This document shows, one piece after another, positions 1 through 64,000 of a stretch of DNA of 64,000 bases. A program made the position numbers and the translations under genes. The stretch lies in assembly GCA_043228905.1 (NCBI GenBank), contig JBHGNT010000008.1, positions 12,152,001 through 12,216,000 of the forward strand. The letters run 5' to 3'. Within the stretch, counting starts at the first letter, position 1. Every line of letters begins with the position of its first letter. The DNA is from Azolla caroliniana (lineage: Eukaryota; Plantae; Polypodiophyta). The notes under the pieces are model-generated. The model was not told where the DNA came from, searched no databases, and worked only from the letters and a program-made list of their open reading frames with translations.

Positions 1-303
1 TATCTGGTTCATTATATTGTACACAGTTTTTCTACTAACGCCAATTACCTTAGATAGCACACTAATGTTAAGATCATCAACGTCACTATTAAGTAGCGTC
101 ATTAGACTAGACCTTTTTAAGACAAGATCATCTTCTGACCTGCTCATGGATATAAAACTATTACGGAGATTATTTACTAGTACAGATGTTATGTTTGCAT
201 TAAGACCATCACAATCAACTAACTCCTTTATGGATGGATCATTTAATATTCCATAAAGTACTACCTTCTTGTCTTCATTGACTGATGTGCTTGGTCTAAA
301 CAT
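1..303 (-). other. Partial ORF running off the window edge, ending in a helix-turn-helix-like motif; possibly the N-terminus of a DNA transposase
   Basis: Manual translation from the ATG at 303: MFRPSTSVNEDKKVVLYGILND...LNISVLSKVIGVSRKTVYNIMNQI with no stop to position 1. 'LSKVIGVSRKTVYNI' resembles HTH recognition helices. The same frame has stops upstream. Confidence 0.3.
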
Positions 304-721
304 TGAAATAGTCTACAACCTTTCTCTCTATGATAGTAGTCTCATTACTTCCATTCTCAGTGGTATTCAGACCTATATCGCAACCAATGCTATCTTGACC
401 TTTAGTGAATGTGGCTTTTGTATCCTTCAACAATTGATGACGTTTCCTTTTTTTTTTGTCCAATACTTTCATATCGCTTGTTGTGTCCTGATAGCGTCAT
501 CCCTATCCTGATGATCCATGAGGGGTATTGGTAAACACCCTCCTTCCCCTTCCATTTGGCTTGACATATTCATTAGTAAATTTTCACAAAAAAAGACACG
601 TAGCTAGTTACTAAACCACATGCAAACCAATTATTCACAGGGGCGATCCCACCATTGGTAAGTTTATGTTTGTTGCAGTGGAGTGAAAACTACTCAACCA
701 CCGTCAGGAACGAGGTAAGAT

Positions 722-1620
722 GACTATGGGCAACAACAATAAACAAAATTATTATGTAATACACAAGATTATACACAACAATACACAAGTTAATCAACAG
801 GTGGAACAATCATTGCAATGGAGGAGTGAACTCTGTCGGATCAAACAATGGCGGAAATCCAAGACCGAACAGTGGTGGCAACTAAGTGTAGAATGGTGGC
901 AATGGAGGAGTGAACTCCGTCAGATCGAACAGTGGTAGATGATGCTTGGAACGCACAATGGCGGAAATTGAATGTAGAATGGCGACAGTGGAGGAGTGAA
1001 CTCCCTCGGATCGAATAGTGGCAACAATCCAGGACCGAACAGTAGCGGCAACTAAGTGTAGAATGGTGGCAATGGACTATGGGCAACAACAATACACAAA
1101 ATTATTATGTAATACACAAGATTATACACAACAATACACAAGTTAATCAACAGGTGGAACAATCATTGCAATGGAGGAGTGAACTCTGTCGGATCAAACA
1201 ATGGCGGAAATCCAAGACCGAAAAGTGGTGGCAACTAAGTGTAGAATGGTGGAAATGGAGGAGTGAACTCCGTCAGATCGAACAGTGGTAGATGATGCTT
1301 GGAACGCACAATGGCGGAAATTGAATGTAGAATGGCGACAGTGGAGGAGTGAACTCCGTCGGATCGAATAGTGGCAACAATCCAGGACCGAACAGTAGCG
1401 GCAACTAAGTGTAGAATGGTGGCAATGGAGGAGTGAACTCAATAGGAGCGAACAGTGGCAGATGATGCTTGGACTGAACAATGGCGACAACTGAGTGTAG
1501 AATGGCGGCAATGGAGGAGTGAACTCCGTTGGATTGAACAATGGCAGATGATGCTTGGACCGCACAATAGCAACAATTGAGTGTAGAATGGCGGCAATGG
1601 AGGAGTGGACTCAATAGGGT
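722..1620. repeat. Higher-order tandem repeat: ~80-bp subunits within a duplicated 353-bp unit
   Basis: GACTATGGGCAACAAC at 722 and 1075 (period 353). Recurrent subunit TGGCAATGGAGGAGTGAACTC...GAACAGTGG...AAGTGTAGAATGG. Confidence 0.9.
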
Positions 1621-1879
1621 TTAGGAACAATGGCAGTAATCTAAGCCTGAATAGTCACAAAGTGATAGCCAGCGTAATGTGGCAATGGATCTTGCATAAT
1701 AGGCCTAAGAATTTGGTATATAATTTATGGTGCACATATCCATTTATGGTGCTCATTTATATAATTAAAACATTCTAATGTTTTCATTCATGGTGCAAAC
1801 ATGACTATTTATTACTGGTAGCTTTTTGCATAGCTAATTAGCTATGTCAAGGACATAACTAATTGTTTCCACTCGCATG

Positions 1880-2594
1880 CTTTCACCCATTATCACTTTA
1901 TGTGCGAGCTAGTTCTCCATGGTGAAGTGGAACTGCAATATGTTCCGACTGATCGACAAGTGATCAACGTCTTCACCAAACCTTTCAAACTTAACAAGTT
2001 GCAACAATTCTTAGGTATGCTTGGTCTTCAACACCTCAATTTGCCAAACTTGAGGGGGAGGGTCGAGGAGAGACTTGGAGTGTTGAGTGACAAGGTCAAG
2101 ATGGGCCGGATCAGTTGAAGAAGCCGAAAGCCGGATCAAACGTAGGCATGAATAAGTTGAAGAAGCCGAAAGCCAGATCGGATGTAGGCCAATCGGTTGG
2201 GCCCGAATTAGTTGAAGAAGCCAAAAGCTGAATCAAATAGAGACTGATCGGCTAGGCCAGTTCAGCAGGGAGCCGACAAGCCATTAAGGACCTATATCCC
2301 TATTTCAATAAATAGGAATATTAAAGGTTGATAGTGTCAGTAGCTCATTCATGAGCATTAAAGTACTTGTCAGTACTTCTGTTAGTCCTTTGGGGGGGAC
2401 TTGTCTTAAAGGTGCCCAATGAGCACATCATTATGTATAGAGTATTTTGTAATAGAAGTTGTTTTGTTGTCTGCTCAACTTTGTTTTTCTCTCTCTCCCT
2501 ACATTCTCAGTGTTTACCTAACTGTCTACATGTGTTCGACTGAGCCGACGGTGTCTTGTGTACTAGCTTGACGCTTCCACATCTAACTCTTTTC
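1880..2594 (+). mobile_element. Ty1/Copia 3' remnant: end of RNase H, PPT-like tract and LTR (~2081-2594)
   Basis: HYHFMCELVLHGEVELQYVPTDRQVINVFTKP matches the Copia RNase H C-terminus. TTGAGGGGGAG at ~2050. The LTR starts TGTTGAGTGACAAG (as at 38561) and ends CTCTTTTCA. Confidence 0.8.
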
Positions 2595-4225
2595 AATATA
2601 TAACATTTTTTCAATTGATTATGAAAGTGTAATTATATTGTACAAGGTACATTGTACCTCGATATAAATTATTGTTCATAGACCCAAGACCTCACAATAC
2701 TCAAATTCTAATATTAACAATGCATTTAAGTTCTAATGTATAATTAACATATTGCCAATTCAAGTCTCAAGCATTAAGTTTCGTACTATGTTCATTATAA
2801 ACTATCTTGAAGCACATTATCAATTTCACCCAAAAGAATGGCACATTATGTTCTTTTATCCATTCAAATACCTTTGCGTATTTGTGTAATCGCAATTGTA
2901 TATCAATCTTTCATTGAATCATGAAACTATAAGAAAATATCTCTTATATCCTAATCTCTCAATTATTATGGACAAGCCAAGTTTTTTATTCTAAATTTTA
3001 TGCGAATATTTGTTCACTTACCAAATAATATTTGATTCTTTTATCATAATCAATTATTAAGTTTTCCAATCTCAACCAACATTGGGTATCATTTGAATAT
3101 CTATAATTATTTATATGACACTAATGTGTTCTGATCTCAAACAACATTTGGTTAGTTAACTAGTTTCCCAATCTTGATTCTTAACCAACATTAGGTATTT
3201 AACTAAAGTTTTGCAATATCAACATAACGAAATATCTTCCATCACAACCGGCATTTTAGCTAGCATTTGTGAGCACATATTTGAGGCATCGATTTGGCTA
3301 TTTTGGGAACTATTAGTGCCCTCTTTTTACCACTTGTTTCTTAAAGGAATGTACAACATGGTTTTAATGTAGTCTATGTCCAATGGAATTAAAGACTATG
3401 GATACAAGCCACTACGTTTAAGGGAGCTTTAGTGATGCCCCTACTACCCAATTTGATCATATACATAATGAATTTGCTTTTTAATAGAGAATATGAAGTG
3501 GTGCATCTATGATGTGGGGGATTGGTGTTATGGTATATTGATCATTGAAAAAGGTGGAACTTGTATGTTACAAGGTTCTTAGTACATGCCCATATTGGCC
3601 TTAAAATTGTTCTTCACAAGTATATAAGCATAGCTATTTTTGGAAGTGTAGGAATATTTATAAGATCTCAAAAATCCTACCTAAAGTTTGACATATTTCT
3701 ATATAATTTGCTAATTTCTATTGATATCTACACTCATTTTTGTTTATTGTTAGTTTAGCTTCTAACATGTCACACATGTAGGTTTTGGGACCTATGAGAG
3801 GCATTATCACAATCTCTACAAGCACAATCACAATTATCATGTACTTTACAATGACTAAGGATAGTGTCTAGATCAACAAATCTGAGAACAAAGGATGAAC
3901 AATTCCTCAATCTACACAACAACTAGTAGTTCAAAACAACTATTAATTGCTTCTCTAGTGAGGTTCACAAATGTAACAAGTCCCAATTTTGAAACTCGAA
4001 TGTATTGGGATGTTGTTGAATTCTACTTTTTTCCTCAATAGAGCATCCTTGAATTAACCCACCTCCACATTATACCATACACTAGAATACTTCGTTATAA
4101 TTTATATTCTACTTGTATACCACCATAATGATGAACATAAGATCCTTTACTACACGGCCACGTTCTCTTCCATTTCAAACGAAACATAGAAGTTAGCATT
4201 TACCTTTTTCTTAAGGTTACCCGTC

Positions 4226-4675
4226 GGTTTTATAGTAATCAAGAAAACAACAAATAACATACCCTTTGTAAACATGCTAACGACCTACACAAATATAAAA
4301 GGTACAAATTACAAGAAAATAATTTGAAACAGCTTGAATGCCTTAGACGATACCACACTCAAGGCGTATCAAAATAATAATGGTTAAAGGAAAACAAGAA
4401 CCTATTATTAAATTGACCTACACCAACTCACGTGAACGGTATTGCAATATTGGTTTTATAGTAATCAAGAAAACAGCAAACAACATACCCTTTATAAACA
4501 TGGTAAAGACCTACACAAATATAAAGCTACAAATTACAAGAAAATAATTCGAAGCAGCTTGAACGCCTTAGATGATACCACACTCACACAAGGCGCATTT
4601 AAATACTAATGGTCAAAGGAAAACAAGAACCTAATATTAAATTGACCTACACCAACTCACGTGAGGGGTATTGAC
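4226..4675. repeat. Diverged ~226-bp tandem duplication downstream of the STP gene
   Basis: GGTTTTATAGTAATCAAGAAAAC...ACACCAACTCACGTGA occurs at 4226 and 4452. Confidence 0.9.
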
Positions 4676-5022
4676 ATAACGATGATCAATGGTGAAGATG
4701 AACACAATATTAAATTGACCTAAGCAAGTTAGTGTTCTACGAAACCTTAAACTTCTTGGGACCTAAACCATATGATAGATTTCAATCTATTGATGAAATG
4801 TTAGAACAAATAATTGTGAACTTATAAACAGCCCTAAAATACCTCGTAATCTTTGTAGTAAATTTGAACCAATGTGATTTCACAGCCTAAATTTCTACCC
4901 TACGTTCCATTCAGCATTTCGATGGATCTTATTCTTTTGGCCTTTGATATACAGATGCAAGGTATGTACACTCTTGCCTAAAATGAGAGTTCATAACTAC
5001 CTTCCTAACATACACAATTGGA

Positions 5023-5463
5023 TTATTTTGTATGTTCCACATCTTCAATGTGTTGGGGTGTCGTGAATTTGCTCCAAAACCAATGAGATCTCCAAATATA
5101 GATGGTCTCCTCCAAAGGCACATCCTTGGTTTCTGGAAGGAGAAAATAGACGTAGAGAGTCATGATGAACTCCCAAAATGCAAAGAACAAAAATATGCCA
5201 TACTTCAATCCACAAAGCATTGACAAGAAGGCTTGAGCAATGGCAAATGTGAAAAGAAGATTCACTGACACCACGACACTTTGTCCAGCTGATCGAATTT
5301 CAAGAGGGAAAATCTCACTAGGTACAACCCATCCAAGGCCGCCCCATGATGTGGCAAACCCTAGGACAAACAAACAAATCAACAATGTCACGAGTGCCGA
5401 TAGCTCCTTGGAGAGAGTATTGCCTCCTTCATAGAATTTGGCTAGTATAACTGCAATAATAAC
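5023..5463 (-). CDS. STP exon 4
   Basis: TTTTGCAG acceptor; [10 protein letters not shown]...EDVEHTK then stop. Confidence 0.95.
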   Translation of the reverse strand, partial: VIIAVILAKFYEGGNTLSKELSALVTLLICLFVLGFATSWGGLGWVVPSEIFPLEIRSAGQSVVVSVNLLFTFAIAQAFLSMLCGLKYGIFLFFAFWEFIMTLYVYFLLPETKDVPLEETIYIWRSHWFWSKFTTPQHIEDVEHTK

Positions 5464-7793
5464 CTGCAAAAGCCCTTGGAATCATCACAATCATAGTCGC
5501 TAGGGTCAAGTACTTTCTTTTATCAATCAAAACACCAAAATACCCTAGCTTGCAGGAAGTTTCTTGAATGAAGGACAAGGTTATTCCAGGAAATACCAGA
5601 CAAGTTGGGAGTGTTTTCATGGTTTTCCCTGAGGCAGATACCTCAATAAAAAATTTCAATAATATATTTTAGTCAATATAAAGTTGCAACAAAATTTTAC
5701 GACTTACCTGACAAACCACCATTATGATCCCACCAGTGATTAACAGTACTCGCCGACCAAATCGATCCACAGTGAGTATTGTGATTATCGAGCCCACAAC
5801 CATGACACCTCCAGTGAACACTGATGCATAAAGTGACGCATTGTTGCCGAACCCCAAGGCTTGAAAAATGATTGGAGCATAGAATAGAATAGAATTGATT
5901 CCGGTAAGGATTTGGAAAATGGGAAGGCAAAGGGCCATAATCAACTGTGGCCTATTTCGGATGTGTAACAAGTTTGCAAAAGGGTGTTCGACTGAGCGCG
6001 CTATTTTACTTGCTTCCATGATATCATCAAACTCGGCTTGCACATTCTCCGTACCTCGCATTTTGATCAATACCCTCTTCCCTTCATCTAAATGCCCTCT
6101 TTCTACGAGACTATTGGGTGTTTCAAGCAGGAAAAGACCCCCTACAAACATCGCTATCGCAGGAACACTCGCTAACCCAAGCGAAATGCGCCAACCCCAA
6201 CCTTGTATATGTTGAGTACCATAGTTAACCAAATTGGCACAAAAAATGCCTACCGTTGTTGCAAGTTGAAAGAGCATATTAAGCCCACCCCGCCAATGTG
6301 GAGGCGCCATTTCTGATAGAAAAAGTGGAACAGCCTGCAAACAAACCATTTGAGTAAGCCTAGGCTTTCAGCTTAGTACATGAGGATTCGCATCATTTGT
6401 CACCTAGCTTGGTTGCACTTGGAATCAGATACACAGATAAAATGGAACCTTCTTTATGAGTCTATACTAAATCCATCAATATATGGTGACTACGACCAAT
6501 GCACATGCATAAACTTTACTGGGAGTTCTTATTAGAGAGATCCACACATGGTGATTGTAATGCAGCATGCTAAAGAGCTCAATCAGGGACCATTATTAGA
6601 CCCATTCACAAACCTCAATTAGCACATTAGATAGTCATCATATTCAAAGCCCGAAGTACCTGGTTGCCAAAGCCTACACCAATGCCCAACATTATGCGAC
6701 CTATAATCAGCATCGGAAGGTTCACAGCACCCGCATTAAGGGCAGCCCCGATGAGGAAAGTTAGGCCAGCAAGGATAATTGAGGCTCTCCTCCCATACGC
6801 CCTTGTGGTGTATGAAGCACCGAACGTCGCTATCAGCCCAGCAATATAAAGAGATGAAGTAAATGCTGCAAGCTTCTGATTATCATACTTGCAATAATGC
6901 TCACTATGAGAAGACTGATAATTCTTCTTGGCATACACCGTGGGAAAGAATTTTCTCAAGAAATCGTCCATTGATGTCACACCACCTATCACATAATAGA
7001 GAAGTAAATTCACCACAATCTCTTGACATGGTATTCTTTTTAAGGGTAGTTATTACAACATTAAGATACACCCTTCCAGATTTCTCACATTTTCTATTGC
7101 TGTATACATAAGCATTCATATTCACATCAAACAATGATTTTTCTAATGCTTTCAAATACAATATAGAGGTTTTCCTGATTAGATTACTACAAAGCATATC
7201 TACTACGCGTGTGCTACTATTGCAAGTACCCTTTACAAATTTGTGCAATCCATATGGAAAAAAGGCTTAATCTATAGGTATCGTTTGATGGAATTATTTG
7301 TAATTTTGCACTTTTTCCATGTTAAAACGTCAAGCTAAGCATGAAAATTCTACCAGTCAGTATCAAGTATCCACAAATTTGAGCAACTGTTGTGGTAAAA
7401 CGTAAATCTTCTTCATGCACAGAACACTTCTATTTGTGCAAATTGAATTGCAAAAAATCATATTCTCAAAGGCTCTGATACTATAGATCCCCAAATTTGT
7501 GCAATTTCTGAATTGTAAACAAAAAATTAAAAACTTTATCCACATCCCATTTCTATGAAAGAAAAACAAAAGAGCTTAATTTAATGAATTGCAGATGGTT
7601 AAAACCTTGTTGCTTGGTCTTCTATAATCAAACAAGAGAGAGAATTGTGAGAGAAGATACCAGATATGCCAATATCGTAGCCAAAGAGAGCCCCCCCCAA
7701 AGCAGCAAGAAGGCATGTGAAAGCTACAAATATGGTTAGTTTTCCTTCATATTGTGGAGCTCTCACAGAAGGAATAATCAGAGCACCTGCCAT
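5023..7793 (-). CDS. Sugar transport protein (STP/MST family, MFS hexose/H+ symporter; STP7/STP14-like), 508 aa. Exons 7661-7793, 6660-6985, 5708-6334, 5023-5463
   Basis: All three introns are GT-AG. Exons sum to 133+326+627+441=1527 nt (509 codons, no internal stop). Motifs [79 protein letters not shown] and LLPETK. Confidence 0.96.
5708..6334 (-). CDS. STP exon 3
   Basis: TTGCAG acceptor; [11 protein letters not shown]...IIMVVCQ; GTAAGT donor. Confidence 0.95.
6660..6985 (-). CDS. STP exon 2
   Basis: AG acceptor at 6986-6987; [15 protein letters not shown]...GVGFGNQ; GT donor at 6659. Confidence 0.95.
7661..7793 (-). CDS. STP exon 1
   Basis: ATG at 7793; MAGALIIP...FGYDIGIS; phase-1 GT donor at 7660. 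Confidence 0.93.
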
Positions 7794-7932
7794 TTATTAA
7801 TCCCTTAAAATTAAGCCTAACAAAAAACGAAAAGGGAACCCTTATAGAAACTTAATGGAGCCCAAGAAGAAAAACTCTGGAAACCCCTCAAAACCCCTAA
7901 ATTTATGAAATCTGTGTGAACAGAGAAACAGA

Positions 7933-8442
7933 GAAGGGAAGGGAAGGGAAGGGAAGGGAAGGGAGTTCTTCTTCTTCTCTTTGTGTGTGTCTCTGGAGAG
8001 AGAGAGAGAGAGAGAGAGAGATGGATTTGACTCTCCATCTTTCTTTCTATATGTATAATGTATGACTGACTATGACTATGTATGTATAACTCTCTCTCTC
8101 TCTCTCTCTCTGCGTTTCAACTCAAACCGAACTCTACTTTTACTTTCCGGAGTCGTCCTGAAATAAGAAGGAAACGCCCCAAAAGCTGTAACTTGTCTAT
8201 TATTAAATTACTAGTCATCCAGAAATATGTACATACAAAAAAACAAACACACACGGATGGATGGTGTCCCCACCAAACATAGATATTAGCCCAAATATGT
8301 AGCTCCTCCCTTCCATATCCACCACACACACACACACACACACTCACTCACTCACTCACTCACTCACTCATGCTTGGTTCCAACAAACTTCTGATCGCTA
8401 TTGGTTCACACACTTCTTCGTCTTCTTCTTCTTCTTCTTCTT
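7933..8442. repeat. Microsatellite cluster in the STP 5' UTR/promoter: (GGGAA)n, (GA)n, (TC)n, (CA)n, (CTCA)n, (TTC)n
   Basis: Visible directly at ~7934, 7997, 8090, 8322, 8342 and 8421. Confidence 0.9.
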
Positions 8443-9820
8443 GGTGCTGCCATTCCCCGTTTCCCACTATCAATCCATCCTGTCTATTCATACTCCACTA
8501 TTCACTATGATATCCCTCATGGTCCACACCCCCCTCCTCGCAATACCGCACAATAGGGTATCTCCACCATTTTGGTGTCATTGTCCCTTGATCTTCCATC
8601 GCTCCCAATATTAATTGGAGCAACTATTTTGTTATCACAAAGTGTGGTGTTCTTTATTCTTCTTACTAATGAAATAGGTACATATTATCATCAGGCAACA
8701 TGGTGGGTAATAGGTGTGATTTGTTTCACACCATACTTACTCGAGTAAATGCTCTTTATTGCATTGTGTATTGAATATTCATCTTGAGCCTCAATCGTAA
8801 CATGCACAAGATATTGTCACAACATATTTACACTTGGACATATCATGCATGTACCAACTAATTGTGTGGATGTGTGTCATAGCTAAATTGCATTTGTGCG
8901 GAGGTTGATTGATGTTATTTGCTTCATATCCAATATATTAGACAATACCTGAACATCTACCATGTGTGACTCTGGAAAGAAATTTAGATGTCACTTAAGA
9001 TTTTAATAGGGGGAAGAAGGTTTTGTCTCTCATGTTTTGGATGAAAGTGAAGAAGAAGATTGGTAATAGACAAAAGGCCCATGGAAATCTTTGTGTATTC
9101 CCTTTAACATGTATGCTCTCTTTAGAATGTACAGTCTCTTTAAATTGTACATTATTTGGTAAAGCATTTTTTGTGTTGGGCATGTGATGGTGATGGAGTG
9201 AGAGATTGACGACATTGTACATACAACCAATCACATTGTTTGTCACAAGTGTTGATTTCTTTGTTGAATGATAAATCATATGTTTCACGAGGCCATTAGC
9301 ATCCACACACACACACACACAACATACTTTTGGTAAGTGCACTAGTTCCCTTTATACATTTGCTCATGAAACAAATGGCATTGACCATATGTTAACATAG
9401 GGAGGGCCACAACTCCTTGCACCGAATTCATCACTGGTCTTAAAAATACAAATTGAATTTGAGTGTATGGATTAGAACTTCTCCATTTGAAAGTATTAAG
9501 TTTTAGCCATTAACGAAAAGTTTACTAAATTATTTTGAAAGTTGCTTATTCTTTAGCTAACAGATATTCATTGGAAAAGTGACATATCAAGTCTAAGTAG
9601 GGATCACATAAAATGTTGATTGGCATTGACGTTGGTTTCGGAAAATAGAAATATTGACCTCTTCAGGGTTCAAAACTTCATTTTAATTTCCAAAAATATA
9701 ATCTTAGAATTCTTATTATCTTGTTTTTTCAACTATAATGAAGACGTAATTTAAATTAGTCGCATCTTTATACGATATTGCATTATGTTTTTCTTCACAA
9801 ATGTTTTGTTTTCTCAAAGA

Positions 9821-10373
9821 CTTTAGCCGGCCGGATCAACTGACTAAGCTGGCCAAAGTATGTAGGTCGACAAACTAGTAAATGATAGTTAAAATAGGAG
9901 TCGAAGTCGTAGTCGTAGCAGAACAAGTCTGAAAGTGAATAGTTGAATAATAAGTATTATTACCAAGTAGGAAAAATAGGACATTTAGTTGTAACTGTAG
10001 GTTCTTGCCAAATGACAATTGTATTATCTTGGGAAAGTTTCTCACGTCGCCCATAAAAAGGGACCGAGAGCATTGTAACATCATCGATCTGTATTGCTAT
10101 AAGTTTGATATAATTTTTTTGTTAGAGTATATTCTATATTGTGGACTACTATTTCAGATTCTCTTACTCATAATGCATATAGCTAACGGTTGATTAGAAT
10201 AGTATTTTGATAATCATAGTGATCGAGTATGGTAATTTGGGGTATATGTTTATGTTTCATTGTGTTTAAGCATTCATCGAGCAGAGTCGACCGAATCCAA
10301 TCTCCAACCACAATCTCGTTGATAGAACAACTCGATAAGTAAGTCGTTCAACCCTTTGTGTCTATCGACTAGG
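9821..10373 (+). repeat. 5' LTR of the old Gypsy (ends approximate)
   Basis: Aligns along its length with 24793-25347; TATA-like CATAAAAAG at ~10052. Confidence 0.85.
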
Positions 10374-10378
10374 AATGG

Positions 10379-12480
10379 ATGTCGCCTCCTCAACCTAGTA
10401 TAGAAGAGCCCGTCGGAAGCAGACAACCACGCATGAGATCGGAGAGCTGACATGGACAAGGAAATAATTCGAGTAACTTGGAGTTTGTCGACAAGAACCT
10501 ACAGGGGCCTCAAGATGAATCCTTGAGTTACTAACCAACGGTAGTAGTTTGGACGGGGAATCGTCCGACCAGCACCGACACCTACTTGATTTGGTAGAAC
10601 TTTTAGGGGAAGAGACAATGTCGTACCCCTATCCTAAATACAATGGTGAAGCAGATGCAGAAGCGCACATGCATGCTTTCCTCACGACATGGCAAGCTAA
10701 CCACGTCTCATAAAGTCTGTCAGAAGCGGATGTTGATAAATCATAGCAGAATTCAGATTGTCGCTAGAAGGGGCAATCAACGAATTGGTACTCACAGCAT
10801 GAAGAAGGTGAGTTTGAGTCACTTAAGCAATTAACTAGTAAATTTATCAGATTATTTCATCGGCAAATACCAAAGAGGGAACTCATGAGCCAATTCTATG
10901 CGGCTTACCAAGAAGCTCAAGAAACAGTTCCACAATTCCTCATTCAGTTTCAAAATCTTTGGAGGTAGTTAGCACGACCCCCTCTTGAGGAAGATGTGAA
11001 GGATACTTTTTTATCAGCACTCCGAGACCCACTCTGGACCACATTAGCCATTTTTTATTTTAAGGAACAATAACTAGAATAGGTAATTGACAAAGTACTC
11101 ACAATGGATAAAACACAAACAAGTAATAGTATGTATATGATGTCACTACAAAAATCATTACCAAATCCAGAGGAAGTAAGGTTCCGACAAGCAATTCAAT
11201 GCACCACATGCTTGAATCCGGGGCATTCTACAGTAGAATGCACACTACAAACACATTGTACAATCTGCCATTCGAAGGCACACACAATCGACCAGTGTAA
11301 TAGAATCTCTTGAATAACGTCGCGCCTCCAGTAAGGCAAGTAGAACCACTTGATGATTGCACAGATGACAGAAATCGGAAAACGCATTGTTTTCGAGAAA
11401 ACGATCGACCAAGATATGAGGATCATTTTCGATGAGATCATAATCAACAAGATGATTATAGAAGAGATGAGCATCACGACAATTATCGAGGGGATAATAA
11501 TCTCCAAGAAGATTAAAGAAGGGACAGTCATCACAAATATGATCGTGATTACTCACCTCATTATTGTGCGGAATAGCGCTTGGCCATAACCGAAACTCAA
11601 ACACTTTATGAAAGAACAAAATAGAAATGGATGTTCGTACACTTACATAGAAGAGATGACACATGATGTTTACGTGGAAAACCCTAATAGGGAAAAACCA
11701 CGGGAGCCCACAGACTCCAACTATCACTATATGAGAAAGGAGGTACAATAGAAGACACAAAGGCAATGACCTCGAGCTTTGTACCTTCACCAACCGGCGA
11801 CTTCTCTTCTGTGTGTGTGTGTGTGTGTGTGTGTACAGAGGCAACTGCTACCTTCTAACTTTTCAATAATGATCACTAACACTATAAGATTTGCCCTAAT
11901 TGCTTATATACTAGTACAACTTTCGGACTATTTACAAGTATAGCCCATAGAGGCTTATTTCGACTATTTACAAATATAGTCTCCCGAGTTGGCTATCTAC
12001 ATGATTTCGGTTTCGACCTCAGCCTATCGGCCTCGGGCGATTTCCTCATCCACTTGGCTCTTCTCTCTTCCCATCCGAAGGGACCTGTTTCCCAACAACT
12101 ATGATAGAAATGATCGACGTTCATACAAAGTATTAGAACATCAAGAGGACAGACGCTATTACGATCAATGAAGGAATGATGACAATCAACAAACTAATCG
12201 TCGATTCTTAGGCAGTGATGAACGTAGCGATGAGAATAGACGACCAAAGTCATCTAGGCAGTTTCAATATAACCTTCGAGTTTGAGAGGAACTAGAGCAA
12301 CAAGATTTTTGACAATCTTATTTCAAAAAAGGGGAAGCTAGTGAACAGGCCAAACCTATCTACTATATTTGCCGAAAGGAAGGTCATTATGCAAATCAAT
12401 GTCCGACAAAGGAAAAGGGTAAAGTCTCAATAGTAAATATGGTAACTGTAGAGGTACAACAAGTTACGACTTGAAGCAAA
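10379..12480 (+). pseudogene. Gypsy gag pseudogene with three CCHC zinc knuckles
   Basis: CTTCLNPGHSTVEC and CTICHSKAHTIDQC at ~11200-11298; degenerate YYICRKEGHYANQC at ~12361-12402. Confidence 0.75.
11565..12097. mobile_element. Probable 533-bp solo LTR inserted in gag
   Basis: TG...CA ends; flanks ATTAT/ACTAT (4/5 TSD match). Removal restores the reading DRDYSPHY-DRNDRRSY. Confidence 0.65.
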
Positions 12481-12829
12481 ACCAAGTAGTCATAATGGGA
12501 AACACAAGAAGAAATCCATAAGGCTGGTAAGGATTGGGTAGAGGAAGTCAATAAGAACAATGAAGACAGAATGCTTCGAGAAAATAAGGAAATAAATGAT
12601 GTGCCAGGAAAGTCGAAAATCAGAATAGAACTAACAACAACAAAATGCATCATGGCAAGTCATCGCCAATTGCCAAATCACGTTACCTCTGGTAGGATTA
12701 CTTAAATTAGTGCCCAGATTTACGGAAAAATTCACCAACATAATCACAAAGAAGGATTCAGAACGAGTTTCCATCAATTTTAGTAATCTAATTACGGAAC
12801 CGACAATTATGGATGAACAAATTTCTTCA

Positions 12830-15800
12830 ATAAAAGTCATCATTTGAGGCCACGAGATCTCGCATAGCATCATCAACAGTGGGTTGGGTGTCAATGTCAT
12901 AAACAAGACGACTTGTGATCAACTAGTTAGGAATCGCTCATTAGGGAGTATGTCCCTTTTGGCTAAGAATGATTGATACAAGTTCAGTACGACCACTAGG
13001 GTTAATTCGACAATTAGAGCTTTCAATTGGTGGTCACTTGTTTCAAATATCAATAGTAGTGCTGAAATTAGATGCACTTGGAGCATACCCATTACCACTT
13101 GGCTGACCATGGCTTCGAACTGCTAATATTAAGCAAAATTAGCAGAAGAATATCATCTCATTTCGTAGAGGCAAAACAAAGCTAAGAGTCTCTACCTAGG
13201 AAAAGGTATTAACCAAGACAAATTTAATGCCCCTGTATGCAGAGTCGATCAATATGATGTAAGGAATGGATGATAATGAGATCGATTAGTATTTGGAGGA
13301 GAATCCCAAGCTCATACCATTGTTCGAAATAGATGTGGTCGAAGTAATTAGCTCTTATGTCCACAATGATGAATCGGGGTTGGATGACCAAATTCCTCAA
13401 TTAGATACAGAATCATTAGCCAAACTCCAACATCAACAAGAAGCCATGGAAAGGGAAATGAGACTATCTCAAAAGGTTAAACCTTCAGCATTAGAAGAGC
13501 TTAATCTTGCTCCAAGTTGTACTGAACAAAAGCTAATTCTTATAGCCAAGGACATGCATCCGAATGACAAGGCTAAACTCCTCCACTTATTACGTCAATA
13601 TAAAGATGTTTTTGCATGGTCGTTCGAGGATATGAATGGTTTGGACCCCGCATTTTGTCAACATCAAATTCACCTGTAAAAGGATGCCAAACTGGTTCAA
13701 CGACGACGTTATCGAATGAACCCAATTTATGCTGCAAATGTTAAGGAAGAAATCAACAAATTACTACGGGTCGGATTCATTCGACTAGTAAAAAAAGTCT
13801 ACTTGGCTTAGTCTGATCGTTGTAGTACCCAAGAAGAATGGGAAAATTAGGGTATGTGTTGATTACAGGAAGCTGAATTCTGCAAGGGTCACCGATGCCT
13901 TCCCTTTGCTGTTTATGGATGCAATATTAGATGTTGTTGTTGTCATGATATGGCATGGTATGGCTCCGAAGAGATTGAAACCCATGACCTTGTGTTATAT
14001 GGGTTGAATCTAGAGCATTTACGACTCTGTTTAGATAAGTGTTGAAGGGCTTGGCTTAGCCTTAATCCAGCCACATGTGCATTTGGTGTAACCAGTGGAA
14101 CTCGGTCACATTGTTAGTCAGGATGGCATCGCTATCAGACACAGTTGTTTGCGTACCCGTATTTAACGTTTAAATACGTATAATAACTCATAATTTGTAT
14201 AGTATGTACTATACCTCAATGTTGTTCAGTCAAATATCATGTACATTTGTCCAATACAATGTTTAACATACATTTGAAAAAACAGGTATAATAAGTATTT
14301 ATAAAAAAATATAAGTAAAACCCCATCAAAAAGCAAAAGAAAAAAAAGATTTTAGTGAAAAAGAAGCAAAAAGAATAGAAGAGATGATGACCACGAAGAA
14401 GAAGAAGAAAAAGAAGAAGAAAAAGAGAGAAAAGAAGACTGAAACCTGTCCTAACTCTGAATGTGATAACCATAGAAGATAGAAGAAGAAGATGAAGATG
14501 AAGAAGACAGAAAAGAAGATAGAAACCTATCCTGAGTGTGATAATCGTAGATGATTCCTCAATCTATGAAGGCATAATCGTAAATAATTACAATTTGAAG
14601 TAGAACATCGTGATACACACTTACATTGATTTATAGAATAAGTGAATATCGACATCCATATTATAAGTATTTTAGGATGTGAAATGTTCAAATGTCTTAT
14701 ATGAATTCTAGGATGTATAACTATAATGTACATCACAAAATTGTGTAAACATAGATGTTTTTTACAATATTACAAATATTTTTTAGAAAGGTAAATAATT
14801 TTCAAATTCTAGAAGTATTTAACATACTATATGTAAAATATGTATTTTATAAGTATTTAACATATTAAAAAACGTCTTTAATGTATTTTTAAATTGGGAG
14901 GTACTATACACGTATTAATACGTTCTATATGTATGGTATCCGTACCGTATTTAACGTACCTAACAACCTTGCTATCAGGCCCAACAAAGTAAAAGCCATC
15001 ATGGACTAATGCCAAGGCATTAAATCGATTCCTGGGACAAATTCGATGGCCTAGTCGGATGATACGCTATTTGGCAGATGTAGCTACACCCATTACATAC
15101 TGCGGTCCATAAAAACCATTTCAATGGACGACAACCGAGCAAAATGCTTATGTTTCCTTGAAACAGATGTTATCACGAGTTCTAGTCGTTCAAGCACCGG
15201 ACTTGTCAAAAGATTTCCACATCTTTGTCGATGCATTGGATATAGCAATTGGGAATGCATTAATGCAATTATCAGAACCCAATTGGTATCGACCAATATA
15301 CTACATGAGTCGAAAACTATCCATTGCCGAACGGAATTATTCAACGACCAAACGAGAAGCTCTCGGCATGATCTACCGTGTAAACAAGTTTTGACACTAC
15401 CTTCTCAATCCAAAATGTACTTTCCATGTCGACCATTTTGCATTACTGTATTTGGTGTCGAAACAATCTTTGACAAGGAAACTAGCACCATGGACGCTTC
15501 TGGTACAGGAGTTTGAATTCGACATTGTACATCGACCTGGGTGCAACATTTTGTAGCCTACTATCTCAGTCTAATTGAGTTGGGAGAGCTAGGTGATGGG
15601 GTTCAAGATGATTTTCTAGACGCACAATTGTTTAAGGTCGACATTCTCAATTCGATGGAAATAGATGATGAACCCGCTAACTTATGGCTCACGAATATGA
15701 TCTCCTTCCTCGGCACAAGGTTACCCCCAAAACAAATGTCATTGGAAAACAGAAAGCGATTGGTTGTTCGACGTCGAAATTTCTATCTACTTGAAGACAC

Positions 15801-16925
15801 ATTATGTCATAAGAGTGCAAATGGAATAAGGCGCCTATTTGTGCGACAGTTCGAAAAGGACTTATTGTTATGGGAAGCCCATTGTGGAGTTAGACTTGTA
15901 GGCAGACATTTTGCAGGAGACACAATGGCCCGTAAGATATGGAGTAGTGGCCTTTGGTGGCCTACGATTATGAAGGACATGGTAAACTATGGTCGGCAAT
16001 GTGATTTATGCCAATGGGTCAGCCAACCGAATGACAAAGATAGAATGCTTCATCAACCTATTTACCACTAGAACCTTTCCAAATTTGGGGTCTAAACTTT
16101 GTCGGCCCATTTAAACAAGCAACAGCAAAAACGGACAATAGTCATTACCGATTATTGTACCAACTAGGTCGAAGCAAAACCTCTTTGAGATAACACAGTG
16201 GCATCGACTGCGAAATTTCTATATGAATATATTTGGTGCAGATTCGGATGTATGATCAAACTCATTAGTGATTAGGGTAGCCACTTCATCAATAAAATAA
16301 TTCAGGAGTTAACTAATCACTATGCAGTCGTTCATAAAAGAAGTACGCCTTAGTATCCTCAGGCCAATAGATTGGCTGAATCGACTAACAAAAAAATTCA
16401 GATGATCCTATAAAAGATTGTCAAGAAACTTGTACCGACTGGGATCAAAAGTTGCAGAGTGCGTTATGAGACTATCAAACAACTTACAAAACCTTTATTC
16501 GATCAACTCCATTTTGATTGGCCTTTGGATTAGAAGCCATTATTCTAGTCAAATTCCAAATTCTGACTTTACGAATTTAGGTGGTAAAATGATTGAATGA
16601 GGCGCAGTCCGAACATCTTTGAAGGGAACAACTGCTACAATTAGAAGAAGGTGGACTTCAAGATTTGCCGCACTTCGAACACAAACAAAGACGTACAAAG
16701 GTCTTTGTTGATTGACATCGACATGGAAAAGAAAAGTTTTTTGACAATGGTAAATTAGTACTTGGGTTTCAAACATAAATGGGCTCCATGCCAGGGAAAT
16801 TATAGTTTCGATGGGTAGGACCTTAGTGGATTGTCGACCAAAAGAAGGGGACTTATCAATTAGGCACACTGGTAGGGGGAGTAATGCTAAAGTGGGTTAA
16901 TGGTTTTCGACTTAAACCATATCAG
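12830..16925 (+). pseudogene. Gypsy pol pseudogene (PR, RT, RNase H, integrase)
   Basis: YKDVFAWS; VVVPKKNGKIRVCVDYRKLN; FHIFVDALDIAIG...ERNYSTTKREALGM; EAHCG...HFAG...WWPT...CDLCQ; WVNGFRLKPYQ. Confidence 0.9.
14140..14971. mobile_element. Non-autonomous hAT-like DNA transposon, 832 bp
   Basis: 8-bp TSD CTATCAGA/CTATCAGG; imperfect TIR CACAGTTGTT/AACAACCTTG; subterminal CCGTATTTAACGT at both ends. Excision restores RT ...DGIAIRPNKVKAI in frame. Confidence 0.8.
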
Positions 16926-19900
16926 TGTTACGAAGGCGCTACAACTCTTCTTAGTGCACAACGGACATGTGATGTGCAGGATTGTTTAGGTTTCAAGAGA
17001 GAAGGTAAGGGAGAAGGGAACTCACCTTTGTAACAACCCAAAAAACTTCGGTTTCATTACACAAAGAAAAAACCTCTCACGTCCATCTTCTTTCTTTTCT
17101 TCTTACTTCACTCTCCTACTCACTCTTACTTTTTTACTTAAGTATATAAGTGATTACATATTCAGCTAATTAGTTGTGAGTAGCTAAATAGTTGGGAGCA
17201 ACTAAATAGTTGTGAACAACTAAATAGTTGTTTTACCTATATGTCTAATAGTAGCTAATTTCCTAATAGCTACTATAGAATATCTCAATTACCAATAAGG
17301 ATCAGATGCTTTTGTTGAGCTTGTTGTTTCTTAACACTCCCCCTCAAGCTCAACTTATCCATTCATGAGATCATCTTCATTCTTCTTTCCTTCATGCTTT
17401 CCAGCTATCGTACCAATGCTTATAACTTGCATCATGTGCCTGAACTATGTATGTTTTTCTATGCTTAGTCCCTTCGTAAGAATGTCAACAACTTGCTGAT
17501 TTGCACTTCTCCATCAATCACTTTTTCTCTATAAAAATAATAATGCACTTCAATGTGCTTTGTTCTTGCATGGAACATTAGGTTTTTTGCGAGCTGAATA
17601 CTGCTCATATTGTCACGCCAAATTGAGACTACACCATCTATATACTCTCCCAAATCAGCAAGCAATCTTCTGATTCAAACTTCTTCACAAGTAGCTATTG
17701 CAACTCCTCTATATTCAGCTCTAGTACTTGATAATGCAACAGTAGCTTGTTTCTTGCTACTCCATGAAATAGCTACACTTACCAATGTAAACATATATCC
17801 ACTTGTGGATCTTCTATCACTTTGGCTTCTAGCCCAATCAACATCTGTATATCCTTCTAACTTTATGTCTAGATCAGCCCTGTAAAACAATCCATAGTTT
17901 TGAGTAGCTTTTACATACCTCAAAATTCTTTAGATGCAATCCAAATATGGCTTTGTTGGCTATTGCATAAACTGGCTAACTAATCCAACTGCATAACTCA
18001 AATCAGGACTTGTTATAGTCAAATATATGAGGCTGCCCACCATAGACTTGTACATGTTCACATTTGCAATTTTTGCTCCCAAATTACCCCTCAATTTGCA
18101 GTTCTTATCCAGTGGTACATCAATAGGTTTGCATCGAAGCATTCCACACTTCTTCAACACAATTGTTACATACTGTTTTTACAACATATATATTCCACTT
18201 TCAGATTTGATTATCTCAATACCAAGAAAGTATTTCAGCTCTCCCAAATCCTTCATATGAAATTGCATTTCTAGATTTTTCTTCAACTTGCTTATTTCAT
18301 CTACAAAATCACCTCCAATGATTAAATCATCTGCATAAATCAAAATCACAACAATGCAATCATTCACAATCTTTACATAAAATGATGGATCAACCTTTGA
18401 CATTTTGAAAGCAAATTTTTTCAGAGATTTTGAAAGTTTCCTGTGCTATGATGTTAGTGTCGTTTCAGTCCATAGAGAGCCTTTTTCAGGTTACAAACAT
18501 ATTGTGGAAGCCTCTTATCTTCAAAACCTGGTGGTTGACATAGGTATACTTCCTCTTCTAAGTTACCATGTAAAAAACCATTTTTTAAATCCATATGGTG
18601 CTAAACCCATCTTTTGGCTACACTTACAACAAGTAGTGTCGTCAAGGTTGCCATTTTTGCAACTAGTGCAAATGTCTCATCATAATCAATTCCTTGCATT
18701 TGGGCATATCCCTTTGCAACAAGTCTTGCTTTATGTCTATTTACATTCCCATTGGAATCATGCTTTGTTTTGTAGACCCATTTGCAACCTACAACATTTT
18801 TTCCTTTTGGTAACTTTACCAAATCCCATGTTTTATTTTCAGCCAATGAGTCCTTTTCTTCTTGCATTGCATTCACCCATTTCTTCTCAGCTTTTGCTTC
18901 ATCAAAACTATTTGGATCAGGGATTTGTACCACTTTAGACATATATGCATAATGCCTAGCCATGTATGTATCATAACCATATCTTTCAGCAATTTTTTTT
19001 CTCTATCTGATCTTCTCAGTTTTTGATTTGCATATTTCATTACTCTTTCAACACCAGAGATTTTCAGCACTTGTGTACATCTTCCATGTTTCTAGATCCT
19101 TCATCAAACATTTCATATTTTGGCATCTTTATTTTTCCCTTTTTATCACCATATTTTTTATGTCTTAGATTTTTTCCACTCCAAGCATTAGATTCAGATT
19201 TACTACCTGAGTTTTTAGATAGTCCAGTACATGTTATCGATGTTGGACTCTGTTGTCCAACCTTATTTCCATTTCCATGGCAATCCCTTTCATTTTCAGA
19301 TTTGTTTCTATCTTCATTTTCGTTGTCTTCATCAGTTTCTGCATTCTGTTTTGGGCTGTACCAACTGCCCAACTAATCAAATATCACATCAAGGCTTACT
19401 ACAATCTTTTTTGTCAAAGGGTTATAACATCTATACCCTTTTTGCTCCTCTAAATATCCCACAAAAACAAAATTTTCAACTTTTGGATCAAGCTTCTTAC
19501 TTCAGCAGGTACATGAACATAAGCAATGCATCCAAACATTTTTAAGTGTCCTAAACTAGGTTTCTTGCCATAAAAACATTCTTTGGGAGTTACTACATGT
19601 ACTTCAAATGTTATGCATCTATTTAGAATATAGTTTGTTGCGTTTACAACTTCAACCCAATAATACAATGCCATATTTTTTTCAGTCATCAAGGCTTTTG
19701 CTATGTTTACCAAAGTTTTGTTTTTCCTCTCAGCCACTCCATTTTGTTGTGGAGTATATCTACATGTGAACTGTCTCCTTATTCCTTGATTGCATAGAAA
19801 ATCAGAGAATTTATTTGAGAAGTATTCTCCTCCTCCATTAGACCTTAAGCATTTTATCCTAGTTCCGGCTTGCTTTTCTACCATGCATTTGAACTTACGA

Positions 19901-21700
19901 AAACACTCAAATACTTCACTCTTCTCTTTCATGAAGTAAACCCATGTTTTCCTTCAGCAATCATCAATGAATGTTACATAAAATCTGTAGCCACCAATTG
20001 AGACATTTTTTGTAGGTCCCCATACATCTGTATGTACCAAATTCAACAGGTTTTTGCTTATACGTCCTTCATGAGGGAAAGGAAGCTTATTTTGCTTTCC
20101 ATATTGACATGCTTCACATATTTTGCTCATCTCACAGTCTTTCAACTTCGGCAATCCAGCCACTACATTTTTTCTCAACATATTTTGCAAAGTTTGAATA
20201 CTTATGTGTCCCATTCGTTAATGCCACATTTCTACATCTGAGATTACAGTCAATGCTCCTGCAAACATAGCCGTAGTCATTTTAGGCATATCGACATCTA
20301 AAACAAACATTCTTCCTTGGTGTTTTCCTTTTGCAATCAACTTTCCATGTTTCTCTATAAAGCACCCACTTTGCTTAAGCTTTGCTTGCATTCCTTGGTC
20401 TACAATCTGCCCAACAAAAATCAGATTTTTTGCAAGGTGTGGAACATGCATAACATTCAACATATACTTTGTTTTTCCTCTTTCTTCCCACAATTGAATA
20501 GCTCCAACATGCTCAATTGTATGAGTAGTATGGCCTCTTCCTCGGCCTCTTTCAACACTATTGTAGAGAGCTTGCTCCTCAGTCTCAGAGTTTCCTATGT
20601 TTATATCTTCAATCTAATTTCTTTCTTCCACTACAAGCATTGAAACTTGATCTCCAAAACTTGGGATACTATCCCTTGTGAGAATGGATGTTTTGAAGCT
20701 TTTATATCGAGGTACTAAGCCTCTTAGGCATACTTCTACTTTATCATCATCTTCTACCTTCACGTTAATAGAAGCAAGTGACTCACATATGCTCTTTATT
20801 TTACGAGCATACTCATTGACTGACATTTTACCTTTTTCCAAGGTATTTAATTTAGTCTTCAACTGAAGTTTTCTTGCCTTTGTGTTTACTGCAAACAGTT
20901 TCACCAAACTATCCCAAGATTCTTTTGGAAGCACAACATCTTGTATATGTCCAAGCATCGAATCTAAGATGCTAAGTGACAACCAATGCAATACTTTTCT
21001 TGCCCCTTGAATTCAATCTTTAAATGCTTTGATTTGTGCAGCAGTTGCATTTTCTTCAGGGATCTTTGGAGTCTCTTCTAGGTCTCCTTCAATGTAATCC
21101 CAGTATCCTTTTCCCATCAGGAAATTTATCATTCTGAATTTCCATGCTGGGAAATTGTTTTTATCCAGTATTTTTTGTGACTATTTGGCTTCCATTTTCA
21201 ACAGTCATCTCTCTTTCAATTTAGGGCTTTAGCTACGATTAACTTCAACAAGATCCTCTCTGATTCAGATCAGGAAATGGAGAAATTTTCTCAGCTCTGT
21301 ACTATTCTTCTTTACGAGAAACTCTTCTCTAATACTATGTTAGGAAGGCGCTACGTCTCTTCTTAGTGCACAATGAACATGTGATGTGTAGGATCATTTA
21401 GGTTTCAAGAGAGAAGGAAAGGGGGAAGGGAACTCACCACTGTAGCAGCCATAAAAACTTATGTTTCATTACACAGAGAAAAAACCTCTCTCGTATGTCT
21501 TCTTACTTCACTCTCCTACTCACTCTTACTGTTTTACCTAAGTATATAAATGACTTACATATTCAGCTAAATAGCGACGAGTAGCTAAATAGTTGTTTTA
21601 CCTATATGTCTAATAGTAACTAATTTCCTAATTTAGCTACTATAGAAGATCCCAGTTATCAATAAGCATCGCATGCTTTTGTTGAGCTTGTTTCTTAACA
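16926..21700 (-). mobile_element. Full-length but decayed Ty1/Copia element nested at the end of the Gypsy integrase
   Basis: LTRs 16926-17336 and 21338-21700 (TGTTA...TAACA); perfect 5-bp TSD ATCAG; PPT at ~17337-17348; degenerate tRNA-iMet PBS at ~21326-21337. Confidence 0.95.
17340..21197 (-). pseudogene. Copia gag-pol pseudogene (gag, GAG-pre-integrase, rve, RT, RNase H)
   Basis: ARKLQLKTKL; CEACQYGK...VHTDVWGP; TPQQNGVAERKN; KARLVAKGYAQ; YADDLII; YTDVDWA; HARTKHIEVHY. Confidence 0.92.
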
Positions 21701-22020
21701 ATCAGGGGCCGACTCCGACCAATCCATTACTACCAGAGGAGTTGAATGACTAGGCCGACCCAACAATTGACAATACTATGGGTAGTCGATCGACCATAAT
21801 CAGTTAAAAGAGCTATGTTTGTAAATACATTGTACTATGGGGTTAATCCAATAGTAGTTGTAGAAAAAATAAATTACCTTGACATGTATACTTTCTTGGC
21901 ACTATCTTTCACACCTATTTATAGAAGGACACATCAACAATTAAAATCATTTATAATGAGTGGCTCTTAAAGACGTCATTAATAGAAGATTCTATTCTTG
22001 AAGCTATTTCATCTCAAGAT

Positions 22021-24780
22021 ATGAACCACTTCTACACTTATACAAAACCTTCTTTTTCCCATTTTCCTCACATAGAAAAGCGAAGAGAAGCAAACTTTCC
22101 TTTGAATAGAGCTCCTAAACAACTCCGACTATTAAATTATTGCACAAAATATAGTACTCTCACCTCAGAAGACGAATCAACCAAAGAAATGCCGATCGAG
22201 ATCTCAGTACATCTCAAGAACTGGCTACAGACCAATGGGTTCCAAGACGGATTTATTCGGGTAGCTGAACCCCCACCCCATCAACAAGCTATGGAGGTCA
22301 TCAACAAGATCAATGTCGCCAAACTCACCAACAAACACGTACAACAGATTTTAAATCTGAAAAATGAGGTGTATAATAAAATGGATGCAATTGGAGAAGA
22401 CACTCTTCAATCTTATTTTGGTGAGTATTCAACTTCAACAAAAGCATATAGGACTTAGGGGGGTCTTTATGTTTTCTTCAAAGAAGTCGCAATTTTTTTA
22501 TTAGAGGTAGTGTATATGAACCTGAAAAGTTATTACATGCCTAAGAATAAGGTAGGCTTCATCATAATGACCTATGAGGGAGGAAAAATTGATTGGGGAT
22601 ACATTACATTAGTAGCGTTTTGAGTGCATCTAGTGGCAATTAAGGGTGGCAAAACCATGATTCCGATCATTGCAAAATGGCTGACTCTTTTATGCCCAAT
22701 GCCATTGGCCATTAGAGGGCATAAGACCCCAGAGAAGGAGAAGGGGCAATCATCGTAGTCATTGCCCAAGAAATCGACAAGACAATGACTATTGACGGGG
22801 CCACATGACGAGTGGCAAGAAGACTAGCCAACAACAGGAAGCCAACAACCGGAAGTCGAGGAACAATCTTCCAGAAGATAACAAGAAAAGAGTCAACAAT
22901 AAAAAAACACGACTACGACCCAACCACCCGCTCCCAAAGAAAAGAGTTGGTCGACTTCAAAAGTCGACAGAGAGCTACAAGAGCAAATCCAAAGTCAACA
23001 GACAACACATACTATCGACCAAGGGTCATCTAAAAGGAAAGAATCAACGACTGGTGATTAGAATCAACCAAAGAGGAAAAAGAGGAAATTACACAAGAAA
23101 CATCAAACAGAACAAAAGAGTTAATGGCACTGACCACAACACAGGTAATCGACATAGAATATACTCCAATCGGAAATATCGAGAAAGGGAAATCATTGGA
23201 GATCACAACAAACAAAGTCTTAGCTATACTAGAAATACCGCCAACAACACATGAAATTGTGGCCATATTACGCTTTGGCACATTATACAACTTGGTCGAC
23301 TAGTTAGGTAAATGATTACAATTTGCTTCCAACCAACTAGCGTAGGAACACAAGGATCAAGAAATGATTCAGCGCACACTATAAGGGGAAATCGAGCCAG
23401 CAGATGAACAAGAACTACAAAGAATCAGCCGACAACGAGATATTCAAAACAAAGGGATACTATTCAGATACCACATTTGCATACAACATTAGTCGAAGTG
23501 CACCAAGAACTGGCCAAAACGAGTCAAGCAACAAAAGATATGGCCGACATACAAACGACGAAGGCATCTGAGCTCATGAAGAAAGAATGGTTGACAACCA
23601 CACAATCCAATACAGAGCTAACAATACGACTACAACAAGTGGAGTCAAAACTAAAGGAAGTTGAAGAGAGACTCCAGACATATGAGCATGCCATTGTGCC
23701 AGTACTGGATCGACAATTATGGGAGGAATTGAAAGAAAAGGAGGATATAATCGACTGAGCAAATAAAGGACTAGAGGCTACCGACACAAAAGTACAAAGG
23801 ATGAGGGACCGATTCAGGACGACACATCAACACGTGGAGAATTTTCAGAAATGAGTCCATGACAAACTTCAAGCATTGAAAGAAGACTTTGACAAACTCC
23901 ATAATGAACACACAACTCTTAACATACATTTTTATCGAACACAACAAATCATAGCTGAGCTCAATAGGTAAATTAAGACACAGGAGGAAATATGTCAAAG
24001 GCATATAGTTGAAGCAAAAAGGGAAAAGATGCACCAAGACTTTAGTGACGACCAGGAATGACTAGCCCAGCAGGTAAAGCAACTTACGGTCAAATGTGAA
24101 AATGTGCGGACCTCACTCCTAGTGGCCGAAGCAAAATTACAATTTGACCAAGACTCATAAGTACCTCGACGAGAAATGCTACAAAACAAAAACTTTGCAG
24201 TCTGGAGTATCAACTCAGCATGGGGGAACAAAAGATGCAAGCAATACTACGTAGACACAAGAAAATGATGTAGTAATAGATCATGGAGTCTCTCGAAATG
24301 GGATGGAAGATTTGATTGACTCAAGTAGCCGAGTTACAACTATTGCAAGCAGACCAAGAGAATTACAAAAAGGAAGGCCAAGGTTACTACAAGATAGATG
24401 AGACTAGTCTGACAGTTGTCCCAGACGAACTCTCGGGCGATTTTTACGAACGAAAAACCCAAAATACGACTGAAATGACCAAATTGCTAAAGGAATACGA
24501 GGACCATCAAATACAACTCGCGTTGGAATTGGAGTCCTATGAGAAGGAGCGCGTTAGAGAAAAGGGCGAGAGACTAAGGCAGATGACGAACAAATAGAAC
24601 AACAATCACACTCCATGGAGCGCATAGTGATCATCGATACCTTAGAAGAAGTGGAATAGACAAGACAAGAGAACAAACTAGACCGGGAGAATACGGAGGA
24701 GGAGCCAACACAACCCGAGCAAAACATAGAACTGGGAACAAAGCAAGTAGTAGGATCGACCGTGCAAGGTACTATCCCAT
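22021..24780 (+). pseudogene. Additional sense ORF between integrase and 3' LTR, decayed, with a coiled-coil-like C-terminal part
   Basis: Same-strand ORF pieces 22021-22458 (reads through TAG into ...KVGFIIMTYEGGKIDWGYI...), 23477-23758 and 24316-24597, rich in E/K/Q/L. Confidence 0.6.
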
Positions 24781-24792
24781 AGGCATGCCATG

Positions 24793-25347
24793 CGTTAGAC
24801 AAACGGATTGACTGACTAAGCTATGCTAAGTATATAGATCGGCAAACTAGTAAATGATAGTAGAAATAGGAATCAAAGTCATAGTCATAGCAGAACACGT
24901 GTGAAAGGGAATAGTCGAATAATAAGTACTATTACCAAGTAGGAAAAATAGGACAGTTAGTTGTAATATATTCTTGCCTAATGGCAATTGTATTATCTTG
25001 GGAAAGTCTCTCAAGTCTCCTATAAAAAGGGACTGAGAGCATTGTAACATCATTGATATGTATTGCTATAAGTTTAATATAATATTATTAGTTAGAGTAT
25101 ATTTTGTGTCGTGGACTACTATTTCAGATTCTCTTACTCATAATGCATATAGCTAACAGTCGATCCGAATAGTATTTTGATAATCATAGTGATTGAGTAT
25201 GGTGATTTGAGGTATATGTTTATGTTTAACTGTGTTTAAGCATTCATCGGGCAGAGTCGACCGAATTCAATTTCCAATCACAATCTCGTTGATAGAATGA
25301 CTTGATAAGTAAGTCGTTTGATCCGTTTGTGTCTGTCGATCAGTACA
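24793..25347 (+). repeat. 3' LTR of the old Gypsy (ends approximate)
   Basis: Direct repeat of 9821-10373. Confidence 0.85.
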
Positions 25348-25498
25348 ACACAAGACTAGCAAAAACATTTATTGTTCTTATTTTCACATCATACATATAC
25401 GAAAAGAGTAAGATGCGGAAGCTTGTACACAAACACAGTCAGCTCAGCTAGACTGTAGCAATAGTTAGGTAAACACAGAGAAAATGGAGAATACACAG

Positions 25499-25542
<44 letters not shown>

Positions 25543-26928
25543 GGTAGAAAAACTAAATTCAAAATAATGGCACTCTCTACATATGATTGTGCTTAGTGAG
25601 CAGTTTTATACAAGCCCTAATAGTGAGCTGACACAAGGACCGTCAGTACTTGAATGCTCATGAATGACTGACACTGATGCAACCCATAATATTTCTATTT
25701 ATTAGCATAGGAATGTAGGCCCCTGATACTATAACTACCAAAAATATTCCTAATACTATAATTAGGATTATAGACTCTAACGGCTTATCAACCATACCCT
25801 AGGTTGCTTAGGTGTCAACTTATTCAGCTGACTCGGTTGTCGACTTCGTCAACCGACTTCCTTTAGACGATCCGGCTCCTGTTGAGCTTGTCTCTAAACA
25901 CTCCCCCTCAAGCTCAACTTGAGGTTCCTCTTACTCTACTAGTTCTTCAGTCTGACCTCTCTTAGCTTCACGCCTTCTTGCTTGCGCTCCACGACCCATC
26001 CAATCCCGTTCTCCTCAACCTGTTCGGTGGGCTTGTCTGCTATAGACTTTCGTCGGCCTTCTTCTTGCCTCTGTGCACCCCTAATCCGTCAGCTCTCCTT
26101 CCTAGGCATCTTCTCTGGCTCCCTTATCGTCCATCTGGCCTTCATGTGACTTGGTTCTTCCAAACCACTTCCTTCGACCGAGTCAGCCATGTCCAACTTG
26201 TCTCCTACCGGCCTTTGACCACATCTGACCATGTCATGGTCCTGGTCTTTTTGTTCTGGCTAGCTCTGCCCTTCTTGGCTCTGCCATCTGTCTTGCCTCT
26301 TCTGTCGCGGTCTATCCTCTTGTTTGATCGTCTCTAGTTCCGACTCTTCCTTCTGATCGCCCCCCCTACATCTATCCTCGGCTTCCTTAGTCATTGCGAA
26401 ATCGAATTCTTCACCCAATTCGGGTTCTCGGACTTCATCTCTCACGGCTCTCCTAGTGCTTCTGCCTCTCAAATTTGGCATGTCAAGGTGTTGCAAACCA
26501 AGCTCACTCGAAAATTGCCACAACTTGTCTAGGCCGAGAGGTTTGGTGAAGATATCGACAGCCTACCGATCCATTGGAACATATACAAGTTCCACCACAC
26601 CAGAGAGAACTCGCTCACACACAAAATGGTATTGTACCTCAATGTGCTTAGTCCGAGAATAGAAGATGGGGTTCTTAGCCACCTGGATGTTGTTGAGGTT
26701 GTCTCAATATATCATCGTCGAATCGGCAACGTCCATCCGCAGATCCTGTAATAGCCGCTTGAACCATATGGCCGGGCATGTAACGACAACCATCCCTTTG
26801 TTTTCAGCCTCTGTACTCGACAGTGCAACTATCGGCTGCTTCTTACTGCTCTAGGCGATTGCGGCACTTTCAAGTGAGAATGCAAAACTTGATGTAGACC
26901 TGCGATTGCCGACATTTTTGGCCCAATC

Positions 26929-28768
26929 TGTCACGGACACACCAAGTCCGGACTAAGACGGAGCACGGATGATGAGGCTACGACAGAGTGATGATGGAAT
27001 GACACAAGAGCATAAAGATAGAGATGAAGATTAAGGAGAGAAGATGGGCAAAACGAGAATACTAGATTGATATGTCCATGATTGGCGTTGTTCACCTTGA
27101 ATTCCTTCAAGGTGAACTCAACTATTTATACTAAGTGGCATGCATACTTGTTGCATGCATGTGATACAATAGAGCATGTAGGCAGAAGGTACGCATGGTT
27201 GTGCCAAGTGTTAATAATACAAGGGAGAAATTATGCACATGATGCTAGCTAAAACCTACAATGAGGAAGTATATACATGATTATATGCTAGATGTGTGGT
27301 TAACACATAACACTCGATTATAACATGGTCATGTCAAGAGTTTGAATCTTGACATTATCCCCCCTTCAACGATGCCTTCCCAGATCGTTTGTCATGAGCG
27401 ACCATGTCTGGTCCTCGTCTAGAACTGGAACACAAATATCAACGGGTGTGAGCGACCACGGGGAGCATGAACACCAAGGGGCGTGAGTAACCATGTGAGG
27501 TCCTTGCCGGGAACTGGAACGGTCCTCGCTGAGAGTTGGAACACGAACACCAACGGGCGTGAGCAACCATGTTGTCCTCACCGAGAAATGGAACACGAAC
27601 GGGATTAATCGACCATGTGTGGTCCTCACCAGGAAAAGGAACATGAACAACAACGGGCATGAGCGACCATGTCGGTCCTCACCGGGATCTAGAACACGAA
27701 CAATAGTTGGAGTGAGCGACCGTGTGTGGTCCTCACCGGAGACTAGAACACAAACGGGAGTGAGCGACCATGCGGCCCTCACCGGGAACATGAACACGAA
27801 CGGGAGTGAGCGACCATGTGCGGTCCTCACCGGACACTGGAACACACCGGGAACTCGAACATGAACACCAACGGGAGTGAGCGACCATGTGCGGTCCTCA
27901 CCAGACACTGGAACATGAACGGGAGTGAGCGACCATGCGGCCCTCACATGGAACTCGAACACGAACGGGTGTGAGTGACCATGCGGCCCTCACCAGGAAC
28001 TTGAACACGAACACCAACGGGAGTGAGCGGCCTTGTGCGGACCTCACCGGGAACTGGAACACGAACACCAACGGGAGTGAGAACTAGAACACCAACACCA
28101 ATGGGAGTGAGCAGCCTTGTGCGGCCCTCACCGGGAATTGGAACATGAACACGAACGGGAAAGAAACTAAAAAATAGGGACAATGATGAGGAGAAACTAA
28201 AAGCCAATGAAAATGATGAGAAGAAACTAGGAGATAGAAATGGCGAGGAAGATAGGAAATGAAGCGATGTTGATGATGGTAACTCTAGAAGCAAGGTCGA
28301 TGAGGGAGACGGGTGATGCTTCTAGTTGGAAGGTGAACAAACTGTCACGGAAACACCAAGTGCGAACTAAGATGGAGCACGGATGATGAGGCTACGACGG
28401 AGTGATGACGGAATGACACAAGAGAATAAAGATAGAGATGAAGATTAAGGAGAGAAGATGGGCGAAATGAGAATACTAGATTGATATGTCCATGACTGGC
28501 GTTGTTCACCTTGAATTCCTTCAAGGTGAACTCAACTATTTATACTAAGTGGCATGCATACTTGTTGCACGCATGTGATACAATAGAGCATGTAGGTAGA
28601 AGGTACGCATGCTTGTGCCAAGTGTTAATAATACAAGGGAGAAATTATGCCCATGATGCTAGCTAAAACCTACAACGAGGAAGTATATACATGATTATAT
28701 GCTAGATGTGTGGTTAACACATAACACTCGATTATAACATGGTCATGTCAAGAGTTTGAATCTTGACA
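26929..28768 (-). mobile_element. Non-autonomous small LTR retrotransposon (TRIM/LARD-like), 1840 bp
   Basis: 426-bp LTRs at 26929-27354 and 28343-28768 (TGTCA...TGACA; ~15 differences by eye); perfect TSD CAATC; PPT GAAGGGGGGATAA next to the left LTR; no gag/pol motifs. Confidence 0.93.
27395..28160. repeat. Internal ~50-bp tandem array (~15 copies)
   Basis: Unit GTGAGCGACCATG(TG)CGGTCCTCACCGGGAACTGGAACACGAACACCAACGGGA. Confidence 0.92.
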
Positions 28769-29004
28769 CAATCGGCATCCACGTAGCCCACTAATTGTCC
28801 GTCTATACTTGCCTGATATAACAACCCATGATCCTTCATGCCGCTCACATATCACATGATTCAATGCACGCACTGAAGGTGATCGGCTTTCGGTTACGAG
28901 ATAAATTGACGGATTAAACCAACTGGATAACTGAGGTTTGGCCGGGTGATAGTCAAGTAGATGAGGGTTCCGACAATTTGTCGGAACCATGTTGGGCCAC
29001 ATGC

Positions 29005-29159
29005 TATCATGAAGTACAAAAGCTTCACATTAAAAGTCTACCAAAAGATAAATACGTAACTAAAATAAAATATATCTTGATAATGTTTTATATATATATT
29101 ATTTGCCTCTACATATAATGTATAATATTATCATAGTGTGTTTTTTAATATTACCTTTA

Positions 29160-29190
<31 letters not shown>

Positions 29191-30370
29191 ATATTATATT
29201 ACATGGACAAGAGAGGACTTGAACCAATAATATATATATATATATTATTTGCCTCTACATATAATGTATAACATTATCATAGTGTGTTTTTTAATATTAC
29301 CTTTATAAATAAATAAATATATATTATATTACATGGACAAGAGAGGACTTGAACCAATAATATATATATATATATTATTTGCCTCTACATATAATGTATA
29401 ATATTATCATAGTGTGTTTTTAATATTACGTTTATAAATAAATAAATATATACATATATTATATTACATGGACAAGAGAGGACTTGAACCAATAACCCCA
29501 ACCTTATGACTTTGAAACCTTACCATTTACCCTATAATTGTAGTATGTATAATTTACTATATGTCTTCTTTTATTTGAAGTAATATTGTATGGTTTAAAT
29601 CCTAAACCATATAATGTACTACATGTGCACCATATATTGTATTACATGGGTGAGAGAAGACTTGAACCAACAAACTCCACATTATGAACCTCAAAGCCTA
29701 CCATTTAGCCAATACTCATTATATATATAAAAGAAAATGTGTTGTTTTATTTGAAGTAGCATTGTGTAGTCTAAACCATGTAATGTACTACATGTGCACC
29801 ATATAGCACACATGCAAGAGCCCCTTTTTGCATGTGTGACATAGGGCCCACATGCAAAACCATCCCCTTCCTATAAAAGGAGAAGGGAGTATAGTGACAA
29901 GGATATGAAGGAATCGATCAATATCAAAAGAACTATATTATATATATCAATAGAATCAAATAGAGTTATGTTGTAAGAGATATCACAATAGAGAAAGAAG
30001 AAAAGAAGGTCAATATACAAGAGAAGCTCTAAGTTGGCGGTTGTGGTGCTCAACTCTCAACAAAAAGGGTGGAGGTTCGAGTCTTATCTCATTGAAAGAT
30101 AGAAGAGAAGATTGTGGTCTACTTGTGAGACAAAGTTCAAATTCAACAATGCTCGCAACTATTTTGTAACTCTTTCATCAAATAATTATAAATCTCTTTT
30201 ATTGCTTCAATTATCATTCTATATCCTATCTTGTCATATCTTGTTGATCACTATTTATCTATTTCTACTCTTTCATCACTTCCATCCAAAATCCTAGTGA
30301 TTCCTTCCTCACTTTCACGTTATCTTCTGTCTACGTAACGCTACGCTTCCAGGTGAGCCACGCCACGACA
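29005..30370 (+). mobile_element. Solo LTR X (TATCATG...CACGACA) with internal ~128-bp tandem repeats and tRNA-like boxes
   Basis: Flanked by ATGC and ACGC; TATA CTATAAAAG at ~29870; repeats at 29090-29510. Confidence 0.7.
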
Positions 30371-30374
30371 ACGC

Positions 30375-32621
30375 TGTCGTGAAAAAACCGTCACTACGTG
30401 CGGATCGTGAGGCGGAACCGCCGAGGTTCTGAACCGGAAGGATTCGAAGTTTGCACTAGCTTTAGCGAGAAAGGATTTAAGATAGATTGAGAGAGATTGA
30501 TATTGAGAGAGAGAGATTGAGATAAAGATTGAACGCTTGACTTTAGATTTGAGAGACAAGATATATTATGATAACTTGATTTATTATTATTATTATTATT
30601 ATTATTAATTTCTTCCCAAGTTCTTCATTCGTCCCATTTTGCTTGACCTCCATTCTTTTATAGATCCCCCAATGCATATGATGCATGGGAGGGTGCAAGA
30701 CATGCATGTAACACATTAAATGCATGCGATGCATGTTTGCCATGTCACTCATCCAAGCTCTCATGTATGAAATTTTACATATGAAAAGTATAATGATAAA
30801 AACATAACTTTAAAGTTATGACTTAGCTTAGTGGTAAGTCATGTGGCTCTTATGTAGGAGGTGTGAGGTTTAAATTTTTACTTACACTCTTATAAACACA
30901 AAATTTTACAAGGCTTTAGTCTTGTTTTTACAAATGTTCAACTGCATATTGCATCTACAGTTGACCTCCAATGAACCGACGGAACCGTTAGACAATTTTG
31001 TTCATTTCACATTGAAAATCTTCAAGACACCGTGCGTCGCAATCATCCTGTTCAACTGACTCGACCGATCCGTTTTTCCGGTTCGTCCGTTCCGGTTCCG
31101 GTTCTCCAAAACCATTTTGAACAACTTGGCCGCATCCATTTGTCCAAGTTATATAACCCAACCTTTTTGTGCTCCTAACACATAGATGAAATATAAAGAG
31201 ATATGGCTCTACAAATCATAGAATGAACCATACGTATCATACGTGCATTCGCATTCGAGAATGATTTGATCAAACGTGTATGGTAAATCATCTCAAAGTT
31301 GGATTGGATTCACTATGGTCTATATTATATATTGATTCACTCTCAATCCCAATAAGTGGACTCTAATCCATTGTGAACCACCAACATAAGTACGGTTGCA
31401 ATATTTGCATTGTATCACATGCATACTTTTGGGATGCTTCTTAAGAATCAAGACATCTCTATCATCCTCACTTTAGAACTTCACAAAAAAATGAGTATGA
31501 ACTATAGATATTGAATCAAAATATGTCATTATAAATTATAACGTTCAAAAACTCATAAAACGTATATTCAAGAATATGAAGAAAACATGACATAGGCAGT
31601 GGTAGCATAACAACTTACCACTAGGGTGACCTAATTTTCTAATAACAAAGAAAGAAAAAAAGAAAAGAAAAAAGAAACGATCAAAAACTCATAAAACGTA
31701 TATTCGAGAATATGAAGAAAACATGACATAGGTAGTAGTAGCATAACAATTTACCACTAGGGTGACCTAATTTCTAATACAAAGAAAGAAAAAATAAAGA
31801 AAGGAATATGACACTAACATAAAATGTTGCCATGACATAGGCAATAGTAGCATAACAACTTACCACAAGGGTGAGCTAATTTCTAATAACAAAGAAAGAA
31901 AGAAAAAGAAGAAAAAGAAGAAAAAGGAACATGACACTAACATAAAATTTTGCCATGACACTAACAAGAGGATATGAGAAAGTTGGGAATTGAACCCAAG
32001 ACACAAGTAATAATAACACAACAACTTAGCACGAGGTCGTGCTTACGTCTAATAATAAAAAAAGAAAAGAAAAAAAACTATTATAACACTAACATAAAAA
32101 AATTCTATAAATGGTACTAAAGAGATAGAGAAAGAGATGAGACAATTGGGAATCGAACCCAAGACATAGACAACAATAGCATGACTCTTTACCACTAGGA
32201 TGAGCTGAATTGTAATGAATTGTAACGATTAAAAAAAGGAGCACATATTTTTCCCATTTCAAACGTGTTCGTTTCCAAACGTTTGAATGCTTGTATGAAT
32301 ACAAATATTACGTTCTATAGCTTTACTTATATAATCTTGAATCCTGATGGTGTTCCATCTATGTGGGATATCTCATAGTTTTGTTTTCGTCTTCTTCTTC
32401 TCAAACTTCATACTCACATAACTTCACACTAAGTTGTCCATTTCACATGTAGTAAAATGCATTTAGAAGCTCTTGAAGACATCCATATTTTCGTAACAAG
32501 ATATTAAACTAATATAAAATAATATCTTCACTATTATTGTTTCATATTGTGTGTGAAGAACCACACTCGATTTTGTACATTCCTCGCAATTTTCACACCA
32601 TTGCCAAAAATCTTCACGATA
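30375..32621 (-). mobile_element. Solo LTR Y (TGTCGTGAA...TTCACGATA)
   Basis: Flanked by ACGC and ACAC. The left end shares CGGATCGT...GCGGAACC...GAGGTT with the LTR at 40840. Minus-strand TATA at ~30655-30664; degenerate tandem repeats at 31545-32210. Confidence 0.7.
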
Positions 32622-33315
32622 ACACCTTTCCCAATTTGGGGCGAAGCTTGACATTCCTATCAAGAGGAGTCAAGATGGATTTACAATCCATCATGCCCAA
32701 CTTGAAGAGCATATTGAGCACATAATCGTTGGTTGATCAATATGCCTTTGGGGTTCGGATCACTTCGATCTTGAGGAAGTAGTGAAGATCCCCCAGATCC
32801 TTCATCTCGAATGATGCAACAAGTTCGGAGTTGATGCAACCGATTTCCTCCAAGTCGGCACCGACGATGACTAGATCATCAACATAAAGTAAAATACTTA
32901 CCAGCTCATGTTGACCTTGCCGGATGAACAGTGAAGAATCTAACTTTGATGTAGCAAACCCTATCCAACGTAGTTCCTACGTGATCTTTGTGTTCTAAGC
33001 ATGTAGGTGTTGAGAGACGAGCTCAACATTGGGTGCGTAAATGAGTACATAACCCAGTGCGTAGACTAGGTGCATAAAACCGTACACAAAATATGGTCGT
33101 GGCAATGTTTAAACTGAGAGGCCGTTAGAGTGTTATTCCACATAAGGAATAATTTTAGGAGTAAGTGTAAGATGCTCATTTATAAGCGGTCAAGTACTGT
33201 AAGTACTTGTGTCATCCCAATAGTCAGGGATTGTATAAAAGGTGCTCATTGAGCACGAAGTATGTACAGAGAACATACAGAGAATTATTTTGAATATAGT
33301 TTTGTAGTTTTGTAG

Positions 33316-34140
33316 TTAAGAAACAAACGCCCTACACCCTCCTCCTCCTTGAGACGGGATCGCTTCCCATTGAGATCATGGCCATGGAAAGGGTTGTTGA
33401 ATACATGCTTAAGGTTCAAAAAAGTCCCTCACATCCACTTCCTAGAATTGTGTGGGAAGCAAGCAAAAAGATCCAAAAGACACATAAAAGCAAAATTTTG
33501 TGTTCTGGTTGGATGCAAGATGTAGAAAAATGGTTTGGTAGATGGGACATGAGACACTTGCTTCATGATGTGTCATTAGATTCCTTTGTAAATGAGGCCT
33601 TTTTGCAACACCAATGTATCATGACATGGGACAAATGTGGAGGCTCACGCTTCACACATTATACTACACATGTTGGACCTAACTACAAAACCATATTCTT
33701 TGCGGAACGGGGAAATCGTACACATCGATACATGTTAGCGCCCAGACCGTTATCTGCCATTTGAACCGTTGCTTCCATGCGACTTCGGTCACATGCATTG
33801 CAAGGTGAAACAGGGCGTTGGGGCACAAGTGATGAGAGTGGTCGGCTATGCACACTTTGCCCTAAACAAGTTCGCGAGTCTGAGTATCACACTTTGATAC
33901 AATGGTCTGCCTTTGATCATATTCGACCATGCTTTCCACATCTCTTCGACTGAGCCCAATCTTTGCATGAATTCCTCTAACAACCACAATGTGCACTCTC
34001 GATTGCAACATTCATTGGTAAAGTTCTTGAACATCGAGAGTCACAACTCACTTTCACACGTATCACGTGAAATGTAATATTTTTGGTCTCACAGGTCATA
34101 TTTGAACTCCGAAGAAGATAATATAATCTATCTATCTATC
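33316..34140 (+). mobile_element. 5'-truncated LINE (ORF2 C-terminus) with a (CTAT)n tail, inserted in the Copia A 5' LTR
   Basis: LLLETGSLPI...HPLPR...GWM and ETGRW...RLCTLC...ESEYHTLIQ (non-LTR ORF2 C-terminal cysteine motif); tail CTATCTATCTATC at 34128-34140. LTR sequence resumes on both sides. Confidence 0.8.
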
Positions 34141-34353
34141 TCTCTCTTTGTGTGTGTCTCTTGCTCTCTTTCTCTCTGGTTTTTGTGTTCTACTAAACTG
34201 TCGTACTACCGAACCGTGTACTCTGTGTTCTTACGCACACGTATTCTTTTACATGGTATTAGAGCGCGAGGGTTGAGACTTGTCTGCAGCCGGCAGAAAA
34301 GCTTGCGATAAGATAGAGTTAGGTTGTTGTTTTCGGAAAGGATAAGACAACAA

Positions 34354-37300
34354 TATGGACAGAGTAATGGGAAGCTCGCTACCGACTGAGAAGCTCGACA
34401 AGAGCAACTACCCATCTTGGTCGTACAAGATGCACTAGTACTTGCTTGGTCTTGGCTACTAGAGTTATCTCGATGGAGCTAATCATGCAGCGCCCGAATC
34501 AACAAACAGAGATTTTTTAGCTTGAGAACAAGCGGCAAGCAGAGTTCTTCACTGCTTCACGTCCTGTGTGAACGACCAACTCTTGAGCTACATTCGGGAT
34601 GCGAAGATGTGAAAGGATGCGTGCGCGAATCTCAAGAGGATTTTCACCGCTAGCACAACGGCCAAGAAGCTGCAGCTCAGGCAGGAGTTCAGCAATGTCC
34701 GACAGAAAGATCTATTTGTGGTCGATTACAAGACCTAAATCAAGGAGATCTGTGACTCTCTCACCTCTGTCAACGTGAACGTCGAGGAGGATGAAATGGT
34801 GCAGGTGTGTCGTGGTGGGTTAGTTTCAAAGTTCGGAGCGTTCTGGACGGCGGGTCGATGTTGCTCGTGGAGGAAAATCACGCGGGTGCGTCAAGAAGTA
34901 TACACACCAACAACAAGATGTTGTACACGGAGGAAGATAGGCCGCGTAGTCATGGCAGAAGAGGCGGATCAGCGCGCAATGGAGGCAACCGAAAAGAGTA
35001 GAACGTGTTGCATAATCGAAATGCCGGAAGCAATTCCGAATCCTCCGGAAGCAGGGGGAGTCATAGCTATGCCGGAAGCTAGCAAGAGAAGGTCGCAAAG
35101 GAATTCTAGTACTATGGCAAGAAAGGACACAGGGAGAGCAAGTGCTAGAAGAAGAAAGCCGATTCAGACAAAGCCGAATCAAGCGGAAGAGACGAAGGAA
35201 GGCATCAGAAATCATAGTACGCCGAGGGTTTTGAACGAGCCAGAATTGGATTGGGCCCAACCTTCATAATGAAGCACAAGGCCAATTCGATGGCCGTGAA
35301 CACCTCAAAATCAATGGAGGTGTGGTATGTTGATTCCAGAGCATCAAATCATATGACGAGTCATGAGGAATGGTTCTCGTACTTGGAGAAACACAAAAAA
35401 CAGGGAGTCATCGAAACGGGAAACGACACTCCGCACATCATCGAACATGTCAGAGAAGTTCCTCTCAGCCACGTAGGGCAGAAAGGGAAACGTATGAACG
35501 TGTTGCACGTCCCGACAATAACCAAGAACTTGGTGTCAGTCGAATAGATCATGGACCAGGGGTGGCAAGTTCGATTCACGCACCTCGGGTGCTACGAAGA
35601 GGAAGGCAAAGTTATTGCGCAAGGGCGCCGTGAAGGGAGGATGTTTATCTTGGACACCAATCAAGCCAGAACCGCGATGTTCGTGAAAGGACAAAAGATC
35701 GAGTCGGACATCGACCTCTGGCATAAGTGGTTCGGCCATATTAACTTCCCACGGCTTGGTGAAATGCAGACGAAGAACATTTTTTTCGGCTTGCCGAAAT
35801 TTCGGGGCCATAGTGGCCAAGTTTATGAAGCCTGCCAACTCGGGAATCAACACCGACTTCCATTTCCCAATGATCGTAATCATAGTCAAAATCCGTTGGA
35901 TTTGATCCATTCAGATGTGTGGGGACCGGCACAAAACGTGAGTCTCACTGGAAGCCGTTACTTCGTAACCTTCATCGATGACTTCACTCGGCATACCTAC
36001 GCATGCTTGATCGTGAAAAAGAGCGAAGTCTTCGCGTGGTTCCTGAAGGTGAAGAACCTTGCAGAAAGAAGTGCCTACGGTCCGATGGCAGGAAGTATTA
36101 CTTCTCCAACCAATTCATGAGTTATCTACAGAAGGAGGGAATTCGACGTGAATTATGATGTAGATATACATCGGAGTAGAACGGCGTAGCCGAGCAGAAG
36201 AATCGGACGATCGAAGAAGCGACCAGGGCAATGCTTGAAGAGAAGCATATGCTGAAGTTTTACTGGGCTAAAGCCGTAAGGACGGTTGTTTACTTGCAAA
36301 ATCAAACATTTGCTAATGGAGGAGTGTCACCACATGAGTTGTATTACGGCAAGAAGCCAAACTTGGCACGCTTGAGGATTTTTGGCAGCATTACGTATGT
36401 GCATGTGCCGAAGGAGAAGACGAGGAAGCTGGATGCCAAAACCGAAGGGTGCATCTTAGTCGGCTATTCAGATGAGAAAAAGGGGTATAATTTCTATAAC
36501 CCTTCAATGAAGGAAGTTCGCGTAAGCCGAGATGTCATGTTCGACGAGTTTGCTTCGTGGTACTTGCCTTCACCTCCAATACCTCAAGACTCCATTCCGA
36601 ATTCTGAAGAAGAGATTAGCGAGGCTGAGATGCCTCTACGTGATGAGGATACCGGGGCTTTGATATAGAGCCCGATCTCATTTCGGCTAAGTGAGCCGAA
36701 TGAGGGGTTGGGCTGAGATGGCCAACCAAATGAAGAGCCAGCGAGTAGGGGAGACTCGGCCGTGTTTTCCCGCATAAAGAACTGAGGAGATGGTTTATGC
36801 GTAAAGAAAAAGGGAAGAAGAAAATGTCGGAATACGATTTCGGCAGTGCCTAGTCAGATCAAAGCGAATTTGACTTGGGGCCAATCGAGAAGGAACCTCC
36901 ACGGAAGGGGTCGAAATCGACTGAAAAGGTCGTGAAATCGGGTAATCACGAATTACACCGATCTACGGGCCTAAAGAACCCTGTAAAGAGGTACGGGTAC
37001 AATGAATACGTGGCGCACCATTACGCGTACATGACACGAGTGACAGAAGTGCGTGAGCTAGAAAGCTACGCAGAAGTGGCGGAAGACGCAAACTGGCGTG
37101 CCGCAGTGGAAGAGATGCGTGCATTATCAGACAACGAGACTTGGGACCTGGTTGATGCACCTAAAGGTGTTAAGCTGATTGGATGCAAATGGGTGTTTAA
37201 GGTGAAATACAATACCGACAGCTCGGTCAACCAATGCAAGGCCCGTTTGGTTGTGAAAGGCTACGCGTAGAAGCACGACGAAGATTACGACGAGACCTTT

Positions 37301-38210
37301 GCTCCAGTTGCGAAAATGACTACCGTGCGAGTTTTGCTAGCCATAGTTGCGGCGAAGGGGTGGCATCTATATCAAATGGATGTAAAGAATGTGTTCCTTC
37401 AAGGTGATCTCGAGGAACATGTGTACATGGTTCAGCCCCCCGGATTTCTATCCGAACAAAACACTTCGGCAGTTTGCCGATTGAAGAAGATGTTATACGG
37501 CCTTAAGCAAGCCCCACGAGCTTGGAACACGAAGATTACGCAACGGTTGCTTAGAATGGGGTTTACGACCTCCGAATCAGACTCTTCGTTATTCATTCGG
37601 CAAGGTCGACATGGAACATTTTGTCTTTTACTCTATGTTGATGATTTAGTCCTCGCTGATGCCGACCTAGAAGAAATCGGTTGCGTAAAGTCTCAGCTTG
37701 GAGCATTGTTCGAAATGAAGGATCTTGCCAACCTTCATTACTTCCTCGGGATCGAAGTGATTCGTTCCCCCGAAGGCATATTGATCAGTCAGCGTCATTA
37801 TGCGTTGAATATGCTCTTCAAGTTCGGCATGGCATATTGTAAGCCCATCTCGACCCCTCTGGATATAAATGTAAAGCTTCACTTAGATTCGGGAAAGGCG
37901 TGTGACCCGACACAGTTTTGACAGATTGTCGAAAGCCTCGTCTACTTGACGATCACTCGGCCGGAATGATCAGTCAGTTTATGTCGCAGCCCCACGACCA
38001 AACACCTTCAGTGCGTGCAAAGAATATTACAGTATGTCTGCGACACGCAAGACATGGCGTTGTTGTGTCGTAGAGGCGTAGCCGAACAGTTAGTTGGCTA
38101 CATGGATGCCAATTGGGCCAGAAATGCCCATGATCATAGATCAACATCCGGATACGCCTTCTCATTGGGAAGTGCGGCGATCGCATGGAGCAGTAAGAAG
38201 CAGCCGACCG
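34354..38210 (+). pseudogene. Copia A gag-pol pseudogene with the RNase H end deleted
   Basis: WYVDSRASNHMT (PR); IHSDVWGP; KARLVVKGY; YVDDLV; YMDANWA; truncated after WSSKKQP. Confidence 0.92.
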
Positions 38211-39218
38211 ATTTAATCGAAATGTTCAATTCGGACTTTGCATATCGACTGAGGACCAAGTGGATGAAAGGGCAGCGGAAGAGGTGCCAACACCATGACA
38301 ATAAGGGAGCTGAGAAGGGCCTCATGAGCAGACAAACCAACCGGAAAGGTCGAAGCGCGCGGAATCGAACAGGTCGAGGAGCGCGAGCGAGGCGTGAAGA
38401 CAAGAGAGGCCAGAGCGAAGATCCGGAAAAGTAGATGGAACCTCAAGTTGAGCTTGAGGGGGAGTGTTGAGAGACAAGCTTAACATTAGGTGCATAAATG
38501 GGTGCGTAGATTGGGTGCATAAAACCGTACACAAAATATGGACGTGGCGGTGTTCAAACCTGTTGAGTGACAAGCTCAACATTGGGTGCGTAATACAGTG
38601 CATAACCCAATGCGTAGACTGGGTGCGTAAAATAGTACGTATAACGTGGACGTATCGGTGCGTAAACCAAAAGGCCGTTAGTATGGTATTCCTCGTAAGG
38701 AATAATTTTGGGAGTTAGTGTAGTAAGCTCATTTATGAGCAGTCAAGTACTGTCTGTACTTGTGTCAGCCCAATAGTCAGGGCTTATATAAAAGGTGCTC
38801 ACTGAGCACAAAGTGTGTACAAAGCATCATTATTTTTTAATAGAACTGAGTTGTCTACTCTCTATCTGTCTCTCCATCTCCATCTCCATCTCTGTGGTTT
38901 CTGCGTTTACCGAACTGTCTAATTTCCGAACTGTGTACTCTATGTTTACGCACATGCTTCCGCACACGTATTCTTTTACATGGTATCAACGCATGAGGGT
39001 TGAAGTCCTATGTAGCCGACAAGGAAAGCTTGCGACAAAACAGAGGTGAAGTTGTTCGTCGTTTTTTTTTCGGAAAAGAAAAAGACAGCAATATGGACAA
39101 AGGTATGGGAAGCTAACTACCGACTGAATAGCTCGATAGGAGCAACTACGAAAGCTTGCGACAAAACAAAGTTGAAGTTGTTCGTCGTTTTTTTTTTCGG
39201 AAAAGAAAAAGAGAGCAA

Positions 39219-40839
39219 TATGGACAGAGGTATGGGAAGCTCGCTACCAACTGAATAGCTCAACACGAGCAGGTACTAGTGCATCTTGGTCGTACAAGAT
39301 GCACTAGTACCTTCTCGGTCACGGCCACTGGAGTTATGTCGAAGGAGCTAATGATGTAGCACCCGATTAGATACACAGAGACTTTTCGAGTTGGGAACAA
39401 GCGGCAAGCAGATTTCTCTACTGCTTTGCATCCTGTGTGAGAGACCAACTATTGAGCTATATTCGGGATGCTAAGATGCCAAAGGACGCGTTGACAAATC
39501 TCAAAAAGATATTTGCCGCAAGCACAACAGCCAGGAAGCTGTAGCTCAGGCAGGAGCTCAGCAATGTCCGGCAGAAAGATCTGCCTGTGCCTGATTACAC
39601 GGCCCGAATTAAGGAAATTTGTGATTCTCTCTCCTCCGTCAATGTGAACGTTGAGGAAGATGAAATGGTGCAGGTTTGCCTTGATGGGCTAGCATCTAGG
39701 TTCAGAGCCTTCTGAACGGCGGTCTGTACGAGGGAGAATATGCCTTCGTTCTTCGAGCTTCAGTCAATGTTGCACGTGGAGGAAAACCACGCGGGTGCGT
39801 CAACGAGTACACATGTCGACAGCAAGATGTTGTACATGGAAGAAGATAGGCCCCGTGGTCGTGGTGGACGAGGCGGGTCGGCGCGCAATGGAGGCGGCCA
39901 ACAAGAGCAGAACAAGCGGCATAATCGAAATGCCGATAGCAATACTGGACCCTCCACAAGCAGGGGGAGTCATGGCGGCGTCGGAAGCCAGCAAGAGAAG
40001 GCCGCGTCGGAATGTTGGTACTATGGCAAGAAAGGCCACAAGGAGAGCGAGTGCTGGAAAAAGAGAGCTGATTCGGGCAAAGCCGGATCGAGCCAAAGAG
40101 ACGCAGAGAGGCGTTAGATATCGCACTACATAGAAGGCTTTGAATGAGTCGGAAACAAATCGGGCCCAGCCTTCGTAATGAAGCATAAGGCCAATTCTAT
40201 GGCCGTGAACACCTAGAAATCAAGCGAGGTGTGGTATGTTGATTCCGGAGAGTCAAATCATATGATGAGTCATGAGGAATGGTTCTCATACTTGGAGAAA
40301 CCGGAATCTCAAGGAGTGGTCGAAACGGGAGACGACACTTCGCATACCATCGAACATGTCAGCGAAGTTCCCCTCAGCTACGTCGGGTAGAAAGGGAAAC
40401 TCATGAACATGCTGCACGTCCCGACAATAATGAAGAACCTGGTGTCGGTTGACCAGAGAATGCAGGTTCAATTCATGCATCTTGGCTGCTTCAGAGAAGA
40501 AGAAGGCAGAGTAATCGCGCAAGGGCGTCGTGAAGGGAGGATGTTTATCCTCGACACTAATCAAGCCAGAACCGCGTTGTATGCGAAAGGACAAAAGGTC
40601 GAATCGGATATCGACATGTGGCACAAGTGGTTCGGCCACGTAAATTTCGCACGGCTTCATGAGATGCAAACGAAGAACATTGTTTTCGGCGTGCCAAAAT
40701 TCCGGGGCCGTAATGGCCAAGTCTGCGAAGACTGTCAAATGGGAAAACAACACCAACTTCCATTCCCCAATGAGCGTAATCATAGTCGAAGTCCACTGGA
40801 TTTGGTCCATTCGGATGTGTGGAGACCGACACAAAACGT
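39219..40839 (+). pseudogene. Copia B gag, PR and start of integrase
   Basis: CWYYGKKGHKESEC; WYVDSGESNH; CEDCQMGK; LVHSDVW. Confidence 0.88.
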
Positions 40840-41602
40840 TGTCGTGCCTTTCGGCTCCGGATCGTTGCGTGAGTCGGGCGGGAACCATTGAGGTTTTGGA
40901 CTAGGAAAAAATAAAATTCTAAGGCAATGAAGAATATGAAATATGTTGTAAGAAAGAAAGATATGAAAAACTCGTTAATCCCACGAGTATAGTGTATTAG
41001 TGAGTACTCAGATTAAGAGAGAAAAATAGTTAGCAAATTCGTGAATCCCACAATTATATTATATTAATCCACCCTTGTAAAATAAACAACAACCACTATA
41101 CATCTTTCTCTCTCCCTTATATAGTGTTGGAAGAGTCTAAGTTTATCACATGCAAGCATCATGCTTTTCCTAACTTTAGTTTTCATGCACACTGCATGTG
41201 CATGATTAGTTTTCCTAACTTTAGTTTTCATGCACACTGCATGTGCATGATTAGCTTTCTATCCCATCTTTTTCTTTTTTTAACTCGAGTGTGTATGCAT
41301 GAATAACTTTTTGTACCATGCATATCTAGAATATTTACATGGGATAAAGTTTAGTATAACTCTAAAATTCATAATATGCTAGTATAGTGGTAAGGCTGGG
41401 GTTTGTCTACGTGGAGGTACAGGGTTCGAACCCTGCCCTATTCATGTAATAAATATTTTTCATATTTTATTTTATTTATTATACGTACTTTAAATTGGAT
41501 ATAGTATTTTACATATTTCACATAGTGTGTGATTCACACTACGACACTCGCCCCCTCCGAACCCGCACATCCTCCGGTATGTGCCGAAGTCCCCGATGCT
41601 TG

Positions 41603-42247
41603 CTATTCACCTTCATCCGAAGCTTCCTCCGATTCTCCCCTTAAGTCGACTATGACTTGTAATCCACTTTCTTTGCTTTCCGCATCACCGCAATCTTCGT
41701 CTGATTGCTCCTTCTTGTCGGTCTTGTCTAGGATCACATAGGGTTCTTCATCAGTCTGCTTTTGGAAAATCTTCACCCGTTTCACAGCTATAGGCACTCG
41801 TAGCATCGTTCCATCCAACTCGCATAGTCGGTAAGTTCCGTTGTGGAAAAATTTCCGAACCTCATATGGCCCGAACCACCTTTTCGCGAACTTCCGCACC
41901 GTTGTATGTTGATGATCCAAACTACTGTCGTAGACAATCACTTAATCTCCTTCTTCAATCTTCCGTGGTTGTAGTCGGTGTTTTGTGTCGAACCGGCTTT
42001 TATTCCGGAATCGCGCTTCTTGTTGTCGGCGTATTGCTTTCGCTATGTCTTCCGGTTTTCCCTCTAGTTATCGTATCCGGACCGCTAGTAGTTCTCCCCG
42101 GCTTATCTCTTCCTTCCACGGTAGCACTGTCCATGTCGCGATCGCGGTTTCCGTTGGCATTACCGGTGCTTGTCCAGTCATCAGTTTTGCCAGCATGTAA
42201 CTGGTTACGGAGCTATGGGTCGTCCAATCCGCCCATAGTGCATACGG
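41603..42247 (-). pseudogene. Gypsy integrase C-terminal part (GPY motif)
   Basis: RKFAKRWFGPYEV...NGTYRL...RVKIF. Confidence 0.85.
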
Positions 42248-42922
42248 TGTCGTGCCTTTCGGCTCCGGATCGTTTGCGTGAGTCGGGTGGGAACCACCGG
42301 GGTTTTGGACTAGGAGGAAGAAAAATACAAATAAGGCTAGTAAAGAATAGGTATAAAGAGTTATAAGATAAGAATCTCGTGAATCCCACGAGTTTAGTAT
42401 ATTTAGTCAATATTTAGGTAGTAAGAGAGAATTATTTTAGCAAATTCGTGAATCCCACGAATATTTTAGATTGATTGATCATTATAGAAAAATAATCAAC
42501 AAAAACTACAATGTGCTCCCCATCCTTATATAGTGATGGGAGAGACTAAGCATAGCTACATGCTTTTTCTAATATGTTCATGCACACTAAATGTGCATGT
42601 GATGCTTTTCTAATCCTTGCTTTTATTTGCTAAATATAGTGCTCATGCACGCTAGATGTGCATGAGTCACTTTTTTGTTGCTTGCGTTTTTCTATAAAAT
42701 ATTCACGCACTCTAAAATATGCACGATTTACCTTTTAATAAAGTTAGGCGCAAATAAAGCACTTATAGTTATTAAATCTATTTATAGAACACTAAAGATA
42801 AGGTAGCATAATGGTAAAGTTGAGGTTTGGCTACGTGGAGGTACAAGGTTCGAATCTTGCCCTATGCATGTGATAAATATCTTGATATTCTTATTTTATT
42901 TATTTATATGTAATTAAATCGG

Positions 42923-44998
42923 TTATATTATTTTTACTTTTTCACGTAGTGTACGAAATACACTACGACACTCGCCCCCTCCGAACCCGCACATCCTCCG
43001 GTATGTGCCGAAGTTGCCGATGCTCGTTGTCTCCCCTTCATCCTCCGTTTGTCCCGCTATGTCAACTTTGTCTCTCCATTTTGAGTAGACCCATTCTTTC
43101 CACCCGAACCATTGTCGCCATCCGATCCACCATATTCTTTGTTCTCTCTCGTCATATTCTTGGCCCTTGTCATTCGTGGTAGTGTCTTTTACTGGCCTCT
43201 TTCTTGTCTTCATCAACCTTGACTTTTTTCCGGATCGCTCTCGTCCGATCGACTTTCGGTTTGATCGGCTTCCAATCGGATTCGTATTCAGCCGAATCGG
43301 AATCGGTTGTTCGGTTTTGATTGAGCCGGTCTCCTTCCGCCCCGGTTTCGATCTATCGGTTTCGGTTTCGGTTGGCTTTCTTTTCCTCGTTTTCACCAGC
43401 CTCGACCGGTCCAACCTCCGGTTGAGTCGGATTAGCTTCTTTCCGGATCGGTCTCGTCCGATTGGCTTTCGGCTAGGTCGGCTTCCATCCATATTCGCGT
43501 TCGGCCAAGTAAGACTCGGTCGATCGGTTTTGACCGATTCGACCCCTTTTCGGGTCGGCTTTCTTTCGGGTCGTCTTTCGGCCGAATCCTCATTCGCCCG
43601 GTTCGGCTTTCGTTTGTGTCGTCTTTCGGCCGAATTCTCTTCCTTTCGGTTCGGCTTTCTTTCGGGTCGACTTTTGGTCGAATCCTCTTTTACCCGGTTC
43701 GGCTTTCTTTCGGATCGGAATCCCGTCCGGATCACCTTCCATCCAAACTGGCTTCCGACTTTACCTTCCTTGCCGCCACCTCCCGTCTCTCCGGTCTCAC
43801 GTTGCTTCTCAGACACAACCGCCGAAGTCTCTAGGATTAGTGGGTAGGAATCCTCGGTATTATCATCCTCCATTGTTTCACCCATAGCCATATTCTCGGC
43901 TATCTCTCCGTCATACACATCGACTTCGACCTTTGTTTTCTCTCCGCCACCTTCCGTCTCTTCGGTCTCACGTTGCCTTTCGAACGCAACCGCCGGAGTC
44001 TCTGGAATTAGTGGTGGGGAAGTCTCAATATGGCCATCCGTCGTTGATTCGTCCATAGCCACCTTCAATTCGATGTCATCTTTCGTGGTGACCTCCTCAA
44101 TCAAGTCCTCCTTGCTCTCTTTCACTGCATCAATTATGCAAACATCAATTATGCTTACCCCTTTTTCACCCGAAGTTTCAGACACTTGTATTCCGAAATC
44201 TTCTTCTACACTTGGGTTATCGGCCTTATCCTTTGTCGTTGTTCTTTCGCAAGACAAGAGGGTAGCTTGTTTTACACCCTCTTTCGTCGCACCATCATGT
44301 TGTATTTCGGCCTTCATATCGGCTCCATCGTTTGTCTTCAATCGACCATCCTTCATCGGCCATGTTGTTGACAAGATTCTCATCTTCCTCTCATCATGTC
44401 TCCGGCATACCCTTTGGACTTCGGCCCAATTTTCGGTAAGACCATTCGTACCGTCATCGTCTTCGAGTTCGATCCCGATGTCCATCCTTTCTTTTCGATC
44501 GATCGATTTTACGAACATTAGGACTTTATCCTCTCCCACCAATCGTTGTTCCCGCTCCGAGAGTCGAGCAAAACGATGCTCGAACTCTAGGAATGCTTGT
44601 GTTGCACTTCGGTGGGTCTTCTCCGATGCCACCCATTCGTCGAATTTTCGCCGATCTTGTCCCTTTGATCTCTTGTAATCATATGCCTCTCGTAAAGCTT
44701 CTTCGAATGACCCCCATGTCGAGTTTTGTTGCCGTATCTTGTGGATTCTCTCTTGTAGCTCATCCGTGGCCACCCGATTGAAGGATGTCACTTGCAATCC
44801 TTCCGGTATCCCACATCGTATCATCTCCGCCTTGTAGTCACGTAGATAGCGTGACACATCGTTTCCGTTGAATTGTCCGTTTCGTTGTACGAGCCGCTTT
44901 ACTGCCCCCGTGATCTCCGACATCACTCGTTGTTCTTGTAGCATCCGCTCGAACATCATCATCATCGTTATGCTCATTGCCTCTTGTTGATTCTCCAT
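42923..44998 (-). CDS. Intact Gag-like protein, 691 aa from the first ATG after the PBS
   Basis: N-terminus (GQFNGNDVSRYL...WGSFEEAL...FVKSID...LTENW) is homologous to the host Gypsy gag pieces. It is followed by an acidic region, basic RKPNR-type repeats and a Trp-rich tail; the stop lies in the 3' LTR. Confidence 0.85.
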   Translation of the reverse strand: MENQQEAMSITMMMMFERMLQEQRVMSEITGAVKRLVQRNGQFNGNDVSRYLRDYKAEMIRCGIPEGLQVTSFNRVATDELQERIHKIRQQNSTWGSFEEALREAYDYKRSKGQDRRKFDEWVASEKTHRSATQAFLEFEHRFARLSEREQRLVGEDKVLMFVKSIDRKERMDIGIELEDDDGTNGLTENWAEVQRVCRRHDERKMRILSTTWPMKDGRLKTNDGADMKAEIQHDGATKEGVKQATLLSCERTTTKDKADNPSVEEDFGIQVSETSGEKGVSIIDVCIIDAVKESKEDLIEEVTTKDDIELKVAMDESTTDGHIETSPPLIPETPAVAFERQRETEETEGGGEKTKVEVDVYDGEIAENMAMGETMEDDNTEDSYPLILETSAVVSEKQRETGETGGGGKEGKVGSQFGWKVIRTGFRSERKPNRVKEDSTKSRPERKPNRKEENSAERRHKRKPNRANEDSAERRPERKPTRKGVESVKTDRPSLTWPNANMDGSRPSRKPIGRDRSGKKLIRLNRRLDRSRLVKTRKRKPTETETDRSKPGRKETGSIKTEQPIPIRLNTNPIGSRSNRKSIGRERSGKKSRLMKTRKRPVKDTTTNDKGQEYDEREQRIWWIGWRQWFGWKEWVYSKWRDKVDIAGQTEDEGETTSIGNFGTYRRMCGFGGGECRSVFRTLREKVKII

Positions 44999-45014
44999 CT
45001 CCTTGCCACCCGCC

Positions 45015-45032
45015 TTCACGTCGGGTTCACCA
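45015..45032 (-). promoter_or_regulatory. Primer-binding site complementary to the 3' end of tRNA-Trp
   Basis: TGGTGAACCCGACGTGAA, 4 nt inside the 5' LTR; matches the plant cytosolic tRNA-Trp 3' end as recalled (...TTCACGTCGGGTTCA-CCA). Confidence 0.85.
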
Positions 45033-45795
45033 ACTGTGTCGTGCCTTTCGGCTCCGGATCGTTTGCGTGAGTCGGGTGGGAACCACCGGGGTTTTGGACT
45101 AGGAGGAAGAAAAATACAAATAAGGCTAGTAAAGAATAGGTATAAAGAGTTATAAGATAAGAATCTCGTGAATCCCACGAGTTTAGTATATTTAGTCAAT
45201 ATTTAGGTAGTAAGAGAGAATTATTTTAGCAAATTCGTGAATCCCACGAATATTTTAGATTGATTGATCATTATAGAAAAATAATCAACAAAAACTACAA
45301 TGTGCTCCCCATCCTTATATAGTGATGGGAGAGACTAAGCATAGCTACATGCTTTTTCTAATATGTTCATGCACACTAAATGTGCATGTGATGCTTTTCT
45401 AATCCTTGCTTTTATTTGCTAAATATAGTGCTCATGCACGCTAGATGTGCATGAGTCACTTTTTTGTTGCTTGCGTTTTTCTATAAAATATTCACGCACT
45501 CTAAAATATGCACGATTTACCTTTTAATAAAGTTAGGCGCAAATAAAGCACTTATAGTTATTAAATCTATTTATAGAACACTAAAGATAAGGTAGCATAA
45601 TGATAAAGTTGAGGTTTGGCTACGTGGAGGTACAAGGTTCGAATCTTGCCCTATGCACATGATAAATATCTTGATATTCTTATTTTATTTATTTATATGT
45701 AATTAAATCGGTTATATTATTTTTACTTTTTCACGTAGTGTACGAAATACACTACGACAACGGAAGCATCTGCAGCCAATCCTTCACCCTTCCGT

Positions 45796-46607
45796 TGTCG
45801 TGCCTTTCGGCTCCGGATCGTTGCGTGAGTCGGGTGGGAACCACAGAGGTCTTGGACTAGGAGAAAGAAGTTCGTGAGATAGAGATTAATTATGAGTAAA
45901 TAGCAAAGAGAAAGATAAGAAACTCGTGAATCACACGAGTATACTATATTAATTGGTACTTAGGGTGTTAAGAGAGAAGTAGATGTATAAATCGTGAATC
46001 CCACGAATAATTTTTTTTTTATTGATTCATACTTAATCCAAATAATCAACAACCCTTTATATATTTCTCTCCTCCTTATATAAGGAAGGAAGAGCTAAGC
46101 ATGGCTTCATGCTTTTTTTTTTTTTACAAAAAGTGTTCATGTCCACTAAATGTGCATGTGATGCTTTTTTATTTCCTAAGTATAGGGCTCATGCACGCTA
46201 GATGTGCATGAGTTATTTTTAGTGTCTCGTGTTTTCTTTTTCATATATTAAAAAAATACACGATTTACCTTTTAATAAAGGTATGCATAAATAAAGGTCT
46301 TATACGTATTAAATCTATATTTAAAACACTTAAGATAAGTTAATGTAATGGTAAGGTTGGGGTTTGTCAATGTGGAGGTGCAGAGTTCGAATCACGCCCT
46401 GCGCAATAGTGAGTATTTCCTTTTTTTTTACATTTATGTCTCTTTATCCGGCTCTTCCTTGCCGGTATGCCGTTTTCTTCCTTGCCGGTATGCCGTTTTC
46501 CTCCTTGCCGGTATGCCGTTTTCTTCCGGTTCTCACCGAGCACTCCATTCTCTATCCGGAGGGACAAAAATATAATTTCCACATAGTGTGCAACCTACAC
46601 TACGACA
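45796..46607 (-). mobile_element. Solo LTR of the same Gypsy lineage, in the host integrase
   Basis: TGTCGTG...CTACGACA ends; TSD CCGT; internal ~22-bp repeat CCTTGCCGGTATGCCGTTTTC x3 at ~46455-46525. Confidence 0.92.
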
Positions 46608-46611
46608 CCGT

Positions 46612-49600
46612 CGCATGCTTTTGCAAGTGCTTTGAGGATCGGACTATATCCTCATTCGATTTTCCCGTTGGCCTCCGGATTGTATGCCGTTGTTAGTGTT
46701 ACCCGAACTCCATGTTTGGTGAAGAATTCCTTAGCTTTATCAGAGTCGAGTTCTCCCAGATCTGCAATCACTTGTCCTATGCACCCGTACCTGCAAAACA
46801 CCTACTCCAAAAGAAATTGGCATACCGCAGAACACGTTTTCCTTCGTAGAGCCTGACCTTCTACTTGGTTTGTGAGATCTTCCCGAGCTAACACCAAGTA
46901 CTTCTTTTGTCCGATCCCAGTTGGCATGGCTACAATGTCGACCATCCATTTGAAGTTGATTGTCGGTGAGAATGTCGAATGTAACTCATCTAGGTGTCGA
47001 ACTCCGGAGTAGATTTGACACTTCTTGTAGCTTTCCGTGAACTCCGCTATATCTTTGTACATATTCTTCCACCAATATTTTTGTTTGATTTTCACAAAAT
47101 TTGCCCATGTCCCTCGATGTCCAGCCCAATCAGATTCATGAAACTCGGACATTATTCGGTTTTGTTGCTCTTTCATCCTGACTACCTGAAGTGGTATGCC
47201 CTCCGGTCTTTTCGGCTCCCTCCATATTAATCCGTTTTTCAAGAAGAACTTTTGGACTTGCCTCTTCTTCCTTTGGATCTCGGCTCTCTTCTCTTTATCG
47301 TCCGGTGATTCCTCAATCTCTTGTAGCACCTTCCCGATCATCAAGCTTTCTCCTTCGTATTCTTCTTCTCGGAATTCTCGGATTACGTTTACTCGGCATA
47401 TGTGCTCCGAAGCAAGTAGTCTTCAGAAACTTCTTCATTATCGGATTCGGCTATGTCGTCTCCGAACCAAGCCATTGATAGCATATCCGCTACCTCATTG
47501 TCTTTTCCGGAGATGTGTCATACCTTCGGATTAAGTGACTTAACATATGCAATCCATCTTAGCATAGCCACATCCGGTATCGTGCAACACCGCATCATCA
47601 TGAGTATCAGAAGACAATCTATTTCGATCACTACTTCGGCTCCGATCAAATAATATCGATCTGATTTGATTGCCTACACGACTCCCCATAATTCTCTTTT
47701 GACTTGTGCATATCCATGTTGCCTTTTGTTGAGAACCTTACTCCGAATCGGATCGGATATCGGAAACCATCTGAGTCAGCTTGATTAATGACCCATCCAA
47801 TCCCGGTTGGGCTTGTATCAACCGTTACTATAACCAGTCGGTCATAGTTTGGCTTCTTTAGTGCTTTTGCCCTCCGTAGTGATTTCTTGAGCTTCTTCAC
47901 GGGTTTGGTATGCTCTGGTTTCCATTCAAACTTCTTCCCCTTCCACAACAAGTGATAGAGTGGGTCCGTTATGTGTGCATAGTGCGGAATCCATATATGG
48001 TAAAATGCACATGCCCCAAGAAATCTACGGACTTCGGATTGCGACTCGCATATCTCTTTCATAGCATGTATCGCATCGACCTTGGTTGGTGACGATCTTC
48101 GGCCGTAGGGCCCACATAGATGTCCGACTACCAATATCTCTTCTTGTCCGAATGCTGATTTCTCTCCGAAAAGTGTCAGGTGCACATCTTCTAACTTTCG
48201 TAGCACTTTCTCGCAATCACGAATATGGTTGACTACGAACTGTCAGCATCCCTGATCATCCATAGTCTCGTCTTTTTCTTCCACCGCGCATCCTTTTATC
48301 GGAATGTCATCTAGGAACGGCATCGTTATCTCCGGAATGCAGTCCCTGAGCACCTTGTTCATTGCATTCATCATATGTGCGACCGAGTTCATCGCGCCTT
48401 GTGGTAGCGTACACATCCGGACTAATCCTATCGGTGTCTGCATGGTAGTGATGTCTCGGCTCTCCACAGCTAGTTGGAATTGGTCATACCCCGAGTATAG
48501 GTCTCCGATGGAGTATATCGCATGACTGGCAAATGCTTCCAAAAATTCGTCCACTATCGAACCGACTCTGGAGTTCCGGATCATGACCTTGTTCACCGGT
48601 TGCAAGTCTTGGATAAATCGGAGTGACTCATTCTTCTTCGGAACTGTAAACCATCGATTTGAGTACAGAGCATTTGATGGCTCTAGAATCCCCATCGCTA
48701 CCTTCTCCTTGAGCAAGTCGATGATTTTCGGAATATGCGCCCGTGGCACTAGAATTGGCTTTAGGTTCCACGGCACATGGTCAATCGTGAAGATCACCAT
48801 CGGCTCCACTATCTTCGGGTCACCGCGTCCTATTTCTTTCGATGTAAATGCAAATGCTCTCCCATGTCACTCTAGCATCCCACAGAATCGTTCTTCTTCA
48901 TTGTTTAATAGGAACCCACCTCCACCGATCTAAAGTTTCTTCCGGGGGTCTCATCCATGAAGGCATGTCCGATATCCATGGACTTCCGAAGTGTCGGATC
49001 CCTCGAGACTTCTTTCCTCTTTTGTTCGCTATCAGCGGGTAACGGTCCCCCGACCGGTTTCACTTTCTTCTCCACGGTCTTGTATTTCGTACTTACCATT
49101 GCTTCTTCTTTGTGGAGTGCATCCGGCCCCATTTTCACAATGATCTCGTACATCTCGACCGATTCCACCGGGACTACCCGGCCTCCCTGGCTTGTATCTT
49201 CCGCGAGCTCTTCAAGCCGTTGTACTGTGCTCCCATAGAACACTTCTTCGACTATTCCCACGATTTCTTCATCTTCTTTATTATTGATGCCGACCGTAAT
49301 TTATCCTCCACTTTTCGGCATTCTTTCTTCATTCCTCCGGTTACGTCCATGTACATAGATGCCCCATCCGGACTAATTCGTACTTGTTTTGCTCAAGAGT
49401 TTTCTTCCTATGTGGGGAATGAGGGCTTCTCGGACTATCACTTCCCCACTCCGCAACAATCCGCTCTAAAAATCCATCCTTGTTTGGGACAAGAGCTCTC
49501 TCTTGTTCCTTTCATGATTTGCTAGCACAGTTAGGAATTGGACGGATTTCCCTCCGCTTTGGCTCTGAATTCATGCGAAAGCCGCACCGCTATCGAGCAC

Positions 49601-51288
49601 CTTTGTCTCCATCCGTGAAGCTGTGATAAAGGGTTGCCCGAGGATCACGGAGTGGGAGACCTCGTCTTGTACGAAGAAATTTTGGTCGATCTCGACATCC
49701 CCGAACTTCACTGTCACATCCGGACAAGCCGCAAATAGATCTTTCGTTGCTTTAGTGGCCGCCCAGATCTTCCATCCATAATTGGTGTTAATAGGCCACT
49801 TCCCCTTCCGGTAGAAATCCTTAGACATCAAATTGATCTCTGATCCGTGATCAATCATTGCTAACACGAGCTCTTTGATGTTGCCAATTCGGACCGGAGT
49901 CTCCGTAGTTGCACATGCCCAGTGTGGCTTTGTATAGTGGGAATTCGGAATCTCGTCCTCCACTTCGGTGTCGTTCATCAGAACGGTATTTGCATTCACC
50001 ATTGGCGCATTTTCCTCCGTACTTTGTCTTTTTCTCTTCATGAGATCCACAAGAAGATCGTGGAACTTCTTCTTCACTATTCTAAGTAATTCCCGAAGCG
50101 AAAATTCTACCCGGCTATCGAGGATTCTCTCTTCGAACACCTTTTTCAAGTCCGTTTGTTGTTCGATGTTCAAGGCGAGCTTGAATGCCGGAATCTTCTT
50201 TTCTTTTCCCTTCCCTCCAGAGTTCCAACTTTCCGGTGTCTTTGATGGTCCGGCCGCATCATCCGTGCGCCGTTGTTTTTCATCCACATACACTTCATGC
50301 AATTGACATAGTGCATGTACGCTATTCTTATCTATGGGGCACTCCCATCACGTAGCTTCCTGGATACATTCCGCGGCGCATCGGATTTCATCATGGTCAG
50401 CTTTCTTCAAAATTTCTAACACTTCCGGCCAAAAAGACGCCTTTGCTGCAGATGACTCCCCCACACGTATTCCCGCGGTTGTCACATAATTGTTTTTTGC
50501 CGCGATCTCCTCCTCTAGGACCTTCTTCATGCCACCTTTCCGGAAGTTCGGTCGGAGTGGCTTCCGAGAATCCATCGAATGAATCTGATTTCCCTCGTAG
50601 TAGATAAGATCCCGTCATAGCGCCTCCTTGTGCTCGTCGCAATCTCTCCGATCATGTTCGGTGCTATCGCACCATATGGATCGACGGTCCATATACATGG
50701 AACTTGTGGGATGGACTTCCGTCTTCTTCACCATTGCGATTTTGAAATTCTCCATCTCCTTCAGCAATTGCTCCACCGTGGTTGCGTCGATTCCCTTCTC
50801 GGTCGTAGTCACCCGAGCCCGCAGTTCATGGTCTTCCGATCCGGATCTTGGTTTCAGAATCAGTTCCGAAACCCTCTTGTCTTCGTTGGCAAGCCATTGC
50901 CCCCTCTTTGTGTATCGCGCGGCGATATCCCGCACGCTTTCCCATGTTTCGGTGAGGCCACTCTCGGTAGTTGTGTCCTCTAGAAGGACTCCAATATCCT
51001 TTCGGTCTCGGATGTCTACAGCTCGTAAGAACATGATAACTTTGTCCGATGCGAGGATAGCTTGATCTCTCGCAGACAAACTCCCGAACCGACTTTCGAA
51101 TGACGAAAACACATCGAGGACCTTCATCCCCTTGTCCGGCGTTTCCACCCAATCCTCGAATCCTCTCCGCATTGCCTTGGAGGAGTCCTCGATAGCGAAT
51201 GTGGTCTTTAGCGCCTCTTCAAACGTTTCCCACATCGGATTTTGTTGTCGTAGCCCGTGGATACTTGCTTAAAGCCCGTCGGTAGCCA
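46612..51288 (-). pseudogene. Gypsy gag (3' part), PR, RT, RNase H and integrase pseudogene
   Basis: AMIDHGSEINLM (PR); DLYSGYDQF, LPQG and FLDDI (RT); VTVDTSPTGIG (RH); HESDWAGHRG...YWW...CQ (INT). Confidence 0.92.
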
Positions 51289-51498
51289 TGTTGTAGGTTT
51301 TTAGGGTTAGGGTTAATGGTAATGATGATTGGTGATGGAGATGGTGTGTTTAATGAGGATGATGAGCGTTATGGGATCGATGGTGAGAGAGACGACAAGC
51401 ATTGAGAAGCATTGTGGGGTGGGGGGTGGTGCCTAGAATGGCTCCACCCCCCTCCCCAAGGGGTTCAACGTTGAGGGAGAGAGATAGGAAGAGAGGTG

Positions 51499-51551
<53 letters not shown>

Positions 51552-54500
51552 GATTCCTTTTTTCATTCATTCCCCATAAGGGGGTTAAATAGTACAAGAG
51601 GGGGTAGATACAAAGGGGTGTAAGCCCACTAGAGCATTCATATTGGACACTCACTCACACCTCATCGTATCCCTCCACATGCACACACGTGTGCATGTGT
51701 TCACATACATATCAACTCACAATTACATTTATGTTCCCTACACATATACAACATCATCATGGTAATATTCGACCCTCGCTCATCACACTTGACTCTCCGT
51801 ACAGCTCGTACGGGGTAACACAATATGGCACGCCCGTGGGAAAGTGCCTTGCACGTCGATCCCACATGCCTTGATGATGATATCTCTTCGACCGGAACTT
51901 CCATCGGTCCTTTCAACGATCGATTCCCACGATCGGAGCGCTTGACTCGATCATCTCCATCGGTCAGCGACTTTTCTGCGACACGAACATTCTCATTCTG
52001 TCGTCTTGCGAACTTTGGTATCCTCTTTCGGGTCCTTAAAAATGTTGTGTGTATGTATGTTATTCTTTGTTGATTTTGTGAGTTGTCGTGGTCGATCACG
52101 TCCATTTCTTTAGGTGGATAAGATTTCAAAATTTCATAGGTGCCCTTTGATTTTTAAAATTTTCTTATATACCCTCAGGTTTTTACAATTATGTTTGATA
52201 CCCTCATGTATCTAGAATTCCAATAGTGCCCTTAGGTTTGTTTTTCGAAATTTCTAGGATGTCCTCAGTTTCCAAAATCCGAGGATGCTCCGTATGGTTA
52301 TCTTTTTCCCTCCCTCTTTTCTGTTTCATCTTCCTCTTTCTTGGTGTTAACCGTTGCTTCTTCTCCTCTTCCTGTCTTTCGTTTCCTCCTCTCTCTTTCT
52401 TCTTCTATCTTTGTTTCTTCCACTTCTTCCTTGTTCTGTTTGGCGTTTTGGGGTAGGGAGGAAACGCAACCTTCACTCTCCCTTTGCTTGCATGTCATCT
52501 CCCTCTACTGCTGTCGTCGTCGTTTCCGTTGGCCGGTTCTGGTTGTCCGTCTCTGTCCGGTCCTTCTGCCTGCTGCCGCTTCATCCGGCCGCTCCGGTGC
52601 TGATGTCCGGCTAGTCCGTTCTTCCCGGCTGTTTTTGGTCATTTGTCCGGCCGTCTTCGCTCTGGTCGACGATCTGTCGCCGTCCATCATTCCGGTCGTT
52701 TCCATCATTCGCTCTGGCCGTCATTTGTTTCTGTTGCCTGTCCATTTCAATCATTTTTTGTCCCCAGCTTCGTTGTCGTCTCCATCTTTATCTCTTTGCC
52801 TTGTCCGGTAGTCATCATCATCGTTCGTCTTTCGTTGTCGTCCATCACTGTCGACCGTCACCATTGCCATCTCTATTTGACCCGTCCGGGCACCGCCACT
52901 TCATCTGGCCGCCTATGCGTTGTCAGGCCTCTATTTCGTCGTTTCGACGTCGTTTCTCGTCTCGTTCATTCAGGCCGGCTGTCTGGCAGCCGCTTCCCGT
53001 TGTCATTGTCTATCATTGTCCTTCTGTCGTGGTCATCTTGTGTCTCGTCCGTTGTTCGACCCCTGGTTTGGCCTCGGCTTTCCGAAGTGTGCGGCCCTTT
53101 CCCTCTCTGTCTTGGCCACTGTCCGACCTCGTGCTTTTGTCTGGCCTGTCTGGTCCGCCTGCCTCGATTCCGATACCATTCGGCCACTTTGGCTGCTTTT
53201 GTGCCTTTCGGCCGCTCGTCGGAATGTCTATCCATTGTCTTCCGGTCTGTTTCGGTGTAATTGTTCTAGCCATCGAGTTGTCTTAGTGCGGCCTGTTCCG
53301 GTCCATTCCGGCCGGTTTTCCGGTAGTCGGTTCGGCTACTGTCCGGCTGCTCTGTGTCTTTGCGCATTCCGGAAATCGATCCAACCGCTATCCGGCGGAT
53401 GCCGCTCTGCCGTTGCCACTGTACAACCGCCGCTCCATCCGGTTACTATCTTTGTCCGACCGGGCTGCTGTTGGTCGGCCACCACTCTAGCTCCATCAGG
53501 TCACTGTCTCTGTCGCTCTTTGGTGTCCATATCCCATCGTTTGGCTATTGCCATTGTCGTGGCTGTGCATTTCGGATATCGTCTCTGTCGCTCCTCGGTT
53601 CTATCCGGCCGTCGTCCCACTGTCTTCCAATCGTGTGTCTGGTCTGTCTGTCTGTGTGGTCGCCTGTTCGGCCCATTTGACCCATCCTACTGTGTCTTGT
53701 GTCTTTTTGGTCACTTTTGTCTAATGCATCCGTCTGTATCTTTCCAGCGCTATTGGTTGATGTCTGGTTTGCATCTGCATCTCCTCCGTCTTCTTCGGCC
53801 CTTCGGTGTTAACCGACTTGGGTTCTGGTTCCGATTCCGGTTCCGACTGTCTGCGCGTTTCTTCTTCTGGAACCATTGCCCGTGCATTCTCAGCACATCC
53901 TGCCGGTATCCGCTCCACACACTGCGACTTTCTCCGCAGTCTCCTGGTGGGCTTCTCTTTCCGGTCGTGCTGGCACCGGTTCCCACTGCATCGCAGTTTG
54001 TACAGTTGTGCATCTTGCACCGCGCTTTCAAAAACACGCACATTGTCGCTAACCGCATCGGAAACCCGCACATTGACACTAATTGCACCCTCGCACAACC
54101 ATTGTTGCCATTCATGCATTCCTCCATCGCATCATCATTTCTTGCACTCTTACACAAACATTTCTTGCACTCGTACACAAACGTCATCGTTTCCATTTCT
54201 TCGCTTGCACATACATTGAACATCGTCGCTGTCATTTGCATGTTTCTGTCATTTCTCGCACATCATGCTGCCACGTTCTCTTCTTGGACTTCTTCATCAA
54301 AGGGGGTCCGCCGTTGTGGTCGCCAAAAGGTGTTGTCTGTCTGGCCGGACTAGCCTCAACACAAGTGTCTACCCGACACTTCTCCAAAGGGGTGGTAAGG
54401 ATTGGATGCTAGGTTACACGCATAAGATGATTACAATTAAGCACGGACGGCAAACAATACGAGATACAGATAAATACACGACAATTACTATTGTATTACT

Positions 54501-54710
54501 TCCGTCGAAACACTTTACAAATCATCGGATCCTTTTATAGGCATCCGGCAAGGTTACAATCGGTGCGCTTAGGCAACCGACATCCGAATCGGTTCGGATC
54601 CGGATCGGTACAACTGTACCGAATCCGTCCCTCCGAATAATAATTCTACTATTACTTCCTATTATTCGATCCGCCTTCCCACTTGCCCTTGCTCTTCTGA
54701 CCGGCCAACA
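51289..54710. mobile_element. 3422-bp insertion with TGTTG...CAACA ends, probably a very large solo LTR, in the Gypsy gag
   Basis: Perfect 5-bp TSD AGCCA (51284-51288, 54711-54715). Removal rejoins gag SFNWVA-TDGL. No internal direct repeats or pol motifs seen. Confidence 0.8.
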
Positions 54711-54951
54711 AGCCACCCAGTTGAAGGATGCCACTTGCAGTCCTTCCCAAATCCCGCACCGTATCATTTCCGCCTTGTAGTCCTGAAGATAACGTGATAC
54801 GTCCTTTCCGTTGAATTGCCTGATCCGTTGCACAAGCCACTCTATTGTTGCCGCTATCTCCGACATCACACGTTGTTCGTGAAGCATCCGCTTGAACATC
54901 ATCATCATGTTGTTAGCCTCCGGTTGATTTTCCATCTCCTTGCCACCCGTG

Positions 54952-54969
54952 TTCACGTCGGGTTCACCA
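54952..54969 (-). promoter_or_regulatory. tRNA-Trp primer-binding site of the host Gypsy
   Basis: Identical 18-mer to 45015-45032, 4 nt inside the LTR. Confidence 0.85.
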
Positions 54970-55637
54970 ATTATGTCGTGCCTTTCGGCTCCGGATCGTT
55001 GCGTGAGTCGGGCGGGAACCACTGAGGTTTTGGACTAGGAGAAAATAAAATTCTAAGGCAATGAAGAATATGAAATATGTTGTAAGAAAGAAAGATATGA
55101 AAAACTCGTGAATCCCATGAGTATAGTGTATTAGTGAGTACTCAGATTACGAGAGAAAAATAGTTAGCAAATTCGTGAATCCCACAATTATATTATATTA
55201 ATCCACCCTTGTAAAATAAACAACAACCACTATACATCTTTCTCTCTCCCTTATATAGTGTTGGAAGAGTCTAAGTTTATCACATGCAAGCATCATGCTT
55301 TTCCTAACTTTAGTTTTCATGCACACTGCATGTGCATGATTAGCTTTCTATCCCATCTTTTTCTTTTTTTAACTCGAGTGTGTATGCATGAATAACTTTT
55401 TGTACCATGCATATCTAGAATATTTACATGGGATAAAGTTTAGTATAACTCTAAAATTCATAAATATGCTAGTATAGTGGTAAGGCTGGGGTTTGTCTAC
55501 GTGGAGGTACAGGGTTTTGAACCCTGCCCTATGCACGTAATAAATATTTCTAATATTTTATTTTATTTATTATACGTACTTTAAATCGGATATAGTATTT
55601 TACATATTTCACATAGTGTGTGATTCACACTATGACA

Positions 55638-58440
55638 ACGTGAGTCTCAATGGAAGTCGTTACTCTATAACCTTCATTGACGACTTCACTCGGCACATGT
55701 GGGTATGCACGATCGCAAAGAAGAGCGAAGTCATCGCATGTTTCCTAAAGGTGAAGAGCCTTGTAGAAAGGGAAATAGGGTGTAAAATTAAATGCCTACG
55801 ATCCGATGGCGGGAAGGAGTACTTCTCCGACCAGTTCACAAGTTATCTACAGAAGGAGGGAATTCGACGTGAATTCTCGTGTAGATACACGCCGCAGTAG
55901 AACGACGTGGCCGAGCGGAAGAATCGGACAATCGAAGAACTGGTCAGGGCAATGCTTGAAGAGAAGCATGTGCCGAAATTCTATTGGGCTGAAGCCGTGA
56001 GGACGGTTGTCTACCTGCAGAATTGGACTCCTGCTAATGGAGTGTCGCCACATGAGTTGTATTTCGGGAAGAAGCCGAACTTGGCACACTTGAGGATTTT
56101 CGGTAGCATTGCATATGTGCATGTGCCAAAGGAAAAGAGGAGGAAGTTGGACGCCAAAGCCGAACAGTGCATCTTAATCGGCTATTCAGACGAGCAGAAT
56201 GGGTATAAATGTTATACCCCTTGAACAAAGTAAGTACACGTAAGTCGAGATGTTGTGTTCAACGAATCCGCTTCGTGGTACATGCCTTCACCTCCAACGC
56301 CTCATGACTCCATTCCGAATTCTGAGGAAGAAGTCAGCAAGGACGAGATGCTTCTACATGATGAGGAAATCGGAGCTCTGAGAGAGAGTCTGATCTCATT
56401 TCGGCTAAGTGGGCCGAATGAAGGGTTGAGCCGAAATGACCAACCTATTGACGAGATGGCGAGTAGTGGAGACTCGAACGTGATGTCCCCGCATAAAGAA
56501 CCGAGGAGACGGTTTATGCGTAAAGAGAAAGGCAAGAAGAATATGCCAAAATACGACTTCGGTAGTGTTGAGTCAGATCGGAGCGAGTCTGACTACGGGC
56601 ATACTGAAAAGGAACCTCCACGGAAGAGGTCGACAATAGCCAAAAAGGTCGTGAAATCGGGTAATCACGAATTACGCCGATCTACCCGCCTCAAGAACCC
56701 CGTAAAGAGATACGGGTATAATGAGTACATGGCGCACCATTACGCGTAAATGATGCGAGTGGCAGAAGTGCGTGAGCCGGAGAGCTACATAGAAGCGGCG
56801 AAAGACGCGAACTGGTGTGCCGCGATGGATGAAGAGATGCGCACTTTGACTGATAATGAGACTTGGGACCCGGTTGACGCACTGAAGGGTGGGTGTATAA
56901 AGTGAAATACAATACCGATGCCCTCAATCAATCAATACAAGGCCCGCTAAGTGGCGAAAGGCTACGCACAGAAGCACGGCGTGGACTACGACAACACCTC
57001 CGCGCCTGTCGCGAAGATGACTACCGTGCAAGGTGATCTTGAGGAAGAGGTCTACGTGGTACAGCCCCCCAGATTTCTATCCGAACAAAACACCTCGGCA
57101 ATTTGCCGATTGAAGAAATCACTCTACGAACTAAAGCAAGCCCCACGAGCCTAGAACGCGAAGATTACGCAAAAGTTGCGTAGGATGGGGTTTACGACGT
57201 TGAAATCGGACTCTTCACTATTTGTTCGGCAAGGCCAATATGGACCAGTAAGTCTTCTACTTTATGTTGATAATTTAGTCATCGCCGGGGCCGACCTGGA
57301 TGAAATCCACCGCATAAAGTCTCAGCTTGCGGCATCATTCGACATGAAGGATCTTGGAGACCTTCATTACTTCCTCGGGATCGAAGTGATCTGTACCACC
57401 GAAGGCATATTGATCAACCAGCATCATTACGTGTTGAATATGCTCTTCAAGTTCGGGATGGCAACTTGTAAGCCCATCTCGACCCCTCTGGACAGAAATG
57501 TAAAGCTTCGCTGAGATTTTGGAAAGATGTGTGACCCAATACAATTTCGAAAAATTATGGGAAGCCTCATCTACTTGACGATTACTCGGCTGGATCTCAG
57601 CTACCAGGTCGGCTTAATCAGTCAATTTATGTCACAGGCTACGGCCGAACACTTTCAGTGTGCACAAAGGATATTGCGATATGTCAGTGGCACGAAAGAC
57701 ATGGAGTTGTTGTATCGGGCAGGCGTAGCCGAACAGTTGGTTGGCTACACGGATGTCGATTGGGCCGGAAACGCCGGTGATCGTAGATCCACATCCGGAT
57801 ACACCTTCTCATTAGGAAACGCGGCGATCGCGTGGAGCAGCAAAAGGTAGCCGATAGTGGCATTGTCGAGAGCGGAGGTCGAATATCGAGGGGCAGTTGT
57901 CGCTACGTGCGAAGTCATTTGGCTGAAACGGCTATTACGGGATCTACATGTAGAGGTGTCTGATCCGACGATTATCTATTGTGACAACCTCAACAATATC
58001 CACCTTAAGAAATACCCTATGTTCCATGCCCGGACCAAGCACATTGAGGTGCACTAACACTTTGTCCACGAGCGGGTCCTTTCAGGTGAAGTCGAACTAG
58101 CATATGTTCCGACGGATCGGCAGGTTGCCGACACCTTTACCAAGCCTCTTGGTCTCGACAAGTTACGCATTTCTCAGGTGAACTAGGGTTGCGTCACCTC
58201 GACACGCCGAACTTGAGGGGGAGAAAGGAAGAACAAGAACAAGAGCATGAAAGGAGCGAAGGTGTTCATCACGGCGGAAGTAACCGTGACGATGAATCGG
58301 ATGAAGAATTCGATTTCGGGCCGGCTGAAAAAGCCGAAGAAAAGAGCAAGGGCGATAACCATAATAAAGAGCCGAGGATAGCCAAATCAGGGGGAGATAC
58401 AGCCAAGAAGGGCGTAAAGGCCAAGACCAAGACATGATTT
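55638..58440 (+). pseudogene. Copia B pol pseudogene (integrase, RT, RNase H)
   Basis: TFIDDFTR; CLRSDGGKEY; AERKNRT; YVDNLV; YTDVDWAG; HARTKHIEVH. Confidence 0.92.
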
Positions 58441-61400
58441 GATGTAGTCAAAGGCCTAAAGACAAGAGACGAATTAGAGACAGCCAATTCGGATGAGAGC
58501 GGAATTGAATCAGAAGTGTTCGATTCAATTGAAATGTTTGATTCGGTTATTATGAATCGAATGAGGGCCAAGCGAAAAAAGGGCAGTGAAGGACGCGCCA
58601 ATACCGTGACAGCAAGGGGGCTGAGAAGGGCCGAACAAGTAGACAAGCCGACCAAAAGGGTCGAAGTGCGCGAAATCGAACGAGTTGAGGAGCGCAAGCG
58701 AGGCGTGAAGCAAGAAGGAACCTGAGCGTAGATCCGGAAGAGCAGACAGAACCTCAAGTTGAGCTTGAGGAGGAGTGTTGAGTGACAAGCTCAACATTGG
58801 GTGCGTAACCTAGTGCATAAACTGGGTGCGTAAAATAGTACGCATAACATGGCCCTATCGGTGAGTAAACCAAAAGGCCGTTAGTATGGTATTCCTCATA
58901 AGGAATAATTTTGGGAGTTAGTGTAGTAGGCTCATTTATGAGCAGCCCGATAGTCACGGCTTGTATAAAAGGTGCTCACTGAGCACGAAGAATGTACTGA
59001 GCATCATTATTTTTTAATAGAATTGAGTTGTCTGCTCTCTCTCTGTCTCTCCATCTCCATCTCCATCTCTGTGGTTTCTTTGTTTACTGAACTGTCTAAT
59101 TTCCAAACTGTGTACTCTGTGTATTCTTTTACAAAACCGAGAAGCCATTAGAGTGTTATTTTTCGTAAGGAATAATTTTGGGAGTAAGTGAAGAATGCTC
59201 TTTTATAAGCGGTCAAGTATTGTAAGTACTTGTGTCAGCCCAATAATCAGGGCTTGTATAAAAGGTGCTCATTGAGCACGAAGTATGTACAAAGAACATC
59301 TAGAGAATATTTTAATATAGTTTTGTATTTTCTGCTCTCTCTCTCTCTCTCTCTCTCTATGTCTCTCTCTCTCTTTCTCTGTGATTTCTGCGTTTTACCG
59401 ACATGTCATACTACCGAACCGTGTACTCTGTGTTCTTACACATACGCTTCCGCACATGTATTCTTTTACACTTTTGGCCACTGAATTTCGGAAACCTGAA
59501 AACAATGTTTTCTGTTTGCATCTCCTGGAGCCACGGAACGTTGACGTGGTTGAACTGCTTGTTCTACAAGTCCATGCCCGATTCGACTTTTATCCCTTTG
59601 GCGAATATAGCGGTGCCAACTTTGTCTGTTTCGAGGATGAACATCATCCCTTCTCGGTGTCTATGCGCGATCATCTTGCCTTCTTCTTCGATGAAGCACC
59701 CAAGATGAGTAAATCAAACTTGCATACCATGGTCAACAATTTGTCCGACAGACACCAAGTTCTTGTTGATAATCGGCACATGCATGTTCTATTCTACAAG
59801 TCCATGCCCGATTCGACTTTTATCCCTTTGGCGAACATAGTGGTGCTAACTTTGTCCGTTTCGAGGATGAACATCATCCATTCTCAGTGCCTATGCGCGA
59901 TCATCTTGCCTTCTTCTTCGATGACGCACCCGAGATGAGTAAATCAAACTTGCACACCCTAGTCAACAATTTGTCCGACAGACACCAGGTTGTTGCTGAT
60001 AATTGGCACATGCATGTTCCGATTCTTCCTTCCAGCCATGCCAATCTGCTACAACGTGTATTTGTAGGAGAATTCGTGTCGAATTCCTTCCTTTTGCGGA
60101 TAGCGAGAGAACTGGTCGAAAAAGTACTCTTTCCCACTAGCGGACCTTAGGCACTTGATCTTTCAACCTATCTCCCAATCAAGAAGGCATTTCACCTTCA
60201 AGAAGTAGGAGAATACTTTGTTTTTCTTCTTGATCAAGCACGCCTAACTGTACCGAGTGTAGTCATCAATGAAGTTTACAAAGTAATGACTTCCACCAAT
60301 ACTCACATTCTACGTCGGTCCCCATACATCCGAATGGATTAAATCAAGCTTGTTTCGGCTCCGATCTCTTCCCTATGGGAACGGAACTCAGTGATGCTTC
60401 CCTAACTAGTAGGCTTTATAGACTTAGCCCTTTCGGCCACTAAATTTCTGCAATCCGAAAATGATGTTTTTCATCTGCATCATCTAAAGTCGCGGGAAGT
60501 TGACGTGGCTGAACCGCTTGTTCCACAAGTCGATGTCGGATTTGAATTTTTTTCCTTTGGCTAACATTGCGGCGCCGACGTCGTTCGTTTTGAGGATAAA
60601 CATACTCCCTTCTCGGCATCCATACTTGATGATCTTGCCTTCTTCTTCGATGAAGCACAGGAGATGACTAAATCGAACTTGCATGCCCTAGTCAACAGTT
60701 TCTCCAACCGACACCAAGTTCTTGGTAATTGTCGGGACATGCAAGTTCCGATTCTTCCTCTCAATTACACCATTATTCTAGGGCATGTATCTACAGGAGT
60801 ATTCGCATCGAATTCCTTCCATTTGCGGATAGCTAGAGAACTGGTTGAAAAGGTACTCTTTCCCGCCATCGAACCTTAGGTACTTGACCTTTCAGCCTGT
60901 CTCCTGTTTGTCAAGGCTTTTCACCTTCAAAAAGTAGGAGAATACTTTGCTTTTCTTCTCGATCAAGCACGCCCAAGTGTGTCGAGTGTAGTCATCAATG
61001 ACAATTACAAAGTAACGACTTCCACCAATACTCACATTCTACATCCGTCCCCATACATCCGAATGGATTAAATCGAGTTTGTTTCGGCACCAATTTCTTT
61101 CATTTGGGAAAGGAAATCACTGATGCTTCCCTAACTAGCACGCTTCGTAGACTTGGCCCTTTCAACCACTAAATATTGGCAACCCGAAAACGATGTTTTT
61201 CGTCTCCACCTCCTAAAGCCGCGGGAAGTTGACGTGGCTGAACCACTTGTTCCATAAGTCGATGTTCGATTCGACTTTTTGCCCTTTGGCTAACATTGCG
61301 GTGCCGACGTTGTTCATTTCGAGGATGAACATCCTCCCTTCTCGGCACACATGCACGATCATCTTGCCTTCTTCTTCAATGAAGCACCCAAGATGAGTAA

Positions 61401-61800
61401 ATCAAACTTACATGCCATAGTCAACAATTTGTATGGCCGACACCAAGTTCTTGGTGATTGTCGGCACATGCAAATTCCGATTTTTCGTCTCAGCCATGCC
61501 ATTCTGCTGCGGTGTGTATCTATTGGATAATTCCCATTGAATTCCTTCCTTTTGCAGAGAGCTAGAAAACTGGTCGAAAAAGTACTCCTTCCCATCATCG
61601 GACCTTAGGCACTTGACCTTTCCACTTGCATGTCATTCAACAAGGCTTTAGCATGCCCAAGTGTGTCGAGTGTAGTCATCAGTGAAGGTTACAAAGTAAC
61701 GACATCCACCGATACTCATGTTCGTTGGTCCCCATACATCCGAATCGATTAAATCGAGCTTGTTTCGGCTCCGATTTCTTTCATTTGCAAACCTATTAGT

Positions 61801-61886
61801 GAGACTTGTGTTTTTGGTAAACAGTCGCCTAGGCCTGGTCACTGCGACCTCCTCTGTGAGAAGGCACCCCTTCTCCCAAAGTTACG
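61801..61886 (-). pseudogene. rrn23: Plastid 23S rRNA fragment
   Basis: Reverse complement reads CGTAACTTTGGGAGAAGGGGTGCC...GTCGCAGTGACCAGGCCTAGGCGACTGTTTACCAAAAACAC, a conserved plastid 23S segment. Confidence 0.85.
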
Positions 61887-62616
61887 CGTGCTAGGTTGTT
61901 GGCCAAGACTAGTTACTAGTCCGCCAATTTCTTATTGTTAGAAAAAAAGAAGCTGATCATCATTTACTAATATCCTGGACTTGTCGTAGTCAGGAACCAG
62001 GTCGCTAGGTAGTTTCTGATGATATGTTTTGTTCCGAATTCATTCGGGATACCACCATTAGCAATATAAGAGGATCCAACAATCAATCAATCAATCGCAT
62101 GCGGGGAACAAGGGCACTTGAGGGATCCTCGGCGGGACCTAGGAGAACATGTAGCGTTGGGTTGGGGTTCAGTGAACCAACTAAGGTCGCTCCTTTAGTT
62201 GAAGTATTGGGCTTCTTTGCACCCTCCTGTTGTCCTTGTTGGGTTACACTCTCTCTCGAGACCCTCCTCCAAGTATATTTCTTTCGCTCTACTTCTTTTA
62301 ATCTTAAATTTATGCCAAGGACTCTTTCCGCTGCCATGGAATGAGACCAGGAGAATCTCTATCCCAGCTAGTGAGATGTCACACATCGGAAATTAAGGCA
62401 TAGCTCATCGCCATCGCTGCCTATATCAATAGTTGGCCAGTCATACCTATCATCCCCGAAATGTCCCTTATATCGTGGGTGGGAGTCGATGTTTAATTTC
62501 TTCTCGGGTGTGGACCAAAGGAAGAAAGTTGAGCAGAGCTTGATCCCCGATTCAATTCATCAGTGATTGACCACAATAGAAAGAAGAGATAGGGGCTTTA
62601 TATTCATCTATTTTTA

Positions 62617-62685
62617 GATGGGCGGGAACACTTAACGATCTATGCAATTGATCGTATGGTAGGTCACAAACTGGGAGAATTTGCA
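62617..62685 (+). pseudogene. rps19: Plastid rps19 fragment
   Basis: [23 protein letters not shown]. Confidence 0.85.
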
Positions 62686-62702
62686 AACTCAATAAAACGG
62701 AA

Positions 62703-62765
62703 ACTAGTACCGTATAATAGTGGCCACAAACTTGATAGTCTAGACCAATTTGAAGAGTCATTAAT
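62703..62765 (-). pseudogene. ndhK: Plastid ndhK fragment
   Basis: [21 protein letters not shown]. Confidence 0.85.
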
Positions 62766-64000
62766 ACTAGCTAAAAAAATTGAGTTTGACGTGCCCTGAT
62801 CAGGTAACAATGACTCTATTGATGGAGAAGAGAACAACTATGGTGTGGCCTTCTCCAACCAAGAGGCACACCAAAATGAAAATATTTCACTTGTGCCCGT
62901 TAGTTGACCGTGTTTCTAGCTAACGTTCCTTGTCATTGCGAACGACACCCTATTCATTCGTTCGTTCGTTCGTTCGATCGGGGAATAAATCGCCCGCCCT
63001 TCATGCTGAATCCGCGTAGTCGGTGATGCTCCCTAACTGGTGGGCTTCACAAACTTGGCCCTTTCGGCAACCCGAAAACGATCTTTTTCGTTTGCATCTC
63101 CTGAAGCCACGGGAAGTTGACGTGGATAAACTGCTTGTTCCGAAAGATGATGTCCAATTTGACTTTTTTCCCTTTGGCGAACATAGCGGTGCTAACGTTG
63201 TTGGTTTCGAGGATAAACATCCTCCCTTCTCGGTGCCCTTGCGCGATCATCTTGCCTTCTTCATCGATGAAGCACCCAAGATAAGTAAATCAAACTTTCA
63301 TGCAATGGTCAACAATTTGTTTGACCGACACCAAGTTCTTGGTGATTGTCAACACATGCAAGTTCCGATTCTTCCTCTAAGCCACGCCATTCTGTTGCGG
63401 CGTGTATCTGCAGGAGAATTCGCGTCGAATTCCTTCAATTTGCGGATACTAGAGAACTGGTTGAAAAAGTACTCTTTCCCGCCATCGAACCTTAGGGACT
63501 TGACCTTTCGGCCTATGTCCTGTTCGGCAAGGCTTTTCACCTTCAAGAAGTAAGAGAATATTTCGATTTTCTTCTCGATCAAGGACGCCCAAGTGTGTCG
63601 AGTGTAGTCATCAATGAAGGTTACAAAGTGACGACTTCCACCGATACTCACGTTCTACATTGGTCCCCATACATCCGAATGGATTAAATCGAGTTTGTTT
63701 CCGCACCAATTTCTTTCATTTGGGAACGGAAATCACTGATGCTTCCCTAACTGGCATGCTTCGTAGACTTGGCCCTTTCAGCCACTAAATTTTGGCAACC
63801 CGAAAATGATGTTTTTTGTCTCCACCTCTTAAAGCCGCGGGAAGTTGACGTGGCTGAACCGCTTGTTCCACAAGTCGATGTCCGATTCAACTTTTTTCCC
63901 TTTAGCGAATATGCGGCACCGACGTCGTTCATTTCGAGGATGAACATCTTCCCTTCTCGACGCACATGCGCGATCATCTTGCCTTCTTCTTCCACTTCCG

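What the first reader, a model, noticed from the sequence alone, without database searches (positions are those of the whole stretch)
29001..55641. LTR lineage with TGTCGTG...ACGACA ends inserts only at CG-centred 4-bp targets in this window
Seen: five insertions share these termini and have 4-bp TSDs with a central CG: ACGT (40836/55638), ACGG (42244/45760), CCGT (45792/46608) and ACGC twice (29001/30371/32622, outer copies decayed). The other LTR insertions with readable TSDs have 5-bp TSDs without CG (ATCAG, CAATC, AAACC, AGCCA). Established: most plant LTR elements make 5-bp TSDs with weak sequence preference. Inference: this integrase selects CpG, possibly methyl-CpG, which would steer it into other methylated transposons. 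All four sites lie in retroelement pol regions. The sample is only four independent sites.
Basis: partly seen in the sequence, partly recalled or inferred. Interest (0 to 1): 0.85.

Follow-up and report, generated by a model that had tools for sequence, protein, structure and literature searches.

The report
Fern retrotransposon that inserts at CG
A family of jumping genes, in what is likely a fern, sits at four-letter sites centred on CG (or a worn CG) at every insertion examined, a habit already reported for the moss Phygy lineage to which it likely belongs; whether it needs methylated CG is untested.

Summary
All nine TSD coordinates read as stated, and empty paralogous sites show exactly 4-bp duplications. 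In 42 independent junctions from public contigs the central pair is CG in 35, CA in 4, TG in 3 and nothing else, against 4.3% CG in the flanks. The TG/CA share matches CpG decay inside the same LTRs. The element is a minus-strand Ty3/gypsy with no chromodomain and no extra RNase H. The host is likely a fern. The trait is already in print: Neumann 2019 lists moss Phygy elements as '4 bp (100%) (NCGN)' with a tRNA-Trp primer. Phygy membership fits the structural features tested, but no Phygy reference was available for a tree. New here: the likely fern host, near-absolute specificity once decay is allowed, the refined motif VCGB (best ACGT), and a near-invariant Glu at the integrase position of PFV Ala188 (58-59 of 59 homologues). 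The methyl-CpG idea gained no direct support. Drosophila ZAM-group elements pick CGCG in a host essentially without CpG methylation (host fact recalled). Verdict: new member of a known kind.

The parts
40840..55637 (-). Element A: degenerate Ty3/gypsy (gag-PR, then RT-RH-INT), inserted in a copia integrase; 7,039 bp without its three nested inserts; LTRs differ at 12 of 662 columns
   Evidence: Pfam
54974..55637 (-). 5' LTR of A
40840..41546 (-). 3' LTR of A
40836..40839 (+). TSD of A, ACGT (second copy 55638-55641; empty paralogue 35936-35939)
54954..54969 (-). Primer-binding site of A, 4 nt from the LTR; tRNA-Trp by recalled tRNA sequence only
   Evidence: sequence; same motif beside B and in 13 of 58 loci
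41547..41564 (-). Polypurine tract abutting the 3' LTR of A (same tract at 42971 in B)
48246..48866 (-). Reverse transcriptase segment of A
   Evidence: PF00078; homologues
46612..47422 (-). Integrase of A, zinc finger and core (broken by stops; continues in pieces at 45764-45791 and 41606-42243)
42248..45759 (-). Element B: young non-autonomous copy (gag-like frame only; LTRs differ at 3 of 723), nested in A's integrase; TSD ACGG 42244/45760
45796..46607 (-). Element C: solo LTR nested in A's integrase, close to B's site; TSD CCGT 45792/46608
29005..30370 (+). Element X: solo-LTR-like copy of a diverged subfamily; left TSD copy ATGC (decayed), right copy ACGC
30375..32621 (-). Element Y: solo-LTR-like copy of a second subfamily; shares the ACGC copy at 30371 with X; right copy ACAC (decayed)
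51289..54710 (.). Unrelated TG...CA insert in A's gag with 5-bp TSD AGCCA (control)
38561..59133 (+). Host copia element carrying A; 5-bp TSD AAACC 38556/59134 (control)

Best explanation
This is a Ty3/gypsy LTR retrotransposon family, likely a fern member of the Phygy lineage, whose insertions duplicate 4 bp centred on CG, and its integrase likely reads the CG sequence itself rather than a methyl mark. Shown: 4-bp duplications, a central CG or its decay product, avoidance of T at the first and A at the last position, and repeated nesting in other retroelements. Inferred: the symmetric integration complex cuts 4 bp apart and kinks the target at the central step, as 4-bp retroviral intasomes do, favouring a pyrimidine-purine step and avoiding T at the cut. 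Lineage-specific base contacts then narrow that choice to CG. The candidate contact is the conserved DRGEL loop, whose Glu sits where retroviruses have a small neutral residue. After insertion, target and LTR CpGs are likely methylated and decay to TG/CA. Nesting in transposons likely follows from their CpG richness and from selection against genic insertions.
For: 35 CG, 4 CA, 3 TG, 0 other in 42 independent junctions; flank CG 4.3%; p 3e-41. Decay control: 14 of 117 CpGs inside the same LTR ends are TG/CA against 7 of 42 TSDs, Fisher p 0.60. At the other LTR end 5 of 6 genomic flanks are CG-centred. For the Y subfamily, the majority letters just outside its terminus read ACGT in 54-58 contigs in each of three runs. 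T at position 1 in 1 of 42 (background 34.7%) and A at position 4 in 0 of 42 (31.9%); this is the edge rule reported for 4-bp retroviruses, with a central YR preference (PMC4422553). Phygy is listed as 4 bp NCGN, tRNA-Trp 81%, no extra domain (PMC6317226). DRGEL occurs in 58 of 59 scorable homologues, and its Glu aligns to PFV Ala188. The integrase ends in an SH3-like fold and an acidic tail, with no chromodomain hit. Five of 41 flanks are strongly CpG-depleted (observed/expected under 0.35) yet the site is still CG or decayed CG.
Against: No Phygy reference sequence could be placed in a tree, and the tRNA-Trp call rests on recall (ARAGORN found 0 tRNAs in 68 loci). A is 7.0 kb, below the Phygy range of 7.7-10.0 kb. 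Forty of the 42 junctions show one side only. L033 has TG on both sides and its two 4-mers differ (GTGG/GTGT), so it is a chimera or a true non-CG target. PFV Ala188 contacts bases outside the duplication, not the central pair, so the Glu is only a candidate, and A's own copy has lost the Arg of that motif. Methylation at the time of insertion was not observed at any site. Paralogues of site C often carry CCAT, so that CpG is likely methylated in many copies.
Confidence: 0.7

Rival explanations
1. The integrase needs or strongly prefers 5-methyl-CpG at the centre of the target, so the element homes to silenced DNA by reading the methyl mark.
For: All four window sites and about 23 of 42 outside flanks lie in repeats. 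Target CpGs decay as methylated ones do. No other YR step is used.
Against: No reader domain found. TG, which mimics the methyl group on one strand, is not used above the decay rate. CGCG targeting exists in Drosophila ZAM/Tirant, a host essentially without CpG methylation (recalled). The contigs sampled favour repeats, and no baseline exists.
Confidence: 0.13
2. Sequence reading gives CG, and a separate chromatin tether (for example through the acidic integrase tail) steers the element into heterochromatin.
For: B and C sit 32 bp apart in one integrase gene, X and Y share one site, and L025 is another insertion into the family's own integrase. Phygy is reported nested in Tcn1 elements in moss (PMC6911290) and enriched at centromeres in a liverwort (PMC12885004).
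Against: No chromodomain. CpG-rich repeats and selection would give the same picture. Not testable without a genome.
Confidence: 0.1
3. The family is not Phygy but a separate non-chromovirus lineage that reached the same CG preference on its own.
For: No named Physcomitrium protein among the 120 and 62 hits listed. A is shorter than the Phygy range. TatI also has 4-bp TSDs and a Trp primer.
Against: NCGN is listed only for Phygy among the plant lineages in the table. No archaeal RNase H, so not TatI. Close relatives (70-74% RT identity) occur in the liverwort Riccia and the fern Adiantum, which fits a lineage of seed-free plants.
Confidence: 0.06
4. The pattern is an artefact of small numbers or mis-drawn LTR ends.
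For: Four sites in the window; the LTR ends themselves contain CG.
Against: 42 of 42 outside junctions; empty sites with one 4-bp copy; PBS-side and PPT-side junctions of the same ends lack CG.
Confidence: 0.01

Closest known systems
Phygy (non-chromovirus Ty3/gypsy of Physcomitrium patens; Neumann et al. 2019, PMC6317226)
   Same: 4-bp TSD with NCGN, likely tRNA-Trp primer, no chromodomain, no archaeal RNase H, no extra ORF seen, coding region filling the interior
   Different: Host is likely a fern, not a moss; A is 7.0 kb against 7.7-10.0 kb; the motif is resolved here to VCGB, best ACGT; tree placement not tested
TatI (club-moss Tat; PMC6317226)
   Same: 4-bp TSD, tRNA-Trp primer
   Different: TatI carries an archaeal RNase H between PR and RT, not found here; no NCGN listed
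ZAM and Tirant errantiviruses of Drosophila (PMC5408687)
   Same: Palindromic CG-centred target (CGCG) and several complementary terminal bases
   Different: Insect, env-bearing, AGT ends, CGCG rather than VCGB; a functional parallel, not kin
Retroviral intasomes with 4-bp TSD (PFV, MoMLV; PMC4422553)
   Same: Central YR step favoured; T avoided at the first and A at the last TSD position
   Different: Their YR enrichment is modest (about 63% above chance) and covers all YR steps; here one step is used almost alone, and the Ala188 position holds Glu

Membership tests
Ty3/gypsy LTR retrotransposon | LTRs, PBS, PPT and domain order PR-RT-RH-INT | tested here: met
Phygy | 4-bp TSD | tested here: met
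   L002
Phygy | NCGN target motif | tested here: met
   35 of 42 CG, 7 of 42 TG/CA at the decay rate
Phygy | PBS for tRNA-Trp (81% of elements) | tested here: inconclusive
   A conserved PBS complementary to a CCA end is present; the Trp identity is recalled, and no tRNA gene was recovered to check it (0 of 68 loci)
Phygy | No chromodomain, no archaeal RNase H, no extra ORF | tested here: met
   Pfam on A's frames and on 5 full-length homologues; tails after the GPY motif are 56-95 aa in 53 of 54
Phygy | Short element (7.7-10.0 kb) with coding sequence spanning nearly all of the interior | tested here: inconclusive
   Coding fills the interior, but the one full copy is 7,039 bp net and degenerate
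Phygy | RT, RH and INT group with REXdb Phygy (the primary criterion) | not testable with these tools
   The REXdb FASTA supplement was too large to read; no named moss hit; the tree had no reference or outgroup
TatI | Archaeal RNase H between PR and RT | tested here: not met
   No such Pfam hit in A or in Riccia polyproteins P0028, P0038, P0052
Selgy | tRNA-Ala primer, about 5 kb | tested here: not met
   7.0 kb, above the 4.4-6.7 kb range; the primer does not look like Ala (recalled)
Chromoviruses (Tcn1, Galadriel) | Chromodomain at the integrase C-terminus | tested here: not met

The most novel reading that the evidence does not exclude
The integrase of this seed-free-plant lineage is a methyl-CpG-selective recombinase. 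It reads 5mC directly in the target through its unusual DRGEL loop, has kept that specificity from mosses to ferns, and so lands in silenced DNA without any chromodomain. I found no such integrase described in the searches made.
Probability: 0.13. Interest if true: 0.85.

Novelty: new member of a known kind. Interest (0 to 1): 0.33.

Why it matters
Plant LTR integrases are mostly indifferent to target sequence. This lineage is the listed exception, and in the papers I found it was noted only in a sentence and a table cell. The data here suggest the preference is near-absolute, extends to a fern and points to one candidate residue. That makes the mechanism and the methylation question testable with one enzyme assay. 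A CG-fixed TSD also decays quickly, so tools that demand perfect TSDs would undercount older copies. If methyl-CpG were read directly, it would be a new route of transposon targeting.

Tried and rejected
No whole genome is held, so no genome-wide baseline was possible. A viral-contig scan with the RT found no relative. Attempts to obtain a named Physcomitrium sequence failed. The RT tree of 48 rows (the window's RT plus 47 of the 120 listed hits, chosen by hand) has no Phygy reference or outgroup and was not used for membership. Attempts to confirm the primer tRNA from a real gene gave chance matches only (31 and 37 loci, 0 tRNAs). Avoidance of G one base outside the TSD (2 of 42 against 25%, p 0.0006 uncorrected) was not mirrored at the other end (3 of 9 carry the mirror base C), so it is not claimed. 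Reading-frame continuity was rejected as a test of TSD length, since removing an element plus one copy restores the frame at any length. An A/B-box-like piece in the LTR got no Rfam tRNA hit and is only moderately conserved. A recalled likeness to fungal Ylt1 could not be checked: the passages read gave no Ylt1 TSD. Three look-ups in earlier scan findings returned nothing. No structure or complex was predicted, because DNA cannot be modelled with those tools.
Full report
Observation. Self-comparison and Pfam give the anatomy. Element A (40840-55637) is a degenerate Ty3/gypsy on the minus strand inside a copia integrase. B (42248-45759, gag-like frame only, LTRs differing at 3 of 723 positions) and the solo LTR C (45796-46607) are nested in A's integrase, their target sites 32 bp apart. 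X (29005-30370) and Y (30375-32621) lie head to head in a copia RT/RNase H region and share the middle ACGC. A also holds an unrelated 3.4-kb insert with the 5-bp TSD AGCCA. Without its inserts A measures 7,039 bp. The other 5-bp controls are present.

The duplication is 4 bp. Uninterrupted paralogues in the window show one ACGT and one ACGC between the same flanks. In public contigs the C site is joined with exactly four shared letters, and the B site is joined without the element in 19-21 contigs in each of three runs. Contigs in three of four runs read C at 29002, so ATGC is a decayed ACGC.

Beyond the window. No genome is held, so I scanned metagenome contigs with a 22-nt LTR end and got 58 loci from nine assembly records, probably one host species. 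Thirteen were internal PBS-side junctions and three were duplicates; these 16 were dropped. In the remaining 42 the central pair is CG in 35, CA in 4, TG in 3 and never anything else, against 4.3% CG and 13.6% TG+CA in the flanks (p 3e-41). Three CpGs just inside the same LTR ends, scorable in 39 of the 42 loci, are CG in 100, TG/CA in 14 and other in 3. That does not differ from the TSDs (Fisher p 0.60), so the exceptions are explained by decay after insertion. At the opposite LTR end six genomic flanks read ACGT four times, GCGG and GTGT. Limits: 40 of the 42 show only one side, the search word selects young copies, and L033 has unequal TG words on its two sides.

X and Y. They share little with A beyond the ends. 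For Y's family, 54-58 contigs in each of three runs have majority letters ACGT just outside the terminus, and in two runs the PBS motif further out. One Y-type junction in L031 reads CCGA. Y is therefore the same kind of element. For X the evidence is weaker: its inner terminus, a 54-bp 80% match to A's LTR, and the shared site. Both outer ends start TAT; whether that is decay or a subfamily trait was not resolved.

Finer motif. T opens the site in 1 of 42 (background before CG 34.7%) and A closes it in 0 of 42 (31.9%); A..T occurs in 16 of 42 against 5.5%. The motif is VCGB, best ACGT. Serrao et al. (PMC4422553; passages and sections 6 and 14 read) report the same edge rule and a central YR preference for retroviruses with 4-bp duplications, and attribute T avoidance to a clash of the thymine methyl. 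The edges are thus generic; the restriction to CG among YR steps is what is special.

Host and relatives. A sugar-transporter gene in the window has its closest single-gene named match in Adiantum (79%), then Ceratopteris (74%), against 62-69% for lycophyte and seed-plant proteins (higher-scoring rows are fused doubles of lower identity). The host is likely a fern. The RT has unnamed relatives at 75-91%, Riccia sorocarpa proteins at 68-74% and an Adiantum nelumboides protein at 73% (120 of 202 hits listed).

What is known. Neumann et al. 2019 (PMC6317226; passages, section 9 and supplementary file 5 read) state that Phygy elements alone show an insertion preference, NCGN. They list 186 elements with 4-bp TSD (100%), tRNA-Trp PBS (81%), 7.7-10.0 kb and no extra domain. 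A matches on TSD, motif and missing domains. The PBS matches tRNA-Trp by my recall only (could not confirm it). A is 0.6 kb short of the range. The deciding phylogeny could not be run: Additional files 1 and 3 were too large to read and bear directly on membership and on whether VCGB is already visible in moss. Searches: 'NCGN' with 'retrotransposon' gave 3 papers, only Neumann on point (listing). 'Phygy' gave 18 (listing). 'Phygy' with 'fern' gave 3; passages of two name the lineage without a fern report and the third was not read. Passages show Phygy with mostly 4-bp TSDs nesting in Tcn1 in moss (PMC6911290) and enriched at liverwort centromeres (PMC12885004). Passages of PMC7466625, PMC9002660, PMC6839031, PMC12477314, PMC5014426, PMC2864245 and one bioRxiv preprint added nothing on CG targeting.

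Mechanism. The likely course is a symmetric intasome with a 4-bp stagger that bends the target at its centre, plus base contacts that accept only CG. The residues after the second catalytic Asp are DRGEL in 58 of the 59 homologues where the motif could be scored, out of 120 examined. The Glu aligns with PFV Ala188, a position held by small neutral residues across retroviruses. This is a lead only: Ala188 touches bases outside the duplication, and A's own copy has lost the Arg.

Methylation. Nothing here shows the state of a target when it was hit. For a methyl role: all window sites and about 23 of 42 flanks are repeats (17 by tblastx and 3 more by blastn to the window; L053; two gag-type Pfam hits, which scanned 74 of 119 candidate frames), and paralogues of site C often carry the decayed CCAT. 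Against: no reader domain, no use of TG beyond decay, CpG-rich flanks (median observed/expected 0.93 in 41 flanks) that explain nesting without methyl reading, contigs biased towards repeats, and CGCG targeting by Drosophila ZAM/Tirant (PMC5408687, passages) in a host that, from my own knowledge, lacks CpG methylation. A search on methylated CpG, insertion preference and integrase listed nothing on point (listing).

Verdict. A real and unusually strict target preference, well supported beyond the window, but a described trait of the Phygy lineage, here in a likely new host group. New member of a known kind, interest 0.33. The methyl-CpG reading remains open at about 0.13.

Noticed in passing
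L002:1-80: A 71-bp element with both LTR termini and an ACGT duplication on both sides: a miniature or internally deleted copy that kept the target rule.
   Followed up: no
window 41380-41435 (also 42808-42858, 45597-45647, 46346-46395; related pieces in X and Y): LTRs carry a piece resembling RNA polymerase III A and B boxes (recalled motifs), antisense to the element in A, B and C. No Rfam tRNA hit; mean identity 0.70-0.80 among 12 LTRs against 0.34-1.0 along the LTR.
   Followed up: partly
window 49466-49475 (-): The gag-protease frame ends just after a GGATTTT run where the RT frame begins; a possible -1 frameshift site between protease and RT.
   Followed up: no
window 45033-45036 and 54970-54973: The PBS lies 4 nt from the LTR, a longer spacer than the usual 1-3 nt (recalled), also in most PBS-side loci.
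   Followed up: no
window 29005-29014 and 32612-32621: Both outer ends of X and Y start TAT instead of TGT; either parallel decay or a subfamily with a non-canonical U3 end.
   Followed up: partly
L031 and L053: A-family copies inserted into Y-family LTRs, one about 50 bp inside the Y terminus.
   Followed up: no
window 59471-63992: Tandem, roughly 729-bp repeats of a copia integrase fragment on the minus strand.
   Followed up: no
window 61743-61898 (-): A weak match to bacterial-type large-subunit rRNA (E 1e-4), probably an organellar DNA fragment.
   Followed up: no
window 5026-7049 (-): Sugar-transporter (STP-like) gene in pieces, closest to fern proteins.
   Followed up: partly
window 26929-28768: A 1.8-kb non-coding LTR element with 96% identical LTRs, an internal tandem array and 5-bp TSD CAATC (TRIM-like).
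   Followed up: no

What the first reader, a model, noticed from the sequence alone, without database searches (positions are those of the whole stretch)
29001..32625. Two different solo LTRs stacked in the same ACGC site, leaving a triplicated target
Seen: the layout is ATGC-[X 29005-30370]-ACGC-[Y 30375-32621]-ACAC, with an intact junction CACGACA-ACGC-TGTCGTG. Collapsing it to one ACGC restores the Copia RT frame (GK-AC-GP, matching GKACDP in Copia A). Inference: the outer copies decayed by CpG deamination on opposite strands (CG to TG and CG to CA), so the site was methylated, and the second element hit the TSD of the first. A repeat hit on one tetranucleotide independently supports target specificity.
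Basis: partly seen in the sequence, partly recalled or inferred. Interest (0 to 1): 0.7.

Follow-up and report, generated by a model that had tools for sequence, protein, structure and literature searches.

The report
Two solo LTRs share one target
Two unrelated repeat ends, likely left by separate jumping-gene insertions, sit back to back in one four-base spot of an older element with the spot copied three times; this is likely an ordinary double insertion, helped by a CG-site preference already published for a moss group that these elements resemble.

Summary
Observation confirmed: ATGC-X-ACGC-Y-ACAC. Both flanks map to the same four bases of uninterrupted Copia RT copies. X and Y are alike only at their tips, code for nothing and likely face opposite ways, U5 to U5. 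The refuting test fails for Y. None of 6 Y-family ends in public contigs abuts X; two abut a primer-binding site, so Y is an LTR. X's right end also runs into non-Y DNA, but X was never seen beside a primer site. Contigs crossing the left junction read ACGC in 3 of 4 runs, which supports CpG decay. The inference is overstated. NCGN preference is published for Phygy (PMC6317226), and 3 of 3 other such insertions in the window have NCGN duplications. The repeat hit weighs as one more CG site (26-fold) and is expected somewhere in 264 windows (P 0.2-0.9). Double insertion with a duplicated target in the junction is known (McGurk and Barbash), and the scan noted it in other genomes. Order and genome-wide counts are untested because no genome is held. 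Verdict: real, tidy, ordinary.

The parts
28769..29000 (-). Host Copia, pol sequence downstream of the insertion (just past the RT core)
   Evidence: 68-74% identical to uninterrupted copies at 37898-38115 and 57530-57762; in frame with them
29001..29004 (.). Target copy 1, ATGC (ACGC with CG->TG)
   Evidence: contigs crossing this junction read C at 29002 in runs X1, X2, X4
29005..30370 (+). X: likely solo LTR, 1366 nt, TATCATG...CACGACA, internal ~130-146-nt tandem repeats
   Evidence: tips; TATA-like box 29871-29879 on + only; no Pfam hit in six frames; repeats; a 361-nt contig leaves the window exactly at 30370 (record 6)
30371..30374 (.). Target copy 2, intact ACGC between the two inner (U5) ends
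   Evidence: same four bases as the empty site in the copy at 37898-37901
30375..32621 (-). Y: solo LTR, 2247 nt, U5 end at 30375
   Evidence: L002 and L003 carry the same end 8 nt from a primer-binding site; TATA-like box 289 nt from the U5 end, against 285-286 nt in the window's paired LTRs; no Pfam hit
31210..32323 (.). 1114-nt segment of Y that some family copies lack: nested insert or LTR length variant (undecided)
   Evidence: joint 31209->32324 with 3 letters fitting both sides, in runs X1, X2, X4 and X1, X2, X3; ~38-nt imperfect inverted ends
32622..32625 (.). Target copy 3, ACAC (ACGC with CG->CA)
   Evidence: the derivation is inferred from the empty site, and no contig crossing this junction was among the rows shown
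32626..33000 (-). Host Copia reverse transcriptase upstream of the insertion
   Evidence: Pfam RVT_2 E 1.3e-18; 74-76% identical to uninterrupted copies

Best explanation
X and Y are unrelated repeats that sit back to back in one ACGC of a Copia RT gene with the ACGC present three times, and they are likely the solo LTRs of two Phygy-like Gypsy elements that inserted one after the other. Steps: (1) a Gypsy integrase that prefers NCGN cut ACGC and left two copies of it (the duplication is shown; the preference is shown for 3 of 3 neighbours and published for Phygy). (2) Each duplicate is itself an NCGN target, and a second element of another LTR family later hit one of them in the opposite orientation, giving three copies (inferred). 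(3) Each element was reduced to one LTR by LTR-LTR recombination (inferred, textbook route). (4) The two outer CGs later decayed by deamination, probably of methyl-C (the change is shown for the left copy; methylation is inferred). X first is weakly favoured, not shown. No preference finer than NCGN is needed.
For: Both flanks meet the same 4 nt of empty Copia copies, and the middle 4-mer equals them. X and Y: local score 29-36 against shuffle maxima 38-45. Of 7 metagenome matches to a Y pattern, 6 are Y-family ends and 1 matches the pattern only. Of the 6: 2 abut a primer-binding site, 1 follows ACGT, 1 follows TTGT, 2 lack the terminal bases, and 0 lie next to X or hold X sequence. In each of 4 runs 13-53 contigs reach Y's U5 end from unrelated DNA (loose ends at 30388). 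The three other insertions with TGTCGT...ACGACA ends have ACGT, ACGG and CCGT duplications (chance 5e-5). Phygy: 4 bp NCGN in 100% of 186 elements, tRNA-Trp primer site in 81%. At least one stack in 264 windows has P 0.20-0.89 under a CG-only rule with 2-5 insertions per window.
Against: X was not found beside a primer site or purine tract, so its LTR status rests on its tips, a TATA-like box and its copy number. Both outer tips read TA, not TG, and match each other at 9 of 10 bases, better than either matches its own inner tip; whether TA is decay or native was not resolved. Per window of this density the stack has only a 0.8% chance under a CG-only rule. No one-element intermediate (host-X-host or host-Y-host) appeared among the joints shown, which were 15 of 190 and 15 of 56. 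X and Y hold no coding sequence, so their lineage cannot be placed directly.
Confidence: 0.82

Rival explanations
1. Double insertion as above, but driven by a finer preference: these integrases favour an NCGN that lies against an existing LTR end, so each insertion builds a better target for the next, across families.
For: The per-window chance is only 0.8% under a CG-only rule. Two other NCGN insertions in the window hit sites 32 nt apart in one integrase gene, among 2422 CGs. P-element dimers form at better-than-average sites.
Against: One case, picked from a large scan; P up to 0.89 over 264 windows. None of the 6 Y-family ends fetched abuts another LTR end of this type (0 of 7 loci match the junction pattern). 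An unreviewed note on this genome found insertions near element ends rare (e1-10618240, not tested here).
Confidence: 0.1
2. X+Y moved as one 3.6-kb unit bounded by two U3-type ends (a 10-bp terminal inverted repeat), and the junction is internal.
For: The outer tips match at 9 of 10 bases, including the shared TA. An integrase could accept two U3 ends; an unreviewed note describes a two-tail Copia insertion in this genome (e1-10619871).
Against: The middle 4-mer equals the host target (about 1 in 16 by chance even given NCGN; arithmetic). Y's inner end is a U5 end found beside primer sites and other flanks, 0 of 6 next to X. No contig crossing the X|Y junction was among the pieces shown, while 13-53 per run reach Y's end from other DNA (tables cut).
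Confidence: 0.04
3. Y is a solo LTR, but X is a non-autonomous Ginger-type DNA transposon or other non-LTR unit with a 4-bp duplication.
For: No primer site or purine tract was seen for X. Ginger1 makes 4-bp duplications and has TG...CA ends (passage).
Against: X's inner 7 bases equal those of Y and of the window's paired LTRs. Its inverted match is about 7 bp, not a long TIR. It has a TATA-like box and the same antisense tRNA-like module as the paired LTRs.
Confidence: 0.04

Closest known systems
Tandem TE dimers formed by double insertion (McGurk and Barbash, bioRxiv 10.1101/158386; passages and section 10 read)
   Same: Two insertions at one site, with the target duplicate kept in the junction and matching the preferred target motif.
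   Different: There the dimers are of one family (P element, hobo, R1, Jockey), LTR tandems are put down to recombination, and inverted tandems are mostly set aside. Here there are two unrelated LTR families, likely solo and U5 to U5. Being unrelated and inverted, this pair is predicted not to expand by unequal exchange.
Phygy clade, non-chromovirus Ty3/gypsy (Neumann et al. 2019, PMC6317226; passages and supplementary table 5 read)
   Same: 4-bp NCGN duplication. The primer site beside Y relatives and beside the window's Gypsy matches what I recall as plant tRNA-Trp. The neighbouring full element has RT-RH-INT order with no chromodomain or extra RNase H hit.
   Different: Phygy was described as specific to Physcomitrella patens, with 7.7-10.0-kb elements. 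The neighbour here is about 10.5 kb without its nested inserts and has long non-coding stretches. X and Y have no coding part, so membership is untested.
Tandem LTR-retrotransposon structures in plants (PMC11899658; passages read)
   Same: Adjacent LTR-element structures under one target site in plant genomes.
   Different: Those alternate near-identical LTRs and interiors in direct orientation with no extra duplication inside. This one has unrelated LTRs, opposite orientation and an internal duplicate.
Nested LTR insertions (Jedlicka et al. 2019, PMC6911290; passages read)
   Same: Gypsy elements nested in older LTR elements; 4-bp duplications with a GC-rich centre, commonest in Phygy.
   Different: The passages I read deal with nesting inside elements, not with re-use of a target duplicate.

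Membership tests
Double-insertion dimer (McGurk and Barbash) | Junction holds a duplicate of the target, of the element's TSD length | tested here: met
   ACGC at 30371-30374 equals the empty site at 37898-37901
Double-insertion dimer (McGurk and Barbash) | Intact element ends at the junction and the same duplicate on both outer sides | tested here: met
   CACGACA|ACGC|TGTCGTG; outer copies differ by one transition each; the left copy reads ACGC in other contigs
Double-insertion dimer (McGurk and Barbash) | Partners occur independently elsewhere | tested here: met
   Y: 0 of 6 relatives next to X. X: weaker, one contig leaving at 30370 and high depth at its left tip against the host flank
Double-insertion dimer (McGurk and Barbash) | One-element intermediate at the locus | tested here: inconclusive
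   Not among the joints shown; tables cut to 15 of 190 and 15 of 56
Solo LTR | Homologue serves as the LTR of a full element (next to PBS or PPT): Y | tested here: met
   L002 and L003 have the Y end 8 nt from a primer-binding site identical over 16 nt to that of the window's Gypsy
Solo LTR | Homologue serves as the LTR of a full element: X | tested here: inconclusive
Solo LTR | TG...CA termini | tested here: inconclusive
   Inner (U5) tips are canonical; both outer (U3) tips read TA; decay or native not resolved
Solo LTR | No interior, flanked directly by the TSD | tested here: met
   No Pfam hit at E<=0.01 in six frames of 29005-32621; duplicates abut both ends
Phygy | 4-bp TSD of the form NCGN | tested here: met
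   ACGC here; ACGT, ACGG and CCGT for 3 of 3 neighbours; defined
Phygy | tRNA-Trp primer-binding site | tested here: inconclusive
   The site is present for Y relatives; its assignment to tRNA-Trp is recalled, and searches did not confirm it; unknown for X
Phygy | No chromodomain and no extra archaeal-type RNase H (separates it from TatI) | tested here: inconclusive
   No such Pfam hit in the neighbouring element 40840-55637, but that is a third LTR family; X and Y have no interior
Phygy | Placement in the clade by RT, RH and INT phylogeny | not testable with these tools
   The reference FASTA and per-element table of PMC6317226 were too large to read; X and Y encode nothing
Phygy | Element of 7.7-10.0 kb, interior almost all polyprotein | tested here: not met
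   Tested on the neighbour only: about 10.5 kb without nested inserts, with long non-coding stretches. Not testable for X or Y
GingerRoot DNA transposon (for X+Y as one unit) | 6-bp TSD and 100-150-bp TIRs | tested here: not met
   4-bp duplication and a 10-bp outer match; definition

The most novel reading that the evidence does not exclude
Integrases of this CG-targeting Gypsy lineage prefer an NCGN that abuts an existing LTR end, so every insertion regenerates two improved targets and unrelated families stack at exact single sites far more often than CG counts predict.
Probability: 0.1. Interest if true: 0.55.

Novelty: new member of a known kind. Interest (0 to 1): 0.2.

Why it matters
As it stands it is a clean teaching example. 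A target that survives duplication can be hit again, and LTR-finding tools that expect one duplication will mis-annotate such stacks as one element with inverted ends. It adds one data point that an NCGN-targeting, Phygy-like lineage exists outside the moss in which Phygy was described (host lineage not tested here; an unreviewed note calls it likely a fern). It would matter more only if a genome-wide count showed an excess of such junctions, which would mean a plant integrase reads LTR ends in its target.

Tried and rejected
No whole genome is held, so the genome-wide junction count and separate X and Y searches could not be run. Patterns from Y and from X found nothing in viral contigs. The single metagenome scan went to Y, so X has no fetched copies. 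L007 matches the 24-nt pattern region only and is 55% GC; it was dropped as a non-homologue. The junction pattern matched 0 of 7 loci. ARAGORN found no tRNA in the window, and Rfam gave only two sub-threshold matches over the region. The integrase homologue search gave 77 proteins from environmental sources with no useful names and was not used. Contig depth differs strongly between X and Y, but the tool says summed depth is no copy number, so I did not rest on it. Absence of a junction-crossing or one-element contig in cut tables proves nothing. The order of insertion could not be read from the decay pattern, which is symmetric. X's lower CpG ratio (0.42 against 0.85) and the sharing of the host|X junction by diverged copies only hint that X came first. 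Look-ups of earlier findings by sequence or relatives gave nothing. The tRNA-Trp assignment could not be confirmed from papers. Paper searches listed no paper describing stacked solo LTRs of two families in one NCGN site; most hits were seen as listings only, and subscription journals are not covered.

Full report
Observation. The layout is exactly as reported: ATGC at 29001-29004, X at 29005-30370, ACGC at 30371-30374, Y at 30375-32621 and ACAC at 32622-32625. Self-comparison of the window aligns the left flank (28769-29004) and the right flank (32622-33000) to uninterrupted Copia copies. Both flanks end on the same four bases, 37898-37901, which read ACGC on the matching strand; a second copy has ACAT. 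Translated separately, the flanks are in the frame of the uninterrupted copy (GKACDP there), and the right flank is Copia RT (RVT_2, E 1.3e-18). Public contigs show the empty site in 3 of 4 runs (joint 28992->32640). The 4-bp duplication and its third copy in the middle are therefore real.

X and Y are different things. Their best local alignment scores 29-36 against shuffle maxima of 38-45, and neither aligns clearly to the window's other LTRs (best 48 against 43). Six frames give no Pfam hit. A TATA-like box lies on + in X (29871) and on - in Y, 289 nt from its left end, which matches the 285-286 nt of the window's paired LTRs. So the two likely meet U5 to U5, in opposite orientation. Y's direction is confirmed by its relatives (below); X's rests on the TATA-like box and on a tRNA-like module oriented as in the paired LTRs.

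The refuting test. No genome is held, so I used public contigs. A 20-nt pattern from Y matched 7 metagenome contigs. Six are Y-family ends and one matches the pattern only. In L002 and L003 the end lies 8 nt from a primer-binding site that is identical over 16 nt to the one beside the window's own Gypsy LTRs. In L005 it follows ACGT and in L006 TTGT, and in L001 and L004 the terminal bases are missing. None of the six lies next to X or holds X sequence. In four sequencing runs, 13-53 contigs per run reach Y's U5 end from unrelated DNA. Y is therefore the LTR of full elements and occurs without X. For X the evidence is thinner. One 361-nt contig follows X to exactly 30370 and then leaves the window, another runs three bases into the duplicate, and X's left tip is far more deeply covered than the host flank. 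No X copy was seen beside a primer site or purine tract.

Decay of the outer copies. Contigs that cross the host|X junction read C at 29002 in X1 (depth 33.8 of 71.2), X2 (27.8 of 27.8) and X4 (15.2 of 15.2); X6 showed none. The two such contigs listed differ from the window at about 4-5% of sites, so a diverged allele or paralogue of this junction kept ACGC. That directly supports ACGC to ATGC. ACAC is inferred by symmetry. Such decay is background here: 5 of 17 CGs shared by both reference copies read TG or CA in the host flanks, and opposite strands are as likely as the same strand. Methylation is the probable cause but was not measured.

Target specificity. The window holds three more insertions with TGTCGT...ACGACA ends: 40840-55637 (ACGT/ACGT), 42248-45759 (ACGG/ACGG) and a solo LTR at 45796-46607 (CCGT/CCGT). 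Three of three NCGN has a chance of 5e-5. The full element has RT-RH-INT order and no chromodomain or extra RNase H hit. Neumann et al. 2019 state that Phygy elements prefer NCGN (passage), with 4 bp in 100% of 186 elements and a tRNA-Trp primer site in 81% (supplementary table). Their per-element table and reference FASTA were too large to read and bear on membership. With 2422 CGs and five such insertions, an exact re-hit has a chance of 0.8% per window under a CG-only rule and 0.03% under random insertion. The ratio, 26, is simply the inverse of CG frequency, so the repeat hit weighs as one more NCGN site. Over the 264 windows noted for this genome, at least one stack has P 0.20, 0.48 or 0.89 for 2, 3 or 5 insertions per window; the true density is unknown. 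One case cannot show a preference finer than NCGN.

Mechanism. A CG-targeting Gypsy inserted at ACGC and duplicated it (shown). Each duplicate is again a target, and a second family hit one in reverse orientation (inferred). Both elements collapsed to solo LTRs (inferred; established route). The outer CGs decayed (shown on the left). The order is open; X first is weakly favoured by its lower CpG ratio and by the shared, diverged host|X junction.

Against this reading. Both outer tips read TA, not TG, and match each other at 9 of 10 bases, as a unit with short inverted ends would. I give that 4%, because the middle 4-mer equals the host target and Y's inner end is a U5 end found in other contexts. 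Whether TA is native to these families was not resolved. No one-element intermediate and no contig crossing X|Y or Y|host appeared, but the tables were cut. A finer preference for sites against LTR ends is not excluded (10%): two other insertions hit sites 32 nt apart in one integrase gene.

Comparison and novelty. Double insertion with the duplicate kept in the junction is described for P elements and other Drosophila TEs (10.1101/158386; passages and section 10). Plant LTR tandems of the shared-LTR kind are different (PMC11899658, passages). GingerRoot does not fit (PMC6839031, passages). My searches listed no paper on this exact cross-family, inverted, solo-LTR form in plants; they do not cover subscription journals. 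The scan itself has noted re-used targets in other genomes and a Phygy-like pile-up in this one; these are AI notes, mostly unreviewed, and I did not test them. It works like a double-insertion dimer of Phygy-like elements. Phygy membership is not established. Verdict: real, correctly described, a new instance of a known kind; interest 0.2.

Noticed in passing
window 31210-32323: Some Y-family contigs skip this 1114-nt segment, with 3 letters fitting both sides. It has ~38-nt imperfect inverted ends and many contigs enter it from unrelated DNA near 31217. It is a nested insert or an LTR length variant; without it Y would be 1133 nt.
   Followed up: partly
window 29480-29533, 29658-29704, 41387-41433, 42811-42857, 45600-45646, 31986-32195: tRNA-like A-box/B-box modules lie antisense in the U3 part of X and of the paired Gypsy LTRs, and in the other sense inside Y's 1114-nt segment (motif recalled). 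ARAGORN and Rfam do not call them.
   Followed up: partly
window 40840-55637: Gypsy with LTRs 98% alike (650 matches, 12 mismatches), an ACGT duplication, a primer site and a purine tract. It holds a younger deleted element (42248-45759, 3 mismatches between LTRs, ACGG) and a solo LTR (45796-46607, CCGT); the two targets were 32 nt apart in the integrase gene.
   Followed up: partly
window 28850-29072: Run X1 holds both a T-bearing and a C-bearing form at 29002, and a run with another organism label also crosses this junction, so the host|X junction exists in at least two diverged copies (allele, paralogue or homoeologue).
   Followed up: partly
window 26929-28768: TRIM-like element with 426-nt LTRs (15 mismatches), a 5-bp CAATC duplication and an interior of 46-54-nt repeats, inserted in the same host Copia 232 nt from the stack.
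   Followed up: no
L001 891-923, L004 381-413: Two Y-family U5 ends lack the terminal bases and are joined to the same other sequence; both contigs also match window 33733-34031.
   Followed up: no
window 30375 and 30887: One contig in run X1 runs along Y to 30887 and then restarts at Y's U5 tip, which may be a Y-family copy nested in another.
   Followed up: no
window 5023-7049 (-): Sugar-transporter gene pieces (Pfam Sugar_tr), the only non-TE Pfam family among the 42 ORFs scanned, apart from one sub-threshold hit.
   Followed up: no
window 59470-64000: Tandem ~729-nt repeats of a Copia fragment in reverse orientation, matching the pre-integrase region at 35503-36207.
   Followed up: no

Follow-up and report, generated by a model that had tools for sequence, protein, structure and literature searches.

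A tRNA-gene-like A/B-box module in the U3 of protein-coding, Phygy-like retrotransposons of a fern: a predicted TFIIIC site

A group of Ty3/gypsy elements in the fern Azolla caroliniana carries, in the U3 of its LTRs, an A box and a B box placed as in a tRNA gene. The cassette is real, and alignments indicate that it is tRNA-derived and selectively kept; a function is probable. Our preferred reading, to which we give about an even chance, is that the module represents a tRNA-gene skeleton acting at the DNA level, as a predicted TFIIIC site that flanks the Pol II enhancer of the LTR. LTR Pol III promoters were known before from small non-coding elements; what appears to be new is such a skeleton in the U3 of protein-coding fern retrotransposons. 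In the open literature (Repbase and subscription journals lying outside the search) we found no account of such a module in Phygy-like or fern elements.

The module in the window

The window, i.e. the whole stretch of 64,000 nucleotides that was analysed, was scanned with IUPAC A-box and B-box patterns that we take to be the textbook motifs. At up to two mismatches and a spacing of 35-62, 13 pairs were found in the window and 0-2 in each of eight block shuffles; at up to one mismatch and a spacing of 41-46, five pairs remained (41380, 42804, 29534, 29711 and 32203), and none in any of the eight shuffles. The first-pass annotation of this DNA had named five pairs (41380, 42804, 46341, 30824 and, on the minus strand, 29534), all of which proved exact in letters and coordinates, and its description of the five as U3 modules that stand on the upstream side of the TATA box and face away from it held throughout. 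Modules beyond that first list are found at 45593 and 55470 in the partner LTRs, at 29711 in LTR X and at 32203 in LTR Y. Weak matches of the scan at 18988, 22070, 23701 and 37368 are taken as chance. A further A/B-like pair with a spacing of 39 stands in sense at 30035-30084 (plus strand), on the downstream side of the LTR X TATA box.

From about 25 kb onward the window is made up of nested copia and gypsy elements. Element E1 (minus strand) has its 3' LTR at 40840-41546, with TG..CA ends, a TATA box at 41124-41115, a cluster of RY-like CATGCA motifs at 41154-41322, the PPT at 41547-41558 and a target duplication ACGT. Its 5' LTR (54974-55637, minus; primer-binding site 54952-54969) differs from this partner by 12 substitutions in 662 aligned bases. 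The pol fragments (46805-48866, minus) follow the Ty3/gypsy order, with RT at 48246-48866, RNase H at 47649-48242 and the integrase zinc finger at 46805-47422, and the integrase C-terminus lies at 41606-41941; pol is interrupted by stops and nested inserts, and E1 measures 10,466 bp minus its two recognised nested inserts. Nested in the E1 integrase is E2 (42248-45759, minus; LTRs 42248-42970 and 45037-45759; primer-binding site 45015-45032; duplication ACGG), a very young 3.5-kb derivative with 3 differences in 723 bases between its LTRs. It has no pol and a single open frame of 759 codons that gets no Pfam match and is read as gag-like, judged by its position. A solo LTR (45796-46607, minus; target duplication CCGT) also interrupts the E1 integrase, and an LTR-like stretch in the 5' part of E1 (about 51400-52300, minus), with a TATA-like box and then a long CT repeat, is perhaps another nested insert. 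Two more solo LTRs of different families, X (29005-30370, plus; TATA box 29871; flanks ATGC and ACGC, a duplication with CpG decay) and Y (30375-32621, minus; TATA box 30663; flanks ACGC and ACAC), stand head to head at one common ACGC site in a copia RT (29001-32625), where three target copies are left, with CpG decay on either strand. Y aligns to the LTRs of three of the relatives described below (L072, L065 and L076).

The module of the E1 3' LTR (41380-41433, plus; A box 41380-41390, B box 41423-41433; spacing 43) is antisense to the element, with 23 nt from the B box to the first T4 run, and its counterpart in the 5' LTR (55470-55524, plus) has T in place of C56 and one base extra. E2 has a module with spacing 43 in its 3' LTR (42804-42857, plus) and the partner copy in its 5' LTR (45593-45646, plus), in which G19 of the A box (45603) is hit by one of the just three inter-LTR differences. 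The solo LTR in the E1 integrase carries one at 46341-46394 (plus; spacing 43), and LTR Y an antisense one at 30824-30877 (plus) whose decayed B box has 3 mismatches. LTR X possesses two: a TATA-proximal antisense module (29658-29711, minus; spacing 43) and a second one (29480-29534, minus; spacing 44), the B-box half of which recurs in two further repeats of a 130-bp tandem array (29175-29495). The module at 32149-32203 (minus), sense to Y and followed by degenerate partial repeats (about 31590-32031), lies in a distal stretch of Y for which the fetched LTRs of Y's family gave no alignment, and it may be part of an inserted repeat.

An antisense module is found upstream of the TATA box in all seven LTRs (the E1 pair, the E2 pair, the solo LTR, X and Y), with a distance of 160-271 bp from T8 to TATA, or 337 bp for the 29534 module. 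The initial impression of several divergent LTRs was right as to the presence of the module; these LTRs are nevertheless of one lineage, and in the five Z LTRs (all but X and Y) the module sits at a shared place: counted from the LTR 5' end, it lies at 167-168 nt in four of them and at 267 nt in the solo LTR. The same position is found in relatives. Ten other LTRs or LTR-like repeats of the window, six of which flank copia coding sequence, are devoid of the module (best match with 5 mismatches). Between module and TATA box all seven LTRs have CATGCA clusters (for example 42584-42664, 41154-41322, 29811-29851, 30687-30735), which we assume to be RY/Sph-like motifs, i.e. sites of B3-domain factors.

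Elsewhere in the window, a stretch of tandem repeats of about 729 bp (59471-63992) consists of inverted copies of a copia gag-pre-integrase/integrase segment and includes a fragment of large-subunit rRNA of plastid or bacterial type (61743-61898). A host sugar-transporter gene (STP-like, at least three exons) and, upstream of it, a GA/TC microsatellite hairpin with a weak miRNA-precursor score lie at 5026-7049 (minus) and 7990-8123; the transporter exon is 79% identical to an Adiantum protein, 74% to one of Ceratopteris and at most 69% to those of other named plants.

The host lineage and its relatives

The target duplications are of the 4-bp NCGN type (ACGT in E1, ACGG in E2, CCGT in the solo LTR, and ACGC with CpG decay in X and Y). 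The sites hit in the window are in integrase and in a copia RT and not directly upstream of modules, which gives no backing to the idea of the module as a landing pad. E1, E2 and most of the long loci have in common an 18-nt primer-binding site ending in CCA, presumably of the tRNA-Trp type; a search of the viral collection for the primer tRNA gave no match. Pfam returned the order RT-RNase H-integrase and no chromo match, with the proviso that the broken E1 frames could hide a lost domain. The nearest named protein to that of the element is from the liverwort Riccia. The size of E1 and its domain order, without chromodomain or archaeal RNase H, fit the description of Phygy (about 7.7-10 kb), and on target duplication, domain order and size we call the host lineage Phygy-like Ty3/gypsy; LTR X is placed in it solely by its LTR ends and target duplication. 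The likeness comprises the NCGN duplication, a pol without extra domain, a size of about 8-10 kb and a primer site that may be of the tRNA-Trp type. Phygy is a lineage of the moss Physcomitrella, with a 4-bp NCGN target duplication and a tRNA-Trp primer (Neumann 2019, PMC6317226). In contrast to the elements studied here it has been described from Physcomitrella only, and the accessible part of its description contains no A/B module (PMC6317226).

An alignment of the integrase C-terminus led to 226 relatives on metagenome contigs, of which 80 were kept, the boxes not being used for the choice. At 52 of these 80 loci the PPT and the LTR start could be placed with at least 300 bases behind them (51 by score, L010 by hand). 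Some relatives are close to the fern of the window, with 88% identity in pol and 90% in one LTR. The module occurs in 23 of the 52 LTRs, 18 times antisense and 5 times in sense; the 29 without it include three whose sequence ends some 30 bases behind the LTR start and one with a decayed copy. Two additional modules lie in 5' LTRs (antisense in L022, sense in L042). The antisense orientation noted at first is true of all five pairs named then, but not universal in the lineage, and the sense modules (L020/L021, L034/L035/L057 and L042) keep the same letters as the antisense ones. Six carriers (L005, L022, L026, L035, L042 and L066) have, along with the module, intact gag frames of about 700-750 codons and intact pol frames of 1165-1241 codons.

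Five public DNA runs, with four organism labels, have contigs that cover the module with an identity of at least 80%; for three of the four organisms the loose ends beside the A box resemble the U3 context of the window LTRs. In organism E the summed depth of contigs peaked over the module and the LTR ends, with low values in between; depth cannot rank parts and was not used. The viral collection contained neither LTR relatives nor integrase relatives.

By U3 sequence the 52 LTRs fall into 22 clusters, seven of which have the module, and its carriers are scattered across clades of the integrase tree, which has long branches from frameshifted copies and was used solely to show this scatter. Sister elements are often alike over only the first 30-80 bases of the LTR, and since the likeness stops there, U3 is exchanged as a block. 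Related integrases combined with unrelated U3 past a common LTR tip were observed in L065/L076, in L066 versus L070 and L074, in L020/L027 and in L026/L029.

A/B pairs with a spacing of 44 are also present in non-LTR repeats of the same contigs: in an inverted-repeat element with three copies (L007:1473-2118) and in a common SINE-like repeat (L038:2771-2857, L045:3493-3608, L075:3067-3161). These repeats could be candidate donors of the module. A lone B-box-like motif, located 550-780 bases into the LTR (U5), was seen in L037, L040, L043, L048, L052, L062 and L075; these families have no U3 module, and the motif may be a general U5 motif of the lineage.

One can regard the module as a neutral relic: tRNA or SINE heads would have landed in U3 and been carried along, and the conservation would reflect shared descent and ascertainment. 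The similar pairs in non-LTR repeats, the absence of the module from more than half of the LTRs, the frequent loss of C56 and the wholesale swaps of U3 between sister pol lineages are all in accord with this. The modules have, however, neither poly-A tails nor clear target duplications, and the pattern of constraint given in the next section, which is box-specific when set against base-matched columns and leaves the module columns free of indels, already strains the idea. Even decay, moreover, does not give stems at chance level in which box and loop letters persist. We consider a neutral relic quite unlikely. Independent SINE insertions, which had been raised as an alternative, find no support either: none of 18 modules has an A8 tail, flanking repeats exceed chance in 1 of the 18, and the position is shared between LTRs. 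The module is thus passed on together with its LTR.

Constraint on boxes and spacing

With spacings of 30-70 permitted, 19 of 24 A/B hits in the first 700 bp of the 52 LTRs have a spacing of 43-44 (a few of the 24 count one site twice). The same scan gave 5 hits in 78 kb of coding DNA and 4 in 102 kb of shuffled LTRs. A Z-lineage set of 16 LTRs was assembled from 13 intact loci and three window LTRs, leaving out the LTRs at 45037 and 54974 (the latter with a one-base insertion), three broken-off loci, the rearranged loci L012 (B box deleted) and L031, and loci in which the LTR could not be placed. The rows of this set are related, and three of the 16 are window copies that had first drawn attention to the boxes. 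Its spacing is 43 in 16 of 16, and gaps occur in 0 of 54 module columns versus 117 of 186 flank columns.

On a tree that was built without module and CpG columns, the eight invariant box letters outside CpG show 3 changes versus 14.7 for base-matched U3 columns (P 1.5e-4). Changes per column amount to 2.4 at degenerate box positions, 1.9 in the spacer and 1.8 in the flanks, so that the first two resemble the flanks. Ten family representatives are 31% identical in the mid-spacer and 77% in the B box, a contrast that is partly circular because the representatives were found by their boxes. The family LTR alignment and the tree-based counts thus agree that conservation is higher in the boxes than in spacer or flanks, as the first reading of this DNA had supposed, and decay at the neutral rate, which it had named as the opposite outcome, is disfavoured by the counts for the eight letters.

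The module has the outline of a type 2 Pol III promoter, with A box and B box in order and the invariant letters present, except that C56 is lost in half of the copies: it is T in 8 of the 16 Z-lineage LTRs. Copies with more decay do not show this loss more often (P 0.71), and it is scattered rather than inherited by clade (6 changes, with 381 of 500 shuffles as low, on a poorly resolved tree); one C56-to-T change sets the two E1 LTRs apart and so postdates the insertion of E1. In yeast, mutation of C56 is reported to cause a severe drop in TFIIIC binding (PMC4228148). An 8:1 skew of TG over CA at the B-box CpG was considered as a strand signal and dismissed: other CpG sites are equally skewed (totals 52:42).

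A tRNA register without a tRNA fold

All 23 modules align ungapped in the register of a tRNA, with fourteen tRNA-invariant positions. Genuine tRNA genes that were retrieved by means of the window's A box likewise have a spacing of 43, and the difference between 43 and 44 sits in the D-loop region. In 11 family representatives, not all of them independent, letters are kept outside the boxes as well: U33 in 10, A38 in 9, A44 in 9, G45 in 11, G46 in 10 and U47 in 11. Sites of Pol II factors might resemble the boxes by chance, the B box being a near-palindrome that reads B-box-like on both strands (L006, L036) and U3 containing other conserved enhancer-like motifs. Such a coincidence is highly improbable: in the gap-free alignment of the 23 modules fourteen tRNA-invariant positions fall into register, and the spacing stays at that of a tRNA in U3s that are unrelated to each other.

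The fold, on the other hand, is not kept. Cloverleaf pairing is at chance (46.4% versus 45.9% in shuffled modules; Watson-Crick pairs 73 versus 64.7, P 0.12), no consensus fold was found across the modules, and 1 of 11 single folds is better than its own shuffles. ARAGORN reported no tRNA in the window and none in 60 of the 80 loci given, and Rfam, applied to the window, to the module region and to 18 loci, returned no tRNA match. Because its stems do not pair, the module is not a tRNA, and a functional tRNA gene is ruled out. As to isotype, the spacer is no nearer to the fetched genes for tRNA-Asp, Gly, His and Gln than shuffles are (best 49 of 500), and none of these is assigned to the module. 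A tRNA-Asp gene, which we assume to be eukaryote-like by its appearance, was seen on contigs in bacterial genome bins (L084-L086); these contigs are likely contamination.

The lost fold bears on what the module may produce. Pol III could make an RNA of 90-110 nt from it; as the antisense of the genomic RNA's U3 end, such a transcript would tune silencing or act as a decoy for tRNA-binding proteins. The two boxes are kept, together with their spacing, as are the loop letters U33, A38 and 44-47; a T4 run follows the B box after 14-47 nt in 15 of 17 LTR modules, a count in which the T-rich background is not factored in; and the U3 of simian foamy virus yields Pol III RNAs with A and B boxes (PMC3993851). 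On the other side stand the unconserved fold, with a single one of 11 beating its shuffles, a spacer that is near random between families, and three families with the module in sense. For the sense modules and the lack of a conserved fold, the antisense small RNA proposed in the first-pass annotation is not favoured, and we regard an RNA product as unlikely.

In HIV-1, U3 is said to include a tRNA-Lys3-like stretch, and an RNA-RNA bridge has to be weighed here, too: the genomic-RNA U3 of the antisense families would pair with the D and T loops of a tRNA, and this additional primer-binding site would bring the two ends of the genome together for strand transfer, in the manner of Ty3. This would account for the antisense bias (18 of 23), the exact tRNA register, the loop letters and the unpaired stems, and Ty3 RNA does have primer-binding segments at both ends, so that a tRNA-complementary stretch near the 3' end of a Ty3/gypsy RNA is a point of likeness (PMC4974528). 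The Ty3 segments are primer-specific (PMC4974528), whereas the fern module does not match its primer at the positions compared (49-52 and 1-7). At positions 49-52, as inferred from the primer-binding site of the window, 12 of 56 letters match over 14 modules; position 52 is a conserved G in the modules but necessarily T in the primer; and positions 49-52 and 1-7 match at chance. Furthermore, the primer site is common to all families examined, yet the modules differ, and sense modules are unable to pair with the tRNA. A bridge is thus very unlikely.

A predicted TFIIIC site beside the Pol II enhancer

Constraint on boxes and length, a lost fold and occurrence in either orientation together suggest a DNA site rather than an RNA, and sense modules with the same letters are to be expected of an orientation-independent DNA site. 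TFIIIC, the reader of such boxes, would dock at the outer edge of the Pol II enhancer of the LTR and there serve as a boundary or nucleosome-positioning element. The module would part the Pol II promoter from the CpG-containing DNA of the insertion site and so protect it against silencing. Any Pol III firing would yield an RNA of about 90-110 nt that ends in the T run behind the B box. As for its origin, the module probably goes back to tRNA or tRNA-SINE heads that were taken up repeatedly or became inverted, and exchange of U3 would have carried it from one family to another. As a regulatory cassette it is optional and stands outside the replication machinery.

Several observations are at odds with a TFIIIC site. 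C56 is T in half of the Z-lineage copies, the majority of the LTRs (29 of 52) have no module, and the letters kept outside the boxes are unexplained by a two-box model. The RY-like motifs, which are present also in LTRs without the module, are the best-conserved part of U3, ahead of either box. A complex on the 3' LTR would, in addition, be expected to obstruct the element's own Pol II transcript. The earlier suggestion that the module serves a lineage landing in methylated DNA is consistent with CpG-centred NCGN insertion; the 29 LTRs without it nonetheless indicate that it is not needed lineage-wide.

Among the closest known systems are Helenus and TRIMp3, whose LTRs have a tRNA-like sequence that is conserved around boxes A and B and is not a working tRNA (Kojima 2024, PMC10886601); an origin by SINE insertion is proposed there too, and the function is likewise presumptive (PMC10886601). 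Helenus elements, however, are non-autonomous TRIMs of 311-1263 bp that are thought to be transcribed by Pol III (PMC10886601), whereas the fern elements reach about 7-10 kb with gag and pol. Unlike Helenus, the fern elements keep a TATA box, and their module mostly points away from the element. Membership in Helenus/TRIMp3 was therefore rejected: boxes in the LTR fit, but six carriers with gag and pol do not agree with a non-coding element of about 0.3-1.3 kb. The sole plant family of Helenus in the available account is from Selaginella and has a 5-bp TSD; autonomous partners of Helenus are expected there to use Pol II promoters, and tRNA similarity of other Repbase LTRs is mentioned without analysis (PMC10886601).

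Cassandra TRIMs resemble the fern elements in having an internal Pol III promoter in plant LTRs, those of ferns included, but theirs is a 5S (type 1) promoter that drives their own transcript, and they are non-coding (PMC7215508, PMC10886601). Simian foamy virus, too, is an LTR retroelement that is autonomous, has Pol III units with A and B boxes in its U3 and can do without them in some lineages; what its units encode are stem-loop precursors of miRNAs (PMC3993851), whereas the fern module has full tRNA-gene geometry and no conserved fold. Barrier, insulator and nucleosome-phasing effects of TFIIIC and tDNAs are established in yeast (PMC4228148). The yeast tDNA/ETC barriers share with our case the proposed TFIIIC near a Pol II promoter; they are host loci demonstrated by experiment (PMC4228148), in contrast to the fern module, which is part of a mobile element and whose role is deduced.

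Conclusions

Pol III promoters of plant LTRs have been described for tiny non-coding elements, which use them for their own copying (PMC10886601, PMC7215508). The boxes reported here are in coding elements that keep a TATA box, and hence must have another role, if any. That coding, Phygy-like fern elements have repeatedly gained a portable tRNA-gene skeleton, which recruits TFIIIC and shields the Pol II promoter from silencing at the targeted CpG sites, is a tentative proposal that we hold to be rather doubtful in its entirety. If it were true, this would be a self-insulating plant retrotransposon, thousands of copies of which would seed TFIIIC sites across giant fern genomes, and the kept letters U33, A38 and 44-47 would mark a recognition beyond the two classical boxes. 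LTRs of this kind will also swamp B-box and tRNA-like scans of fern genomes, of which such surveys should be warned. Sister families with and without the cassette, and with the cassette in both orientations, constitute a natural experiment on whether TFIIIC sites form chromatin boundaries in plants, and on the ability of a transposon to bring along its own defence against silencing.
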